From assembly GCA_038727135.1 (NCBI GenBank), contig JAVYWL010000001.1, positions 160,001 through 224,000 of the forward strand: a stretch of DNA of 64,000 bases, written 5' to 3'. The DNA is from Candidatus Bathyarchaeia archaeon (GTDB lineage: Archaea > Thermoproteota > Bathyarchaeia > Bathyarchaeales > Bathycorpusculaceae). The notes under the pieces are model-generated. The model was not told the DNA's origin, ran no database searches, and worked only from the letters and a program-made list of their open reading frames with translations. The first letter of the stretch is position 1. Each line of letters begins with the position of its first letter. Both the position numbers and the translations under genes were made by a program. Below, piece by piece: positions 1-64,000 of the stretch.

Positions 1-119
1 GCTTTATGAATTAAAAATTCAAATAGAAACTAAACAGTTAGATGGTTTGGAAATGGCTTTAAGGCTTAAAGGGAAAAACCGTATAAAAAGGTTCAGAAAA
101 GTTGCGGCTAATTTGATAT

Positions 120-1205
120 CTAAGTTATATGTGGAGAAGGTTTTACGTCAGAGGCTTTAGCCCAGAAAAGGTAAACTTTTGTCTGCATTAGGAAGCTTAG
201 CCTTTTCAACACTTTTGCCAGCCCTTCACTGTTTAGCTTTTCTATTTTTTCTTTGAATTCCGTGTGGCTTGGGTAGGCTTTGCTTGCTGGTATGATTCTT
301 TTTCTTGGGATGACGCCTTTCTCTGAAAGTTCTGTTAGGATTTTTATGATCTCGCTTCTGCCGATTTCGTTTATCTTTTCTATGTTGCATTTCTGGTTTT
401 GGAGCATGTAGGGCTTAAAGCCTAGGGCTTCCAGCTTTTCTATGGCTTTTTGCAGATGGGGGTTGGGTTTGCTTTCTGCTATTTTTTGCATTCCAGCCCT
501 TTCAAAGAAGGGGTTGTATTTTGCCATAACTGCCAGTGTTTCCACGTAGGGTGTTCCAGCTAATGGTAGGGTTTCTTTGACGAGTTTTGTGCCTAAGCCT
601 ATTGCACGGTATTTTGGGTGTATTATTACTCGGGTTATTGTGCTGACTTGTTCTTGGAGTTGTTGGTGGTTTCCTTTCCAGACTTGGCTTCTGCCGAACA
701 TTGTTGGCGGCGGGTGGCTGTAGACGATTACTCCGCATGTTTCTTCTTCGCGTTTCATGGCGAAGATTTTTCTTGGCGGTGGCAGGTGGCTTGAGCGGTA
801 GTGGAATTGGCTTAAAGCCTTGTAGTCGGCTGTTGTGCCTTGTTCTATACGTATTTCTCGGGTTAGGCTGCACTCTTTTGCTGGTGTGTTTGGTTGGTGG
901 TGGACTGTTATTTCTTTGCCTAACCTCTTGTGGATGTGAACTGATGGGTTTAGGTCTTCGTGGAGGTCTGTGTGGGTTGTGGCGGCTATAACTGTTTTTG
1001 CCATGCGTCTTGCTGTTTTTTGGAGGTTGTATGCCACTATTTTTGCTGTGTCGCGGTCTAGAGTTGCTGCGAACTCGTCTAGTATCCAGAATTGGGCTTG
1101 GCTTTCTATTAGTTTGGCGATTTTGTATCGGTATTTTTGTCCTTCGCTGAGTTGCCGATAGGTGCGGAGGAATAGGAAGGCGTCATTTAGGCCTACTAGG
1201 CTGAG
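120..1205 (-). pseudogene. 5'-truncated ABC ATPase-GNAT acetyltransferase fusion
   Basis: Frame is open from 1205 (LSLVGLNDAFLFLRTYRQLSEGQKYRY = ABC signature; FWILDEF = Walker B; ATTH = H-loop), followed by GNAT motif RVIIHPKYRAIGLG. Walker A and N-terminus are missing; in-frame TAA at 1206-1208. Confidence 0.8.
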
Positions 1206-1974
1206 TTAGCCATGTGTTTTGGTCTTCTGCCCATTCTGCTTGCATTTCGCGTTGCCATCGCCACTGGTCGTTTTCCAGCTGGCGCCTAATCTTTTGGAGG
1301 ATTTCGCGTTTTAGTGGTCCGTTGGGTTCTGTGGCTTGTTGGTGGGTTACGTGGCTTTTTGCGTAGTCGCTGTAGGCTGGGTCGTGCCAGATCCGCCAGA
1401 AGATGCTGTCTGTGTGCCATGGCGTTGATGTGCATATGAATTTTCCGTTTGTTGCGCTTAGTGTAAAGAGTATGGCGTCGTAGAGTTCTTTGTCGTTTGG
1501 TATAAAATTGAATTCGTCTGCGTAGACGATATGCAATGTTGGTCCGCGTATTGTTTCCGGATTGTTCGGATAAGCCTCTATTATGCTTCCGTTTTTTAGG
1601 CGTACCGCCGTTTGCTGGGGTTTTTCGTATAATCCTTTTGGGAGCCTTTTGAGGAGCGTGTTTATTCGGCGGACGACGTGTTTTGTTTGGCGCCAGCTTG
1701 GTCCAACTATGCCTATCTGCGTGTTTGGGTTTGTTAGTGCGTAGTGGAGTAGGAGGGCGGATACTGTTTGGGTTTTTCCGCTTTGACGGCACCATCTGGC
1801 GGCTGTGAATTGGCTGGTTTGGAACTGGCGGATTAGGTCTGTTTGGTACTGGGTTGGTTGGAAGCCTAGGATTTGGGTGCAGAATTCTATTGGGTCTTTT
1901 GGTATGGGCGGCGTTAGGGCTTCAGCAAGCGCCTGTTCCAGTTGGCGGAGTTTTTGTTTTTGTCTTGGCTTCAT
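1183..1974 (-). pseudogene. terL: Terminase large subunit, ATPase domain only (nuclease domain missing)
   Basis: PTQYQ Q-motif, RQSGKT Walker A, IVYADEF Walker B, STP motif; ends at EWAEDQNTWLTQ where ABC sequence begins. Confidence 0.85.
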
Positions 1975-2320
1975 CTATGAGCCTCTCGAGTTTTGCTAGG
2001 TCTTCATCTATTTGGTGTTCGTCGAAGTGAGTGGCTACGCCGTTTATTATTTGGGCTATGTAGGCGGCTACGCGTGCCCATCTTTGCCTCTGGCTGATGG
2101 TTATTCTTTGGGGTTTGCCGTTTTCTGTTTGGTATTGGATTTCTCCTTTTGCCATTTCGGAAGCCATGTTGAAGAGTTCTTCGAGTTGTTTCATGGTTTT
2201 CAGTCTGATTTTCTGGGTATCTGTTTTCACCTCCTCTTTTAGTTCTGCCACTCGTCTCTTCAACATGGCTGTGCGGGAAGGCTTTGCGGTGTCAATTTTG
2301 CTAGGCTGGAAGGACTGCAA
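1922..2320 (-). CDS. Putative terminase small subunit
   Basis: All-helical ~130 aa ORF immediately upstream of and overlapping terL. Confidence 0.55.
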   Translation of the reverse strand: MQSFQPSKIDTAKPSRTAMLKRRVAELKEEVKTDTQKIRLKTMKQLEELFNMASEMAKGEIQYQTENGKPQRITISQRQRWARVAAYIAQIINGVATHFDEHQIDEDLAKLERLIDEAKTKTKTPPTGTGAC

Positions 2321-2335
2321 AATTGGATACCCCCT

Positions 2336-2566
2336 CTAGGTTTTTTGTGCTATGAGGATGCCGCTTACTGTTCCAGTTAAGCCTGTTATGGCGGCGAAGA
2401 TTTCGCTATTCCATCTTCCAAGAAAAGCCAGGTGGGCGACTTCTAGGGCGGATAGGCATATTGTCATGGCTATGGCGAATTTTATGCCTATGAGAAGCCT
2501 TTGGTCTGGTGGGATTTCGCCCTTGCGGGTTCTTCTTGTTAAAGCCTTTTTAATCCAGTCAGGCAT
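2336..2566 (-). CDS. Small two-TM membrane protein
   Basis: Basic N-terminus and two hydrophobic segments; in terminase operon. Confidence 0.65.
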   Translation of the reverse strand: MPDWIKKALTRRTRKGEIPPDQRLLIGIKFAIAMTICLSALEVAHLAFLGRWNSEIFAAITGLTGTVSGILIAQKT

Positions 2567-2951
2567 GGTTTTCAACCCTCTGTTGGTGGTGTTTTTTGCC
2601 CTTTATTGAGGCGCGTTTGCCGCCCACCAAGAAGCTGTTTAGGAGCTGTTTGGCTTCTTCAGGCGGAACATGGGCTTTGGCGATTACATTGGTGTTGCTT
2701 GTCCAAGCCAGTGGCACAGCCGTATAGTCAATGTCGTAGAAGCCATCAGCATAGCGAAAACAGTTCTGAGCCAAAATAATATGCCGGTTCTTAGAACCCA
2801 AAACGCCTAGAAATATGCCCCAACTGACGACCGGAACGTCTATGCCGTTTAAACCGCCGCTTAGGCTTTTGCCTATGCTGGCGTCAAACCACTCAACACG
2901 AACCAAATCACCAAGACTTAAACCTTTAACCCGCCTAACAACCTCCCTCAT
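2559..2951 (-). CDS. Hypothetical beta-barrel (SH3/Sm-like) protein
   Basis: GDLVRVEWFDAS...SWGIFLG pattern; first gene of terminase operon. Confidence 0.65.
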   Translation of the reverse strand: MREVVRRVKGLSLGDLVRVEWFDASIGKSLSGGLNGIDVPVVSWGIFLGVLGSKNRHIILAQNCFRYADGFYDIDYTAVPLAWTSNTNVIAKAHVPPEEAKQLLNSFLVGGKRASIKGKKHHQQRVENHA

Positions 2952-2986
2952 ACACCATCATCAAACAGAACACAAGCAAGGATTGA

Positions 2987-2994
2987 ATATAAAG
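2987..2994 (-). promoter_or_regulatory. TATA box candidate for the terminase operon
   Basis: CTTTATAT on minus strand ~36 nt upstream of ATG 2951. Confidence 0.4.
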
Positions 2995-3029
2995 AGAGGC
3001 AAAATTCAGAAATTTACAAATTCATAAAC

Positions 3030-3527
3030 TTAAGGGATACGAACGCCTTTGGGAATTATAGTTGAGAAATCTATTTCTTTTTTCCGTTCATCCCATTGAG
3101 CAATAAAGATATGCCTATCGCGCGAATAGTAAAGTATATCATTCCTTCTGGCAACATTAAAAAGAAGATTTATTGAATTTGAGACTCCTTTTGGTGAAAG
3201 TATTATAGAATACAATGGTAAGGCAACCTTGCTGTATCCTAACAATTGGGAAAAATCCCGTAGGTTTATTCTACCGAGTTTACATTCAATAAGTCCCAAA
3301 TGCGCTTCTTTGTCTGATTTTACAACAACCCCGGTTACATCAACTTCAACCTCATACGTTTGGTGGTCAGGAAAGTATACATGAAAACCTTTCTCAAGAA
3401 GCCATTTTGAGAGAACCTTTTTAGAAGTATCCTCGACACATATTCTAGCATTTTTAAACTTACTTTGCAACGTTTTCTTGAACCACAAACAGACATCAGG
3501 ATACATTTCTTTCTCTTTCTTATACAA
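3030..3527 (-). CDS. PD-(D/E)XK nuclease (Mrr/McrC-like catalytic domain)
   Basis: E...VDV...IECK...QLLGY motif set. Confidence 0.7.
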   Translation of the reverse strand: MYKKEKEMYPDVCLWFKKTLQSKFKNARICVEDTSKKVLSKWLLEKGFHVYFPDHQTYEVEVDVTGVVVKSDKEAHLGLIECKLGRINLRDFSQLLGYSKVALPLYSIILSPKGVSNSINLLFNVARRNDILYYSRDRHIFIAQWDERKKEIDFSTIIPKGVRIP

Positions 3528-3534
3528 TTCCTTT

Positions 3535-4515
3535 TCACTTCTTCTTTTTAGATTCCATCCATTTGGTCAGTCGTTTATGCCTTTTAACGAAATTTGCGTA
3601 TCTTACGCAACCCAAATCCGCGCAAATCTGCCAATAAGAGTCGTAATGCTTTCCACGAATTTCTAAAGGTAGTTTCTCAGAATTTTCAGCAGGATGCTTC
3701 GGTTTAGTTTTTCTTCTTTTTGGCGGATTGCAAAAGTTTGCCTTTGCAAACCCCTTCGTCTTATTATATTCTGCAAGTTCTTCAAGTATTTCTTGTTTAT
3801 GGGACATATAGAAACCTATTTTCTCAAAATCATCTGCAAAAATTTTTATTTGGTGCTCTCTCGCCCAAGCATCCTTCCGTCCAGCCTTATATTCCCTTAA
3901 ACTTGGGTCTCTAGTATTAGGGTGACCCCACTGAATAACATCTACAGGAATTCCCAAATGATCTTGCAAAAGATGACAAATTTGAACCGGCAAACGCCAA
4001 TTGGATGGACTGTTAAGGACATCCAGATAAACCCTACATTTTCCCCACCTATTTCTGTTCGCCCACCTGGCAGATCCAGCAACATCGGCAAATCCGCGGA
4101 TAAATTCCTTTTTAATGGAATCGCTTGACTCAAAAATTTGGTCGGGAATTTCGAACTCATAGTAAGAGCTTCTACCTTTCATAAGCATTCTGATATTCCG
4201 CAAAAACATGGTATTTTTTAATGTTTCGAGTACAAGATAGACCGAATGTTCGCTCTCAGTTTTTCTAACGTTAACATCTGCAAGTTCATTAACCCTATTT
4301 ATGGCTCTGTCCAAGCTTAACAATATTTTATCTTTTTGTGTTATCTTCTTCTCTACACCTTCAACCTCTAAATTCCTAAAGGGAAATTCTATGGAAATTC
4401 GCTTTACTCTTCCTTGATCAGATATTTCGCCCCTAGCGGTTATTAATCCAATAAAATAAGCCACATCTTCATCGATATAGTCAAGCGAGGTCTTCTTCGA
4501 CTTCAATTTCTTCAA
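3535..4515 (-). CDS. LAGLIDADG-fold-like DNA-binding protein, restriction-associated
   Basis: Two degenerate LAGLIDADG helices (AYFIGLITARG; EFIRGFADVAG); lies between MTase and nuclease. Confidence 0.6.
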   Translation of the reverse strand: MKKLKSKKTSLDYIDEDVAYFIGLITARGEISDQGRVKRISIEFPFRNLEVEGVEKKITQKDKILLSLDRAINRVNELADVNVRKTESEHSVYLVLETLKNTMFLRNIRMLMKGRSSYYEFEIPDQIFESSDSIKKEFIRGFADVAGSARWANRNRWGKCRVYLDVLNSPSNWRLPVQICHLLQDHLGIPVDVIQWGHPNTRDPSLREYKAGRKDAWAREHQIKIFADDFEKIGFYMSHKQEILEELAEYNKTKGFAKANFCNPPKRRKTKPKHPAENSEKLPLEIRGKHYDSYWQICADLGCVRYANFVKRHKRLTKWMESKKKK

Positions 4516-5335
4516 CCCTATTCTTCCTGAATATTAAGATGTATTCATGAACTTTATTCACAATGAAAACATACGGATAGCCCAATGGTCGCAAGTTACT
4601 GTACTCTTTACGTCTATCCCAAATTATTATATCTTCAAGAAGAAAACCTATCTCCGCCATCATATTTGCTACGCGCATATGAAACGGAATGAACTGAGAA
4701 CCTTGACGAATATCCATAACAATAACGATACATCGTTTACCGTTTTTTAAAACAACATAAACTTTTTCAAAAATAGACTTCAATTCATCCATAAACTTAT
4801 TGAAATCTGAGATGTTCCCGAGATCCCTTTCTAAAGACGAATATGGTCTTGGTTCCTTATAGTCTGCCGTCCTCTTTCTTGTATGAATGTTCCAGTAGGG
4901 GGGAGAAGTTATCACTAAATCCACAGAGTTAGGTTTTACATACATCAATAGGTTTTTGGCGTCCTCACAATAAATATCAGGATCTTCAACACCAAGGTGT
5001 ATAAGCTTCTGTTGAGATATCCTCTTTTTTGCAAGCTCTACAAAATCTGGGTTGATATCAAAACCAATTCCCTTCCGTTCCAAGTCTCTAGCAGCAACTA
5101 TTGCACTACCACTACCCATAAAGGGGTCTAAAACCACATCACCTTTTTTAGTATATATCTCAATCAGTCTTCGACATAATTCCACAGGAAACATAGCTGG
5201 ATGTTTGAGTTTAACTTCTTCCCTTGACTTTACAATATCCCATATGCTAATAGAATATCTCTCCCAAGTTTTCCCATCTAACTCGTTCAACTTCTCCTTT
5301 TTCTTAATGGTTGCCTGAACTTCCTGGTCATTCAT
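4481..5335 (-). CDS. DNA amino-methyltransferase (likely N4-cytosine), circularly permuted
   Basis: HPAMFP, LDPFMGSGS (motif I) precede ITSPPYW (motif IV); C-terminal HEYILIFRK. Confidence 0.9.
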   Translation of the reverse strand: MNDQEVQATIKKKEKLNELDGKTWERYSISIWDIVKSREEVKLKHPAMFPVELCRRLIEIYTKKGDVVLDPFMGSGSAIVAARDLERKGIGFDINPDFVELAKKRISQQKLIHLGVEDPDIYCEDAKNLLMYVKPNSVDLVITSPPYWNIHTRKRTADYKEPRPYSSLERDLGNISDFNKFMDELKSIFEKVYVVLKNGKRCIVIVMDIRQGSQFIPFHMRVANMMAEIGFLLEDIIIWDRRKEYSNLRPLGYPYVFIVNKVHEYILIFRKNRVEEIEVEEDLA

Positions 5336-5436
5336 AAGCCTCACTACTCTAAATTGTATTTGTGTAGGTTATTTATAAGTTGAGATATTATGAAAGTGCA
5401 AGGTAAGAGCGCGGTGGTTTAGGGTAAAGTGAAAGC

Positions 5437-5655
5437 ATGTACGACAAAGACGTTGACATACTTTACCTGCTATTTAAAGAGGACCAAAGCCACGAAGTGA
5501 TGGAGGCTGATCCAGACATCTACCGAGAACTCGGAAAAGGCGAAATCAGTCATATCCACAGCCATCAAAAACTTCACTTCCGAAGGAAGCCCTTCCAGAC
5601 TTTTCAAGAAGCCCCAACTCCTCAACCCTTAATAAAGCATGAAACAATAAAATAG
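5437..5655 (+). pseudogene. DUF2283-like remnant
   Basis: YDKDVDILYL motif, then degenerates. Confidence 0.45.
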
Positions 5656-5679
5656 CTTTCACAAACATAGACCGGCTGG

Positions 5680-6594
5680 ATGAAAATGAAACCCAGAAAG
5701 TTTGAAGGCATATTTGTCCCATGCATTACGCCTTTCACGGAAAAAGGCGAAATAGACTTTGAAGCACTACGCACATGCACACGGTTCTGGATTGAAAATG
5801 GCATAGATGGGCTTATGCCTTGTGGCAGTAATGGCGAAGCCCCCTACCTGGCGAGGGAGGAACGCCAAAAAATAGTCGCCACAGTCCTAGAAGAGGCTAA
5901 AAACAGCGTGAGGGTTGTTGCTGGCACTGGTGCGCCCAGCACATGGGAAACCATACGCCTAACAAGAGACGCCAAGGACTTGGGCGTTGACGCCGCAGTA
6001 GTGGTTACACCCTACTATTTTAGGCTTTCAAACCGAGAACTAATAGCCCACTACAAAGCTGTTTTAGAGGCCGTAGACCTGCCAATAATCCTATACAGCG
6101 TTCCAAAGTTTACAGGCTACGCCCTAGAACCAGCCGTAATAGCAGAACTCGCCAAAGAATATTCGAACGTGGTGGGCGTGAAGGACAGCGGCGGAAACAT
6201 AGCCACAATAACGGAGACAATACGCCTAGTAGGCGAAAAAATGGCTGTTTTGGCTGGAACAGCTGACGTTGTGCTGCCAACACTAATGTTGGGAGGAAAA
6301 GGCGCCGTAATAGCCGTAGCCAACACCTACCCTAAGCTTTGTGCAAACCTATACAAAGCCTACAAGCAAGGCAATATCGGAAAAGCGGCAAAACTTCAAA
6401 GGACAATAACCCACATAAACGAAGTTCTAGTCAGACGCTTCAACCAGCTCTCAGCCATAAAAGAAGCAATGCGGATGTTAGGATTGCCTGGAGGCTACCC
6501 GCGCATGCCAACCCTACCCCTAAGCGATGTGGAAAAAGCCGAAATAAAAAGCCTACTGGAAGCTGTCAAGGTGGAGGCGGAAACTGAAGCCTAA
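5680..6594 (+). CDS. dapA: Dihydrodipicolinate synthase / class I aldolase family
   Basis: GSNGE, TPYY, YSVP..TG and Schiff-base KDS motifs. Confidence 0.85.
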   Translation: MKMKPRKFEGIFVPCITPFTEKGEIDFEALRTCTRFWIENGIDGLMPCGSNGEAPYLAREERQKIVATVLEEAKNSVRVVAGTGAPSTWETIRLTRDAKDLGVDAAVVVTPYYFRLSNRELIAHYKAVLEAVDLPIILYSVPKFTGYALEPAVIAELAKEYSNVVGVKDSGGNIATITETIRLVGEKMAVLAGTADVVLPTLMLGGKGAVIAVANTYPKLCANLYKAYKQGNIGKAAKLQRTITHINEVLVRRFNQLSAIKEAMRMLGLPGGYPRMPTLPLSDVEKAEIKSLLEAVKVEAETEA

Positions 6595-6769
6595 GCCTCT
6601 TTATTAGGGCTTTCACCCGCTCCCCATCCCTCAAGTAATCCTCGATTATGGCGTTTACAAGCTGATAAATCCTCAAATCATTCAACAATGCCAACTTCCG
6701 AACCTCCCGATGCAAGTCTTCACGAACTTCCACGACTGTCCTCCTAAAATCCCTAGACAACCCGCGCAC
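6566..6769 (-). CDS. Small ribbon-helix-helix-like protein
   Basis: TVVEVREDLHREVRKLA...LVNAIIEDYL pattern; last gene of tail operon. Confidence 0.55.
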   Translation of the reverse strand: MRGLSRDFRRTVVEVREDLHREVRKLALLNDLRIYQLVNAIIEDYLRDGERVKALIKRLRLQFPPPP

Positions 6770-8369
6770 CCACCTTATAACGGCTCAAATGGTCTGTCCT
6801 GCTGCGAAGCACATACAGGTAATCCGCCAGCATTGGCGTTTCCCTTCCAAGCTCCAGTGTAACCTCAAGCGTCTGCGTTTTGGCGTCAACATAGTATTCC
6901 ACGCTTTCAACACGGAAATAGCCGCCAACACCCTCGTTTGGTAGTTCCATATAAACTCTGTCCGCGGCAAGAATTGGCGTAACGCCATAGTCTAACACTG
7001 TGGTTTTTATGGTTAACGATTCTGTTGGGTTCTTGTAATAGTTGAGGAGGGCTTTAGCCCTTAAAAGGCATTCATTGTCGCTTTTCAACTCTTCATCAGT
7101 TTCTGTTAGCTCCCTTAAGCCGTAGGATGATTGGCTGCCGGCGTCTTCTTGCATGGCGTAGTAGCGGCTGTCCGACAGGTACAGGTGGTCAAGATAAAGC
7201 CAAATGTCCTCACATATCTGGCTGAAATAAATGATGAAGTCTATGCCCGTGAAGGGGTTACGCCAGTCAGCGTTGCCAACCTTGTTCCATGAAGGCTGGT
7301 CTGTCCGTAAAACAAGTTTGCCCCAAGTGTTTGCCGGCGGAAGCATAGGCTTAATGTCCATGTCAAAGTGGTCGTTGCTGCTTTGCCAGAGGCGACAGTA
7401 AGCGTTTGCTAATCCGTAGGCTGGATAATTCCCCCACATAATCCAAGTGTTAATCTGTTTGAAGCCTTCTGGACCACTAAACTTCAGATTGTTTAAGCTG
7501 CGGTACAAGTAGAGTTGAGTGCCTCCGCCATAAGCGTAAACACAGTAAGCGTCCGAATACTTCTTCTGCCCATCCTGCGTCACATGGTCTGAGTAGGTGC
7601 TTATTCCCCCGTTAGACTGCCAGCCAACCGTGGACTCTGTCCAACCATCCTCATTAGCGTCTGAAGGCAATTTTCTTTCGGCTGCTCCGTAAACGTGGAT
7701 TCTGTTTCTTATGCGGCTAATGTCCTTGCGGTATTCATACTCTTCAATAATTTCGGAAAGGCTTACAGGCGAAGTTTTGCTGTTCCGCTTGAAAAACTCG
7801 AATTTTCCGTCTGGAGCCACTCGGAAATCGTAGCCTATAACGCCATTATAGTCGGCTGAATCGGCAATATAACGGATTATGTCAAAAACAGGCGTGTTTT
7901 CATAATTCAGCTTAACATAAGTTGTGGTTGTAGTCTCTACAAGCTCTGTGCTGTCCCGCGTGTGGCTCAAACCAACAAGGTTATCCAGCAAATATTTGAC
8001 TATATCCTCGCCTTTCATGTTTTCAAAAATGCCCGTAAAAACTCGACGGAAGAGGCGCTCTCCAACACATCTTCCGCCCACACGGATATAATGCTCGGCT
8101 GGCGTGTTTTCGTATTTTAGGCTTTCAATTCGGCAGGTGATTATCTTGGGAACATTTGTGCCTCTCCCGATGGAAATTGAGCCATCCATGCCAACAGTCA
8201 ACGGAATAGAGCCGCCGGGGCTATATTTTCCATTCCAGTTTTGCAGTGTAAGCTCGAAGCTGCTTACTTCTTTTGTGCAGCCGAGATGCACTCGACACTC
8301 GATAATGTCGTTTTCATCTATGGAATAACTGCCGAAAGCAACACTTATTCGTGGAATGTCAACGCTCAT
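6753..8369 (-). CDS. Tail tip / baseplate hub protein with central beta-rich insert
   Basis: Follows tape measure; hub-like N- and C-terminal parts (YDFRVAPDGKFEF; YFRVESVEY...VTLELG). Confidence 0.7.
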   Translation of the reverse strand: MSVDIPRISVAFGSYSIDENDIIECRVHLGCTKEVSSFELTLQNWNGKYSPGGSIPLTVGMDGSISIGRGTNVPKIITCRIESLKYENTPAEHYIRVGGRCVGERLFRRVFTGIFENMKGEDIVKYLLDNLVGLSHTRDSTELVETTTTTYVKLNYENTPVFDIIRYIADSADYNGVIGYDFRVAPDGKFEFFKRNSKTSPVSLSEIIEEYEYRKDISRIRNRIHVYGAAERKLPSDANEDGWTESTVGWQSNGGISTYSDHVTQDGQKKYSDAYCVYAYGGGTQLYLYRSLNNLKFSGPEGFKQINTWIMWGNYPAYGLANAYCRLWQSSNDHFDMDIKPMLPPANTWGKLVLRTDQPSWNKVGNADWRNPFTGIDFIIYFSQICEDIWLYLDHLYLSDSRYYAMQEDAGSQSSYGLRELTETDEELKSDNECLLRAKALLNYYKNPTESLTIKTTVLDYGVTPILAADRVYMELPNEGVGGYFRVESVEYYVDAKTQTLEVTLELGRETPMLADYLYVLRSRTDHLSRYKVGARVV

Positions 8370-8370
8370 G

Positions 8371-8913
8371 CTATTCTACGCCTCGCCTATAAAGTTCCAT
8401 TTCACCAGCCCTACGAATGCTTCTGCCAGCAAAGCTGAGTTCACTAGCCGCCTCGTTGTATTCGCGGACGCTTTCTGTGGCGTTTCGCATTTGGCTGGCA
8501 AAATAGGATATGGCAGCAGCAGCCCCTATAATGGCGGCTATTCCAACGCCCGTTAAAGCTAGGAAGGTGGCGAAGCTTATGTTTAGGGCTTGCTGGGCAG
8601 CGTTGGCAACCCAACAAGCTGCGGCATAAACTTTCTGGGCTACAGCTACACCCCAACTGGTGCGCATAAACATGCCCATGGTGGTGACAAGGTATGTGAG
8701 GCTGGCTAAGGCTCTTGTTTGCTCGCTGTTTAATAAACCGAAGGAATGAGCAATGTGGACAACCGCTGAGCCGGCGGCTCCTAAACCAGCCATTGTGGCG
8801 CCGAGGCTTTTAATCCGCACGCTCAAGGTTTCGGCGTCTGATTGGATTCTGGCAAACTCGTGGCTTGCGCGGTTTATGGCGCGGATGGTTATGGCTATTT
8901 CACGGAAACTCAT
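8371..8913 (-). CDS. Very short tape measure protein (180 aa)
   Basis: IAITIRAINRAS N-terminus, Ala/Gly-rich helices, AAQQALN motif; position after chaperone and gp10. Confidence 0.7.
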   Translation of the reverse strand: MSFREIAITIRAINRASHEFARIQSDAETLSVRIKSLGATMAGLGAAGSAVVHIAHSFGLLNSEQTRALASLTYLVTTMGMFMRTSWGVAVAQKVYAAACWVANAAQQALNISFATFLALTGVGIAAIIGAAAAISYFASQMRNATESVREYNEAASELSFAGRSIRRAGEMELYRRGVE

Positions 8914-9274
8914 AATCCAGCCTCCGAGGCGGCGTGCTCCAAAGCCTCAACTATAACTGCTTCAAGTCTTGGAAGATGTTCTTGAATGGCTGGGTAAAGA
9001 TATGGGCGGGCTTTCATGTGGCGGGTGCCAAACTCCACAAACATGGCGTAAGAAGCCTCTGCGCCTATTTCAGCCACCCAATCTTTAACAGTCGCGTAAA
9101 TGGTGCTTCTCAAGTAGCCCGTTCGAACCGGAGCGAGGCTTCTGGCGTATTCACGGACACCACAGCCCAATGCTCAAGTAGCTCTTGGACCTGTCGCAGC
9201 ATAGCCCCTTCTAGGTGTTGAAGGGCTTGCAAAACCTCTTCGCCGTATATTTCGATGTTTACTTCAACCGCCAA
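8910..9274 (-). pseudogene. HK97 gp10-like tail completion protein, frameshifted
   Basis: N-part MAVEVNIE...EHWAV (TTG 9274) and C-part VREYARSLAPVRTGYLRS...YAMFVEFGT...ARPYL lie in different frames, break near 9160. Confidence 0.75.
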
Positions 9275-9468
9275 CGACTTTCACGCTCCATTCGAGCTTT
9301 TTCCTCTTCCGCTTGGCGGTCCAGCTCGTTTAGGATTATGATGAATTGTTGGATGGTCTTGGCTGGTTGTCGGGCGAGCTGGCATGGTGTCCAGCCGAAC
9401 TCTTTGCATAGGCGAAACTCCGTTAACGCTTGGTTTGGTTTTTGGCGTCTGATGCTGCGGATAAAAAA
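9259..9468 (-). CDS. gpT-like extension of tail assembly chaperone (-1 frame)
   Basis: -1 frame reads FIRSIRRQKPNQALTEFRLCKEFGWTPCQLARQPAKTIQQF...RWRLK*; no evident independent start. Confidence 0.75.
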   Translation of the reverse strand, partial: FFIRSIRRQKPNQALTEFRLCKEFGWTPCQLARQPAKTIQQFIIILNELDRQAEEEKARMERESRWRLK

Positions 9469-9800
9469 GCTGTTTCCTCAAAGCTGACGCTGTTAAGCCT
9501 ATTGACAATTTGGCTGAATAACTCGCCGAGAGCTATTGGAACGCCCTTTTCTGGGTCTTCGCTGAGAAGCTTTTCAAGGCTAATGGGTTGGTGGGGTGGC
9601 TGCTCTTTAAGCGAAGCCATTATTGTTTCTGCTTGGATGGCTATGTAGTCGCTGCTGATGACTTGCCCTGTCAACGGGTGGTATTTTGTGTATTTTTGGA
9701 TTATGCGGCTCCGCCTCGCCCATGTCAATTCTTGGAAAACGTATTTGCCAGCATACTCCTTGCCGTACTCTTCGCCTATCACAACGGTTTCTGTTCGCAT
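9423..9800 (-). CDS. Tail assembly chaperone (gpG-like)
   Basis: Between tail tube and tape measure; ATG overlaps tube stop (TAATG). Confidence 0.75.
   Translation of the reverse strand: MRTETVVIGEEYGKEYAGKYVFQELTWARRSRIIQKYTKYHPLTGQVISSDYIAIQAETIMASLKEQPPHQPISLEKLLSEDPEKGVPIALGELFSQIVNRLNSVSFEETAFLSAASDAKNQTKR
9462..9468 (-). other. -1 ribosomal frameshift slippery heptamer T TTT TTA
   Basis: GCT TTT TTA in chaperone frame, X XXY YYZ phasing correct. Confidence 0.75.
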
Positions 9801-10675
9801 TAGGCTATCACCACATCCCTTGCTATGAAGCGGGCTTTTAGGTTGACGAGGTCTTCTATGCGTGTTGGTGTTGTCACGCTTTCCCATTTGCAGTACTTGA
9901 ACAAGGCGTAGTTGGAGTCGCCAAGCCCAAATTTTAAGCTGAACTCGCCGTCGTTTACAACGTCTTCAAACTCACCTTTGTCCTCAAACTCGAAAGTTAA
10001 TTCTCCACTTAATTCGCGGTGGCGGGCTGGCAAGTATTTAAGCAGGTGTCCGCTTGTTGTGCGGATGACTGGCACTGGTTTAAGATTGTTTTCTATGGTG
10101 AATTTCCAGTCTGTGACTCGCTCAACCGCCGCTAACCCTGAACCGTCTGCCGTGCCTCGCTGAACAAAGCATTGATGGTATGGAACTGCTCCGGCATAGT
10201 CTGCGTATGTGGCGCCTGTGATTTTGCCAGTCCCAACAGCAACGTCCCGCCCAATAAGCTCAACAGTTGCCTTAACAACCTCGTCTATGCCGCATTCAAC
10301 AGTTAGCTTGTCTACTCGCATGCCCTTGTAGAGGAGGCTGATAATGTCTGTGGCTGAAGTGAATAATCCCTTGTAGTAGAGGATTTGTATGCTTAGGCTG
10401 TTGAGGGTTTGCACATGCTGAACAAAGCTTATAGGCGCGTCGCTGGGTATTATGTGGCTAATCTTTAATGCTGGTTTTAGCAGTCCCCGTTTTAGAGCCG
10501 CCAAGTCTCTGTTGCCTATGCCTCGCACTTGAATGAGGCTTGGATTTAAAGAAGGCTCAATGTTTTCGGCGTTTACTCCAAGCATAGAAGGGTTGGATGG
10601 TGTCTGCCCATACGTGGATTCTTGCACATAGTAGACGCGGCACTCATGCGCCCCATATGTGTCAACCACTTTCAT
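9800..10675 (-). CDS. Tail tube (major tail) protein
   Basis: ESTYGQTP N-terminus, FTIENNL and RELSGELTFEF motifs typical of tube proteins. Confidence 0.8.
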   Translation of the reverse strand: MKVVDTYGAHECRVYYVQESTYGQTPSNPSMLGVNAENIEPSLNPSLIQVRGIGNRDLAALKRGLLKPALKISHIIPSDAPISFVQHVQTLNSLSIQILYYKGLFTSATDIISLLYKGMRVDKLTVECGIDEVVKATVELIGRDVAVGTGKITGATYADYAGAVPYHQCFVQRGTADGSGLAAVERVTDWKFTIENNLKPVPVIRTTSGHLLKYLPARHRELSGELTFEFEDKGEFEDVVNDGEFSLKFGLGDSNYALFKYCKWESVTTPTRIEDLVNLKARFIARDVVIA

Positions 10676-11115
10676 CACGCTCCCAAATTCTCGAATACCC
10701 ATGACCTCAAGACGAACTCGGTTCTGTAAATGACTGGTTTAACATCCACACGGTCAACATCCCGAAAACTAACCACATCTAAATAAGCCAAGGAGCCGAC
10801 TGGGTTAATGCGGTTTTGGCGGATAACCCGCATGACCTCCTCAACCATTTTCTGGCGGACTAGCGGGTCTCGGCTCCAAACGTTAACGCGCATAGCATAT
10901 ACACGTCTGCGAAGTTTGCCGCTTAGCTCAAGTTTTGTGTCGAGGCACTCCGCCAAGCCAACGGTCACATGCCCATCAATCTGCTGTAAAGCTTCTTGGC
11001 TTAGCCATTCACGGCTAACCTGAATTTTGGCAAGGCTTCCATCCTCTTTAACCACCTGCATGTTCTCGCTCAACAGCTGAATGACAACGTCCACAGGGCT
11101 TCCAACTTCGCTCAT
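10675..11115 (-). CDS. Tail terminator-like protein
   Basis: Size and position before tube; RVNVWS strand. Confidence 0.6.
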   Translation of the reverse strand: MSEVGSPVDVVIQLLSENMQVVKEDGSLAKIQVSREWLSQEALQQIDGHVTVGLAECLDTKLELSGKLRRRVYAMRVNVWSRDPLVRQKMVEEVMRVIRQNRINPVGSLAYLDVVSFRDVDRVDVKPVIYRTEFVLRSWVFENLGA

Positions 11116-12497
11116 GCATTTAGCCTCCTGCAACTAGCCCTAAAATAGGCGGTTTCGCCCCTCCAATCGAAGGCTTGAACGCTTAAAACCTCGTAGTCAA
11201 TGCTGCCAACCAAGATTTTATCACGAACACGCAACGGCACGAAAGTATAAACCGTAATGTAGTCGCTTATGACGTAACCCGGCTCCAAAAACACTTCATC
11301 AACCCGCGCTGGAGCGATAAAGGCTTGGATTTCCACGCCTTCGCCATAATTAGCGGATTCGCCGGAAGCCACAAGCGGATAAAGCGTAACCCATCTGCCA
11401 TGAGCCCTAAGCACTTGCGTAAAACGTGTTAAAGGCTCTTCATAGTTGAGGAAAAACCTTGCGAGCCAGCAAACCGTAGCCATAGCCCACTTTTCTTCAA
11501 CTGGGCTGTAGTCCGCATGCTTAACGCCCCAAAACATGAAATTTTCAGCGTATTTCTCTATAATTTTCATGCTGTAGGCGAGGCTTGGCTTGTCATGGTA
11601 TCTGCGAACTTGCCACAAGATGCCAGCGGTAACACCATCATAATAGTCGCATGCTGGAAAACGCGAAACAACGTCTATGTAGCCAGCCCAACAAACAGCC
11701 GGATTATAGGCTGGATACCTGGCGGAAGTCCCTATCGAGTTGAGGAAGTTGTAAACTTTTTGACATGAGGGGCTCCAGCCCTCATAAACGTACAAGCCTA
11801 AAAGCGCATAGGCGAAACAGTCGTCGTAAACCTCGTTTTCCGCCAAACCAACACGATGCCATTTGCCGTCAGAAGGGTCGTAGTAAAGCCATAAACCCTC
11901 AAAGCCTTCTCGGAGAAAATCAGCAGCCTTTCGCATCATGTTTTGGTATAGGCTCGCGTTTGCCACATCGTACTTTTCAGCCAGCATTTTTAAGCCCAAA
12001 AGCCCGTAAAGGCACTCCACATCCAGCTGCAAAAGCCAATTTCCATTAATGTCAACGACCCTTGCAAAACCGCCATAAGGCTGCTGCCCCTGCATAGTCT
12101 TGAGGAAAGTGGCGGCGAGCTTTGCGGCATTCAAATAGTTGTTGTCGCCAGTTAACTCGTAGGCTTTCAGAAGCGCTGGAATAACACGACAGGCGTCCAC
12201 TGCATAATAATAAGTGCTGTTTTCAGCCGATTTGAAACCGCCGTAAGCCCTTTTCTGCTGGTCTGTGCACTGCTGAGTTAAAACCCAATCCGCAAGGCCA
12301 ACAATCCTGTTGTATATGGCTGCTTTGCAGTCGCAGAACTGCTCCGCCCAATAAGCCTCGCAAAGGAAGTCTATAGCGAAGGCGGCCGCAAAGGCAGCTC
12401 TTCCCCACTCATGATCTGGAACGCCCGGCGGTAAAACATAAACGTAGGGCGCATAATCCATGATAAAAGTGTAATAGGCTTCTGGAACTTTTCCCAA
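11112..12497 (-). CDS. (alpha/alpha)6-barrel domain fused to head-closure-like C-terminal domain
   Basis: Repeated helical hairpins (ALLKAYELTGDNNYLNAAKLAATFL); C-terminal ~100 aa beta domain RDKILVGSIDYEVLSV. Confidence 0.6.
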   Translation of the reverse strand: MGKVPEAYYTFIMDYAPYVYVLPPGVPDHEWGRAAFAAAFAIDFLCEAYWAEQFCDCKAAIYNRIVGLADWVLTQQCTDQQKRAYGGFKSAENSTYYYAVDACRVIPALLKAYELTGDNNYLNAAKLAATFLKTMQGQQPYGGFARVVDINGNWLLQLDVECLYGLLGLKMLAEKYDVANASLYQNMMRKAADFLREGFEGLWLYYDPSDGKWHRVGLAENEVYDDCFAYALLGLYVYEGWSPSCQKVYNFLNSIGTSARYPAYNPAVCWAGYIDVVSRFPACDYYDGVTAGILWQVRRYHDKPSLAYSMKIIEKYAENFMFWGVKHADYSPVEEKWAMATVCWLARFFLNYEEPLTRFTQVLRAHGRWVTLYPLVASGESANYGEGVEIQAFIAPARVDEVFLEPGYVISDYITVYTFVPLRVRDKILVGSIDYEVLSVQAFDWRGETAYFRASCRRLNA

Positions 12498-12502
12498 AAG
12501 GC

Positions 12503-12856
12503 TTAAGCCCTCCCAACATAAGGCTGCTTCAAAACGGCTAGAATCCGCTCCAACTCGCTCTGCAAAACGTTCAGCGGCGGAGCATTACCCAGCACGCTTA
12601 CGCTTTTGTCGCCTAGAGTGAAGTTTAGGCCGACAGCCGAGCCGCCGGTCAAATAGCAGATGGCGTATATGGCTGCGAGAAGCGTTATAGCCTCCTTTTC
12701 GGGTTCTGTGCAGTCTGCATAGTCTAAGTCTTTTCCAAGCTCAAGCTCAAGCGCCACCTCAGCCCTCTTAATCATTTTAACAATTTTATCGTCTGAAATG
12801 TCCCCGCTATCCAGGTTTAGAACGTCCCGGACATCAGCCGTAGAGACGCTTGCCAA
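12503..12856 (-). CDS. Head-tail connector (adaptor) protein
   Basis: VSTADVR...ISDDKI..MIKRA helical pattern; SD GAGGTGA upstream. Confidence 0.65.
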   Translation of the reverse strand: MASVSTADVRDVLNLDSGDISDDKIVKMIKRAEVALELELGKDLDYADCTEPEKEAITLLAAIYAICYLTGGSAVGLNFTLGDKSVSVLGNAPPLNVLQSELERILAVLKQPYVGRA

Positions 12857-12891
12857 GGGGCATCACCTCAACAGAATCTTGGAAAGGCAAA

Positions 12892-12908
12892 ATTTAAGCA
12901 ATTTTCAC
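12892..12908 (-). promoter_or_regulatory. BRE/TATA candidate for the neck-tail operon
   Basis: GTGAAAATTGCTTAAAT ~36 nt upstream of TTG 12856. Confidence 0.35.
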
Positions 12909-13093
12909 GTTTTTAAAGCCTTTTTCTGAACAATTTTTTATTTAAACTATAATTTTTAGTTATTTCTTTGAAATGCTTTGTTTTAGGCTTATGCCCTGTC
13001 GATAATAACAGGCGGATTCTAACCTTCCGCGGCGGGAACAAAACATTTTTGAAGACACTTGCTAAAGAGTATAAGGCAATAGAGGTTTGAAAC

Positions 13094-14095
13094 TTGAAAA
13101 TCCAAAAGGTAAAGGTTCTTCTCGTAATATTCATAGTTCTAACGGTTATTGCGCTTATGACGTTTTACGTGGTGCACCAAACCCCGGTGGAGGAGACTAG
13201 AACAGAAACGCTTTGCACATATGAAAGCACGGCGGAATACACCTATTTGGCTTTGGTTAAAACACCAAACAAGGTTTATGACAATGAAAGTGTGATAGGA
13301 CCAGAATATCAAACGCTTTACACAAGGCTTATTCGCCACATAAACGTAACCCTGACATACGAGTTTAACGCAGACCAGCCGCTAGAAGATGTTCAAATAA
13401 CTTACACGGTGACAAGAAGCCTCAAAGCTTCAGCATGGACCTATGAAATAGAAAGAGTCGCCCCGAACACCACTAGTCAAACGCAAATCCAAATCTCGCT
13501 TCCAACAGTAAATAAGACGCTGTTAGACCAGTTGAAGGAGGAAATTGACAAAGAAACAGGGGCTAGCACCACAACATATGCCTTGGAGATTAAGCCAACT
13601 TTTACGGTGAGAGCCAACACCACCGCTGGCAGGATATATCAAGTGTTTACGCCCACCATAACGGTTTCCTTCCAGCGAACCGACAAGGGCGAGGTAACAG
13701 TAATTGAGCCGCTGTATCATTCGAGGGCTGGCGCACTAACAGAGACTGAAACAATAACTCGTCAGGAGGTTGTCAGCCAACGTTACACCTCATACATTTT
13801 AGTTACAATGGCTTTTGCCGGACTAGCCTTCTCAACCCTATTCTATATTAAGACAAGACCGAAAATTGAAAAACCATTGGAGAAAATTATAGCTCCATTC
13901 AAGGATCTGATTATTGAGGCTTTGGAGGCGCCGAAAACTTTGCCGCAGACAACCATAACGGTTAAGGATTTAAGCGAACTGACGAAAATCGCCGAAGTTC
14001 TTGCAAAGCCGATAGTGCACGTGGCTGAAGATCAGGAGCACACATTCTACATAATAGATGAAAGTGTAAGGTATCAGTTTAAAATGAAGGCTTAG
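13094..14095 (+). CDS. DUF5305-like membrane-anchored surface protein
   Basis: N-terminal TM, Thr-rich beta ectodomain, C-terminal TM and V.DLSELTKIAEVLAKPIVH tail; antisense to virion genes. Confidence 0.7.
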   Translation: MKIQKVKVLLVIFIVLTVIALMTFYVVHQTPVEETRTETLCTYESTAEYTYLALVKTPNKVYDNESVIGPEYQTLYTRLIRHINVTLTYEFNADQPLEDVQITYTVTRSLKASAWTYEIERVAPNTTSQTQIQISLPTVNKTLLDQLKEEIDKETGASTTTYALEIKPTFTVRANTTAGRIYQVFTPTITVSFQRTDKGEVTVIEPLYHSRAGALTETETITRQEVVSQRYTSYILVTMAFAGLAFSTLFYIKTRPKIEKPLEKIIAPFKDLIIEALEAPKTLPQTTITVKDLSELTKIAEVLAKPIVHVAEDQEHTFYIIDESVRYQFKMKA

Positions 14096-14105
14096 GCTTC
14101 CGGCC

Positions 14106-15527
14106 CTAATCTCCTGAAAGCTGAAAAGCCAATTCGCCAATAACTAGGAAAAGCCTTGTTTTTCTTACACCCGGCTTGGAAACATAAAATGTGTGGACCA
14201 GCCTGGATTGTTGAAGAAGCCTCATCAGGCGGTGGATTCGCTTAGAAGAATGGGTTAGGTTGAGAAGAACTGGAATCTTTATGACCCTTAGGGGTCTTCT
14301 GAAGGCGTAGATTGGTTTTAAGGCTTGTGCGTATAGCATTTTCCTTTCAGGTCTGCGGAATACATGGGTTGTTTGAATGGCGGCGAACCATTGTTTTAGG
14401 AAAAGCGGAGCCGGCAGCGTCCAAGTCCTTAACACTTTTAAGGCTTGAGTAAACTGCATAAAACGGTGGCGGATAAAAGCGTGAGCCAAGTTTAAAGTTT
14501 GCATTAACTTTAAACTGCGGAAGGGTCTTGAAAAAGCGTGGTTTGTTTTTAATGGTGCGCTCCACGTTATGGTTTGTCCAACGGCGGCAGGTTTGCAGTA
14601 GCCTATAAGGTAAAATTTGATGAGAGTACTGCTTATATAGCCTTCAAAGATTTGCTCGGAATCTAAACCGACAGCGGCGCTTCTACATTCACCTTGGTAA
14701 AGGTTTGTGTTTGCTGTATGGTTGTCTGTGCTTCCATTTTTTCTCACATCGCCTTTATAAGCAGCAGTCGCACTGGCGTTGACCAAGAAGAGTATTGCTC
14801 CGTCTGCGGTTGACTCGGTTTCGCTGGTTATATCGATGTCCGTCCATGCGTTAGTAGAAGTTATGCTTTTGTCTATACCATTAGTAAAAAATGTTATGGG
14901 CTGCTTGGTGTAACCGATAAGCATAACCTTGAAGTTTGTGTTTTCAATATTTGCTTCGAAAATGCGGTTTGAATCTACCCCGCAAAGTTGATAGACGAAC
15001 CTTTTACTGTATCGGATTTGTCCATAAGTAAATGTGTCGCTGCTCCCATTTTTCCGGATACCTCCATAGTAGTTGGTGGCCGTGTCGGCGTTATAAAGGA
15101 GACAAATGACACCTGTGCTTCCTTCGGGAATATTTCCCGACGCATCAACGTCCACCCAATCGCCGGTGGTGCTGGGTGTTTTGTCAACTGCGTTTGTGAA
15201 AAAATCAACCGTTGAATCGCAATATCCAGCAAGGTAAATTTTCACATTTGTGTTTCCGATGTATGCCTCGAAAATGCGGTTTGAGTCCACCCCGACAAAG
15301 GCGTGCCTCGCATAAGTATTGGGAATGTAAAGTCCAAAATTATCTGAACTTCCGTTTTTCCTCACTCCAACATTATACGTTGCGGTTCCAGTATTCATTA
15401 TTTTTAGTATTACGCCCGTGCTTCCTTCAGGGATGTATACTGAAACATCAACGTCCACCCAGCTGCCCGTTGTGCTTGGAGTAACATCTATACCGTTGGT
15501 GAAGAAGTTGAATCCGCTGCCCATCAA
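14106..15527 (-). CDS. Putative fibre/adhesin with three tandem ~100-aa repeats
   Basis: FFTN..D...W.D.D repeated 3x; basic His-periodic C-terminal region. Confidence 0.6.
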   Translation of the reverse strand: MMGSGFNFFTNGIDVTPSTTGSWVDVDVSVYIPEGSTGVILKIMNTGTATYNVGVRKNGSSDNFGLYIPNTYARHAFVGVDSNRIFEAYIGNTNVKIYLAGYCDSTVDFFTNAVDKTPSTTGDWVDVDASGNIPEGSTGVICLLYNADTATNYYGGIRKNGSSDTFTYGQIRYSKRFVYQLCGVDSNRIFEANIENTNFKVMLIGYTKQPITFFTNGIDKSITSTNAWTDIDITSETESTADGAILFLVNASATAAYKGDVRKNGSTDNHTANTNLYQGECRSAAVGLDSEQIFEGYISSTLIKFYLIGYCKPAAVGQTITWSAPLKTNHAFSRPFRSLKLMQTLNLAHAFIRHRFMQFTQALKVLRTWTLPAPLFLKQWFAAIQTTHVFRRPERKMLYAQALKPIYAFRRPLRVIKIPVLLNLTHSSKRIHRLMRLLQQSRLVHTFYVSKPGVRKTRLFLVIGELAFQLSGD

Positions 15528-15808
15528 AGCTTCCTCAATTGTTCAATTAGGCTAACCACGTCGTGCGTCTGTAAAATGGAGAGAAGCTCGACAATTTGTC
15601 TGGAACGCTCCTGTCTTGTAATTTCGTCCACTTCATAGTCTGGTAAAACGCCATTTTCAATGCTTTCCTTTTCATGCAGAAGCCAAAGAACGGCGTGAGC
15701 TTTCTCGAAAAGCTCTCGGCTTATTTTCTTTTCAACATAGTAAAGCCTTGTCAGTTTATCATGTAAAGGCTTCCAAGCATCATCTACGTCTTTGCGGGTT
15801 TTAGACAA
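15524..15808 (-). CDS. Hypothetical protein
   Basis: ORF coupled to 14106-15527 (ATGA overlap). Confidence 0.55.
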   Translation of the reverse strand: MSKTRKDVDDAWKPLHDKLTRLYYVEKKISRELFEKAHAVLWLLHEKESIENGVLPDYEVDEITRQERSRQIVELLSILQTHDVVSLIEQLRKL

Positions 15809-15820
15809 TTAAGCCACCAT

Positions 15821-16309
15821 CTACGGGTTTTGGAATTGCACTTCCACTTCAGCCGTCCACTCTTCACCGCTGCTTTTGGTCCCTTTGCTTGCCACTATAC
15901 GAAGCATGTTTACAGCAGCGTCGCTGCCTCCATTAGCCACTGTAACCTCATTCCAAGCAAAGTTTGCCTCGTTGCTTCCAAAGACACTTCTGAAAACGGC
16001 TTTCTTGTCGCCGGCTTGTGAAGGGCCTTGTGGATAGCCGCTTGCCATGCCCTTATAATACTTGTTTGTGCCTTGAAGCCCCGTTTGACTTTCGCTTTCA
16101 GAGGCTGTTCCGTCGCCCACGCCGATGTAAGCGTTTGAGCTGTTAAAGGGGGTTGCAGTTAATCCCAAAATTAAGTTCCACATTTCATTCATGCCTTCGA
16201 TGAGGAAGCAGTTGTGGCTGCTTTCTTCTACGCTGTAGGGTTTCTGCTCGTAGACACGCCTTTTAATCACACGATACTTCACCAACGCGCCTACTCTAAT
16301 CTTCTCCAT
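15821..16309 (-). CDS. Minor virion structural protein
   Basis: YIGVGDGT...QTGLQG...FGSNEANFAWNE motif seen in phage minor tail/fibre-base proteins; SD GGAGG before ATG 16309. Confidence 0.65.
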   Translation of the reverse strand: MEKIRVGALVKYRVIKRRVYEQKPYSVEESSHNCFLIEGMNEMWNLILGLTATPFNSSNAYIGVGDGTASESESQTGLQGTNKYYKGMASGYPQGPSQAGDKKAVFRSVFGSNEANFAWNEVTVANGGSDAAVNMLRIVASKGTKSSGEEWTAEVEVQFQNP

Positions 16310-16358
16310 TTTCAATCCTCCATTTTGTTTTGGGTTTCTCGCATAAGCGGAAAGCCGC

Positions 16359-16592
16359 CTATGTTCGAGCCACCTCCCGCAAGGTTCCGTCAGCATTCCA
16401 AGAAAAGGTGAGGGTGAAAAGAAGCTCGTCGCCCATAAACGCCTTGAGGGTGTTAACAGTGCCATCAGCGTTCCAAGTAAACGTCAGCTTTGTAACCCTT
16501 TTACCGCTTGGCGGCGCCATAAGCCCGCATAAGGCGCTGTGGACAGCCTTGAAAGCCTCTTCATAACGCCAATAGGGCACCTCTTGGTTCAT
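16359..16592 (-). CDS. Small virion-associated protein
   Basis: Duplicated LTF.WNADGT motif. Confidence 0.55.
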   Translation of the reverse strand: MNQEVPYWRYEEAFKAVHSALCGLMAPPSGKRVTKLTFTWNADGTVNTLKAFMGDELLFTLTFSWNADGTLREVART

Positions 16593-16615
16593 TTTGCTTG
16601 CACTCCTCCATGTTC

Positions 16616-16855
16616 TCAGTGTTTTGCGGTGTCCACGAGCTTCTGAAGCCAAACTGTGATGGCTGTTGGTCCAACAAGCGCCGTGTAAACGTCAAAGGTC
16701 ATTCCAGCCAAGTCCAAGCCAAGAGCAGAGAAAACCGCAATAGCCACTGTCCGCAGGAACTTTCGCCAGTTGAAGGGCTTATCTTGGGCTGCAAATCCGA
16801 GAAAGGCGTAGGTTAAGGCGGCGCCCACGCCTAAACCAATATGTAGAAGGTTCAT
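16616..16855 (-). CDS. Holin-like small membrane protein
   Basis: 79 aa, 2-3 TM segments, FNWRKFLRT; strong SD GGAGGTG. Confidence 0.55.
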   Translation of the reverse strand: MNLLHIGLGVGAALTYAFLGFAAQDKPFNWRKFLRTVAIAVFSALGLDLAGMTFDVYTALVGPTAITVWLQKLVDTAKH

Positions 16856-16964
16856 CCATCCACCTCCTTAATGTTAATGCCTTTTATTGGCTGTTCCGCC
16901 ACTCCAGAAATGGGGAAGCGCATCCATTTTCGAGGGGAGAAAGGAGAAAACCGCAAAAACAGCA

Positions 16965-18185
16965 TTAGGCTTCCTTCCGCCTTTCTGGAGTGGTTTCGGA
17001 GCGCTCCCACAACTCCCAACCCCACTTTGAGGCGTTCTTACGAAACTCTTCTGGGCGGATAAGCCCTAATTCGGCGGCTTTCAACATGTCTGCAACGCTT
17101 ATCTGGGGCGTCTTAGGAGAACCCCAGTTTAGGCGAACCCCAGCCTCAACAGAGTCTAGTCCAGCCTGAAAAAGAACGGGCTTGAAAATGGCGTGTTCCA
17201 CTTGCCGCTTAATGTAGCGTTGAATGGGTTTTATGAGCATATCCTGCAGCTCCAATGCGGCTTTGGCGCTGGCTTCGGTGAAGCCCGGAGTGCTGAAAAG
17301 CCTCGGCAGTGGCGTTTCACAGCCAAGATAGAACTGGTTAACAATGTAGTCGATGTAATATTCAAATCTGGCTCTGGGGTCTATTGTGAGCGGTTTTATG
17401 TCGCCTCTCCCGCTATAGAATAGCCAGACACCCTCTTCTGGGCGGCTCTTAATGGCTTTTTCAAACTTTTGGATAGTGCCGGCGTCAGCCCTCTCCAGTA
17501 GGGCTAAAACGTCTGGTCCGGCATACTTCTCAAAGATTTTTGGCATTATGCGTTCAATTTTTGCTTTCATCCAGGCGTAGGCTGGTCGCCGGTCAGAAAA
17601 GAAGGCAAGCGTATGCAATAGAACCTGTAAAACACCTGTTCCAAAACCGGAAGAGCCTAAACAGTTTATTCGCCAGTGGATAACCGCCTCTGGATTTAGG
17701 GTTTCGCCGCCATAAGCCAAGCGGAGCTTGTAACCCTCAACCTTGTATGGGATTTTCAGTCCGCCATCTTGGATTAGGCTGTACTCGATTTTTTCTACGG
17801 CGTCCACTGGCAACCGCTGGAGACCTGTGAGCCTTTCAGGTGTTATTTTGAGCCAGAAATCGTTTCCACAGGCGATTAGAACTCTTGCCATATCGCATAA
17901 GAGCATGTCCAAATTAGCCTCTTCGTTAAATTGGTCTATGACTCGTTTGGCTTCCCCAGCCCTTGCATAGTTCTCGTTTACCGTTGTGTAGAAGCCCATT
18001 CCAACGGCTGAAGCCGCCAAAAGGTCTACGCTTGCCTTGCATGCTGGATCCCGCTCATAAAGCCTCATAACATCAGCCAACGGAATGCTCGGCGTCTCGT
18101 AGACCATTTGAGGTTCTACGGAAGCGTAGCCGCTATGCCTCTTCAAAGTGAAAGCTTCAATGAGCCTTCTTAAAACGCCGCTCAT
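16965..18185 (-). CDS. Portal protein
   Basis: LIACGNDFW, VIHWRIN...GFGTG, IKPIQRYIKRQVE portal-type motifs. Confidence 0.8.
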   Translation of the reverse strand: MSGVLRRLIEAFTLKRHSGYASVEPQMVYETPSIPLADVMRLYERDPACKASVDLLAASAVGMGFYTTVNENYARAGEAKRVIDQFNEEANLDMLLCDMARVLIACGNDFWLKITPERLTGLQRLPVDAVEKIEYSLIQDGGLKIPYKVEGYKLRLAYGGETLNPEAVIHWRINCLGSSGFGTGVLQVLLHTLAFFSDRRPAYAWMKAKIERIMPKIFEKYAGPDVLALLERADAGTIQKFEKAIKSRPEEGVWLFYSGRGDIKPLTIDPRARFEYYIDYIVNQFYLGCETPLPRLFSTPGFTEASAKAALELQDMLIKPIQRYIKRQVEHAIFKPVLFQAGLDSVEAGVRLNWGSPKTPQISVADMLKAAELGLIRPEEFRKNASKWGWELWERSETTPERRKEA

Positions 18186-18189
18186 AAGC

Positions 18190-18429
18190 CTACAAGCCCT
18201 CCAGAAGCTTCAAACCCTTCTCTGTTATCATGTATGGTGCACGGTGACGCCTCTCGCTTTTCGCCACGTAGCCGCCTTGAACAAGGTATCGGAATATCCC
18301 CTCGAAGGCGCTGTGGGTTCCAAACTGGCGGATAGTCCTCTTCTCCAGCTCTGTCCTGCCCAGCGGGCGTTTTTTAAGCTCTGAAAGTACAATCTTCGCC
18401 AAGTGCAGCCTGTCGCCGAGCTTACGCAT
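18190..18429 (-). CDS. Winged-helix DNA-binding protein
   Basis: YLVQGGYVAK...YMITEKGLKLL. Confidence 0.7.
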   Translation of the reverse strand: MRKLGDRLHLAKIVLSELKKRPLGRTELEKRTIRQFGTHSAFEGIFRYLVQGGYVAKSERRHRAPYMITEKGLKLLEGL

Positions 18430-18679
18430 CAGCCATAACCTCCACAGGCTTTTGCGTGCCATAAAAATTGGGGTGGTGGCGGGTGCAAACCATTAGGACT
18501 TGCATTTCCCTTAAGCCGTCCAACCCGTAGGTTTTCGGCGCAGTGTCAGGCGTGTAGGGCGTCATCTCCTCTCCGCATATTGGGCAGATGCGCCAGCAGT
18601 CGCAGACTACGGCGTCTTGTCTGCTTCGCAGATGGTGGGTTCTGCCGCATTTCTGGCATTTTGCAACAAGAGTTTCCAT
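18422..18679 (-). CDS. Zinc-finger protein
   Basis: CQKC, CDC, CPIC, C..H. Confidence 0.7.
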   Translation of the reverse strand: METLVAKCQKCGRTHHLRSRQDAVVCDCWRICPICGEEMTPYTPDTAPKTYGLDGLREMQVLMVCTRHHPNFYGTQKPVEVMADA

Positions 18680-18729
18680 AAAGGATGCACCCGCCACCCT
18701 TTTTCAAGGATTCTTCAGCGACTGTTTGG

Positions 18730-19683
18730 CTACAGCGAAGTGCTAATGTTGACCATTTTGGCTACTGCCTTGCTGCGTAGTACGCCTAAGCCAAAGCGGG
18801 TTGTTGCCCTAACTCCGAACTCGCCCGTCCTAGGGTCTTCCCAGTCCTCCACAGTTATGTCTCTGCGGAGAAGCATGACCGCTGCCACTCTTGTGTCTAT
18901 GGCGTAAGCCACTCCGTTGGGCACTAGGGTGCTTGCCAAAACCTTCATGCCTAAAACGCTGCCGACAACGCCCCGCTCCAAATCCACATGTTCGGAAGGC
19001 AGGTACTGCGCATGAATGAACTTGTCATCGTTAAGCAGTTGGTGGAGTTGAACCTCGTTTAGGGCTAGCACTGTTGGACGCCAGTTTTCGCCCCTAACAG
19101 CATTGTGAAGCTTAACAACGCCAGACCAGTTTAGGGCTTGCCCATTATTGTCTATTGGGGCGCCGCCAGCCAAATCCGCATTGGCAATAGCCCCATACAT
19201 GGATAGAATCTTGTTGGTTTCAGCCTCGCCTAGGGCTCTTCCAACCTTCTCAGTCATGGTTTCCATAACATTCCATGTGGCGTCTTCCAAAAACTCCCTA
19301 GTCCAAACTTCAGAAGCCTCAGCCACAATGTTTGTGTAAACGTCCACGGTGCTGACCTTCTTGCCACTAAGCCTCGTGTAGGCGCCCTCAGCATAACGAT
19401 AAGCCACAGCCTTCTCATCTAACGGGAATCTTTCCATGGCTTCAGTTGTGGGACGCACCATTACGATTTCTCTTCCAATCATTTCTGGGTAGGCAGCCTC
19501 AACCAGCGTATCATGCATATGCCCAATGGCGCCAACGGTGTCGCTGAAAAGCCTCTCTTTAAGGGCTACCTCACAGTAACGCCTCAAAAAAGGGTGCGAC
19601 GAAGCCCTTCGGCTCAGATTCTCCATGAGCTGGCGGAACTCGCTGTCCGTCTCCATCAAACTCTCAAAAAGTCTCGGTTTCAC
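18730..19683 (-). CDS. Major capsid protein (HK97 fold)
   Basis: AEG E-loop, WTREFLED, GSVLGMKVLASTLVP, TRFGLGVLRSKAV. Confidence 0.85.
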   Translation of the reverse strand: MKPRLFESLMETDSEFRQLMENLSRRASSHPFLRRYCEVALKERLFSDTVGAIGHMHDTLVEAAYPEMIGREIVMVRPTTEAMERFPLDEKAVAYRYAEGAYTRLSGKKVSTVDVYTNIVAEASEVWTREFLEDATWNVMETMTEKVGRALGEAETNKILSMYGAIANADLAGGAPIDNNGQALNWSGVVKLHNAVRGENWRPTVLALNEVQLHQLLNDDKFIHAQYLPSEHVDLERGVVGSVLGMKVLASTLVPNGVAYAIDTRVAAVMLLRRDITVEDWEDPRTGEFGVRATTRFGLGVLRSKAVAKMVNISTSL

Positions 19684-19695
19684 GACATGTCCCTC

Positions 19696-20127
19696 CTACT
19701 TTTCCACGTAGATGAAGATGAGGTCTTCAGCCGCAGAGGCAGACTCCAAAGCCCACCCAAGCTTGCGGTTATAGTATATGGTGTAGGTTGCTGTCCCACC
19801 TTCGTTCACGGCTTGGTCTGTCAACTGCAGTACCCGCCTACTGGAATCAGCACCGTAAACCGCTTTACCACGAGTTACAGCGCCGCCAACCTTCACCTTA
19901 ACTCTTCCACGAACCAGCACTGGGCAAGGATCGCCTGCCGCCACACTCTTTAGGGCTATGCCAATACAGTCCTGCGCTGAAGCTGCTGGGCTAACCTTGT
20001 CATCAGCACTTAAATAGACTGGGTCGCCCTTTGTTATGGCTGCTGCAGCCTCAAAGGTTTCAATAACGGCCCTAGGGTCGTCTGTTTCGCCGATACCCAT
20101 CCAAGGCTTACCAGTGTTGTCAGCCAT
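19696..20127 (-). CDS. Capsid decoration/cement protein (DUF2190-like)
   Basis: AAAAITKGDPV...IGIA...G.V.V pattern, upstream of capsid. Confidence 0.75.
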   Translation of the reverse strand: MADNTGKPWMGIGETDDPRAVIETFEAAAAITKGDPVYLSADDKVSPAASAQDCIGIALKSVAAGDPCPVLVRGRVKVKVGGAVTRGKAVYGADSSRRVLQLTDQAVNEGGTATYTIYYNRKLGWALESASAAEDLIFIYVEK

Positions 20128-20235
20128 AAACCCACTCCCTCTCCAAACGTGAAACTGGTTTCAGCCAGTTCGTCCTGGCTTACTCCCGAAAAGGCGTGAA
20201 AACCGTCAAAGCAAGTTTCAAAGTCTAAAATCATT

Positions 20236-21405
20236 TCATTCACCGTTCCCGCCAAACTTCTGAAGCTTGTAGATGACGCCGCGAAGTTCTTGGCACATGC
20301 GCTGCGGGCCTAGACCCCAGCTTCTCTCAACCATTGGGCTTGGCAAAACGTTCCTAAGCATTCCAATAACTGTCTCCACTGGAATCACACGCTTGGCATT
20401 TTTCACAAAAACCCCTTCAACCAAGCTTCCGCTGTTTACGCTGACGCCTTTGCCAACGCTTTGGGAAGCCTTAACTGGTGTCATGTAGGCTGGATGCAAA
20501 CTGAGCCAGTCGCGGATTTTCCGTTCATCCCACATCTTCTCCTTGGCAAAGAATATGCTCTGAACAAGGCTGGTGTCCGGCTCCGCTTTAGGGCGTCCCA
20601 TGATGGCTAAAACTCCATTTTCACGGTCAAGCCAAACAGTGGCGAAATGCTCCGGCATAAAAGCCTCCACGTCCTGGTAAAATCCAAGAATGTACTCTTC
20701 AGAAGCTATTGGGCTGAAGCCCTGCTCACTAAGCCTCTCCAAGATTTGGATGTTTGCCTCTGGCACGCCTGGAACAGCCACAAGGCTGAGTTCGGCGTTG
20801 TGCAATCCTCTAGGAATTTTGCCATCAACAAAATCCAGCCTCTCATAGTCGGCGCCTATGCTCACGTGGCGGATTAGCCCCTTGCGGATTTTTTCAGCTA
20901 TTTCGTCATCGTAAATTTCAGCCTCATACCATAGGCTCTTGCCATCCCATTGGGCATCTACAACCTTTCCAACAGCATTCGCGGCAGCCACATGCTCCAC
21001 ATAAACGGGCGCGGAAACAAGCCGACTGGCAAAGGCTTCAAGCTCTTCTGGCAAGTAAATGTTCAAGTTTCGGCTCATGCCAGCAGTTAATGCTATGCCG
21101 CGGATGCGCAGCGGCTTATCAACAACCTTCTCAAGCACTTTGAAGGGCAAGACGGCAAAGTAGTGCTCCTTTCTGCCACGATGCCTTTCAAACCATTCTT
21201 TGGCCTTCTCCAAAGTCCATCCCTTAGAAACATCAAAAAGGTAGCTAACCACCTCAGTGGAGCCTTTGCCACCCTTGGGCTTGCCAATGATGGCTTTAAT
21301 CCCATCAGCCTCAGAAAGCACAATAGTGCGGAGACTTTCAGGCTCAAACTCATCCGGGTTTCGGTGGCCACTACGAATATAGTTGGCGGTTACTTCCCAA
21401 GGCAA
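20236..21405 (-). CDS. Prohead protease flanked by a duplicated ~70-aa domain
   Basis: SRNLNIY, PVYVEH, VSIGA, ELSLVAVPG protease motifs. Confidence 0.75.
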   Translation of the reverse strand: MPWEVTANYIRSGHRNPDEFEPESLRTIVLSEADGIKAIIGKPKGGKGSTEVVSYLFDVSKGWTLEKAKEWFERHRGRKEHYFAVLPFKVLEKVVDKPLRIRGIALTAGMSRNLNIYLPEELEAFASRLVSAPVYVEHVAAANAVGKVVDAQWDGKSLWYEAEIYDDEIAEKIRKGLIRHVSIGADYERLDFVDGKIPRGLHNAELSLVAVPGVPEANIQILERLSEQGFSPIASEEYILGFYQDVEAFMPEHFATVWLDRENGVLAIMGRPKAEPDTSLVQSIFFAKEKMWDERKIRDWLSLHPAYMTPVKASQSVGKGVSVNSGSLVEGVFVKNAKRVIPVETVIGMLRNVLPSPMVERSWGLGPQRMCQELRGVIYKLQKFGGNGE

Positions 21406-21558
21406 CCGGACACCAGCCCCTTAACACGCCGTTCTCAGTAAAAGAGAATACAGCAAAGAAAATGAAAAGCCGAATTGTACCACACAAGGGCCAATCTATT
21501 AGCCCAAACACGGCCCAACCTGTTAGCCTAATGGCAAAATTTTCAGAATGGGAAAAGG

Positions 21559-21903
21559 CTAGTCTTTTGTTTTCCACCATATTATTGGGAAGAACCAGAA
21601 GAAGGGCCAGATAACCCAATACTCCTCAGCAGCATGGGTGCATATTGTAAATATTGTTCCGCATTTCTTGCACCTCATTGTGCGTCTTCCAACAAGCTCT
21701 AGCTCTTTTGAGCCACATTTTGGACATGCATAATCCTCCACTTTTATGACTTGCGGCCTCTCGTAGTAGGCTGAGGTTTTCATCCATTTTAGGAAGGACA
21801 GTGCCATAAAGGCGAAGATTAGGAGGAAAAGCACAAGCATTAGGATTATGATGATGCTTGCGATAAGCGAAACGTCAAAAGCCATTACGCCTAGATCACC
21901 CAT
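21559..21903 (-). CDS. Membrane protein with zinc ribbon
   Basis: TM, CPKC/CKKC, aromatic C-terminus. Confidence 0.65.
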   Translation of the reverse strand: MGDLGVMAFDVSLIASIIIILMLVLFLLIFAFMALSFLKWMKTSAYYERPQVIKVEDYACPKCGSKELELVGRRTMRCKKCGTIFTICTHAAEEYWVIWPFFWFFPIIWWKTKD

Positions 21904-22136
21904 GTTATTATTTCCTCTCCACGCTTTTGTTTTCGCCTTAACCAAGCCCTTATGAATTCCTCTATCTCGCGTTTGTTGTAGGGGTCTTGCCAAGCGTTTT
22001 CTAGGGCTTGACACTTGTTTAACGCGCCCACAAGCCCAAAATAGGCTAAAAGCTCATGGTAAAGCAGCTCTTTTTCCGTTTCATTTAGCATTACGCCGAT
22101 TTCGGCTAGGATTGCGGTTAGAACTGCTCGGCTCAT
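21891..22136 (-). CDS. Hypothetical protein
   Basis: Coupled to 22133-22564. Confidence 0.6.
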   Translation of the reverse strand: MSRAVLTAILAEIGVMLNETEKELLYHELLAYFGLVGALNKCQALENAWQDPYNKREIEEFIRAWLRRKQKRGEEIITWVI

Positions 22137-22564
22137 GGGCGTTTCCTCGCGCCTTCTTTGGTTTTGAGCCATTCCTCGTACTGTTCTAGGGCTCTTTGAA
22201 TCTGCTTGTAGATGAAGTCTTCAGCATTGGCATAGGGCGTGTCCATCTCTTTTAAGGCTTTGTTTAGTCTTTCATAGTCTTCCCTTGGAACTTCCACATA
22301 CTCGTATTCGCCGGATTCCCACTTCAGCATGAAGCGCACCGCCTGGCGGATAAACTCCTCCTTAGTTGTGTAGCCCCTTCCTCTGTGGGTTTGGATGAAG
22401 CGTTCAACCTCGCCTAGGAGTTCTGGCGGCAATATAACCGACTGGTATAGCATAGCCTCAATGGCGTCTTGGTATGTTTGCATCTTGCTGGTTTGAGCCA
22501 TAAGCTCGCCGAGCAGAGCGGTGAGTTTCTGATGGACGTCATCTGATATGCGCAACGTTTTCAT
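22133..22564 (-). CDS. Multi-RHH transcriptional regulator
   Basis: MKTLRISDDVHQKL; VILPPEL...KEEFIRQAV; VEVPRE - three RHH-like units. Confidence 0.7.
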   Translation of the reverse strand: MKTLRISDDVHQKLTALLGELMAQTSKMQTYQDAIEAMLYQSVILPPELLGEVERFIQTHRGRGYTTKEEFIRQAVRFMLKWESGEYEYVEVPREDYERLNKALKEMDTPYANAEDFIYKQIQRALEQYEEWLKTKEGARKRP

Positions 22565-22656
22565 TTTAACCCCTTTTCTCCGTGATATTTTGTGTGGAGT
22601 AAGTCTTTTAAGTGTTTCTGATATACTAAATATACAGAATACGCTGAAGGCAAAAA

Positions 22657-22839
22657 GTGATGCCTAGAAAACGCATAGTAAAAGTTGTCCTAAGCGCCGA
22701 GCAAAAGGAAATATTAGAGGAGCTTTCGAAGAGACTTGGCACAAGCGAAAGCGAAACCCTAAGGATGGCTTTAATGAACTACGCGAAGGAGCTAAGCCTA
22801 ATGAAGGAGCGCGTCCGAAAACAAGCCCCAAAACCCTAA
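22657..22839 (+). CDS. CopG/RHH regulator
   Basis: VKVVLSAEQKEILEELSKRLGTSESETLRMAL. Confidence 0.75.
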   Translation: MMPRKRIVKVVLSAEQKEILEELSKRLGTSESETLRMALMNYAKELSLMKERVRKQAPKP

Positions 22840-22969
22840 ATCCGATTCGAATTCCGCCCAATCAACAATTTAAAATTGAGGCGCCACACAAATTTTATAA
22901 CGAGAAAAAGGGTAAACCGTTACTCTAATCTGGATGGGGCCAATTTAGGGAGGATAAGAGGAGCAAAAG

Positions 22970-23302
22970 TTGACGGGCAAAAGCTTCGAGGGAATCTTGC
23001 TGGAGGCTATTGACGAGGCTTTAGCCTCGCTGGGTGAATCCGCAAAACAATCAATTTATTATCACCTTGAAGAAAAGTTCAAACTACCCAGAAAAGAGAT
23101 CCCGAAACGCATAGGGGATTTTGCAGAAGGCCTCGAAAAAATTTTTGGCATAGGTGCGCGGTTTCTCGAAATCCTGATAATGAGGAAGCTTTATGACCGC
23201 ATTGGTATGCCCCTTGAATGGGATGAGCGGAAAGAGTTTGTTTTTGTGAATTATGTGGAAGCTGCTAGGGAGAGCTTTAAGAAGGGTAAGGCTAGGCGTT
23301 AA
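22970..23302 (+). CDS. NitrOD5/DUF3227-like small signalling protein
   Basis: EAIDEALASLGES...IYYHLE...LEKIFG. Confidence 0.7.
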   Translation: MTGKSFEGILLEAIDEALASLGESAKQSIYYHLEEKFKLPRKEIPKRIGDFAEGLEKIFGIGARFLEILIMRKLYDRIGMPLEWDERKEFVFVNYVEAARESFKKGKARR

Positions 23303-23402
23303 GTGTTTTATTGATTTTGGATTCATAAGGATTTTAATTTTGTTTTTCGAAAAGGTTTAATGCATCTTAATATTTAATATACTGAATTAAAGGCGAACAG
23401 AA

Positions 23403-23729
23403 GTGCCCCCAAAAGACTTCCAAAAAACATTCCTAGAAGCCATCGAAGAGGGACTATCAACCCTCGGCGACACGCCAAAACAAGCCATCCTATACCACTT
23501 GGAAAACACCTTCAAAATAAAACTGGATGAAATCCCAAAAAACCTAACAGAATTCCAAAAAGCCCTAGAAAAAATCTTCGGACCTGGGGCATCATACCTA
23601 GAAAAACTCATACTGAAAAAGCTTTACGACAAGTTTCAGCTGGAATTTGGGGAACCAGAAAACCAGCAGCCAAACCTAATGAGCGGGGTGGAAAGCCTAA
23701 AAAAGCGCATTTTCTCGGGTGATGCCTAA
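23403..23729 (+). CDS. NitrOD5/DUF3227-like small signalling protein (paralog)
   Basis: EAIEEGLSTLGDT...ILYHLE...LEKIFG. Confidence 0.7.
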   Translation: MPPKDFQKTFLEAIEEGLSTLGDTPKQAILYHLENTFKIKLDEIPKNLTEFQKALEKIFGPGASYLEKLILKKLYDKFQLEFGEPENQQPNLMSGVESLKKRIFSGDA

Positions 23730-23732
23730 AAC

Positions 23733-26700
23733 ATGGAAAAGAACGAAAACGTAGCCCATGTTTTGGAAAAGCTTCACTCATTATTTGACGGTTTAGAAGA
23801 CCTCGTCTATGTGGCAGACCCTGAAACCTATGAGATACTTTTTGCAAATGACAAGTTTAAAGAGGTTCTCGGCGGGGAAGTTGTAGGCAGAAAATGTTAT
23901 GAGGTTATTCATGGCGCCAAAAGCCCATGCACGTTCTGCACCAACAAATACATTTTTGGAGAAAACCTTGGAAAAACCTATGTATGGGAGTACCACTGCA
24001 AGAAAAGGAATCAATGGTACAAGTGCATAGACAAGGCCATAATTTGGCCTGGAAACAAGTATGTCCGATTTGAAATTGCCATAGACGTAACTGCGCATAA
24101 GAAGATGGAGAGGGCTTTAGCTGAAAGTGAAAAGCGGTACCGTACCCTTGTTGAGGCTGCCCCAGATGTAATTTACAGCATCTCATCTGATGGGAGGATT
24201 ATCTCGCTTAATCCAGCTTTTGAGAAGGTTACCGGCTGGAAATGTGAGGACTGGATTGGAAAACCCTTTACCGAGCTTATTCATCCAGAAGACCTTGAAA
24301 AGGCTGTGGATTCCTTCCAGAAAACTCTCGCCGGCAAGCCTGAAATGGTGGAGCTCCGTGTCCGCTCAAAGTCAGGCGACTATTTGGTTGGCGAATTCAT
24401 AAGTGTGCCTTTGATTGAGGATGGAAAGATTGTTGGCGAGCTTGGAATAGCCAGAGACGTGACAAGCCGCAAAGCCTACGAGGATAACCTTCAGAAGATT
24501 ACAACAACTCTTCAAACTTTAGTTCAGGCGATTCCAGACATTGTTTATTTCAAGGATGCTGAAAGGCGAAACCTAATAGTGAACAGCGCCTTCGAAAAGT
24601 TGGTAGGCTTAAAGAAAGAGGAGATTATTGGAAAGCGGGACGAGGAGCTCTTCCCGCCGGATTTGGCTGCTCAATGCCGAAAAAGCGACGAAGAAGTACT
24701 CAGCAAGGGCATTGCAGTCCGTGTGGAAGAACATACAGTTGACGAGAAAGGAGATAGGAGGTTTTTCGACACAATTAAGGTTCCAATTCGCGACAGAAAC
24801 GGGAACATTGCCGGCTTAATTGGTGTAAGCAGGGATATAACAGAGCACAAACTCGTTGAAGCGAAGCTAGCGGAGAGGGAGGAGCTCTTCCGCTCAATTG
24901 TTGAAAACTCCCATGACGGCATAGCAATAATAAATGGCAACTACAAAATTACTTACGCTAATGATGAGCTCTCCAACATTCTTGGATATCCGAAAGAGGA
25001 GATAGTTGGGCAGGATTTCAGAAAATTCCTAACAAACGAATGCAAGGCGCTTTTCACGAACAAGAGGCTTTGCGCACAAGCGAGGCAGCATAAAAACGAG
25101 GAGAAAGTTCTTTCGGAGTATAGGCTGAAAATCGTTAGGAAGGGCGGCGAGGAAAGGGAAATCGAGGTTAGAGCCGTAACATTAAGAAATGCCAAAGGTT
25201 GGATACGCACCATAGCCCAAGTTTTGGACATAACTGAACGCGTTAGGCTTGAAGAGGAAAGAAAACTTTTCGAGAAGAGGCTTTCAGAGCTGAACGTTTA
25301 TGCTAAGAGACTTAATGATGCAAAATCCATCAAAGAGATTTATCGACTTGCTTTAGACGCTATGGAGAAAACCCTCGGTTTTGAGTATGCCTCAATCCTC
25401 ATGGCAGAGGAAAACTTTCTGAAACTTGTTGCCTACAGAGGATACTCGAAAGTCTTCTTCCTTAAACTGCCCCTTGACGGAGATAAGGGCGTAACAGTAA
25501 AGGCAGCTAAAACTGGAAAATCAATAATTGTCCCAGACGTAAGAAAGGAAAAAGCCTACGTTAGGGGCGGCGAAGAAATCCTATCAGAACTCGCAACACC
25601 CATGAAGATAGGGAGGAAAGTTTTAGGCGTATTAAACGTTGAGAGCAGGAAGCCGGCAGCCTTCAAAGAGGAGGATAAGAAGCTCTTAGAAATATTGGCT
25701 TCACATGTGGCTATAGCGATAAGCAACCTCAGGAGAAGGGAAAAACTTTCAGCGCTAAACGCCTATGGACGCAGCTTGAACAGGGCAAGAAACGTGGATG
25801 AAGTGTGCACAAAAACTTTAGATGCAATGCAGAGGATCCTCGGGTTCAAAAATGTTGACTTCTTCCTCCTTGTCGGCAAAAAGCTTAGGCTAGCTAAAAC
25901 AAGGGGTTTAAGCTTCACGCCGAAAATTGCACTTCCACTGGATGGGGATAAGGGCATAACTGTTATGGCAGCAAAAACTGGTAAAACTGTTTATGTTCCA
26001 GATGTTAGAAGGGAGAAAGCCTACGTTGAAGCTGGGATAAAGGGGATATTGTCCGAGCTTGCAGTGCCAATAAAGATTGGAAACCGTGTTTTGGGCGTGT
26101 TAAACGTTGAAAGCGAGAAGCTGGCAGCCTTCGACGAGGAGGATAAAAGGCTTCTTGAAATACTGGCTTCCCACGTTGCAATAGCATTAAGCAACATAGA
26201 GAGAAGAGAAAGCCTCGAAAGCCTATCGGAAAAGCTTGAAAACTTGATGCGGAGCTCCACAAAAATAATGACGATTAAGGATGCCCGTAAAAGGCTTAAG
26301 GAAATAGCAAGGGCTATACAACGCTTCGGTTGGAGAAGAGTGGTTATTGGGCGTGTGGACGAAAACCTTGAACGAAAAGAGCTCATCACAGTAGGTCTAA
26401 CAAGGGAGGAGATTAAACTTCTTAAGGAGAGGAGAGCCCCGGGACACGTTTGGAAGGAACGCTTAGGTCCAAAGTTTGAGAAGTACAAGATTGGCGAGTT
26501 CTTCTACATACCATGGAGGGACCCGTGGATTAGGGAGCACTTCTTCCACATCCCACCAGAAATTCCGCTAGACATTGCAGAAAAACAGTACATGAAAGTT
26601 GCCGTTCCAAGCCGCCTTTCAGAGGAGAACATGGTGGACTGGCATCCGCAGGACATGCTTTATGCGCCACTACGTACGCCTGAAGGCAAAATAGTTGGCA

Positions 26701-27656
26701 TTTTAAGCATGGACGACCCCGTTGATGGAAAAAAGCCGACTAGGGAGTCCCTCATGCCGCTGGAGCTTTTCCTCCATCAGGCGGCAATAACTATTGAAAA
26801 TGCTGAGCTTATGGAGAGCCTTGAAAAGGCTAGGAGGGAGCTTCAGGCTTATGCTGACCAGCTTGAGCAGAAAGTTGAGGAGCGGACAAGGGAACTGCGG
26901 GAAATACAGGATAGGCTGCTTAAAGCACAGAGGCTAGCTGTCATAGGCGAACTAGCTGGAATGGTGGGACACGACCTCCGCAACCCGTTGACAAGCATTG
27001 CCGGCGCCACATACTATCTCAAGAGGAGGCTGAACCAGACCATAGATGGAAAGGTTATGGAGATGCTTAACCTTATAGAGAAGAATATTGGCTATTCGAA
27101 TAAGATAATAAACGATCTTTTGGACTATTCTAGGGAAATTAAGCTTGACATAACAGAGGCGAGTCCAAAAGCGTTAGTGGAGGAGGCTCTGGCTTCTGTT
27201 GAGATTCCAAGCAACATTCATGTAGTGAAGGTTGTTCGCAGTTCGCCAAAGATAAGGGCTGACTTTGAAAAGGTTAAGCGTGTTCTTGTGAATTTGATTA
27301 GGAATGCTGTTGACGCCATGCCTAAGGGTGGAACCCTAACAATAGGGTGTAGGAGGAGAGGCGCGAAGGTTGAGTTTGTTGTCGCGGACACGGGGGTTGG
27401 CATGTCAGAGGAAACCATGAAAAAGCTTTGGACTCCCCTGTTTACAACTAAAGCCAAGGGTATGGGTTTCGGCTTGTCCATTTGTAAACGTTTTGTTGAA
27501 GCCCACGGGGGCACAATAAAGGTTGAAAGCGCCTTAGGTAGGGGTTCAACCTTCACGGTAACCCTTCCCATAGAACCCGAAATAAAAGAAGAAGGAGGTG
27601 AAAAAATATGGTTGAAAACGCAAGAATCCTCGTTGTTGACGACGACGAAAACATAA
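23733..27656 (+). CDS. Cytoplasmic sensor histidine kinase (4 PAS, 3 GAF, HisKA, HATPase)
   Basis: HDLRNPL H-box, NLIRNA, DTGVG, GMGFGL; PAS and GAF repeats. Confidence 0.95.
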   Translation: MEKNENVAHVLEKLHSLFDGLEDLVYVADPETYEILFANDKFKEVLGGEVVGRKCYEVIHGAKSPCTFCTNKYIFGENLGKTYVWEYHCKKRNQWYKCIDKAIIWPGNKYVRFEIAIDVTAHKKMERALAESEKRYRTLVEAAPDVIYSISSDGRIISLNPAFEKVTGWKCEDWIGKPFTELIHPEDLEKAVDSFQKTLAGKPEMVELRVRSKSGDYLVGEFISVPLIEDGKIVGELGIARDVTSRKAYEDNLQKITTTLQTLVQAIPDIVYFKDAERRNLIVNSAFEKLVGLKKEEIIGKRDEELFPPDLAAQCRKSDEEVLSKGIAVRVEEHTVDEKGDRRFFDTIKVPIRDRNGNIAGLIGVSRDITEHKLVEAKLAEREELFRSIVENSHDGIAIINGNYKITYANDELSNILGYPKEEIVGQDFRKFLTNECKALFTNKRLCAQARQHKNEEKVLSEYRLKIVRKGGEEREIEVRAVTLRNAKGWIRTIAQVLDITERVRLEEERKLFEKRLSELNVYAKRLNDAKSIKEIYRLALDAMEKTLGFEYASILMAEENFLKLVAYRGYSKVFFLKLPLDGDKGVTVKAAKTGKSIIVPDVRKEKAYVRGGEEILSELATPMKIGRKVLGVLNVESRKPAAFKEEDKKLLEILASHVAIAISNLRRREKLSALNAYGRSLNRARNVDEVCTKTLDAMQRILGFKNVDFFLLVGKKLRLAKTRGLSFTPKIALPLDGDKGITVMAAKTGKTVYVPDVRREKAYVEAGIKGILSELAVPIKIGNRVLGVLNVESEKLAAFDEEDKRLLEILASHVAIALSNIERRESLESLSEKLENLMRSSTKIMTIKDARKRLKEIARAIQRFGWRRVVIGRVDENLERKELITVGLTREEIKLLKERRAPGHVWKERLGPKFEKYKIGEFFYIPWRDPWIREHFFHIPPEIPLDIAEKQYMKVAVPSRLSEENMVDWHPQDMLYAPLRTPEGKIVGILSMDDPVDGKKPTRESLMPLELFLHQAAITIENAELMESLEKARRELQAYADQLEQKVEERTRELREIQDRLLKAQRLAVIGELAGMVGHDLRNPLTSIAGATYYLKRRLNQTIDGKVMEMLNLIEKNIGYSNKIINDLLDYSREIKLDITEASPKALVEEALASVEIPSNIHVVKVVRSSPKIRADFEKVKRVLVNLIRNAVDAMPKGGTLTIGCRRRGAKVEFVVADTGVGMSEETMKKLWTPLFTTKAKGMGFGLSICKRFVEAHGGTIKVESALGRGSTFTVTLPIEPEIKEEGGEKIWLKTQESSLLTTTKT

Positions 27657-28075
27657 GGAAAGTCCTAACAACCATACTGGAGGAGGAGGGCTACATTGTT
27701 GACGAGGCTGAAAACGCCAAGAAAGCCATAGAGAAGACAAAGCGGAAAGTCTACAACCTAGCCCTAATAGACATACGCTTGCCGGACATGGAGGGTATAG
27801 AGCTCCTAACAAGGATGAAGGACACTGTGCCGAGGATGAGGAAAATAATTATAACGGGTTATCCGACGCTGCAGAACGCTATAGAAGCCGTCAACCGCGG
27901 TGCAGACGCCTACATACTGAAGCCCTTTGACATGGACAAGGTTCTGGCAACCATCAAGGAACAGCTGCGAAAATACGAGGAGGAGAAGCGCTACAGCCAA
28001 GAAAAAGTCGCGGAGTTCATCGAAACAAGAGTGAAGGAGTTGGAGGCTGAGAAGGCAGTCGAGAAGCGCCCGTAA
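27608..28075 (+). CDS. Response regulator receiver protein
   Basis: ILVVDDD, LIDIRLPD, ITG, KPF. Confidence 0.95.
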   Translation: MVENARILVVDDDENIRKVLTTILEEEGYIVDEAENAKKAIEKTKRKVYNLALIDIRLPDMEGIELLTRMKDTVPRMRKIIITGYPTLQNAIEAVNRGADAYILKPFDMDKVLATIKEQLRKYEEEKRYSQEKVAEFIETRVKELEAEKAVEKRP

Positions 28076-28125
28076 ATTTTCTGGTATTTTCCAAATTTCT
28101 CATTCTTACCCTTTCTAGATTGTAT

Positions 28126-29037
28126 TCATTTAACTACATTTTTGTGCATAAATTTCCAGACGTGTTTGACCTCGAAGCCCAAATTTTTCAGAAGCGTAAC
28201 CGAAGGCTTGTTCTGCTCATTTGTGTGAAGCGCTACGGAGTCCATTCCCTTTTCGTAGAGGAAGTTCATGGCGCGGCGGGTTAGAGCCGAAGCCAAATTC
28301 CGCCCTCTATATTCTGACAGTGTCACGGCTGGTCCAAGGTAGCCTCTTCTGGCTTTAAAGAGCTTGTTGTATTCCGTGTCCGGTCTGGAAGCCACTGCTG
28401 AAACTATTTTGCCGTCTATCTCAGCTACGTGAATCCAGCTCTCATCAAAAGGCGGGTGCTCGGCTTTCCACTCGGCTATGAAGCCTTCCCTAAGCCTTTC
28501 CCAGCCATACCCCGTGTTTACAGTTTCGATTAGGGCTTTCTCCTCGTCTGGTCTTAGGCTTCTGATAATTGTGCCTTCTGGAACTGGCGGCAAGGGTTTT
28601 ACGCCGTCCAATTTTGCAACCATGTGATAGAATCCATCTTCGGCTTTGTAGCCCCGTTCAATCCAAAAACGCATTTTGGGGCTGTCGGCGTCAACCCTTA
28701 CAGAAATGTCAGAGCCACTAACCCGTTTTTCCACTTCGCTGACAAGCATTTCCTCGACAACTTGTTGGTGTGGACCTTTCGAAGAGGCTAGCCATTCGAT
28801 GTGTTCGCCGTGATGTCCCGCGTGGAGGGCTATGCATCCCAAGATTTCGCTGTCCCCTTTTGCAACTAGAACCGTTAGGTTTCGTTCCTCAATTTCTTTC
28901 AGAAGTTTCTCAACAGTGTATGGGATAAACTCGTAGGAGCTGGAATACTCCTCATTAAGCAGCTTAACCAGGCTGGCAATGTCTTCACGTGTGAAAGCCG
29001 CAATTTTCAAATCCATAACAGTTCTTGACAAGAGCAA
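28126..29037 (-). CDS. Tandem GNAT acetyltransferase
   Basis: EYRGRNLASAL, N.PS..L...LGF. Confidence 0.85.
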   Translation of the reverse strand: MLLSRTVMDLKIAAFTREDIASLVKLLNEEYSSSYEFIPYTVEKLLKEIEERNLTVLVAKGDSEILGCIALHAGHHGEHIEWLASSKGPHQQVVEEMLVSEVEKRVSGSDISVRVDADSPKMRFWIERGYKAEDGFYHMVAKLDGVKPLPPVPEGTIIRSLRPDEEKALIETVNTGYGWERLREGFIAEWKAEHPPFDESWIHVAEIDGKIVSAVASRPDTEYNKLFKARRGYLGPAVTLSEYRGRNLASALTRRAMNFLYEKGMDSVALHTNEQNKPSVTLLKNLGFEVKHVWKFMHKNVVK

Positions 29038-29316
29038 GGCTAGAAATAAACATTACCTAGGCTCGGCAATGAAGCCTTTCATATTTAAAAACTTTTTCAG
29101 CTTTTACGCTCTTTAACGGGAAAGTTTTCTCCCCTTTAAAGATGGAATGCCTTTAAATGGAGTGTTTTAAAGTTATAGTTTTTGTTCGGTTGCCAACGCT
29201 TCTAAAATATTTGAAAATTCTCGCCATCCTCTTTTTGATTAGCACTGAATTTTGTTTATTGGTGGCTTTGGTTTTTGCTGATGTTTACATTTTTGTTGCA
29301 TAAAGTTTAAAAAGTC

Positions 29317-29365
29317 ACACTACATTTAGTGCTTGGAGATAAAAGTTAAACACTATATATTGAAG
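29317..29365 (+). promoter_or_regulatory. Tandem NrdR boxes
   Basis: ACACTACATTTAGTGC (29317-29332) and ACACTATATATTGAAG (29350-29365), 33 bp apart, just downstream of TTTAAAAA (29306-29313). Confidence 0.8.
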
Positions 29366-29386
29366 CACGCGACGCAGAGTGAAGCC

Positions 29387-29830
29387 ATGAAGTGCCCCTA
29401 CTGCGGCTCGGAAAACATAAAAACCCTTGAGACGAGGGACTCGCCAGACAACACCATAAGAAGGCGCAAAGAATGCGTCAGCTGTGGGAAGCGCTTCACA
29501 ACATACGAGTACATAGAAACCATTGAGCTGATGGTTCGGAAACGTGACGGAAGACTTGAACGCTTCGACCTAAACAAAATCGTTAGAGGCTTGCAAAAAG
29601 CATGCGAGAAAAGACCAGTGACAATGGAGCAGATTCACGCCTTAGCCGAAAAGGTTAGGCAGGAACTGATGGCTATGGGCAAGGAGGAAGTCACTTCACA
29701 GGAAATTGGCGACTTAGTGATGAAGCACTTGAAAAGCCTTGACCGTGTAGCCTATGTGCGCTTCGCATCCGTATACCGCAGGTTTGAGGAGCCGGAGGAC
29801 TTCCGTCGCGTGCTTCAAGAGGTTAGGTGA
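29387..29830 (+). CDS. nrdR: Transcriptional repressor NrdR
   Basis: MKCPYCG, RRRKEC..CGKRFTTYE, ATP cone, VAYVRFASVY. Confidence 0.95.
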   Translation: MKCPYCGSENIKTLETRDSPDNTIRRRKECVSCGKRFTTYEYIETIELMVRKRDGRLERFDLNKIVRGLQKACEKRPVTMEQIHALAEKVRQELMAMGKEEVTSQEIGDLVMKHLKSLDRVAYVRFASVYRRFEEPEDFRRVLQEVR

Positions 29831-29837
29831 AGCTGAA

Positions 29838-31973
29838 ATGAAGTTTGTTAGGAAGCGGGATGGTAGGTTAGAACCCTTCGACCAAGAGCGGATAACAAAC
29901 GCCATTTGGAAGGCGGCAAAAGCCGTAGGCGGAAAAGACCGCGAACTTGCCAAGCGGCTAAGCGATCAAGTGGTGGCTGAGCTTAAAAGGCGCTTCGGGG
30001 AAGACGGCGTCCCAACGGTTGAGGAAATCCAAGACGTTGTAGAAAAAATCCTCATAGAGAATGGACATGCAAGAACAGCTAAGGCTTACATCCTCTATCG
30101 TAAACAGCACCAGGACATAAGGGAGTTGGCTGGACTCCTAAGCCAAGCAGACCTTGTGGACCAATACCTTGACATGGAAGACTGGAGGGTTAAGGAAAAC
30201 TCCAACATGAGCTACTCGCTGCAAGGCTTAAACAACTACCTATCATCCACAGTTATCGCTAAATACTGGATAACCCGCATCTACCCGCCAAACATTGCAG
30301 ACGCTCATTTCTCTGGAGACATGCATATTCACGACCTAGGCGTTTTGGGGCCTTACTGCGTGGGCTGGGACATTAAAGACTTACTTTTAACAGGTTTCGG
30401 CGGGGTCCCTGGAAAAATTGAGAGTGTTCCAGCTAAACACTTTAGAACAGCCCTTGGACAAGTGGTGAACTTCTTTTACACATTGCAGGGTGAGGCTGCG
30501 GGAGCCCAAGCCTTCTCAAACTTTGACACTTATTTGGCGCCCTTCATACGTTATGACGGACTTAGCCAGAAAGAGGTGGAGCAGTCGCTTCAGGAGTTCT
30601 TTTTCAACATGAACGTGCCAACACGGGTGGGCTTCCAGACGCCCTTCACAAACGTCACATTGGACTTGAAGGTTCCAGAATTCATGAAGGATGAGCCAGT
30701 AATAATTGGCGGAAAGGTCATGGACGCCACTTACGGCGACATGGAAAAGGAGATGGAGATGTTCAACATTGCCTTTGCAAAGGTTCTCGGCGAGGGCGAC
30801 GCCAAAGGAAGAGTATTCACGTTTCCAATACCAACTTACTGTATAACGAAGGATTTTGACTGGGATTCGCCGGTTTCCCAGAAAATCTTTGAGGTGGCAG
30901 CCAAGTATGGGGCGCCATACTTCTCAAACTTTGTTAACAGCGACATGAAACCAGAAGACGTCCGAAGCATGTGCTGCCGCCTACGCATAGACAACCGCGA
31001 ACTTCGAAAGCGTGGTGGAGGTTTCTTCGGGGCTAACCCTTTGACCGGCAGCATAGGCGTTGTAACCCTAAACCTCCCAAGGATTGGCTACCTAGCCAAA
31101 AACGAGGACGAATTCTTCGAGCGTTTAGAGACGCTCATGGAGCTGGCAAAAGACAGTCTAGAGATAAAGCGCAAGGTCTTAGAGCAGTTCACGGAGAAGG
31201 GTTTGTATCCGTATTCTAGGCGTTATCTTAGGGGTGTTAAGGAGACCTTTGGAAAGTACTGGAAGAACCACTTCTCAACAATAGGCTTGGTGGGCATGAA
31301 CGAGGCTATACTGAACTTGTTTGGCTATGGAATTGCAACACCAGACGGACTGGAGTTCGCCGTAAAAGTGCTGAACTTCATGAGAGAGAAACTCGCAGAC
31401 TTTCAAGAGGAGACTGGCAACATTTACAATTTAGAGGCAACGCCCGCAGAAGGCGCCAGCTATAGGCTGGCACGAATAGACAAGCGCAAATACCCAGACA
31501 TAATAGTGGCTAATGAAAAGTATTTGGCTAGGGGCGCGGAACCCTTCTACACGAACTCCTCCCAGCTCCCAGTGGACCACGAGGCAGACTTGTTTGAGGC
31601 TTTGGAGCATCAGGATAGGCTTCAGACGCTTTACACTGGCGGAACAGTCTTCCACATTTATCTTGGCGAGAGGCTCTACTCGTGGAGGGCTGCAGCCGAG
31701 CTGGTTCGAAAAGTGGCTTGGAACTTCCGCCTACCATACTTCACATTAACGCCAACCTTCAGCATATGCCCGACCCACGGCTACTTGAGCGGCGAGCATA
31801 GGCAGTGTCCAAAATGCGGGGCCAACTGCGAAGTCTACTCAAGAGTTGTTGGCTACCTACGCCCAGTAGACCAGTGGAACGACGGCAAACAAGCCGAATT
31901 CACCATCAGAAAAACCTTTGAGAAAGCCGCTGTCTTGCCACCAGCAACAGTGTCAGCAGGCGGCGGCGAGTGA
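29838..31973 (+). CDS. nrdD: Anaerobic (class III) ribonucleoside-triphosphate reductase
   Basis: ATP cone, HIHDL, SMCCRL, EATPAEG, YSRVVGYLRP glycyl loop. Confidence 0.95.
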   Translation: MKFVRKRDGRLEPFDQERITNAIWKAAKAVGGKDRELAKRLSDQVVAELKRRFGEDGVPTVEEIQDVVEKILIENGHARTAKAYILYRKQHQDIRELAGLLSQADLVDQYLDMEDWRVKENSNMSYSLQGLNNYLSSTVIAKYWITRIYPPNIADAHFSGDMHIHDLGVLGPYCVGWDIKDLLLTGFGGVPGKIESVPAKHFRTALGQVVNFFYTLQGEAAGAQAFSNFDTYLAPFIRYDGLSQKEVEQSLQEFFFNMNVPTRVGFQTPFTNVTLDLKVPEFMKDEPVIIGGKVMDATYGDMEKEMEMFNIAFAKVLGEGDAKGRVFTFPIPTYCITKDFDWDSPVSQKIFEVAAKYGAPYFSNFVNSDMKPEDVRSMCCRLRIDNRELRKRGGGFFGANPLTGSIGVVTLNLPRIGYLAKNEDEFFERLETLMELAKDSLEIKRKVLEQFTEKGLYPYSRRYLRGVKETFGKYWKNHFSTIGLVGMNEAILNLFGYGIATPDGLEFAVKVLNFMREKLADFQEETGNIYNLEATPAEGASYRLARIDKRKYPDIIVANEKYLARGAEPFYTNSSQLPVDHEADLFEALEHQDRLQTLYTGGTVFHIYLGERLYSWRAAAELVRKVAWNFRLPYFTLTPTFSICPTHGYLSGEHRQCPKCGANCEVYSRVVGYLRPVDQWNDGKQAEFTIRKTFEKAAVLPPATVSAGGGE

Positions 31974-31980
31974 CCCAACC

Positions 31981-32658
31981 ATGAAGTTCAGCGGCATACA
32001 AAAAACTAGCCTAATAGACTATCCCGAAAAAATAGCCTCCGTGCTTTTTACGCCAGGCTGTAACATGCGCTGTCCCTACTGTTATAACTGGCGAATAGTT
32101 GTCGACCCTAAACCCCCATTCTTAAACGAGGAGACAGCCCTCCAAATACTGGATGAACGCAGAAAATATGTGGACGCCGTCGTCGTCACCGGTGGGGAGC
32201 CAACCATCCATAAGGAGCTGCCCCGCTTCCTTAAAAAGCTGAAGGAGCGAGGCTTCGCAGTAAAACTTGACACTAACGGCTTAAACCCCACAGTTTTGGA
32301 GCAGTGCCTCCCCTACGTGGATTACGTGGCTTTGGACATTAAAACATCGCCGGAAAAATACCACCTTCTAGGGGCAAAAGACACGGCGGCGCTCCTAAAA
32401 ACCATCGAAATATTGAGAAGCGGCAAAATAGAATACGAGTTCAGAACCACCGTTGTGCCAAAAATTGTGGAAGAAGCAGACGTAATCCGCATGGGCGAAA
32501 CCGCGAAAGGCGCAAAAACCTATGCACTACAACAGTTTATACCAGGCGACACACTAAGCGAAGAATACAAAAACCTAAAACCATACCCGCCAGATGTCAT
32601 TGCTGGGTTTGCCGAAACCTTGAGAAAATACGTGGAGAATGTTGTTCTCCGCGTTTAG
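31981..32658 (+). CDS. nrdG: Class III RNR activase (radical SAM)
   Basis: GCNMRCPYCYN, TGGEPT, DTNG. Confidence 0.92.
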   Translation: MKFSGIQKTSLIDYPEKIASVLFTPGCNMRCPYCYNWRIVVDPKPPFLNEETALQILDERRKYVDAVVVTGGEPTIHKELPRFLKKLKERGFAVKLDTNGLNPTVLEQCLPYVDYVALDIKTSPEKYHLLGAKDTAALLKTIEILRSGKIEYEFRTTVVPKIVEEADVIRMGETAKGAKTYALQQFIPGDTLSEEYKNLKPYPPDVIAGFAETLRKYVENVVLRV

Positions 32659-32675
32659 AAAAATGAGGAAGCGGG

Positions 32676-34049
32676 CTAGTAGGCTGATACGCCTACGAAG
32701 CGCAGTTTTTTCAGCTTAACCATCGGCACTGTTGAGGTTTCAAGGGTTACAAGCTCTTTTCCAATCATTGGAATTTCCTTTAAAGCCGAAAGCATGCTGT
32801 CTGTGAAGCGCAAATTAACAATGGGTTTTGTTATTTCGCCATTCTCTATTAGGAAGGTTCCGTCTCGTGTCAGCCCCGTCAATACAAGTTTTGTGGGCTC
32901 GACTGGGTTGACGTAGTGGAAGGTTGTGACGAATATGCCATGCTTTGTTTCGGCAATTGCCTCCTCCAAAGCGGCGTCTCCGGGCTTCATTATCATGTTG
33001 TAGGGCAGTGGCATCTCGCCGAAATAGTCGCCTAATGGCGGAAGCGCATGCCCAGTGCTTTTCTTTCCTTCTCTTCCCGCCGTGAAAGAGTTGTAGCATA
33101 TGCTTTTCTCTGAAACTACGCCATTGGTTATGAGTTCTAGGGGTTTCTTGGGAACTCCTTCGCCGTCAACCGGCACAGCGTAAAGCGTCTTCGGGTTTCT
33201 GGCGTCATCAACAACGTTCAGCTTGCTATCAAAGACTTGCTGGTTTGCCACATATTTGACGAAGGACTGCCCATCCTGGTAGGATTTGGCTGAAAAGCCC
33301 ACATAACCCATATACTCTAGAAGAACGGATACAGCCAAGGGCGACAAAACAACCTCATACTCGCCGGGCTCAACCTTCACCGGGTGTAGGCTACGAACAG
33401 ACTTATCGGCGGCGTCTTCTGCCAAAGTTTTTGGCTCAATGTCTTTAATCCGCCTAGAATATTGTTGTGCTGCGCCGAAGCCTTCGGATTCCCCGTCTTT
33501 GGAAATAACTGTAGTCTTCATGTAAGCCAAGGAAAGCTGAGCCCATGCTGAAACCCCTAGTGAGTTTGCAACAGCATAGCCCAATGAACCAGTTGATAAG
33601 TATCCAGCAACGGCAGCCACTTTGGGCGACTTAGCGTGGGCTGTGTTTATGGCTTCCCTAACTCTTTCAGCCCTATGTTTCGGCGTGCACTCGGCTGTCT
33701 CCTTGTCAAAGGCTCCTCGCACTGGTTTCCAAGCCTCTGGTTCTGGAAGACTCTTAAACTCCTTGTTGGGCGAAGAAGCCTTTGCAATTTTGACGGCTTG
33801 CTCCACAGCCTCCCTTATGCCCTTTTCCTCAAGAGTATTAGCTTGAACAGTGCTTATCCGCTGATCTAAAACAACCTTGATGGATACACCGCCCATTTTT
33901 TGGGCAACGTTCTGATGAATCTGCGAGTTTGCAAAGCGTGTTAAGGCATTGTCAATCACGAACGCCACAGCTTGGGCTTGGCTAACTTTCTGTTTTAACG
34001 CATACTCAACAGTTTTTTCGGCTATTTCCCTCAACCTTTCAACATCCAT
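32676..34049 (-). CDS. tldE: TldE/PmbA family protein
   Basis: RFANSQIHQN, DGEGVP, STGHA; no HExxH. Confidence 0.85.
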   Translation of the reverse strand: MDVERLREIAEKTVEYALKQKVSQAQAVAFVIDNALTRFANSQIHQNVAQKMGGVSIKVVLDQRISTVQANTLEEKGIREAVEQAVKIAKASSPNKEFKSLPEPEAWKPVRGAFDKETAECTPKHRAERVREAINTAHAKSPKVAAVAGYLSTGSLGYAVANSLGVSAWAQLSLAYMKTTVISKDGESEGFGAAQQYSRRIKDIEPKTLAEDAADKSVRSLHPVKVEPGEYEVVLSPLAVSVLLEYMGYVGFSAKSYQDGQSFVKYVANQQVFDSKLNVVDDARNPKTLYAVPVDGEGVPKKPLELITNGVVSEKSICYNSFTAGREGKKSTGHALPPLGDYFGEMPLPYNMIMKPGDAALEEAIAETKHGIFVTTFHYVNPVEPTKLVLTGLTRDGTFLIENGEITKPIVNLRFTDSMLSALKEIPMIGKELVTLETSTVPMVKLKKLRFVGVSAY

Positions 34050-34065
34050 TCTCCATCCTCTCCTC

Positions 34066-35514
34066 TTACCTTATTAATCCAACACGGACCTTTCTGAAGC
34101 GGGCAGTGCCACATCCATGCCCAACATACATGACTTGTCCCGGCACGCCTTTGCCACAGTTTGGAGTGCCCCACATCTTCCAGTCATCCCTGCTTACGGC
34201 GTCGCATGAACCCCAGAACTGGGGCGTCACCCCCATATAAGTTGGATTTTTAACCATTTTCTCGCGGCTCCCATTTTTTATCAGCCAGCCTATTTCTGTG
34301 CCGAACTGGAAGTTTATGCGCTTATCATCTATGCTCCATGAACGGTTCGTCATCATCAAAACCCCTTCGCGAGTATCCTCAACTATTTCTTCAGCCTTGT
34401 AGTCGCCAGGAAGCAAGTTAATGTTGGTCATACGGATTAGGGGCAAAGCCAAGGGCGAATCAGCCCTCATGCCTCCGCTGCTCTCCTTAAGCCCAAGCTG
34501 GGCAGCCGTCTCCCGCGAACTCTGATAGCCCACAAAGACGCCTTCCTTAACGAGGTAAACCTTTTTCGCTTTTGTCCCCTCATCATCGAAGCCGAAAGTT
34601 CCAAGCCCCAGCGGCACAGTGGCGTCAGCCACAATATTCACCTTTTCAGAGCCATAACGGAATCTTCCAAGCTTTTCAGGCGTTAAGAAGCTTGTCCCAG
34701 CATAGTCCGCCTCTGTTCCTAGCACACGGTCAAGCTCTGTTGGATGTCCACAACTCTCATGAATCTGCAAAGCCAACTGGTCACCGCATAAGATTAGGTC
34801 CATCTCGCCGGATGGGCACTTCTCAGCCTCGAAAAGTTGGATAAGCTCCTCCCCAACAGTTTTTGCATGGTCCATTAGGGCTAAAGACTCGAAAAACTCG
34901 TAGCCGCAGGTGGCAAAGTCGCCGCGGAAAGCCGATGGATAAGACCTCACTTGGACTTCTGATCCTTTAACAGCTATGGCTGATATTCCGCCGCCACACC
35001 ATGTTATCTGCTGGTTTATTTCTGCGCCTTCACTGCTCATGAAAAGCTTGTCTTCACGGTAACCCCTATAATGGGCGTAGGAAACATTCACCAAGGGCGA
35101 AAAATCCTTCAAGAAGCGGCTAGCCTCAACAAGAACCTTCAGCTTTTCCTCTAACGGCACTTTAAACGGGTCCTTCTTGAAGCTTGTGGCATACTTCTCG
35201 CGGTAAACCTTCTCCTTCACTAGGGTTACGTCCCTTTTTTTAAGCATGGCACTGGCTTTGGCTATGCTAACAGCCTTCTCAACACAACGCCTAATCTCAT
35301 CCCTTGTTATGTCCACCGAGCCAGCAAAACCCCAGGCGCCGTCAACTATGACTCTTACACCGAAACCCCTAATCTGTGAATAGGAAATTGTTTCTGGTTC
35401 ACCGTTTTTGACTGTCAAGTTCTCGTTTAGGATTTCGCAGATTCTAATGTCAGCGTAGGATGCACCCCTCTTGCTAGCCTCTTCAAGGGCTAACCTTCCA
35501 AAATCAACAGCCAT
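34066..35514 (-). CDS. tldD: TldD metalloprotease
   Basis: HESCGH, FDDEG, RMTN, CGKG. Confidence 0.92.
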   Translation of the reverse strand: MAVDFGRLALEEASKRGASYADIRICEILNENLTVKNGEPETISYSQIRGFGVRVIVDGAWGFAGSVDITRDEIRRCVEKAVSIAKASAMLKKRDVTLVKEKVYREKYATSFKKDPFKVPLEEKLKVLVEASRFLKDFSPLVNVSYAHYRGYREDKLFMSSEGAEINQQITWCGGGISAIAVKGSEVQVRSYPSAFRGDFATCGYEFFESLALMDHAKTVGEELIQLFEAEKCPSGEMDLILCGDQLALQIHESCGHPTELDRVLGTEADYAGTSFLTPEKLGRFRYGSEKVNIVADATVPLGLGTFGFDDEGTKAKKVYLVKEGVFVGYQSSRETAAQLGLKESSGGMRADSPLALPLIRMTNINLLPGDYKAEEIVEDTREGVLMMTNRSWSIDDKRINFQFGTEIGWLIKNGSREKMVKNPTYMGVTPQFWGSCDAVSRDDWKMWGTPNCGKGVPGQVMYVGHGCGTARFRKVRVGLIR

Positions 35515-35647
35515 CTCCCGACACCTCATCCAGCCTAGAACAGTTAAATATGCAAGGCTTGGTTTTAAGCTTTGGCAAAGCGCAAAGTTTAAAGGTTCAA
35601 CCCGTTAAGGATTCGAATGCTCAGTTCAGATATGAGAGGTTTAACAG

Positions 35648-36199
35648 TTGAGTGTTGAGGAAGAAACCCTAGAAGAACGTAAAGCTAAAATTCTAATCAA
35701 GCTTAGGGGTTACAAACTCATCAAAAAGGAAAAAGTCAAAGAAATAGCTAGCTACGTTGTCGAAGCCCCAAAAGAGGAGAAAAAGAAAATCCTAATATGG
35801 TGTGTTCCAGATGAAACCGTTGGCATACTAACCATAAACCGCATGGCAAAAGCCATGAAAGAAGCTGAAATAGAACACGGAATCCTAATAGCAAGCGGCC
35901 GCTACACCAACGCCGCAAAACAAACAGCAAAGAAAAAGCATATAGAGCTTCTGCCAAAAACCTTCCCAGTCTTCGATATATTCGAGCACAAGCTCGTGCC
36001 AAAACACGAAATCCTAACGCCCGAAGAACGAGAAAAAGTCCTAGCCCAATATAGGGTAAAACCATACCAGCTACCCCAAATAAAGGCTTCAGACCCGGCG
36101 GCAAAAGCCATAGGCGCAAAACCAGGCGACATACTGCGAATAATCCGTAAAAGCCCAACAGCAGGCGAACACATAGCTTACAGATACGTAGTAGAATAA
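35648..36199 (+). CDS. rpoH: RNA polymerase subunit Rpo5/H with N-terminal RPB5-like domain
   Basis: C-terminal [10 protein letters not shown]...QLPQI..SDP...[14 protein letters not shown]...YRYV plus ~105-aa N-terminal domain. Confidence 0.92.
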
Positions 36200-36218
36200 T
36201 GCACAGAAGTACTTTCTT

Positions 36219-36557
36219 TTATTGGCTAATTTCTGCAAGCACCTTGTCCAGTAGGTTTTCTACACGTCTATACTCTTCTAGAAGCTCTTTTCCAAAACTT
36301 GTGAGTTTTGCGCCGCCCCCGCCCTCTCGCCCTCCCCTGTAAGTTTCTATTATCGGCTTTTCCAGCGTCTTCTCAACTCTTTTTATGTAGCTCCAAACAT
36401 AGCGATAAGACATGCCAAGCTTTTTAGCGGCTTTTGATATGGAGTGCTCCTTTTCTATTTGTTCTAGGATTTGGGCGCCACCCTTGCCTATTAGAGGTTT
36501 TCCATGATGTTCCAGCCATATTTTGAAAGATAGCGTGTGTTTTTTCTGGTTTTGCAT
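36219..36557 (-). CDS. ModE-type winged-helix regulator (N-terminal domain only)
   Basis: SISKAAKKLGMSYRYVW...RGG..GGGAKLT. Confidence 0.85.
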   Translation of the reverse strand: MQNQKKHTLSFKIWLEHHGKPLIGKGGAQILEQIEKEHSISKAAKKLGMSYRYVWSYIKRVEKTLEKPIIETYRGGREGGGGAKLTSFGKELLEEYRRVENLLDKVLAEISQ

Positions 36558-36602
36558 TTTGTTTTGATATTTGCCACGTTAGGTTTATAAGCTTATTTCG
36601 AT

Positions 36603-37436
36603 ATGAATAATGAAACACAACGAGGAGGAAACAACATAAACAAAGAAACACCGCTATCCACGAGCAAAATTTCAGCAGCTTTTGTATTTGGCATTCTTTT
36701 AGGCGCAGCGGCTGGACTAATAGGCGTAGGCGGAGGCGAGTTCAGAACACCCATACTGCTCTATGTTATTGGGCTCCCAGTGGTAACAGCCATAGCCGTA
36801 AACCTACTCGTTGGCTTACTAACAGTAATTGTCTCCTTTTTTAGGCGTTTCCAGCTGGGCTTGTTAAATGGGCACAGCGTCAACATAGCCCTAACCATGT
36901 CTATAACATCAATTATCGGAGCCTATGTTGGAGCAATTTTAACGGATAAGATTCCAGAAAAACCGTTGAAGAGGCTTTTGGCAGCCTTCCTCATAATTGT
37001 CGGCTTAAAAATTGGGCTTGAACCCTTCATCCAAACACCATTCGCGTTCACCATCACCCTTGATTTCCTAGAAGAAATCTTATTAGCAGCTCTCATTGGT
37101 TTGGTGATAGGAATCATTTCCGGAACCCTCGGGGTTGCTGGCGGCGAATTCCGAATTCCAGCCCTCATATACGTTTTCAGCCTAGACATAGTTGCAGCTG
37201 GAACAGCCAGTCTCCTAGTTTCTATACCGACAGTGGCTTCTGGCTTTTTTAAGCATCATAACATGGGGCACATGAACAGAAGCGCCACAATAATAGCTAT
37301 AGCCATGGGCATAGGCTCAGTGTTAGGAGCTTTTATAGGCGCATCCTACGCTGGAGTTGTGGAAAAGGAAATCCTAAAAGTGCTGCTCGGCACAATCCTA
37401 ATTTTAGCAACCGTCAGGATGGTAACAGAACCCTAA
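36603..37436 (+). CDS. TauE/SafE family exporter
   Basis: Duplicated G..GVGGG / GVAGG motifs, multiple TM. Confidence 0.85.
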   Translation: MNNETQRGGNNINKETPLSTSKISAAFVFGILLGAAAGLIGVGGGEFRTPILLYVIGLPVVTAIAVNLLVGLLTVIVSFFRRFQLGLLNGHSVNIALTMSITSIIGAYVGAILTDKIPEKPLKRLLAAFLIIVGLKIGLEPFIQTPFAFTITLDFLEEILLAALIGLVIGIISGTLGVAGGEFRIPALIYVFSLDIVAAGTASLLVSIPTVASGFFKHHNMGHMNRSATIIAIAMGIGSVLGAFIGASYAGVVEKEILKVLLGTILILATVRMVTEP

Positions 37437-37660
37437 GGGCTAACACCTTTCCTTTCATTTTTCAGCTCGTATAGGATTACCAACGCTTCGCCTAGGGGGA
37501 TGCCAAGTCTAGATGCAAGCTCGGTAGGCGTAATATCCGGCTTTTCATGAAGCAGAACATCCCTCGTGTAAGCTTTATGATGAGGATACATGACCATGGC
37601 GTGAACAGTCTCCACAAGTATAGGCCAAAGCTTCTCTTTGGCGTATTCTTCAAGACTCAT
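37433..37660 (-). CDS. Small hypothetical protein (HTH-like)
   Basis: ITPTELASRLGIPLGEA. Confidence 0.6.
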   Translation of the reverse strand: MSLEEYAKEKLWPILVETVHAMVMYPHHKAYTRDVLLHEKPDITPTELASRLGIPLGEALVILYELKNERKGVSP

Positions 37661-37702
37661 AACCCATCATAAAGGAATATACGCGAAGGTTGGTTATTCA
37701 GT

Positions 37703-38260
37703 TTACTCTCCAGAGCCACCGACGTCTTGGGGCTTCCTTCCAAACTCCTCAAAGCTTACAACTTTTTCTATGGGTTTACGGCGCCTAACAAGGTGAAGCA
37801 CTTTGCCCGTTAAGTCAAATTTCTCCCTTGGATAGCCCAACGCTAACAAAGCCACAACACGGTAGTTTTCCGGAATTTTCAGTAATTCGCGCACTTGGCT
37901 TTCATCGAAGCTTCCAACCCAGCATGTTCCAAGACCCATGCCTGTGGCTGTCAAAACCATGTTTTGCATGGCTATGGCAACATCCACCATAAACCATTTG
38001 GGAGAAGCCTTCTGGTTGCCACAACCAACAATGACAACAGGCGCCTCTTTGAGAAATTTTGCAAACATGCCTTGGGCAAGCCTCTCCCGTTTTTCAGCAT
38101 CAGTAACGACTACGAAGTGCCAAGGCTGAATGTTACCGGCTGAAGGCGCAAGCCTACCAGCCTCTAAAACCCGCATAATCTTATCTATTGGAACGGGTGT
38201 TGACTCATAGGCTCTTATTGAGCGCCTCTTCTGAACAGCCTCAAAAACTTCCATGCCCAT
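37703..38260 (-). CDS. Nitroreductase family protein
   Basis: RRSIRAY, APSAGNIQPW, GLGTCW. Confidence 0.92.
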   Translation of the reverse strand: MGMEVFEAVQKRRSIRAYESTPVPIDKIMRVLEAGRLAPSAGNIQPWHFVVVTDAEKRERLAQGMFAKFLKEAPVVIVGCGNQKASPKWFMVDVAIAMQNMVLTATGMGLGTCWVGSFDESQVRELLKIPENYRVVALLALGYPREKFDLTGKVLHLVRRRKPIEKVVSFEEFGRKPQDVGGSGE

Positions 38261-38388
38261 GGAACTGCCACACCGAGAAAAGATAGGGCGCATATAGGAT
38301 AAGTTTTGCTGAAATCTGCCTAAACAATTCTCGGTAAAGTTTATTTCCAGCGAAGCTTTTAGGCTACAAATTCAAAAGGGCTAGAGCG

Positions 38389-39075
38389 ATGATTAGGGCT
38401 GTTGTCTTCGACCTAGACGGAACAATAGTCAAATTCAACATTGATTTCAGAGCGGTGAGAGCCGAAGTTAGAAGCCTCCTATTAAAGGAAGGTATGCCAG
38501 CATCAGTCCTATCCATAAATGAAAGCATATTTGAAATGCTGAAGAAGATGGAAATTTTCATGAAAAACAACGGAAAACCAGCCAAAAAAATAGAAGAAGT
38601 CCGCAGAAAAGCCTTGGCAATAGCCGAGAACCACGAGTTGGAAGCCGCAAAAACCACAAGCCTCCAACCTGGTGTGAAGGAAATTCTAAAAGCCTTAAAA
38701 GATATGGGCCTAAGGGTTGGCATATGCACCGTCAACAGCCAAAAATCAGTAGACTACATCCTTAAAAAATTCAAGATAGGCGAGTTTTTTGATGCTGTGA
38801 CCACGCGAGACGATGTTAGAAATGTTAAACCCAACACAGAGCACTTGGAAGCCACATTAAAAGCGCTGGGAGTAAACCCGAAAGAGGCTTTAGTCGTGGG
38901 AGACAGTCCAGCAGACATGAAATGTGCTAAAGAGCTTGGCGTAATAGCCGTAGCCTTGCCAACAGGCATGTCAGCACCAAAAGAATTGGCAGACGCTGGA
39001 GCCAACTACATAATAACAACAATAACGGACATACCAACCCTAATAGAGCAAATTAACACTTCCAAAAGTGTTTAA
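38389..39075 (+). CDS. HAD-superfamily hydrolase
   Basis: FDLDGT, KP, VGDS..D. Confidence 0.9.
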   Translation: MIRAVVFDLDGTIVKFNIDFRAVRAEVRSLLLKEGMPASVLSINESIFEMLKKMEIFMKNNGKPAKKIEEVRRKALAIAENHELEAAKTTSLQPGVKEILKALKDMGLRVGICTVNSQKSVDYILKKFKIGEFFDAVTTRDDVRNVKPNTEHLEATLKALGVNPKEALVVGDSPADMKCAKELGVIAVALPTGMSAPKELADAGANYIITTITDIPTLIEQINTSKSV

Positions 39076-39135
39076 TAGAAAGCAGAGACTATTTCAGAAT
39101 AAAACCCGGCGAATTATTTATGGAGAAAGAGGTTA

Positions 39136-39537
39136 ATGAGGGAAGAATCCGCGTGGTGGATTGAGGATGCAAAAAGATGCCTAACAAAGGCTGGAAAATA
39201 TTTAGAACTAGGCTTCTACGAAGACTGTGTTTTTAACTGCCAACAGGCCTTAGAAAAATTGTTTAAGGGCTTGTCAATTGAGCTTCTTAAAAAGAGGCCG
39301 GCTAAAACTCATAAGCTTACAACCCTTTACAAGCCGCTGGAGAAACACGTTCCAATAGACGAGGAGCTTAAGGATTTTCTCTCGCTTATATCGCCCTACT
39401 ACTTCATCACGCGTTACCCAGACATTGCAATGGGATTGCCCAGCGAAATAATAACTGAGAAGTTTGCAAAAGAGTGCCTAACGAAAACTAGGAGGATTTT
39501 CGATTGCTTTCAGAAACTTATATCGAAAAGGAAGTGA
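39136..39537 (+). CDS. HEPN domain protein
   Basis: F.CQQALEK, KTHKL, TRYPD. Confidence 0.88.
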   Translation: MREESAWWIEDAKRCLTKAGKYLELGFYEDCVFNCQQALEKLFKGLSIELLKKRPAKTHKLTTLYKPLEKHVPIDEELKDFLSLISPYYFITRYPDIAMGLPSEIITEKFAKECLTKTRRIFDCFQKLISKRK

Positions 39538-39830
39538 GACGCTACCTAAGAAGTTTGCCAATTAAAGTAGACTTCGCCATCCTCTTCGGCTCAACAGTTT
39601 ACGGTGAAAGACTAAAAGACAGCGACATAGACCTAATAGTGGTTTCAAAGGATTTTGAGGGAATGCCCTTCGAGAGAAGAATGCTAATATTGCAGAAGAG
39701 CTGGAAGCACGACGTGATGCTCGAAGCTTTCGGATTCACACCAAAAGAATTTGAAAAACTCAAAAACAAAAGCATAGTCGTCCAAGAAGCCGTCGAAAAG
39801 GGAAAGAAAATCCTAGTTCGTAGACCTTAA
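39504..39830 (+). CDS. Minimal nucleotidyltransferase (MNT)
   Basis: LFGS..YG...DSDIDLIVVS. Confidence 0.88.
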   Translation: MLSETYIEKEVRRYLRSLPIKVDFAILFGSTVYGERLKDSDIDLIVVSKDFEGMPFERRMLILQKSWKHDVMLEAFGFTPKEFEKLKNKSIVVQEAVEKGKKILVRRP

Positions 39831-39944
39831 ACTCTGTGAAGATGAAGTTTATGGTTGAGTTTGTACACAAAGCACAAAAGTCAATCAAGTAATTTTTGGG
39901 TATCCGTTGCCGACAGAAGTCTAGTATAAAAAAGTGTTGGATGA

Positions 39945-42819
39945 TTAATGTTTTACTTCCTTGTTTGTTGTTTTATGTTTTGTTGCCACAAAGGCTGTTG
40001 TTAGGATTGCCATTAGAGTGATGTAAAGTAGAAATGTCTCGTTTTTCACGTTAACGTTTATTGGGTTTATCGGTGTTGAGTGCCCTCCGACCGGGACGGA
40101 TATGACTGTTATTCTGGCAGTTTCGGATTGCGCCGTATTTCCTTTATCATCTGTCACTTTGAGGTATACGTAGAATATTTCGTCTGTCGTTGGCGTAAAT
40201 GTCCATGTATCTGATGTGGCGCCTAAAATCGGATTATTGTTTAAATACCATTTGTAACTGTATGGTGTTGTTCCACCAGAGACTGTTGATGTAAATTTTA
40301 TTGACTGCCCCACAAGAACTGACGCTGAAAGCGGACTTATGGAAACTGAAAGCGATGGCGGTGAAGGCGAATATGTGAACACTGCTTTTAAAGTGTGGTT
40401 GCTGTCCATTAGAACAGAATATGGATTTGCTGATCCAACATTAACTGTATCGAGTTCCCAGTGGTTGAATATGTAATTTGTGTCTGCGATTGCTGTAACC
40501 TGAACTATTGTGTTGGCTGCGTAGCTGTACGTGCCTGGGGCAGGACTTGTTGTCCCGCCTGCGGTAGTTAAAATTGTCAGGGAGGATGTTGCGGGAGGAG
40601 GCAGCCCCATTATGGCGAAGAGGCTTAGGTGATATATTTTTGCCCAAACATAGCCCGCATATCCAGGAACATCTGACGGTGTAACCACGCCTGTATCATT
40701 TTCAAGTATCCAGTTTGTTCCATTCCAGTAGAACATGCGCAATGTTGACTGGTCGACATATACGGATATTACTTCTTGTTCCATGTAATAGATGCGGATT
40801 TCTATTGGAAATTTTATGTTTTCTGGTGGTAAGTCAGTGTCAATGATCACGCATTTCACATAATGGACTTCCATGCCCATCTCAATAGTTCCTTCAAGGT
40901 TTATGTCATAACTGTTTATGGTTAGGTTTCCAGGAGCGGTTGTGTTAATAAAAACCAGAGTATCTGTCCTATTCATTGCGTTGACTATGTTCTCGCCAGG
41001 AATTAAAGGCGCTGGTGATATATGCTCTTTCCATTGAACATAAAAGTAATTGCTTCCATAGGAGCCTATTACTGTATTATAATACCATCCTTGAACCCAT
41101 TCACGCTCAAACCTTCTTCCAAATGACTGATACAGAGGTACTGCCGGACAATCTTCAAAATAAAGCCTCTGAAGTTCATAGTAAATCTCCTTACGTAACG
41201 CCTCACTAGTTTCAGCCACTCCAAGATCCGCAAGAGCGTCAATTGTTTCGTTCTTATAATTTTGCATAGCAGGAAGAGCTCTACCGCTTCTCATAAAACC
41301 GTAAGCAAAATCATGTGGATCAGCAAAGTCAGCAAGCCAGCCAACCATAAAGATTGGTGCTTCATGTCTAGGCACTAGATAATTAAATAATATACCCCAA
41401 GTTATACCTTGTATTTGAACATGAAACTTTGGATTAAGCGCTTCAACATTTTCTTTAAGGATCTCGCACTCTTGTAAGCGGATAATGTTTCCCACATTAT
41501 AAAGAATAGTGACATTAAAGCCGTTTGCCCACACTTGCCCATTCCAAGCCTTCTGAAAATACTCAGCAGCCTTCGTTAAATTGAATGTATACTTCTGTTG
41601 CAGGATTGTAGAATGGCAAGCCAGGTATTATGGGGGTAGCAGGTTGAAGAACGTCTCCTTGTAAAACATCCCTGATCAGTTTTGTATAGTTGAAGGCATA
41701 CGCAAAGCCCTTTCTAACATTTATATCAACGAAAAATTCTGGTGGTATTCCACTTTCGTTGAATGTTCCTGGTGGTAGACCTCCTGGCACGCCGAGGTAA
41801 GGGCTTGTTGTTGAAATGTTAAACGTGAAGAACATTGCATCACATATCAATTGAGGTAATGGATATACGCAGCGAACACCAGGTTGTCCCAACACTTCGC
41901 TCCAAGAAGTTCGTGGAACTTCAACGCTATCCAGTTCCCCCGAAAGAAATAGATCTCTTCTTGTTTCCCAGTCCCATATTCCCCGGACAGTAACTCTTTG
42001 GAGGAAATTATTCGCGCCTGGAGCAGGCCAACCACCCCAATAATCATCAAATTTAATCAAGGAGTAATTTACGCCTCTTTCATAGTAATCAAGCATAAAA
42101 GGTCCAGTTCCGCACATTGCATCAATATGTGGTCCCGGTGGTTCAGTATTCACCAAATTTATCTGAGAATTTTCGGGTCTGTTGTAGAGCGTCCAGTTGT
42201 CCCACGTTCCAGGCCATTCACCATGCGCAATGCACCAGTCCTTGTTGACTATAAATCCATAAACTGATAAGACTTGTAAAAATGGCACATAAGGTCTCGA
42301 TAAATGAAAAGTAACTGTTGTGTCGGTTCTTGTGACGGCAGCATCCAGTAGAGACGCATTAACAATGATGTTTCCATACTCGTCTCTGCTTCCGGCTAAA
42401 CCAAAAAGTGCATCGTAAAGGAAAGCAGCCGGCCATTTGATATCCAACACAAGAATGCGCTCAAAGGAATACTCAACATCCTCTGTTGTAAGCGTATCAC
42501 CATTGTGGAACTTCACACCCTGCCTTATCGTGAAAGTGTAGTTAAGGCCATCAGCGCTTATGGTCCAAGAGGTGGCAAGCCGAGGAACAAAACTGTTGAT
42601 CCGCTCTCGATTATAGAATATTAAAGGTTCATAAACATTCAAGGTCAACTCAAAATCATTGGTAGACCACAGCAGAGCAGGGTCGATGTTTTCAGGCAAA
42701 TCCCTACGCGCAATTATCATATGATCTGGATTCGGCACAGTTTCCGAATTAACTATTGGAATCAAACCAGATAGCAATGACAGCAGTATCACGCTGACAA
42801 AAAAGTTTTCTTTATTCAC
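39945..42819 (-). pseudogene. OppA/DppA-type solute-binding protein fused to Ig-like surface domains, split by a frameshift near 41600
   Basis: N-half VYEPL/GVKFHNG/GTGPF ends YNPA; other frame resumes QQKYTFNLTKAAEYFQKAWNG...GWLADFADP, then Ig/PKD-like domains and C-terminal TM. Confidence 0.8.
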
Positions 42820-43025
42820 ACTCTCCCTTCTCCTAACAGCGATAATGCGTCCATTTTAAATTTTTTACAATATAACGTTTATGGAAGTAAATTCTATTTA
42901 AAATGCCTAATTCTCCGTTGTGCTTTGTTAATGCTTTTTATGGAAATGACAAATAACTCCTTATTGTATATGAGAAAGCACTTATTTTTGGATTTTGAGT
43001 CGGGTATGCACAAGACAACAATAAT

Positions 43026-43430
43026 TTACTTGGACGTGAAGTAGTATCTTGGCCATTGGGGCCATTGTTGAGTTTGCTGGGGTTCTTCGAACTCCATTTT
43101 TAGGGGCATTCCAACCCTTATTTTGTCCAGTGGCACGTTTTTTATCATTCCTGGGATTTTTACTCCGTTTTCTAGTTGGATTATACCTACAGCGTATGGC
43201 GCCATGTTTTGGAATTGGGTCGGCGCCACGTGGATTATCGTATATGTTAGGAGTTTGCCAGTTTTTGGCATTTCAGCCCATTCGAATTCTGTTGATAGGC
43301 ATTTGTCGCATAATGGCCTCGGCGGCAGGTGGATTTTTCCGCATTTTCGGCATTTTCCGCCCATTAGCTTTTTCTGGCTTATGTTTTTGTAGAACTGCTC
43401 TATTGTGAAGTTTTGAGGTTGCTCGGTCAT
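43026..43430 (-). CDS. DUF35 Zn-ribbon/OB-fold protein
   Basis: CRKCG...PPR..CDKC, GKLLTYT. Confidence 0.9.
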   Translation of the reverse strand: MTEQPQNFTIEQFYKNISQKKLMGGKCRKCGKIHLPPRPLCDKCLSTEFEWAEMPKTGKLLTYTIIHVAPTQFQNMAPYAVGIIQLENGVKIPGMIKNVPLDKIRVGMPLKMEFEEPQQTQQWPQWPRYYFTSK

Positions 43431-43436
43431 GCGCTT

Positions 43437-44609
43437 TTACCCCCTCTTGTAGATGTGGACGGTGGCTGTGGCGCCCGAACCACCCACATTATGTGTTAGG
43501 CCTATTTCCGCGTCGTCCACTTGCCGCTTGTCAGCCTGTCCAGTAAACTGTAGGTATATCTCGTAGGCTTGGGCTGTCCCTGTGGCGCCTACTGGGTGGC
43601 CCTTCGCCTTTAGGCCTCCGCTCGTGTTGACTGGGATTCTGCCCTTTAAGGTTGTTTCGCCCTTTTCTGCTAGTTTTCCGCCTTCGCCAGGTTTGCAGAA
43701 GCCCAAGTCTTCGTAGGCTATTATTTCGGCAATGGTGAAGCAGTCGTGGACTTCAGCCACGTCGATGTCTTCTGGCGTTACACCAGCCATTTCGTAGGCT
43801 TGTTTTGCCGCTAGTTTTGCGGCTCTAAGCGACGTGAAGTCGTCTCTTTCGTAAATGCCAATCGTGTCGCTTGCCTGTCCGCTTCCAATTATGTGGACTG
43901 GTGTGTCCGTGAATTTTTTGGCTATTTCAGGCCTTGTCAGTATGATGCAGCTTGCCCCATCCGTTATTAGCGAACAATCATAGAGTTTCAGTGGCCAGGC
44001 GATAACCCGTGAGGTTAAGGCTTGTTCTAGGGTTATCTCTTTTTGCATGTGGGCTTTTGGGTTTAGGCTTCCGTTGTAATGGTTTTTTACGGCAACATGC
44101 GCCAACTGCACTTCTGTTGTGCCGTACTTGTGCATGTGAGCCGTAGCCATCAACGCATATAATCCTGGAAAGGTTATGCCGTGCCACTGTTCGAAGGGAA
44201 AATCCGAAGCCATAGCCAAAAACTCCGTGACTTCGGGGGTGCTTCGATGGGTCATTTTTTCAACGCCGCCAGCCATGACAACATCACATAAGCCCGATGC
44301 AACTGCAAATATGGCCGCCCTTAAGGCTGCGCCAGAAGAACTGCAAGCCGCCTCTATTCTCGTTGCTGGAATATGCAGCAGTCCAGCCCAGTCTGCTGCC
44401 GTCGCGCCCGTGTGCCCTTGATGCTCGTAGGATTCGCCCATATGTCCAATAAATAGGGCTTTTATGTCTCTTTTTGGGTCTAGTTTTGGGCAGCGTTCAT
44501 AAGCCTCTTTTGCCGCTTGGGCAAAAATCTCGCGAGCGTATAGGCCTTCAAGCCTCCCAAATTTTGATAAGCCTGCAGAAACTATTGAGGCGAGGGGTTT
44601 TCCCTTCAA
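43437..44609 (-). CDS. SCP2-type thiolase (catalytic residues intact)
   Basis: EAACSS, EVHDCF, GHPVGATG. Confidence 0.92.
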   Translation of the reverse strand: MKGKPLASIVSAGLSKFGRLEGLYAREIFAQAAKEAYERCPKLDPKRDIKALFIGHMGESYEHQGHTGATAADWAGLLHIPATRIEAACSSSGAALRAAIFAVASGLCDVVMAGGVEKMTHRSTPEVTEFLAMASDFPFEQWHGITFPGLYALMATAHMHKYGTTEVQLAHVAVKNHYNGSLNPKAHMQKEITLEQALTSRVIAWPLKLYDCSLITDGASCIILTRPEIAKKFTDTPVHIIGSGQASDTIGIYERDDFTSLRAAKLAAKQAYEMAGVTPEDIDVAEVHDCFTIAEIIAYEDLGFCKPGEGGKLAEKGETTLKGRIPVNTSGGLKAKGHPVGATGTAQAYEIYLQFTGQADKRQVDDAEIGLTHNVGGSGATATVHIYKRG

Positions 44610-44766
44610 ATTAAACTTCTCCCAGAGTTAACCTTTTGGAGAAAATCCATAGTTGAGAACAAGTATTTAAGTTTCTTCAACGCTTCGGCTGATTTTCCAC
44701 GAAAAGTTTTATGTGAACACTGGTTTAAACTATAGCCTCTAAAATGGAGAAAAGGAAGGAGAAATT

Positions 44767-45924
44767 ATGAGCGAAGTTGCAATTGTTGGTGTTGGATGCG
44801 TTGGCTTTAGACCAGTAACACCAGAGCTTTCCTACAAGGAGTTGATGTTTGAGGCGGCGGTTAAAGCCTACGAGGATGCTGGCGGAATAAACCCGAGGGA
44901 GGACATAGACGTTTTCGTGACTTGTGCCGAGGACTATTTGGAAGGCTTCAGCATATTCGACGAGTTCGTCCCAGACCAGCTTGGCGCCGCCCTACGCCAC
45001 TTGTTCACTGTTTCAGGCGATGGCATGCTTGGATTGGCAACAGCCTACATGCTAATAAAGACTGGATATTTTGACACGGTCGTCGTGGAAGCCCACAGCA
45101 AAGCCTCAGATATATTAACATACATGGACATTGTCCAGTTTGGGCTCGACCCAATTTTTAACAGGCCTTTGGGCGGGCATCCCTACTACATTGCTGGATT
45201 GGAGATGAACCGTTACCTGCATGATACTGGCACAACGGAGGAGCAGTGCGCTCAGGTTGTAGTCAAAAATAAGAGGAACGCTATCCTTAATCCGTATGCT
45301 GCTTATGGTGCAGACATAACCCTGAACCAAGTCGTGCATTCAGAGAAGCTTTTCCACCCGCTGAAAAAGCTGGAGATAAGCACACCGGCAGACGGCTGCA
45401 TAGTCATGGTTCTAGCCTCTGAAAAGGTTGCAGAAAAGCTCACTGACAAGCCGGTTTGGGTTAAGGGTGTAGGATGGTGCACCGAAACCCCAAGCCTAGA
45501 AACCCGCGACTGGACAAGGGCCGTTTACACAAGACTGGCAGCTGAGATGGCCTACAAAGAGGCTAAAATCGCTAATCCTTGGCGTGATATAGACTTTGCT
45601 GAAATCCACGACTTATTCGCTTATAAAGAACTGCAACACATGGAAGCCCTAAAACTATGCGATTATGGAATGGCCGGCAAACTAACAGAGGAAGGCCTAA
45701 CAGCCCTAGACGGTGAGTTTCCAGTAAACCCGTCTGGCGGATTGCTTGGAATGGGTTATGGGTTGGAGGCTTCTGGACTTCAAAAAGTGCTTGAAGTCGT
45801 CCTACAATTAAGAGGCGAGGCTGGAGCAAGGCAGGTTGAAGATGCTGAGGTGGGTTTAGCCCACACGTGGCGTGGAATCCCAACAGCAACTGGCGCCGTG
45901 GCCATTTTAAGCAATGTTAAATGA
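44767..45924 (+). CDS. Thiolase-like protein lacking nucleophilic Cys
   Basis: Thiolase fold; VSGDG replaces C-motif, GYG replaces GHP. Confidence 0.85.
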   Translation: MSEVAIVGVGCVGFRPVTPELSYKELMFEAAVKAYEDAGGINPREDIDVFVTCAEDYLEGFSIFDEFVPDQLGAALRHLFTVSGDGMLGLATAYMLIKTGYFDTVVVEAHSKASDILTYMDIVQFGLDPIFNRPLGGHPYYIAGLEMNRYLHDTGTTEEQCAQVVVKNKRNAILNPYAAYGADITLNQVVHSEKLFHPLKKLEISTPADGCIVMVLASEKVAEKLTDKPVWVKGVGWCTETPSLETRDWTRAVYTRLAAEMAYKEAKIANPWRDIDFAEIHDLFAYKELQHMEALKLCDYGMAGKLTEEGLTALDGEFPVNPSGGLLGMGYGLEASGLQKVLEVVLQLRGEAGARQVEDAEVGLAHTWRGIPTATGAVAILSNVK

Positions 45925-45941
45925 GTAGGGGTGCATGAAGC

Positions 45942-47108
45942 ATGTTTGGAAAGAAGAGAGTAGCCATAGTCGGTGCGGGTGTAACCTTATTCAGAAGAAA
46001 CTTGAAAGAGACCGGGAAAGAGCTGGCTTACCACGCGGCTAAAATGGCATTGGAACAGGCTGGGATGGAGCTCCGCGACATCCAAAGCGTTGTCATGGGA
46101 ACAGCTCCAGACGCCTTCGACGGAGTCCACATGAAAGGCGAATATTTGGCGGATGGAGCTGGAGCCTACCACAAACCATACACAAGGGTTTATGTCGGCG
46201 GCGGAACAGGCGTTTTCGCGCCTTTGGCTGGCTGGTGGCACGTAGCCTCTGGAAAGTTTGACACGTGCCTAGTTGTCTGTGAGGAGAAAATGTCATCTTG
46301 CTATCCGCATCCACAGTACGCCTTCACAACAATATTCGACCCAATTCTCGAGCGGCCAATTGGCATGAACCTCATATGGATTTTCGCCCTTGAAATGAAC
46401 CGTTACATGCACAAACACAATATAAAGAAGGAGGACATAGCCCTAGTCTCTGTTAAAAATAAGCGGAACGCCCTAGACAACCCCATAGCCCAGCTAGGCG
46501 CCAACATAACAGTAGAAGACGTCTTAAACTCTGAAATAATGGCTTGGCCAGTCCAACGCCTAGATGTAAGCCCAACAAGCGATGGGGCAGCCGCAGCGGT
46601 ACTGGTTTCAGAAGACATTGCGAAAGAAGTTACAGACAACCCTGTATGGATTGACGGCGTCGGCTGGTGCATAGACTCAACGCATTGGACAGACCGCGAC
46701 TTGTATTATCCGGATTATGTAGAGTATGCGGCTCGCATGGCTTACAAGATGGCGGGGATTAAGAATCCGCCTAAAGAGATTGATGTGGCTGAGCCCTACG
46801 ACCCCTTCGACTATAAGGAGCTGCACCACATGGAGGGCTTACTATTATGCAAGAAGGGCGAGGCGCCAAAGCTGACAAGAGAGGGTGTAACCCAAAGGGA
46901 CGGAGACCTACCCATATGCCCATCCGGCGGACTGTTAGGATGCGGAAATCCAATAGCGGCGGCTGGCATGATGAAAGTGTGCGAAATCTTCTGGCAACTG
47001 CGAGGCGAGGCCGGCAAAAGACAAGTGCCCGGGGATCCAAGAACCGGCGTGGCGCAAGCGTGGGGTGACCTAATGCAGTACGGCTCAGTAATAGTGTTGA
47101 GGCGCTAA
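45942..47108 (+). CDS. Thiolase-like protein (Ltp3-like) lacking nucleophilic Cys
   Basis: YVGGGTG, EPYDPF, GNPIAAAG. Confidence 0.85.
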   Translation: MFGKKRVAIVGAGVTLFRRNLKETGKELAYHAAKMALEQAGMELRDIQSVVMGTAPDAFDGVHMKGEYLADGAGAYHKPYTRVYVGGGTGVFAPLAGWWHVASGKFDTCLVVCEEKMSSCYPHPQYAFTTIFDPILERPIGMNLIWIFALEMNRYMHKHNIKKEDIALVSVKNKRNALDNPIAQLGANITVEDVLNSEIMAWPVQRLDVSPTSDGAAAAVLVSEDIAKEVTDNPVWIDGVGWCIDSTHWTDRDLYYPDYVEYAARMAYKMAGIKNPPKEIDVAEPYDPFDYKELHHMEGLLLCKKGEAPKLTREGVTQRDGDLPICPSGGLLGCGNPIAAAGMMKVCEIFWQLRGEAGKRQVPGDPRTGVAQAWGDLMQYGSVIVLRR

Positions 47109-47124
47109 AAAGGAGGCGAATGGA

Positions 47125-47640
47125 ATGAGTGTTAAAATTAAGCATTTTCCTGGCGAGGAGATTGAAACAAAAGACTTCCGCGAGGGAAAAGTGCTCTTTG
47201 AGAGTTTCCATCCAAAAGCCAAGTACGCGTGGAGTGCTGGCATAGCCATAAGCCGATTCCTAGAAGAGCTTAAGAATGGGCGGATCATTGCCACGACATG
47301 CAGCAGGTGCAAGCGCATAATAGTTCCACCGAGGATTTACTGCGAAAAATGCTTCAAACCAACAGACGGCTGGACTTATGTGAAGGATACGGGCGTAATC
47401 AACACATTTTCAGTCTCGTTTATCGCCGCTGATGCCTCTAGGCTAAAGGAACCCATAGTTGTGGCTATAATAAACTTGGACGGCGCTACGGAAGGCATGG
47501 GCATAGTCCACTTGCTAGGCGAATACGGCGATTGGAGGGAAATAAAAATTGGAATGCGTGTCAAAGCCGTCTGGAAGCCACCGGAAGAACGCAAAGGCGC
47601 CATCACAGACATAAAATACTTCAAACCAATAAGGGAGTGA
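47125..47640 (+). CDS. DUF35 Zn-ribbon/OB-fold protein
   Basis: CSRC...PPRIYCEKC. Confidence 0.9.
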   Translation: MSVKIKHFPGEEIETKDFREGKVLFESFHPKAKYAWSAGIAISRFLEELKNGRIIATTCSRCKRIIVPPRIYCEKCFKPTDGWTYVKDTGVINTFSVSFIAADASRLKEPIVVAIINLDGATEGMGIVHLLGEYGDWREIKIGMRVKAVWKPPEERKGAITDIKYFKPIRE

Positions 47641-47646
47641 AAAGCC

Positions 47647-48114
47647 ATGAGCCTTGAAAAAATAACCAACCCGTTAAATGCCCGCCACTGGATAGGCCAC
47701 ATGGAGGCAGACTACCGCTACACGCTTGGCATTGCTGGAGAACGCTTCTTGAAAGAGATTAAGGAAAACGCCCGAATAATGGGGGCTAAATGCCCAAAAT
47801 GTGGAGTAATCTTTGTTCCACCAAGGCTTTACTGCGAAAAGTGCTTTGCAAAACTTGAAGAGTGGGTTGACGTAGGCAAACGCGGCGAAGTCTATACATA
47901 CACGATAGCCACCATAGATGTTGATGGCAAAAAACTCGAGAAGCCCCAAATATACGCGCTGATAAAGTTTGAGGGCGCCCACGGCGGACTAATCCACAAA
48001 ATAGGCGAAACAGACAAAGTCTACATTGGAATGAAAGTTGAAGCCGTTTTCAAACCGCCCAGCGAGAGAAAAGCCTCCATAAACGACATAGCCTACTTCA
48101 AATCAGCCGAATAG
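47647..48114 (+). CDS. DUF35 Zn-ribbon/OB-fold protein
   Basis: CPKC...PPRLYCEKC. Confidence 0.9.
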   Translation: MSLEKITNPLNARHWIGHMEADYRYTLGIAGERFLKEIKENARIMGAKCPKCGVIFVPPRLYCEKCFAKLEEWVDVGKRGEVYTYTIATIDVDGKKLEKPQIYALIKFEGAHGGLIHKIGETDKVYIGMKVEAVFKPPSERKASINDIAYFKSAE

Positions 48115-48173
48115 CTTACACCCTATCCTCTTTTTATCGTCGAATCCAACTCTTTTGCCGTGGCTTAACCCTT

Positions 48174-48709
48174 TCAGCGGCAGTGCCTTCTTCTTTTTAG
48201 CCAGATTATTATTGGAGTTGCGGAAAGCATTAACAAAGGAAGAAGCGCCATAAGTGTTTGGAATTCTGGAACGATTGTTATTTCTACTGTTGAGTGAGGG
48301 TAAGTAAAGTAGATGATGCTTAATGTTTCATTCTCAAATATCGGCGTGTACTCCACTTGAACGTCGTTCACTTTTATGACAAACTGTGGCTGCATAAGAC
48401 TGTGGGGTATTGTCAGCCTACAGAACCCATAAGTCTGCCCTATCTGCGATTCAGAGGCATGCATCACAATTGTTCCATTAGAAGTGAAGTATTGGAAGCT
48501 GTCTATTGTTGAGTTAGAAATTATGTCAACATTGAAGCCAAGCGGCGTGCTGAAGCTTCTAAAGGAACCCATTAGGGGATAATTGTCAAAGTTTTCTTCT
48601 GAGAGGTTGTATGGTGTGTCGCCTATGCCATCCCCGTCGGCGTCTTCGCCTTCATAATCGTCCCAATAGCTGGAGGTTGTTATGTTGCCGTCCCAATGGT
48701 TGCGAACGA
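48174..48709 (-). pseudogene. 3' remnant of NosD/CASH beta-helix surface protein with PEF-type C-terminal anchor
   Basis: In-frame NHWDG...YWDDYEGEDADGDGIGDTPY...DNYPLM upstream of the listed ORF; VPEF + TM + RRR; no start codon. Confidence 0.7.
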
Positions 48710-49438
48710 TTATCGTATTATTGGATAGATTTTTTCCAATGGTTTTTTAAGCAGATAGTAGGATAGGTAGTTCTTCCACCAGTATATGTGGCTTTTGAGA
48801 AAGCCCCAACTTTTCAGCCTTCTGCTCGACTCGTAAACTGGCTTATTTAGAACAGCAACCTTGCCAATACGTTGGACTCGAACTATGAAGTCCGTTATTT
48901 CCATTACGCTGAGCTTTTCGTCGAAACCTCCAACTTTATTAAGCACGTCCTTTTTAACCGCGAAGAAATCACCCCTATTATAGAATTTTAATAAGAATGG
49001 AATTTTTCTGCAAGCTTTTATGAAAGTTATGTCGATGGCGTAGAAGATTTTCTGCGCAAGAGTGGGCTTTTTGTCGTAGGTCTGAACATATGACACGGCT
49101 GCAACAACATCATCTTCTTTGAAAGTTTCCAGCAATTCTCTGAAAATGCATCCTTTAGGGACAGAGTCGGCGTCCATGTAAACAATTATGTCTCCGCGGG
49201 CTTTTGATGCCCCATAGTTCCTTGCCTTTGCAAGCCCCTTTTCATCAAACTTGAAAACTTTATCGGTAAAACATTTTGCAATCCGAAAGGTTAAGTCGTT
49301 ATCGCTGCTATCCACAACGATGATTTCGGCGTTAACCCCGCACGAGTTCAAGACTTTTTTAAGAGTGCGTAGTGTTCCGCCAATGTATTCCTCTTCGTTT
49401 AATGTGGCGAATATAATTGATATGAAACTTTGCTCCAT
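48710..49438 (-). CDS. GT2 glycosyltransferase
   Basis: ISII..TLNEE, ARNYGA, YMDAD, GGFDE. Confidence 0.9.
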   Translation of the reverse strand: MEQSFISIIFATLNEEEYIGGTLRTLKKVLNSCGVNAEIIVVDSSDNDLTFRIAKCFTDKVFKFDEKGLAKARNYGASKARGDIIVYMDADSVPKGCIFRELLETFKEDDVVAAVSYVQTYDKKPTLAQKIFYAIDITFIKACRKIPFLLKFYNRGDFFAVKKDVLNKVGGFDEKLSVMEITDFIVRVQRIGKVAVLNKPVYESSRRLKSWGFLKSHIYWWKNYLSYYLLKKPLEKIYPIIR

Positions 49439-49453
49439 AAATCTTCCACAAGT

Positions 49454-50632
49454 CTAGATTTTGTTTAGGGCTTGTTTTAAGTCTGCGATTATGTCTTCTG
49501 GATCTTCTATTCCTAGGGCTAGGCGTACCAGTTGGTCTGTTATGCCAAGTTTTTGGCGTTGTTCTGGGGTTATGAAGTAGTGGGATGATGTTGCTGGCTG
49601 TGTTGCCAAGGTTTCTGTTCCTCCTAGGCTTGCCGCTAAAAGGCATAGTTTTAGGCTTTCCACAAACCGCACTGTTTTTTCAAAGTCCCCTTTAATTTCG
49701 AAGCTTACAACTCCGCCGAAGCCGCGCATCTGTTTTTTAGCTAGGCTGTGCTGCGGATGGCTCGGCAAACCCGGATAGTAGACTTTGGCGACTTTTGGAT
49801 GCTTTTCTAGGAATTTGGCTATTTGCATTCCATTTTGGTTGTGCCTCTCCATTCTTAATACAAGGGTTTTTAAGCCTCTTAGCAGAAGCCAAGCCGCTGC
49901 TGGGTCGAGGGTCCCGCCCAAAATTTTTCGGTTCCGCTTTAAATTTTGGACGAAATCCTTTGAGCCGCAGACGATTCCGGCAGTTATGTCGTTGTGTCCG
50001 CCCAAGTATTTTGTGGCGCTGTGAACAACCACGTCTATGCCAAACTTTATGGGCGTTAAATTGTATGGTGTGGCGAGGGTGCTGTCAACAACCGTTGTTA
50101 TGCCATGTTTTTTGGCTAGGGCTGCTAGACGCTGCAAATCCACAATTTTCAATGTTGGATTTGTGGGAGTTTCGGCGTAGACTAGCTTCGTGTTCTTTTT
50201 TATGGCTTTTTCCACTTCGCCTATTTCTGTAGCATCCACAAGAGTTACTTCAACCCCGAATTTTGGCAGAAACTCTTGGAAGAAGGTTAGGGTCCCGCCA
50301 TAAAGGTCTCTTGAAGCCACAATGTGGTCGCCCTTCGAAACAATTGTGAAGACAGTGGTTGTTATAGCCGCCATTCCAGAGGCGAAGGCAGCTGCATCCT
50401 CCGACCCCTCCAGAAGCGCCATTTTCCTTTCAACAGACCGCACAGTTGGGTTGTCAAACCTTGTGTACAGATAGCCTTCAGCCTTTCCGCTTATAACGTC
50501 AATTAGCTGTTTAGTGCTTTTGAAGGCGAAGACTGAGGTTTCATAAATTGGTGTAGCAACAGCCCCCACAGCGTCGGGTTTTTCTCCGCCATGGACAGCC
50601 TTTGTGGAAAAGCTATAATGCTTTGAAGTCAT
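49454..50632 (-). CDS. Cys/Met metabolism PLP enzyme (cystathionine gamma-synthase / methionine gamma-lyase family)
   Basis: YTRFDNPT, SGMAA, ETPTNP, HSATKYLGGH. Confidence 0.92.
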   Translation of the reverse strand: MTSKHYSFSTKAVHGGEKPDAVGAVATPIYETSVFAFKSTKQLIDVISGKAEGYLYTRFDNPTVRSVERKMALLEGSEDAAAFASGMAAITTTVFTIVSKGDHIVASRDLYGGTLTFFQEFLPKFGVEVTLVDATEIGEVEKAIKKNTKLVYAETPTNPTLKIVDLQRLAALAKKHGITTVVDSTLATPYNLTPIKFGIDVVVHSATKYLGGHNDITAGIVCGSKDFVQNLKRNRKILGGTLDPAAAWLLLRGLKTLVLRMERHNQNGMQIAKFLEKHPKVAKVYYPGLPSHPQHSLAKKQMRGFGGVVSFEIKGDFEKTVRFVESLKLCLLAASLGGTETLATQPATSSHYFITPEQRQKLGITDQLVRLALGIEDPEDIIADLKQALNKI

Positions 50633-50738
50633 CCGGTTCACCCTTTAAATCATTGTTTCATGGCTTGTTTGAGAAATAACTTTTTAGGCTTGGCGCTAAT
50701 ATTTTAGACAAAACCGCTTGTTAGAGGTTTAGCACATC

Positions 50739-52421
50739 ATGTTTGATAGGCAGAAGATTGAGGAAATAGCCAAGGAAAGGGAACGCTGGGAAAAATCAAC
50801 ACTCCCCAACTGGATTAAGCAATGCCCAGAACGCCAAAAGGAGTTTAAGAATCATTCTGGAATGACGATTAAGGGCTTGTACACGCCAGAAGACATCAAA
50901 GACATGGATTACATGCGAGACTTGGGCTTTCCAGGCGAGTACCCCTTCACACGGGGTTTGCACGCCACCATGTATCGTGGACGCCTATGGACCATGCGAA
51001 TGTTCGCCGGCTACGGCACTGCGGAAGACACCAACAAACGCTTCAAATACTTGTTAAGTGAAGGCGAAACTGGGCTTAGCACGGCTTTCGACTATCCAAC
51101 GATTATGGGCTATGATTCTGACCACCCGATGGCTAGGGGCGAAGTTGGCGTATGCGGAGTAGCCATTTCATCACTTCAAGACATGGAAATCCTATTTGAT
51201 GGCATACCGCTGGACAAAGTTACAACGTCCATGACGATTAATGGTCCAGCTTCTGTTTTACTCGCCATGTATATTGCCGTAGGCGACAAGCAAGGCGTTC
51301 CACGAGAAAAATTGGGAGGCACAACACAAAACGACAATTTGAAGGAGTTCTTCGCCCAGAAGCTCTGCATTTTCCCGCCCAAGCCATCGCTTAAGCTTTC
51401 AGTCGACGTCATAGAATACTGTGCTAGGCACTTGCCGAAATGGAACCCCATAAGCATAAGTGGCTACCACATCCGGGAGGCTGGAGCCACGGCTGTTCAG
51501 GAGTTGGCTTTCACTCTTTATGACGGCATAGCCTATGTTGAAGAGACCCTTAAGAGGGGCTTGAAGGTGGACGATTTTGCGCCTCGCTTGTCCTTCTTCT
51601 TCGCTTCCCACAACGACTTCTTTGAGGAAATAGCCAAATTCCGCGCCGCCAGACGCCTCTGGGCTAAGATAATGAAGGAGAGGTTCCATGCGAAAAATCC
51701 GCGTTCCATGTGGATGCGCATGCACGTCCAAACTTCGGGCTGCACCTTAACCGCTCAGCAGCCTTTAAACAATATTGTCCGCACAACAATTCAGGCTTTA
51801 GCCGCTGTTCTCGGCGGAACCCAGTCGCTTCACACAAACTCTTTTGACGAGGCTTTATGCTTGCCCACAGAAGAATCCGTGAGGGTGGCGTTAAGAACCC
51901 AACAGATATTAGCCTACGAAAGCGGAGTGGCAAACACTGTGGACCCGCTTGCCGGCTCCTACTACGTGGAGGCTTTAACCAACGAGATGGAGGAGAAGGC
52001 CATGGAATACATCCAAAAAATCGACGACATGGGAGGAGTAATCCCAGCCATAGAGAAGGGCTTCTTCCAGAGGGAAATAGCCGACAGCGCCTACCGCTAC
52101 CAGCGGGAGATAGAGGAGAAAAAGCGCATAATAGTGGGCGTCAACGAATACGCCATAGAGGGCGAAGAAATTCCAATTAAGCTTTTGAGGGTTGACCCAA
52201 GCGTTGAGAAAAAGCAGATAGAGCGCCTTCAGAAACTGCGAAGAGAACGTGACAATAGAAAGGTTAAGGAAGTGCTTGAAAAACTTCACTATGCAGCCGA
52301 GAAGGAAGAGAATCTTATGCCAACCATTATTGAGGCTGTTAAGGCTTACGCCACATTGGGCGAAATAATGGATGTCCTGCGAAAAGTTTACGGAGAATAC
52401 AGAGAACTAATAGTAATCTAA
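50739..52421 (+). CDS. B12-dependent acyl-CoA mutase large subunit, isobutyryl-CoA mutase type
   Basis: [33 protein letters not shown]. Confidence 0.9.
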
Positions 52422-52422
52422 A

Positions 52423-52848
52423 ATGGGGGAAGCAGAAATGAGCGAAAGTGGAAGAAAAATAAGGGTTTTGATAGCCAAGCCGGGACTGGACAGCCACGAC
52501 AGAGGAGCAAAGGTTGTTGCAAGAGCCTTACGTGACGCCGGAATGGAGGTAATATACACAGGGTTGAGGCAGACGCCAGAACAAATTGTTGAAACAGCCC
52601 TGCAAGAGGATGTCGATGTCATCGGCTTAAGCATCTTGTCAGGAGCGCACATGGCACTTTTCCCGAGGATAATGGAACTGTTGAAAGAGAAGGGCTTGAC
52701 AGACGTTTTAGTGTTTGCAGGAGGAATAATCCCAGAGGAAGACGTCCCAGAGCTTAAAAAGATTGGGATAAGAGAGGTTTTTGGACCCGGAACCCCAACG
52801 GACAAGATTGTAAAATATGTGTTGGAGAATGCGCCAAAAAGAAGATAA
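52423..52848 (+). CDS. Acyl-CoA mutase cobalamin-binding small subunit
   Basis: [10 protein letters not shown] (DxHxxG), SILSG, GGIIP. Confidence 0.93.
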
Positions 52849-52864
52849 AAGCCGGTAAAAGCCA

Positions 52865-53812
52865 TTGCAGAAAATTGAGGAAATAGCCAAAGGCGTGCTC
52901 GCCGGGGACAAAAGAAGCATAGCAAAAGCCATAACCATAGCCGAGAACAGCCCAGAAGGAGCCCAACGCTTAATTGCGATGGTTTACCCCCACACAGGAA
53001 AAGCCCACATAATAGGCTTGACCGGTCCTGGGGGTTCTGGAAAAAGCACTTTAATAGAGAAGATGGTCCGCGAATATAGGCGGATAGGAAAAACTGTCGG
53101 CGTGATAGCCGTTGACCCAACAAGCCCCTTCACGGGCGGAGCCTTCTTGGGCGATAGAATCCGCATGCAAGAGCTAAGCACGGACGAGGGTGTTTTTATT
53201 CGCAGCATGGCGACAAGAAACAATCCGGGAGGAATAGCCAAAGCCACAAAGGACGCCGTGAAAATACTTGACGCTTCTGGAAAAGATATAATAATTGTTG
53301 AAACAGTCGGCGCTGGACAGTCAGAAGTGGAAATAATCAAAGTGGCGCAAACAATAGTTGTTATTCACGCACCAGGACTCGGCGACGAGATTCAAGCCAT
53401 AAAGGCTGGGATAATGGAGATCGCCGACATATTCGTTGTTAATAAGGCTGACCGTGAAAACGCTGACAAAGCTGTGATGGACCTTCAAGCCATGCTGCAG
53501 CTGGATAATAAGGAGAAGGCTTGGACGCCGCCGATAATAAAGACCGTCGCCCTCACCGGCGAAGGCGTCCCACAATTGATAGAGAAGATAGAGGAGCATT
53601 GGCAATACCTCCAAAAGGGACCTTTACACAAAAGAAGCTTGGAAAAGGCTGAGGCTGAGCTTGTTGAAGCCATAAAGGATAAGGTGACAAGCTCGATAAT
53701 CGAGAAACTGAAGCGGGAAAAACGCTTCGAGGAGATTTTAAGGCGAATTGTCGAACGAGAAATAGACCCAGCGTCAGCCGCGGAAAAACTTCTAAATCAA
53801 ATGTTAGAGTAG
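52865..53812 (+). CDS. meaB: MeaB/ArgK GTPase chaperone
   Basis: GPGGSGKST, DPTSP..GGA.LGDRIRM, ETVGAGQ, NKAD. Confidence 0.93.
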   Translation: MQKIEEIAKGVLAGDKRSIAKAITIAENSPEGAQRLIAMVYPHTGKAHIIGLTGPGGSGKSTLIEKMVREYRRIGKTVGVIAVDPTSPFTGGAFLGDRIRMQELSTDEGVFIRSMATRNNPGGIAKATKDAVKILDASGKDIIIVETVGAGQSEVEIIKVAQTIVVIHAPGLGDEIQAIKAGIMEIADIFVVNKADRENADKAVMDLQAMLQLDNKEKAWTPPIIKTVALTGEGVPQLIEKIEEHWQYLQKGPLHKRSLEKAEAELVEAIKDKVTSSIIEKLKREKRFEEILRRIVEREIDPASAAEKLLNQMLE

Positions 53813-53827
53813 AGGGCTGAAAAGGCG

Positions 53828-54358
53828 ATGCCGAAGCTTGAAAGGGGTCTTGTGCAAGTCTACACCGGAGATGGGAAAGGCAAAACTTCAGCAGCTTTCG
53901 GGTTGGCTTTAAGGGCTATAGGTAGAGGCCTAAAAGTCTACATTATACAGTTTATAAAAGGCGGATTCGACTACGGGGAACTCTACATTGTTGATAGGCT
54001 GCCAAATCTCACATTGAAAGCCTTTGGAAGGGGAAAATTTGTCACAACGCAACCACCATCGGAAGAGGACGTGAAGCTTGCGGAAGAAGCCCTCCGGCTA
54101 GCGGAAAAAACCATCAAAAGCGGGGAATACGACCTAGTTATACTAGACGAGATTAATGTGGCTTTGAACCTCAAACTCATAAGCCTAGAAAAGGTTTTGG
54201 AACTTATTGAGAGCAAGCCGAAACACGTGGAGCTGGTTTTAACTGGACGTTATGCACCCAAGGAGATAATTGATGTTGCAGACCTCGTCACAGAAATGCG
54301 GGAAGTTAAACACCCCTTTAAGAAGGGATGCCAAGCGAGGGAAGGAATAGAGTTTTGA
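53828..54358 (+). CDS. cobO: Cob(I)alamin adenosyltransferase CobO/BtuR
   Basis: YTGDGKGKTSAA, QFIKG, LDEI, LTGR. Confidence 0.93.
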   Translation: MPKLERGLVQVYTGDGKGKTSAAFGLALRAIGRGLKVYIIQFIKGGFDYGELYIVDRLPNLTLKAFGRGKFVTTQPPSEEDVKLAEEALRLAEKTIKSGEYDLVILDEINVALNLKLISLEKVLELIESKPKHVELVLTGRYAPKEIIDVADLVTEMREVKHPFKKGCQAREGIEF

Positions 54359-54370
54359 AGATGACGCGCA

Positions 54371-54997
54371 ATGCCGAATGCGGAAAAAGAGGCAAAACAA
54401 AATTTTTCAGATGTTATTAAAACTTCGTGGGTTAGGTCCGCCATAATCGTTGGGCTAATTTTTCTCGCCATAGGAATAGCCGCCATATTCATATTCAAAG
54501 CCATAAACATTGGCAGTTTTCAAATAATTTCAGATGTAAAGGCTTTTGCGAAGGATTACGGTGTTTTAGGGGTTTTCCTCGCCACAATACTTGCCGGAAC
54601 CGTTGTCCCGCTTGGAAGCCCAGCACTCGTGGTGGCGGCAGCCTCACTAGGAATCCATCCATTGCCGCTAGTGGTTGCCGCAACAACCGGCTTCACTATA
54701 GGCATGACAATAAATTATTATTTGGCTTACCGTTTGGGAAGACCATTTGTAATTAAAAAGGTGGGCGCTGAAAAACTTGAGGAAGCCATATTTTTATGGA
54801 GCCGTTGGGGCTGGATTCTTTATACGCTGTTTGGTTTAGTTCCATTTCTGCCAGTGGAGTTTTTGGCTCTGGTCTACGGACTTTTAAAAGCAAGTATCAA
54901 AACCTTTCTTCTTTTGAGTTTTACGCCTAGGCTAATAGTTTTTGCAGTTCTCGCATATTTTGGAGAAGCCATCGGAGGCTGGATTGGAATAATTTAG
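54371..54997 (+). CDS. DedA/VTT family membrane protein
   Basis: G.TIG..INY.LAY.LG pattern, TM helices. Confidence 0.8.
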   Translation: MPNAEKEAKQNFSDVIKTSWVRSAIIVGLIFLAIGIAAIFIFKAINIGSFQIISDVKAFAKDYGVLGVFLATILAGTVVPLGSPALVVAAASLGIHPLPLVVAATTGFTIGMTINYYLAYRLGRPFVIKKVGAEKLEEAIFLWSRWGWILYTLFGLVPFLPVEFLALVYGLLKASIKTFLLLSFTPRLIVFAVLAYFGEAIGGWIGII

Positions 54998-55038
54998 GTT
55001 GGCTTTTAGGCACAAGGTGCTAGCGAATGATAAGCTGA

Positions 55039-55278
55039 CTAAGTTCTTATGGGTGGCGGAACAGCAATAAGGGTTTGTGTGCGGCGAACACCCCTAATCT
55101 GCTGAACCCTTTCAATTATTTTTCCAAGCTCCTCAACCTTCGCAAACTCCACGTAAGCAACAACGTCAAACTGTCCAGTCACAGCATGAGCCATCTTAAC
55201 ACCATCAATTTTTAGGGCTGCTTCGGCAACCTCCCAAATCATGCCAGCCTCAGCATTTATCAAAATGTAAGCTTCCAA
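55039..55278 (-). CDS. Stand-alone Lrp/AsnC ligand-binding domain
   Basis: AYILI...VTGQFDVVA...GVRRTQT. Confidence 0.85.
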   Translation of the reverse strand: MEAYILINAEAGMIWEVAEAALKIDGVKMAHAVTGQFDVVAYVEFAKVEELGKIIERVQQIRGVRRTQTLIAVPPPIRT

Positions 55279-55343
55279 ACCGTTCAAACCCCCTTTATAC
55301 TGTAATCGGTTGGTTGTGCATAAAAAATTTGGCAAAATCAAGG

Positions 55344-55958
55344 TTACTTTTGTTGAGCACGTCTAAGAAAGTTTCTGAGGGCGTTTCTAATCTCTTTCAA
55401 TGTTAGGATTCTCTGCTGGAATTCTGGTTTGAAGGGGTGGGTTTCGCTTTCAAGAAGCTCTTTTAGGCGGGCGTAATAGGCTTCAAACTCTTCTGGTGTG
55501 TTGCTCTTAAATTTGAAGATGGCTGTTCCGCCCTTTGGGTTTTCCCAGCGCTTGTCATAGGCTTCTATGGGGCGGGCGGTGCCAAACCGTTCAAGGCTTC
55601 TCTCGATCAAAATTTCCTTCTCAACGCTGAAAACTACGAGTAGGCTGTTAACGGGTGAAACCTTCGATGTTAAAAGAAATTCTCGGGTCACATTGTCTGG
55701 GGCTGTGGAGTCTATAACGACGCTGTAGCCTTTCTTTAGGAGGATATCTCGCATTTCGGCAGTAAGTGAATAAACAAGAAATTCATCGCGGCATGGAAAA
55801 CCCTCATAAAAGAGCATTTGTCTCAACTCGTCAACGCCTATTCTGGCTATGTATGGATAATCGGCGACAAGCCTCTTGGCAAGCATAGTTTTGCCAGAAC
55901 CTGGATAGCCGCTTAAAACGATTAGCCACAAACCCTTGAGACTATCGTCCATAGCCAA
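55344..55958 (-). CDS. P-loop kinase (AAA_33-like)
   Basis: LSGYPGSGKT, VVIDST. Confidence 0.8.
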   Translation of the reverse strand: MAMDDSLKGLWLIVLSGYPGSGKTMLAKRLVADYPYIARIGVDELRQMLFYEGFPCRDEFLVYSLTAEMRDILLKKGYSVVIDSTAPDNVTREFLLTSKVSPVNSLLVVFSVEKEILIERSLERFGTARPIEAYDKRWENPKGGTAIFKFKSNTPEEFEAYYARLKELLESETHPFKPEFQQRILTLKEIRNALRNFLRRAQQK

Positions 55959-56045
55959 CCCTCACACAACCGCCCAGTTGAGGCTCAAAATCTCAAAATT
56001 AAGTGCCTTAAAAATTTAAAGACTAAAGAAATAAGATGGGAAGTT

Positions 56046-57083
56046 TTAGGATAGTTTTTCTCCACAGTTTGGACAGAACTTGGCTCCGGCTTGAACCTCG
56101 CTTCCACACTTTGGACACTTGGCTGTTGCTTGCAGCGGGCTTCCGCAGTTTATGCAGAACCTGGCTCCAGCAGGGTTTGATGTCCCACATTTGGGACAGT
56201 TAACCCCTCCAACAGCTTGCAGTGGCGCGCCACAGTTGCTGCAGAACTTTGCCGTCTGTGGATTCTGGAAATTACATTTCGGACATAACACCATTGGTGC
56301 TGCTGGCGCCGGTGTTGGTGCTGGCTGAAGCACTTGTGGAAGTATCACCGCTCCAGCTCCCACAGCTGCTCCTGGGCTTTTGGATAAGCTTTCAGCCGAT
56401 TTTTGGACGGTCTCCATCCTCAGAACGTCGGTTGCTGCAACACCGGTCTTTACATAGAACAGCCTATCTCTCCATTCAGGCGTTGTGTCAATTCCCTCAA
56501 ATTTAACATCTATAAGCTCAAGACCTACCCTCGAGAAGGCGTCGAAAAGGGCGTTTTTAGCCACAAGGCTTGTTTCGTCCAGCTTTCCATAAACCTCCGC
56601 CAGCGAGTACTGGCTTAGAGTGTCAATAAGCCTCTCATTGAAATAGCCCCTCAAAAAGTCTTGAAGCTTATCGGTTGTGAAGACCCCTTGTCCGCCCACC
56701 ACTTCGTTAACGAAGAGGTTTGGCTCCTCAACCCTAAACCAGAAGCTTCCAAAGAACTTTATTGGGGCAAGCTCCTTAGTCTGGCTTTGGGCGCCGAACC
56801 TTCCTTGAAACTGTTTAAGTGAGATGAAAATTACGGTGCATCTAAAGGGGACCTTATCAAAACCAGCAATTTTAGACAACACTTTTGTTAGTAGCGGGAG
56901 ATTTGCCGTTGTCAAAACGTGACGCCCAGCCCTAAAAACATCGTAGGCTTTTCCATCTCTGAAGAAGACTGCAGCCTCATACTCGTGGACTATCAGGTTG
57001 TCTCCCCAAGCTATTTCTTCATTTGGATATCTCCAAACTATGTCCCCTTCCCTTGCTCCCGTCCACTCAATAACTTTTGGCAT
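56046..57083 (-). CDS. SPFH-domain protein with C-terminal zinc ribbons
   Basis: LIVHEYEAAVFFRDG, GRHVLTTANLP; three CPKC..KFC..CG units. Confidence 0.88.
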   Translation of the reverse strand: MPKVIEWTGAREGDIVWRYPNEEIAWGDNLIVHEYEAAVFFRDGKAYDVFRAGRHVLTTANLPLLTKVLSKIAGFDKVPFRCTVIFISLKQFQGRFGAQSQTKELAPIKFFGSFWFRVEEPNLFVNEVVGGQGVFTTDKLQDFLRGYFNERLIDTLSQYSLAEVYGKLDETSLVAKNALFDAFSRVGLELIDVKFEGIDTTPEWRDRLFYVKTGVAATDVLRMETVQKSAESLSKSPGAAVGAGAVILPQVLQPAPTPAPAAPMVLCPKCNFQNPQTAKFCSNCGAPLQAVGGVNCPKCGTSNPAGARFCINCGSPLQATAKCPKCGSEVQAGAKFCPNCGEKLS

Positions 57084-57100
57084 TCAACCTCACCTCCCTT

Positions 57101-57640
57101 CTAGCCTTGCAACCCCCTAAGAATTTCTGACCTCTGGTCAATCAGCCTATCCAACTCCTCAACCTTTGATGTTAAATCGTCCATGGCTTGCCTCCATTCG
57201 CCCCCGCCAACACTCATCTTAACAACTTTCTCAACGTCTAACCTTATGGATTCAGCCTTCTCAATAAGGTTTACATCGTACTGGAGAACTTGGTCAAGCT
57301 TGTCCTCCCGCACCTTAACCGCATCGAACATCCCGGCATATCCAGCAACAGCCCTATCTATTCTTTGGGTTACCCTATCAAGACGTGATAATAGCACCTC
57401 ATACCTGTATGTGTCTTCTCCCGAAAGCCTCTGAGCAACAGACGGGTTTGCGAAGCTTCTCCTAAAAATTGTTTTTGCATCCTTAAGTCTATTCACAACT
57501 TCCATGCGGACGAGGCGGTCACTTTCCCTTCGAAGTTCCTTCTCCTTGTAGCCTCTGTATCCCGGAATATAGCTCATGATTCTCTCTAGGAGGCTTCTTT
57601 CTCCGCGAACCTTTTCCAAATATTCTTTCCCGCTCATCAC
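57101..57640 (-). CDS. Helical protein associated with the SPFH gene
   Basis: IPGYRGYKEKELRRESDRLVR; same operon. Confidence 0.75.
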   Translation of the reverse strand: MMSGKEYLEKVRGERSLLERIMSYIPGYRGYKEKELRRESDRLVRMEVVNRLKDAKTIFRRSFANPSVAQRLSGEDTYRYEVLLSRLDRVTQRIDRAVAGYAGMFDAVKVREDKLDQVLQYDVNLIEKAESIRLDVEKVVKMSVGGGEWRQAMDDLTSKVEELDRLIDQRSEILRGLQG

Positions 57641-57984
57641 TTACCCTTCTTGTAGGCAGCTATACCTATGACAGCCATCATAATTAAAAGTATCCCCAGA
57701 ACTAGAAGCGGTGGCACGACCGCGTAGGTTGCTGAAACAACACCAACACATGTCATGATAATTCCCCAGACAAGATGGTAAATTGGGTCTTTACGGCTGA
57801 AAAACGCGTAAAATAACGTGTAAACTCCTAAGGGACCAAAAATCCAGAATGGGATGTTAAGATAGTCGAAGGGAATTATATTAACGCTGTAGACAACAGC
57901 CGCCAGACCTAAGGAAGCGACAAGAACTGCGAGGGCGCCCGCGCCATAGCCGAGTGAAGATGATTTTCTCTCAGATTCCAACAT
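57637..57984 (-). CDS. Four-TM membrane protein
   Basis: Hydrophobic; overlaps next gene. Confidence 0.7.
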   Translation of the reverse strand: MLESERKSSSLGYGAGALAVLVASLGLAAVVYSVNIIPFDYLNIPFWIFGPLGVYTLFYAFFSRKDPIYHLVWGIIMTCVGVVSATYAVVPPLLVLGILLIMMAVIGIAAYKKGK

Positions 57985-58090
57985 TTCTCCTCCAAACGTG
58001 TAATGATTATTTCTAGCATTGCCTATTAAGGTTTCACAAATTATGGGCTGGATGGAAGTTTAACCGTTGTAGAAACGTTTTCAGCGGGGC

Positions 58091-58789
58091 TTACTCTAGG
58101 ATTAGCGGGTATATTTCTTTAGCCACGTATTCTAGGTATTTCTCCTTATCCGTTAGGTTGAATATGGTTACCGAGGCATCCCTTGTTATGCCAACCACAT
58201 AGCCGTACTCTCTTGCTCTAGCTACAATGTACCATAGGTCGCCGTGCTTGCAGTAGTCCTCAAAAAGCGAGGTGTTCACCAAGTCCGGTCCATAAAGCGA
58301 AAGCTTGTTCACGTTGGGAATATCCACATTATCAAAAAACGTGATTTTTGTGTCTTCCGGGTTTTTTAGGTGGAACTCGCGGAGGGTTTCTGGCGGTATG
58401 CGGGCTTCCACTATTCCGCCAATTTTGTCAAATAAAATTTCGCTAAGCTTGTTAGCTATAAAATTGGCTAGGCGTTTTTTCTCAACAACTGTCAGGAATG
58501 TGGCGTCTTCCAGTTTGGAAAAACTGAAGAGGGCTTCAACTGTGCGGGGTAGAGGCGCGACTTTGCCTCTGTGGAAGACGTGGATTATGTAGTCGTGGGA
58601 GTATACGCCCCTAAGCATGTTCTCTTCTGGTTTTGGGAGAAGCCCCACAACTTCTGTTACAAGCGTGAACTTGTAGTCGCCCTCCTCATAGGATTCCTCA
58701 ACGCGGTAGCCCTCAAGCCTAGAAGCAACCTCGTCCAGCGGAAGCGGTTCTGAAAGCCTAAAAACCTTGCCGGCAACAACCATCAACAC
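58091..58789 (-). CDS. Conserved archaeal hypothetical protein
   Basis: Long clean ORF; FFDNVDIPNVNKLSLYG. Confidence 0.7.
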   Translation of the reverse strand: MLMVVAGKVFRLSEPLPLDEVASRLEGYRVEESYEEGDYKFTLVTEVVGLLPKPEENMLRGVYSHDYIIHVFHRGKVAPLPRTVEALFSFSKLEDATFLTVVEKKRLANFIANKLSEILFDKIGGIVEARIPPETLREFHLKNPEDTKITFFDNVDIPNVNKLSLYGPDLVNTSLFEDYCKHGDLWYIVARAREYGYVVGITRDASVTIFNLTDKEKYLEYVAKEIYPLILE

Positions 58790-59077
58790 ATCGCCAAAAA
58801 CGTATAATGCGCGTTGAAGACTAAAGCCTTACGCTTAGGGCTTTGGAACATTTATGTCATCTACCAAACTAAATACGTGATTATGAGCTACACCCGGAAC
58901 AGGTTAAACTCTACCTAAAGGATTTGGTCGAGAGGTTTAATAGGCATAGGATATGGTACGTGATTGTTGGAGCAATACCGGTGCATTTTTATGGCAGACA
59001 TGGGTGAAAGAATGGACTGGATTACCTAATGAGAAGGGCTTGGCGCACCTCATAAAGTATTACCGGGAGGGATTGAA

Positions 59078-59323
59078 ATGGAAGGCAAGTTAAAGTCGCC
59101 AATTTATAGGGATGGAATACTTTTCTGCTCCTATTGTCGCTCACCACTCTTAACGATTAAGGAAACCTATTTTAGGTTTAAGTGCGCCGTGTGCCAAAGG
59201 CCCCTTGGAAAACTTACAATGGCGACTTTGAAGAGGATGTTTGATGACTTTCCAAAGGAATTGGCAAAAGAATGGACGCTGGAGATGGAGGCTAGGAAAA
59301 AGCTTAGCCATGGCAAATTTTAA
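59078..59323 (+). CDS. Small zinc-finger protein
   Basis: CSYC...CAVC; SD GGAGG. Confidence 0.6.
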   Translation: MEGKLKSPIYRDGILFCSYCRSPLLTIKETYFRFKCAVCQRPLGKLTMATLKRMFDDFPKELAKEWTLEMEARKKLSHGKF

Positions 59324-59447
59324 CAGTCCAAGAATTTGTTAAAATTATTGGTTTGCCTTTGTTGCTGGTTGCCTAATTGCTTTAATAAGAGTTTTTATCC
59401 CTATTTCATACTGCATAAGGGTAAGGCGTTAGAGGAAAAGAAGTCAG

Positions 59448-61370
59448 ATGCTAATCAGCGAGGTCATCCTTGAAAACTTCATGAGCTACGAGTATGCTAG
59501 GGTGCCCCTTAAACCTGGCGTGAATGTGGTTTGTGGTCCAAATGGTGCTGGGAAGTCCTCGCTTTTGTTGGCTATTTCCGTGGCTCTTGGGCAGTCTTAT
59601 ACTGAGCGTTCTAGGAAGCTCAGCGACCTAATCCGTTGGGGTAAGGACCAAGCCCGTGTAACGCTTATACTGGACAATTCTAAGCGGGGCGGTAAGCGTC
59701 CAGTTCCAAAGTTTAACAAGGACCAGATTTTCTTAACTCGCGTTTTGAGGCGGGATGGCAAGTACTGGTTTGAGTTGGAGAACCGTGCTGCTTCAAAGCA
59801 GGACGTGGAGAGGCTTTTAGCTAGACTGGGCGTTGACCCGGATAACATGCTTATTATTATGCATCAGAACATGGTGGAACAGTTTACTGTTCTTTCCCCC
59901 CAAGATAAGCTCCGCATGGTGGAGGCAGCTGTTGGGCTTGAGGCTTACCGCGAAAACGTTTTGGAAGCCCAGAAAAAGCTCACCCGAATATTAAGCCAAG
60001 AAGAGTCTATAAGCAAGCTTCTAGAGTCAGCGGAGCAGACCCTCAACTATTGGAGGGAGCAGTACGAAAGGTTTCAAGAGAAAAAGCAGCTGACTGCGAA
60101 AAGGCGTTTCTTAGAGCGGGAGCTCGCTTGGGCTGAGGTAAACCGCAGAGAAGACATTGTTAAAGATTTGGAGGCAAAACTTGAGAAAGAACTGGCCCTA
60201 CTGAGGCAGATTGAAGGCGAAGCCAAAACAGCCCAAGAACAACTTCAAACCCACCAAAGCCAACTTGAAAGGCTTAAGGGTGAGTGGAAGAGAAGCCTTA
60301 ACGAAACTATTGGTCTTGAGCGTGAGAAAGCTGGAAGCCAAGCCACAATTTCGCTTTGCGAACAGCTAATGACAGAAGCATCCCTCATAGAAAATGAAGC
60401 CCAAGGCGGCAGGCATCACTTGAAGCTTTTGAAAACCGAAAGCCTAAAAGAGCTTATAGAAAGCTCGCGGTTGAAGGTTTCGAAACTTGATGAAGAACTG
60501 AACAGAAAGCTTTCAGAAACACGCGTCCTTGAGGAGCAAATAGAGAAGATTGGAAGCCAGATTCTTGATACGAGGGTTAGGCTTGCGCTTCTAAATTATC
60601 GGATGGAGAATGCGAAGACGAACATTAATGATTTGGAGAAAGCCCTTAAAGACGCAAAAGCCCAGCTGGATGCAGCTGTTAAGAGAGCTGAGGAGACTGG
60701 ACCAAGAATCGCCGTCATAAAGAGTGTTGGCGAAATTTTGGATGAAATCCGCGTTACTGATGGGCATTTGGCGGCTTTGGCTGGTGTTTCTGAGGACGTG
60801 GAGCGCATGTACGAGTCTTATTCGCAGCTTTATTTGGAGCTTAAGGAGAAGGCGCGGCTGGTGGCTGAAAATCGTGAAAAAGCCTTGGAGGAGGTCAAAG
60901 CGCGGATGCAGGCTTGGCGAACAGTAATCCAAAGCCTCCTAGACCGTGTTAATCTCGAATACCAGAAGATTTTGGCGAATTCTCAAGCTGTGGGCGAGGT
61001 TAGACTTGTGAACGAGCATGACATTGAGGCGGCTGGACTTGAAATTCTCGTGGGCTTTAGGGGTGGAAAACCAGTGCCGCTTAACGCTTACACGCAGAGC
61101 GGCGGCGAAAGGACCACGGCTACTATGAGTTTCCTTTTGGCACTGCAACAACATGTGCGCTCGCCCTTCCGCGCAGTGGACGAGTACGACGTTCACATGG
61201 ACCCGAAGAACCGCGAACTAATAGCTCAAATGTTGATTTCAACCGTTAAAGATGCCAATGCGCAGTATGTGGTGATTACCCCAAGCCATGTTACCTTCGC
61301 GAAAGACAATGTGCACATTATTACTGTTCAGAATGTTGAGGGCAGATCTATAATTAAAGAGGTTGCCTAA
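59448..61370 (+). CDS. Short SMC-family ATPase, Smc5/6- or coalescin-like
   Basis: LENFMSY, GPNGAGKSS, HQ Q-loop, coiled coil, QSGGER, AVDEYDVHMDPKN, ITP. Confidence 0.88.
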   Translation: MLISEVILENFMSYEYARVPLKPGVNVVCGPNGAGKSSLLLAISVALGQSYTERSRKLSDLIRWGKDQARVTLILDNSKRGGKRPVPKFNKDQIFLTRVLRRDGKYWFELENRAASKQDVERLLARLGVDPDNMLIIMHQNMVEQFTVLSPQDKLRMVEAAVGLEAYRENVLEAQKKLTRILSQEESISKLLESAEQTLNYWREQYERFQEKKQLTAKRRFLERELAWAEVNRREDIVKDLEAKLEKELALLRQIEGEAKTAQEQLQTHQSQLERLKGEWKRSLNETIGLEREKAGSQATISLCEQLMTEASLIENEAQGGRHHLKLLKTESLKELIESSRLKVSKLDEELNRKLSETRVLEEQIEKIGSQILDTRVRLALLNYRMENAKTNINDLEKALKDAKAQLDAAVKRAEETGPRIAVIKSVGEILDEIRVTDGHLAALAGVSEDVERMYESYSQLYLELKEKARLVAENREKALEEVKARMQAWRTVIQSLLDRVNLEYQKILANSQAVGEVRLVNEHDIEAAGLEILVGFRGGKPVPLNAYTQSGGERTTATMSFLLALQQHVRSPFRAVDEYDVHMDPKNRELIAQMLISTVKDANAQYVVITPSHVTFAKDNVHIITVQNVEGRSIIKEVA

Positions 61371-62194
61371 TGCAGTCGAAGCGGGAACGCGTCAAAATCG
61401 GGCGGGAAAGGCTTCAGCGGGTTATTGAGATGTGCAAAGCTGTTGAGGAGCGCTCCCTAGACCCCTTTCTGGTGGACGTGGACGAGATAATAAGGGTTGT
61501 TAGGGAGTTTTTCCCGGAATGGGAGAAGCCCGAAGACCTATGCCTAGACGCAGAAGCAATAAACCGCCTCGCATCTGTTATTAGGCTTCAAAGCGAATGG
61601 GTTAAGCACCGTTCAACTTCACTTTACACAGACCCCTTCCTCCTAGAAGAGAAGATAAAACGCATGGAGAAAGAAGCCATCGTAGAGGCTTTTCTAGGCG
61701 CTTGGCACCCAATAGTCGAGTTTGAACAGATTTCGCTCCACAGCCTAAAAGAGGCACTGCGCTACTGGGAAAGCCTCCCGCCACTGAAAGACAGATGGAA
61801 AGAGTTTCCGCCACCAGAAAATGTTGGCGGAGCCGCCACCCGAGAGGAACTTATAAAGCTTAGGATTCTGCAGGACAAAGCCTTCACAGAAGAGTTGGAA
61901 AGTTTCTGGAATGAATTGAAAAGGCTGGTTGAGGAAAAAGGCGAGAATGGCAGAATCCAATACTGGGATTTTGTCGGCGCAGAAACTTATGAGGAGATAA
62001 TCCACAGAGCCTTCATGACAAGCTTTCTCGTAACCTATGGCTATGCAACCCTTGAGGTTCACCCGTTGGAGGAGGAAATTTTCATTAAGCCGTTTGAGAG
62101 GCAGCAGAGGCGCATAGCCAAAAAACAGCTGGTTTCAATTCCGATAGCCATAACCGTTGAGGAGTGGGAAAAATGGAGAAGAGCGCAAGAGTGA
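61370..62194 (+). CDS. Kleisin-like (ScpA-type) subunit
   Basis: LDPFLVDV...DAEAI..LASVIRLQ N-terminal motif; C-terminal winged helix; TAATG coupling to SMC. Confidence 0.65.
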   Translation: MQSKRERVKIGRERLQRVIEMCKAVEERSLDPFLVDVDEIIRVVREFFPEWEKPEDLCLDAEAINRLASVIRLQSEWVKHRSTSLYTDPFLLEEKIKRMEKEAIVEAFLGAWHPIVEFEQISLHSLKEALRYWESLPPLKDRWKEFPPPENVGGAATREELIKLRILQDKAFTEELESFWNELKRLVEEKGENGRIQYWDFVGAETYEEIIHRAFMTSFLVTYGYATLEVHPLEEEIFIKPFERQQRRIAKKQLVSIPIAITVEEWEKWRRAQE

Positions 62195-62748
62195 GTAAGA
62201 GAAAAGCCGTCTACGCCAGCAAGGTGAAACGCGCAGTCCACATGCTCTTTTATCGCCGACACAAAAAGCCCGGGGTGAAGGGCTGGGAACTCCGAAAGGC
62301 TTTGGGTTCAGACTATCCAAAAGTCCTAAACATATTGGATGAGTACTTGAAACCTTTGGACTTGCAGGTTAAGATGGTTTTTGAGGAGGAGAAGCCAGCC
62401 TCTGAAAAGCCAACACTGGAGGAATTGGACAAGGCGAGGTTCTACATAACCCTAAGGGGTGATTTAACGCCTAAAGAGGCTAAGATGGTTGGTTGGCGAA
62501 TAGACGATTTGGCGGGGCTAGCCATAACAATAGCCTACATAATCTCAAAAAAGGGTAAAGCACCCCGCAAAGAAGTGGAAGAACTATTGCGTGAGAAGCT
62601 GCCGGGCTGGAAGGTGGGCTTAAACATAGACCGTTACATACGCTATGGATATTTAACCCAAGACGAAAACGAACAGTTATATTTGGACTGGCGCACACGA
62701 GCCGAAGTAGACCAAAAAGCCCTCATAGACCTAATCTTATCCAAGTAA
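62191..62748 (+). CDS. KITE-like (ScpB/Nse1/Nse3) tandem winged-helix protein
   Basis: Two WH units, YIRYGYL...LYLDWRTRAEVD; GTGA coupling. Confidence 0.65.
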   Translation: MSKRKAVYASKVKRAVHMLFYRRHKKPGVKGWELRKALGSDYPKVLNILDEYLKPLDLQVKMVFEEEKPASEKPTLEELDKARFYITLRGDLTPKEAKMVGWRIDDLAGLAITIAYIISKKGKAPRKEVEELLREKLPGWKVGLNIDRYIRYGYLTQDENEQLYLDWRTRAEVDQKALIDLILSK

Positions 62749-62972
62749 AAGGGCTAAACCGTTTCTCACCTTTCAAATCTATCAATCTTTTTGGCTAAAC
62801 TTGGTTCTCGAATGGCTGTTATTTTTCTGCGTTTTCCAAGCTTGCCTTAACTTCCCTAACTCTATAACAATCCCATATCGATTCAGCGTTCTTTTTCTAT
62901 GTCGGCTTTCTCCTTGATTTTTGGCTTTAAGTGGAGCAGTAACGGGATTTAGTATGGGGCAAGTTTTATCTA

Positions 62973-63386
62973 ATGCGCTTAATTTTAGTATGGTCTATCT
63001 CAAGGAAGAGGTATGAGGTTGTGTGTGAAAAGGAAGAATTTTTCACATTAGCTTCTATTAAGAAGTGCCCAATTTGCGGCGGAGACCTTGAGAGGGGATA
63101 CATGGGTGCTCCCGTAGCTGTTCCTTGGTGGACTCCCAAAAAACGCAAATTTGTAAAGATGGCATGGCCGTGGGATTGGAGATATTATTTTTTCGTAGCC
63201 GTTAACATCCCAGCTTTAAGATGTAAAAAGTGCAATATAGTAATCGCCGATTTTAATCTTGAAAATATAGCACGTGCAGAAACGCCTAAAGCCTTTCTTA
63301 AAAAATGTGTCAAGTGTGGCAAGGAGATTCCCATAGCAGCGTTGGAATGCCCCTACTGCGGAGCGGAACAAAAAGAAGAAAGTTAG
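62973..63386 (+). CDS. Double zinc-ribbon protein
   Basis: CPICGGDLERGY...RCKKC; CVKCG...CPYCG; start may be GTG 63021. Confidence 0.7.
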   Translation: MRLILVWSISRKRYEVVCEKEEFFTLASIKKCPICGGDLERGYMGAPVAVPWWTPKKRKFVKMAWPWDWRYYFFVAVNIPALRCKKCNIVIADFNLENIARAETPKAFLKKCVKCGKEIPIAALECPYCGAEQKEES

Positions 63387-63403
63387 TTATTACTGCACAA
63401 GCT

Positions 63404-63613
63404 TTATTTTCTGATTTTTCTGTAGAGATAGGCTATGACGTCGATGACTATTATTGCCGTAAGAACTAAAAGCGGGCTGCCTAAAAACTTGCTTGGGAAT
63501 GATTCTTCTGCCGCATAAACACGGTTAACGAGGGCGTATGCCAGCAGTAATATGTTAACAATAATGATTGTAACTAGATTTTTCTTCATGTTTGTCTCGC
63601 CTCTCATTTTCAT
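63404..63613 (-). CDS. Small membrane protein
   Basis: Two hydrophobic segments. Confidence 0.55.
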   Translation of the reverse strand: MKMRGETNMKKNLVTIIIVNILLLAYALVNRVYAAEESFPSKFLGSPLLVLTAIIVIDVIAYLYRKIRK

Positions 63614-63626
63614 GTCTTTGGGCGGT

Positions 63627-64000
63627 TTAGACTATGCTGACGTTTTGTATTTGGAAGTAGCGTTTCACCAGCATGCGGAGGCGTTCAGCATTCCTACCAT
63701 TCTTCCCTATGGCTACGCCCTTGTCTCTTGGGTGAACTGACACGACCGCTATTGTTTTGCCGTCTGGTCTCTCCGTTATCCTAACCTCTTGCACGTTGGC
63801 TGGTTTTAAGGCATTTTTAATAAATTGAACCGGGTCTTCGGAGTACTCAATTATCTCGTGTTTTTTGCCTGTCATCCGCTCCAGAAGCCTAATGTTTCTT
63901 CCGCCCTTGCCTATGGCTGCGCCTATGTCGCCTTCCTTCACAACGAAGATTACTCGGCCCTGCTCCTCGTCAACTATGCAGTCTTTGACGCTGGCACCGC
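63627..64000 (-). CDS. nusA: Archaeal NusA (5' end outside window)
   Basis: GASVKDCIVD..., AIGKGG and AIGKNG KH motifs. Confidence 0.92.
   Translation of the reverse strand, partial: GASVKDCIVDEEQGRVIFVVKEGDIGAAIGKGGRNIRLLERMTGKKHEIIEYSEDPVQFIKNALKPANVQEVRITERPDGKTIAVVSVHPRDKGVAIGKNGRNAERLRMLVKRYFQIQNVSIV

What the first reader, a model, noticed from the sequence alone, without database searches (positions are those of the whole stretch)
120..22839. Replication-less, modular head-tail cluster with a mini tape measure: candidate archaeal gene-transfer-agent-like system
Seen: nearly every siphovirus-type morphogenesis gene, but no integrase, primase, helicase, polymerase or att-bearing tRNA in the window. 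Gene order is non-canonical (protease-decoration-capsid-portal, with terminase last). The cluster is broken into head, neck-tail and packaging blocks by oppositely oriented host-type genes (DUF5305-like, dapA), and the latter two blocks have their own TATA candidates. The tape measure is only 180 aa, and the cluster abuts a PAS/GAF kinase-receiver pair. Established: alphaproteobacterial GTAs are replication-less, short-tailed, host-regulated structural clusters. Inference: a domesticated virion-making locus, here possibly decaying. An ordinary cryptic provirus is the alternative.
Basis: partly seen in the sequence, partly recalled or inferred. Interest (0 to 1): 0.85.

Follow-up and report, generated by a model that had tools for sequence, protein, structure and literature searches.

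The report
Grounded, conserved provirus in Bathyarchaeia
This is the head, tail and packaging gene set of a tailed archaeal virus that lost its integrase long ago, has stayed at one chromosomal spot in many related Bathyarchaeia while still under strong selection, and is broken in this particular genome.

Summary
Window 120-22839 holds a minus-strand head-tail-terminase cluster with dapA and a DUF5305 gene inserted on the other strand. It has no integrase or tRNA and lies beside a PAS/GAF kinase and receiver.

The large terminase is cut after its ATPase domain by a 985-bp deletion, and a neck gene is frameshifted.

The cluster belongs to a Bathyarchaeia provirus family. Integrase-bearing members share its gene order and its 180-aa tape-measure-like gene, so neither indicates domestication.

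The new result is evolutionary:
- The integrase-less cluster sits at the same host junction in 14 of 61 one-per-genus genomes.
- These copies form one clade, 30 of 31.
- Within the genus the clade follows the host tree, and dS matches the host flanks.
- dN/dS is 0.03-0.2, no higher than in mobile relatives.

Against a simple GTA reading, loss is frequent, terminases are swapped, and deep nodes conflict with the host tree.

Verdict: an anciently grounded provirus kept by selection. A GTA-like function in the lineage is possible but untested, and this copy is defective.

The parts
120..1199 (-). 3' remnant of an ABC-ATPase/GNAT fusion gene (493-541 aa in relatives). It lacks about 136 N-terminal residues, including the P-loop region.
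   Evidence: An ABC ATPase follows TerL in relatives at this locus and in the integrase-bearing relative G097.
1201..1206 (.). Junction of a 985-bp deletion, relative to G003, G005 and G007, that truncates both TerL and the ABC/GNAT gene.
   Evidence: blastn breakpoints. Contigs of three other runs leave the window sequence at 1201/1202.
1183..1974 (-). Large terminase with the ATPase domain only (263 aa; relatives have 454 aa with a nuclease domain).
1922..2320 (-). 132-aa gene upstream of TerL, a candidate small terminase by position only.
   Evidence: No family hit. It is 98-99% identical in G005 and G007 but 60% in G003.
2336..2951 (-). Two conserved small genes (79 and 130 aa) that precede the terminase genes throughout the virus family.
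3030..5344 (-). AT-rich cargo cassette of an N4/N6 DNA methylase (4481-5344), a 326-aa gene (3535-4515) and a 165-aa gene (3030-3527).
   Evidence: Pfam. It is present only in G000 and G005, at 98-99% identity. GC3 is 0.31-0.36. Other samples carry 2677 different letters in its place.
5680..6594 (+). DHDPS-family gene (dapA-like), a host-type insert that is kept when the viral genes are deleted.
6753..8369 (-). YqbQ-like tail hub or baseplate protein (538 aa).
8371..8913 (-). 180-aa helical, hydrophobic protein, the candidate short tape measure.
   Evidence: Sequence. It is 180-182 aa in all relatives, mobile ones included. Weak Atlas lead. No Pfam or PHROG hit.
8910..9280 (-). HK97-gp10-like neck or tail-completion gene, frameshifted near 9159 (121 aa in G003 and G007).
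9423..9887 (-). 154-aa gene downstream of the tube gene (on the coding strand), a candidate tail chaperone by position only.
   Evidence: Conserved across the family. No family hit.
9800..10702 (-). Tail tube protein.
   Evidence: PF18906, E 5.7e-17.
10675..12856 (-). Neck genes of 152, 461 and 117 aa. The 461-aa protein combines a glycan-enzyme-like helical barrel with a C-terminal domain resembling phage stopper or neck proteins.
   Evidence: The fold evidence is weak (model pLDDT 51, no match at E <= 0.001).
13094..14095 (+). DUF5305 membrane-protein gene, a cargo insert specific to this genus and absent in G007.
14106..16855 (-). Variable block: a 473-aa protein with three internal repeats (hypervariable between species), then genes of 94 aa, 214 aa (phrog_23653) and 79 aa (membrane protein).
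16965..18185 (-). Portal protein.
   Evidence: PF04860, E 9.3e-5, below the curated cut-off. It is 93-98% identical within the genus.
18190..18697 (-). Two small genes between capsid and portal (90 and 91 aa), conserved across the family. My reading of them as winged-helix-like and zinc-ribbon-like comes from the sequences alone.
   Evidence: No family hit.
18730..19683 (-). HK97-fold major capsid protein.
   Evidence: PF05065. dN/dS is 0.03-0.04. RNA-library contigs match it with 0 differences.
19696..20127 (-). Capsid cement or decoration protein.
   Evidence: PF09956, PF23982 and PF22758.
20236..21405 (-). 389-aa head-assembly protein, probably a maturation protease with duplicated flanking domains.
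   Evidence: The best fold matches are herpesvirus assemblins and T4 gp21 at E 0.01-0.1, on a model of pLDDT 58. No sequence-family hit.
21559..22564 (-). A zinc-ribbon membrane protein (151 aa) and a 143-aa protein with a ribbon-helix-helix-like start. A homologue of the 143-aa protein also occurs in mobile relatives.
22657..22839 (+). 60-aa ORF that looks ribbon-helix-helix-like at the right edge. Whether it belongs to the element or the host is undecided.
   Evidence: The label is my reading of the sequence; no family search was run.
22970..28075 (+). Conserved host flank: two small paralogous genes (22970-23302 and 23403-23729), a PAS/GAF histidine kinase (23733-27656) and a receiver (27608-28075).

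Best explanation
The cluster is the structural and packaging half of a temperate tailed virus of a Bathyarchaeia-specific family, the one that includes the published provirus BATPV1.

Inferred history: in an ancestor of many genera of this archaeal family, one copy lost its integrase and early region. That left the head-assembly gene about 0.5 kb from a host gene beside a PAS/GAF kinase. The copy could no longer excise and has since been carried mainly by descent.

Shown: where the cluster survives, its capsid, portal, tube and other virion genes are intact. They evolve under purifying selection as strong as in the mobile relatives.

Inferred: the archaea, or the element itself, still benefit from making particles. 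I favour occasional particle production that moves the locus and neighbouring DNA between cells.

Shown: the locus is also lost often. It picks up cargo such as dapA, DUF5305 and a methylase cassette, and it swaps modules such as TerL.

Shown for this genome: a 985-bp deletion has removed the terminase nuclease domain and a neck gene is frameshifted. This copy can at most make empty or incomplete particles and is on its way out.
For: 1. Identity of the genes.

2. Same family as mobile proviruses. 49 IMG/VR loci and 61 genome loci carry the capsid gene at 58-99% identity with the same gene order. G097 has a 477-aa integrase ORF, a 481-aa TerL and a 182-aa tape-measure-like gene. L133 lies on the contig whose provirus PMC11705971 names BATPV1 (33,358 bp; passages read).

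3. No integrase. There is no PF00589 match near the locus in G000, G003, G007, G009, G019, G021, G031, G034, G035, G066, G069 or G087. In G005 only a weak 218-aa match lies beyond three host genes. No att-like repeat of 14 bp or more flanks the cluster.

4. Same locus. The small host gene w22970 lies 2.1-3.7 kb upstream of the capsid gene in most copies at this locus, and about 5.0 kb in G009 and 4.6 kb in G007, with the kinase beyond it. rpoB is 43-50 kb from the capsid gene in 5 genomes. The linked copy occurs in 14 of 61 one-per-genus genomes.

5. Single origin. In the IQ-TREE analysis of 54 rows, 30 of 31 linked copies form one side of a branch with SH-aLRT 99.8. In FastTree with 105 rows, the clade holds 0 of 23 unlinked copies.

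6. Descent within the genus. The capsid+portal and rpoB trees agree on the pairs (G000,G003) and (G005,G009). FastTree gives the full rpoB topology. The careful tree leaves G007 unresolved. dS of portal, tube and neck genes is 0.55-0.67 against kinase dS of 0.65-0.69 for G005 and G007.

7. Selection. dN/dS is 0.03-0.2 for the virion genes in 4 pairwise comparisons. Median dN/dS, linked against mobile, is 0.063 against 0.056 for the capsid protein, 0.086 against 0.056 for portal and 0.10 against 0.17 for cement. ORF lengths are conserved in G003, G005 and G007.

8. Lesions here.

9. Weak hint of expression. Contigs from one RNA library cover the capsid gene with 0 differences over 333 and 287 bases.
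Against: - Loss is common. In the genus, G001, G002, G011, G012 and G013 keep only remnants or nothing. G016 and G062 keep fragments. G069 and G087 keep heads without tail or terminase within 18-20 kb. G021 has lost part of the tail. G034 has two split genes.
- About two thirds of the sampled genera have no capsid match (40 of 61).
- Deep nodes of the capsid+portal tree conflict with rpoB. The AU test rejects G066+G019 (p 2e-4) and G031+G034 (p 3e-6). These groups were named after I had seen the trees, and rpoB is a single gene.
- TerL is only 30-38% identical between genera while the capsid protein is 76-84% identical.
- There are two exceptions to the clean pattern. L132 sits at the same locus but its head genes group elsewhere. 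L130 lies in the clade but has no w22970 match near it.
- GC3 of the virion genes (0.51-0.57) is at the upper edge of the host range.
- No particle, packaging or transfer data exist.
- RNA-library contigs can derive from contaminating DNA.
Confidence: 0.65

Rival explanations
1. A working gene-transfer-agent-like system in the lineage. Intact copies, as in G005 and G007, would be induced by the host, build short-tailed particles, and package host DNA or the locus with its flanks for delivery to neighbours. This genome's copy would be a recent loss-of-function allele.
For: - It meets the criteria used for RcGTA-like large clusters: no integrase, conserved flanks, and slow evolution that largely follows the host (passages of PMC5721377 read, compared).
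- Head, tail and a two-domain TerL are complete in G003, G005 and G007.
- Selection is as strong as in mobile relatives.
- Mosaic near-identical segments between species are compatible with DNA exchange at the locus. The methylase cassette is 98-99% identical between G000 and G005, while the neighbouring dapA and YqbQ genes are only 85% and 73% identical between the same two genomes.
Against: - There are no data on particles or on what they package.
- Frequent loss, even within one genus, argues against a strongly selected host function.
- Nothing indicates a reduced head or packaging capacity.
- The short tape-measure-like gene and the gene order are family traits.
- The mobile relative G097 also showed no recognisable replication gene among the 8 of its proteins scanned, so 'replication-less' does not set this locus apart.
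- No regulatory link to the kinase has been shown.
Confidence: 0.2
2. An ordinary cryptic provirus pattern. An active virus lineage would integrate site-specifically beside the same host gene again and again, and each copy would then lose its integrase and decay. The selection signal would come from the viral phase.
For: - Integrase-bearing relatives exist, and several genomes carry extra copies elsewhere.
- Deep nodes are incongruent with rpoB.
- L132 has head genes of another lineage at the same locus.
- Terminases are swapped between genera.
- Many copies are decayed.
Against: - None of 13 linked loci has an integrase nearby.
- The junction is the same across genera, with the head-assembly gene about 0.5 kb from w22970, whereas in G097 the integrase and about 4 kb of early genes lie upstream of that gene.
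- None of 23 copies found elsewhere falls in the linked clade.
- Within the genus, topology and dS match the host.
- dapA is embedded at the same place in two genera.
- No att repeats were found.
Confidence: 0.1
3. The lesions, or the whole arrangement, are assembly or binning artefacts of a metagenome-assembled genome.
For: - The genome is assembled from a metagenome, as its relatives' record titles indicate.
- Contigs of other runs diverge from the window exactly at the deletion junction.
- A 1-nt indel can be a consensus error.
Against: - The arrangement recurs in independently assembled genomes and IMG/VR contigs.
- The window lies inside an 820-kb contig with host genes on both sides.
- The deletion has clean breakpoints, with 89-97% identical sequence on both sides.
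Confidence: 0.03

Closest known systems
RcGTA-like 'large clusters' of Alphaproteobacteria (gene transfer agents; PMC5721377, passages read)
   Same: Both are head-tail-terminase clusters without an integrase. Both have conserved flanking host genes, mostly host-like descent with some conflicts, slow constrained evolution, and decayed copies in some lineages.
   Different: No sequence relationship was tested or seen. The host is archaeal. No packaging, transfer or regulation data exist. Loss is far more frequent, terminases are exchanged between genera, and close mobile relatives with integrases still circulate. This genome's copy lacks the terminase nuclease.
BATPV1 and related Bathyarchaeia tailed proviruses (PMC11705971, passages read; Bathyarchaeia viruses in PMC10541130, passages read)
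   Same: They share the capsid family (about 69% identity to L133) and, in relatives such as G097, the same gene order, a 180-182-aa tape-measure-like gene, and TerL followed by an ABC ATPase.
   Different: Those elements carry an integrase and are delimited as complete proviruses. The window's lineage has none, is fixed at one locus, and forms its own clade. I did not see the supplementary tables of these papers, so I cannot say whether any listed provirus is this locus.
Domesticated defective prophages of enterobacteria under purifying selection, and PBSX-type defective phages of Bacillus (recalled; no paper read here)
   Same: These are immobile prophage remnants that are inherited vertically and kept intact by selection. 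PBSX also has a YqbQ/XkdQ-type hub, the Pfam family matched here.
   Different: This is a different domain of life and a different virus family. Here the head genes are the best-kept part, so the locus is not a tailocin.
VTA of Methanococcus voltae, the archaeal gene transfer agent (recalled; only a search listing seen)
   Same: It is an archaeal virus-like particle proposed to move host DNA.
   Different: As far as I recall, VTA is defined by particles and transfer without an assigned gene cluster. Here there is a gene cluster without particles.

Membership tests
Gene transfer agent (functional class, RcGTA-like criteria) | Structural head-tail cluster without integrase or lysogeny-excision genes | tested here: met
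   No PF00589 match near 13 linked loci. Pfam scans of the cluster ORFs found none.
Gene transfer agent (functional class, RcGTA-like criteria) | Conserved chromosomal position and flanks across taxa | tested here: met
   The w22970-kinase flank is the same across genera. rpoB is 43-50 kb away in 5 genomes.
Gene transfer agent (functional class, RcGTA-like criteria) | Descent congruent with the host phylogeny | tested here: inconclusive
   Within the genus the (G000,G003) and (G005,G009) pairs match rpoB, with G007 unresolved in the careful tree. Between genera the AU test rejects two rpoB groupings. The host tree rests on one gene.
Gene transfer agent (functional class, RcGTA-like criteria) | Purifying selection on virion genes after immobilisation | tested here: met
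   dN/dS is 0.03-0.2 and is no higher than in mobile relatives.
Gene transfer agent (functional class, RcGTA-like criteria) | Working DNA-packaging motor in this genome | tested here: not met
   TerL covers residues 1-258 of 454. There is no Terminase_6C match and no second TerL in the genome.
Gene transfer agent (functional class, RcGTA-like criteria) | Particles carry random host DNA in pieces smaller than the cluster and deliver it to cells | not testable with these tools
   Needs virus-fraction sequencing or culture.
Temperate Caudoviricetes provirus (BATPV1-like family) | HK97-fold capsid, portal and large terminase, homologous and syntenic with family members | tested here: met
Temperate Caudoviricetes provirus (BATPV1-like family) | Integrase and att sites bounding the element | tested here: not met
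   Host genes fill the 4.3 kb between the cluster and the nearest tRNAs.
Tailocin (tail-only bacteriocin-like particle) | Tail genes kept and capsid, portal and terminase genes lost | tested here: not met
   The head genes are present and are the most conserved part. G069 and G087 keep heads without tails.
Capsid-forming satellite (cf-PICI-like) | Capsid and packaging genes without tail genes, with its own integrase | tested here: not met
   Tail genes are present and there is no integrase. Head-only relatives do exist among IMG/VR contigs.

The most novel reading that the evidence does not exclude
The lineage to which this locus belongs would be the first genetically defined archaeal counterpart of a gene transfer agent. 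It would be a provirus that cannot excise but persists because intact copies still build short-tailed particles. Those particles would package the locus together with neighbouring chromosome in situ, and recipients would reinstall the DNA by homologous recombination with the conserved flanks. That mechanism would explain four observations at once: one fixed locus, virus-grade purifying selection, near-identical mosaic segments between species, and head-gene trees that conflict with the host tree at depth.
Probability: 0.2. Interest if true: 0.85.

Novelty: new variant of a known kind. Interest (0 to 1): 0.62.

Why it matters
Gene transfer agents are well defined genetically only in bacteria. 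In archaea, particle-mediated gene transfer has, as far as I recall, no assigned gene cluster.

This locus gives a concrete, widely distributed candidate in Bathyarchaeia, an abundant uncultured class. It has natural knock-outs (this genome, and the head-only and remnant alleles) alongside intact alleles in sister species from the same hot springs. The question can therefore be tested with virus-fraction sequencing and metatranscriptomes.

Even under the cautious reading, it documents long-term retention of an immobile provirus under selection in archaea. My three literature searches on that subject and one on Bathyarchaeota prophages found no description of it.

It also warns that IMG/VR 'viral' contigs of this family include host-fixed copies.

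Tried and rejected
**Searches that found nothing or were weak**
- Terminase nuclease elsewhere in the genome: none.
- att-like direct repeats at the borders: only one 12-mer, inside coding sequence.
- tRNA target: the tRNA-Arg and tRNA-Ile genes lie 4.3 kb to the left but are separated from the cluster by TldD/PmbA and GNAT host genes.
- Sequence profiles of the 389-aa and 461-aa proteins against PDB: 0 matches and 5 weak matches.
- Both structure models were of low confidence (pLDDT 58 and 51). Neither fold search gave a match at E <= 0.001. I use them only as leads.
- Base composition does not separate the cluster from the host.

**Read laying**
- Only contigs were available, so depth cannot rank genes.
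- Parts of the cluster without RNA-library cover say nothing.
- I could not tell whether the best DNA holder bridges the deletion junction.
- I did not compare the loose-end letters with the relatives.

**Literature**
- Searches for a prior description found none. Supplementary tables were closed and may list this locus among predicted proviruses.

**My own error**
- In some searches the query called w120_ABCGNAT was translated in the wrong frame. Its hits reflect DNA-level likeness only.
- The 40-41% hits in L029 and L058 and the 52% hit in G069 should not be trusted.
- The query was corrected from then on.

Full report
**What is in the window.** The window is G000:C1:160001-224000 of a 1.55-Mb, 7-contig genome, 94.7% complete. 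Close relatives all carry record titles of Candidatus Bathyarchaeia or Bathyarchaeota genomes.

Pfam and PHROG scans of the ORFs between 120 and 22564 identify these genes on the minus strand:
- a cement protein, an HK97-type capsid protein and a portal (the portal hit is below Pfam's cut-off);
- a tail tube, an HK97-gp10-like neck protein and a YqbQ-like hub;
- an N4/N6 DNA methylase and the ATPase domain of a T4-type large terminase.

dapA and a DUF5305 gene lie on the + strand. The window has no tRNA gene. The nearest integrase matches on the contig are at C1:4939 and C1:312136. To the right, after three small genes, come a PAS/GAF histidine kinase and a receiver. To the left lie two TldD/PmbA genes, a GNAT gene and, 4.3 kb away, two tRNA genes.

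- TerL ends at about 1183 and abuts an out-of-frame, N-terminally truncated ABC-ATPase/GNAT gene.
- In G003, G005 and G007 TerL is 454 aa with both the Terminase_6N and Terminase_6C domains. It is followed by a 493-541-aa ABC/GNAT fusion gene.
- G000 has a clean 985-bp deletion between them. It has no other TerL and no nuclease domain anywhere in the genome.
- The gp10-like gene has a 1-nt frameshift relative to G003.
- All other cluster ORFs have the lengths seen in the three relatives.

**The virus family.** The capsid protein finds 49 IMG/VR loci and 61 genome loci at 58-99% identity. Almost all show the order head-assembly gene, cement, capsid, portal, neck, tube, 180-aa gene, hub, two small genes, TerL.
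- The IMG/VR record G097 (37.7 kb) has this order with a 481-aa TerL, an ABC ATPase after it, a 182-aa tape-measure-like gene and a 477-aa integrase ORF.
- L133 lies on the contig whose provirus is published as BATPV1, 33,358 bp and called temperate (PMC11705971, passages read).
- So the 'non-canonical' order and the 'mini tape measure' are normal for this family and say nothing about domestication.
- Of the 8 G097 proteins I scanned, none was a recognisable replication protein. What distinguishes the window's lineage is the missing integrase.

**Fixed locus.** tblastn synteny tables show the same cluster between the same flanks in same-genus genomes G003, G005 and G007. G009 matches as far as its contig reaches. 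The head end lies next to the same small host gene (w22970) and kinase in other genera: G019, G021, G025, G031, G034, G066, G069 and G087.
- rpoB lies 43-50 kb from the capsid gene in G000, G005, G031, G035 and G069. It is 24 kb away in G087 and 227 kb away in G021.
- Combining, the capsid gene lies within 4 kb of w22970 in 14 of 61 one-per-genus genomes.
- 5 more genomes have a capsid gene at 72% identity or above on another or a short contig. 2 genomes have only distant or unlinked copies. 40 genomes have no match at E <= 1e-20.
- None of the 13 linked loci examined has a PF00589 match nearby. The exception is a weak 218-aa match in G005 beyond three host genes.

**One origin.** I collected 121 capsid rows. 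I left out 7 without a portal hit and 10 duplicates (one row was both), which left 105.
- In FastTree, 30 of 31 linked rows fall in one clade of 46 rows, with 16 unclassifiable rows and 0 of 23 unlinked rows (support 96).
- In IQ-TREE on the 54 classifiable rows, the 30 linked rows form one side of a branch (SH-aLRT 99.8). Adding L132 to them is rejected (p-AU 0.0018).
- L132 sits at the same locus but has head genes on a long branch elsewhere in the tree, and its head-assembly gene is partial.
- Of the unclassifiable rows I checked two. L128 proved to be linked. L130 has no w22970 match near it.

**Descent and selection.** The rpoB tree gives ((G000,G003),(G007,(G005,G009))).
- The capsid+portal FastTree gives the same five-taxon topology.
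- The careful tree recovers the (G000,G003) and (G005,G009) pairs but leaves G007 unresolved.
- Nei-Gojobori estimates for G000 against G003, G005, G007 and G009 give dN/dS of 0.03-0.2 for the virion genes. The flanking host genes fall in much the same range (0.07-0.29).
- dS is comparable too: portal 0.55 and 0.64, tube 0.59 and 0.67, and kinase 0.65 and 0.69 for G005 and G007.
- Across many pairs, median dN/dS in the linked clade is no higher than among copies located elsewhere. dS in those comparisons is near 1.1-1.2, so the figures are rough.
- Neutral decay over such distances would have destroyed the ORFs.

**Evidence against a simple vertical, host-serving picture.**
- Between genera, the AU test rejects the rpoB groupings G066+G019, G031+G034 and G066+G019+G087 (p 2e-4, 3e-6 and 7e-4). 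These groups were chosen after I had seen the trees, and the host tree rests on one gene.
- TerL is 30-38% identical between genera, while the neighbouring genes are 55-78% identical.
- Within the genus, several segments are mosaic.
- Loss is frequent, as listed in the Against line.

**Other annotation.**
- The 389-aa protein upstream of the cement gene gave a low-confidence model. Its best fold matches are herpesvirus assemblins and T4 gp21 (E 0.01-0.1). This is compatible with a maturation protease but is weak evidence.
- The 461-aa protein looks like a helical glycan-enzyme barrel joined to a phage stopper or neck domain. This is also weak.
- The 180-aa protein is helical with Gly/Ala-rich hydrophobic segments. 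Its nearest Atlas clusters are viral proteins of 178-183 aa. One tape-measure family appears at rank 15 with few shared features.

**Reads.** Nineteen runs from 9 studies, mostly hot-spring metagenomes, hold part of the head region.
- Contigs from one RNA library cover parts of the capsid gene with 0 differences. They also cover the head-assembly gene, dapA and DUF5305. DNA carry-over cannot be excluded.
- Contigs of three runs leave the window's sequence at 1201/1202, the deletion junction.
- In two runs the methylase cassette (3024-5539) is replaced by 2677 other letters.

**Conclusion.** The best-supported reading is an anciently immobilised provirus lineage kept by selection where it survives. 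The copy in this window is disabled.

Noticed in passing
window 3030-5344: An AT-rich three-gene cassette: an N4/N6 methylase, a 326-aa protein with LAGLIDADG-like motifs (my reading of the sequence) and a 165-aa protein. It is present only in G000 and G005, at 98-99% identity, and other hot-spring samples carry 2677 different letters in its place. It looks like a recently exchanged restriction-modification-type cargo.
   Followed up: partly
G000:C1:110998-121415 (outside the window; partly L002): A second element remnant in the same genome, near tRNA-Glu at C1:125535. It has a head-assembly gene homologue (49%), a homologue of the 143-aa gene (73%) and a methylase homologue (40%), but no capsid gene.
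   Followed up: no
IMG/VR loci L029, L032, L033, L036, L039, L058: In these relatives the portal gene is followed directly by the two small genes and TerL, with no tail genes between. They are head-and-packaging-only elements reminiscent of capsid-forming satellites.
   Followed up: no
G097 (L159+L160), 28761-37000: This IMG/VR 'provirus' record holds one full element plus a second tail module, including a 973-aa hub protein. It may be two elements in tandem.
   Followed up: no
window 14106-15527: A 473-aa protein with three internal repeats of about 110 aa and a basic repetitive tail. Only its last 100-150 residues are alignable between species of the genus (56-64% identity). It is a candidate host-recognition protein.
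   Followed up: partly
window 120-1199 and L071:11928-13448: An ABC-ATPase fused to a GNAT acetyltransferase follows TerL at this locus (G003, G005, G007, G021). An ABC ATPase also follows TerL in the integrase-bearing relative G097. Its function in a virus is unknown.
   Followed up: partly
window 22970-23302 and 23403-23729: A small protein family without a Pfam hit, present in 60 of 61 genomes of the archaeal family at several copies each. Two tandem copies sit between the cluster and the kinase.
   Followed up: partly
G005:C2:264758-265231: A weak integrase-like match (218-aa ORF) at the place where G000 has tRNA-Ile and tRNA-Arg. It may mark a separate integrated element in G005.
   Followed up: no
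window 29333-31973: An NrdR-like repressor and an anaerobic ribonucleotide reductase, both with ATP cones, lie downstream of the kinase-receiver pair. These are ordinary host genes.
   Followed up: no
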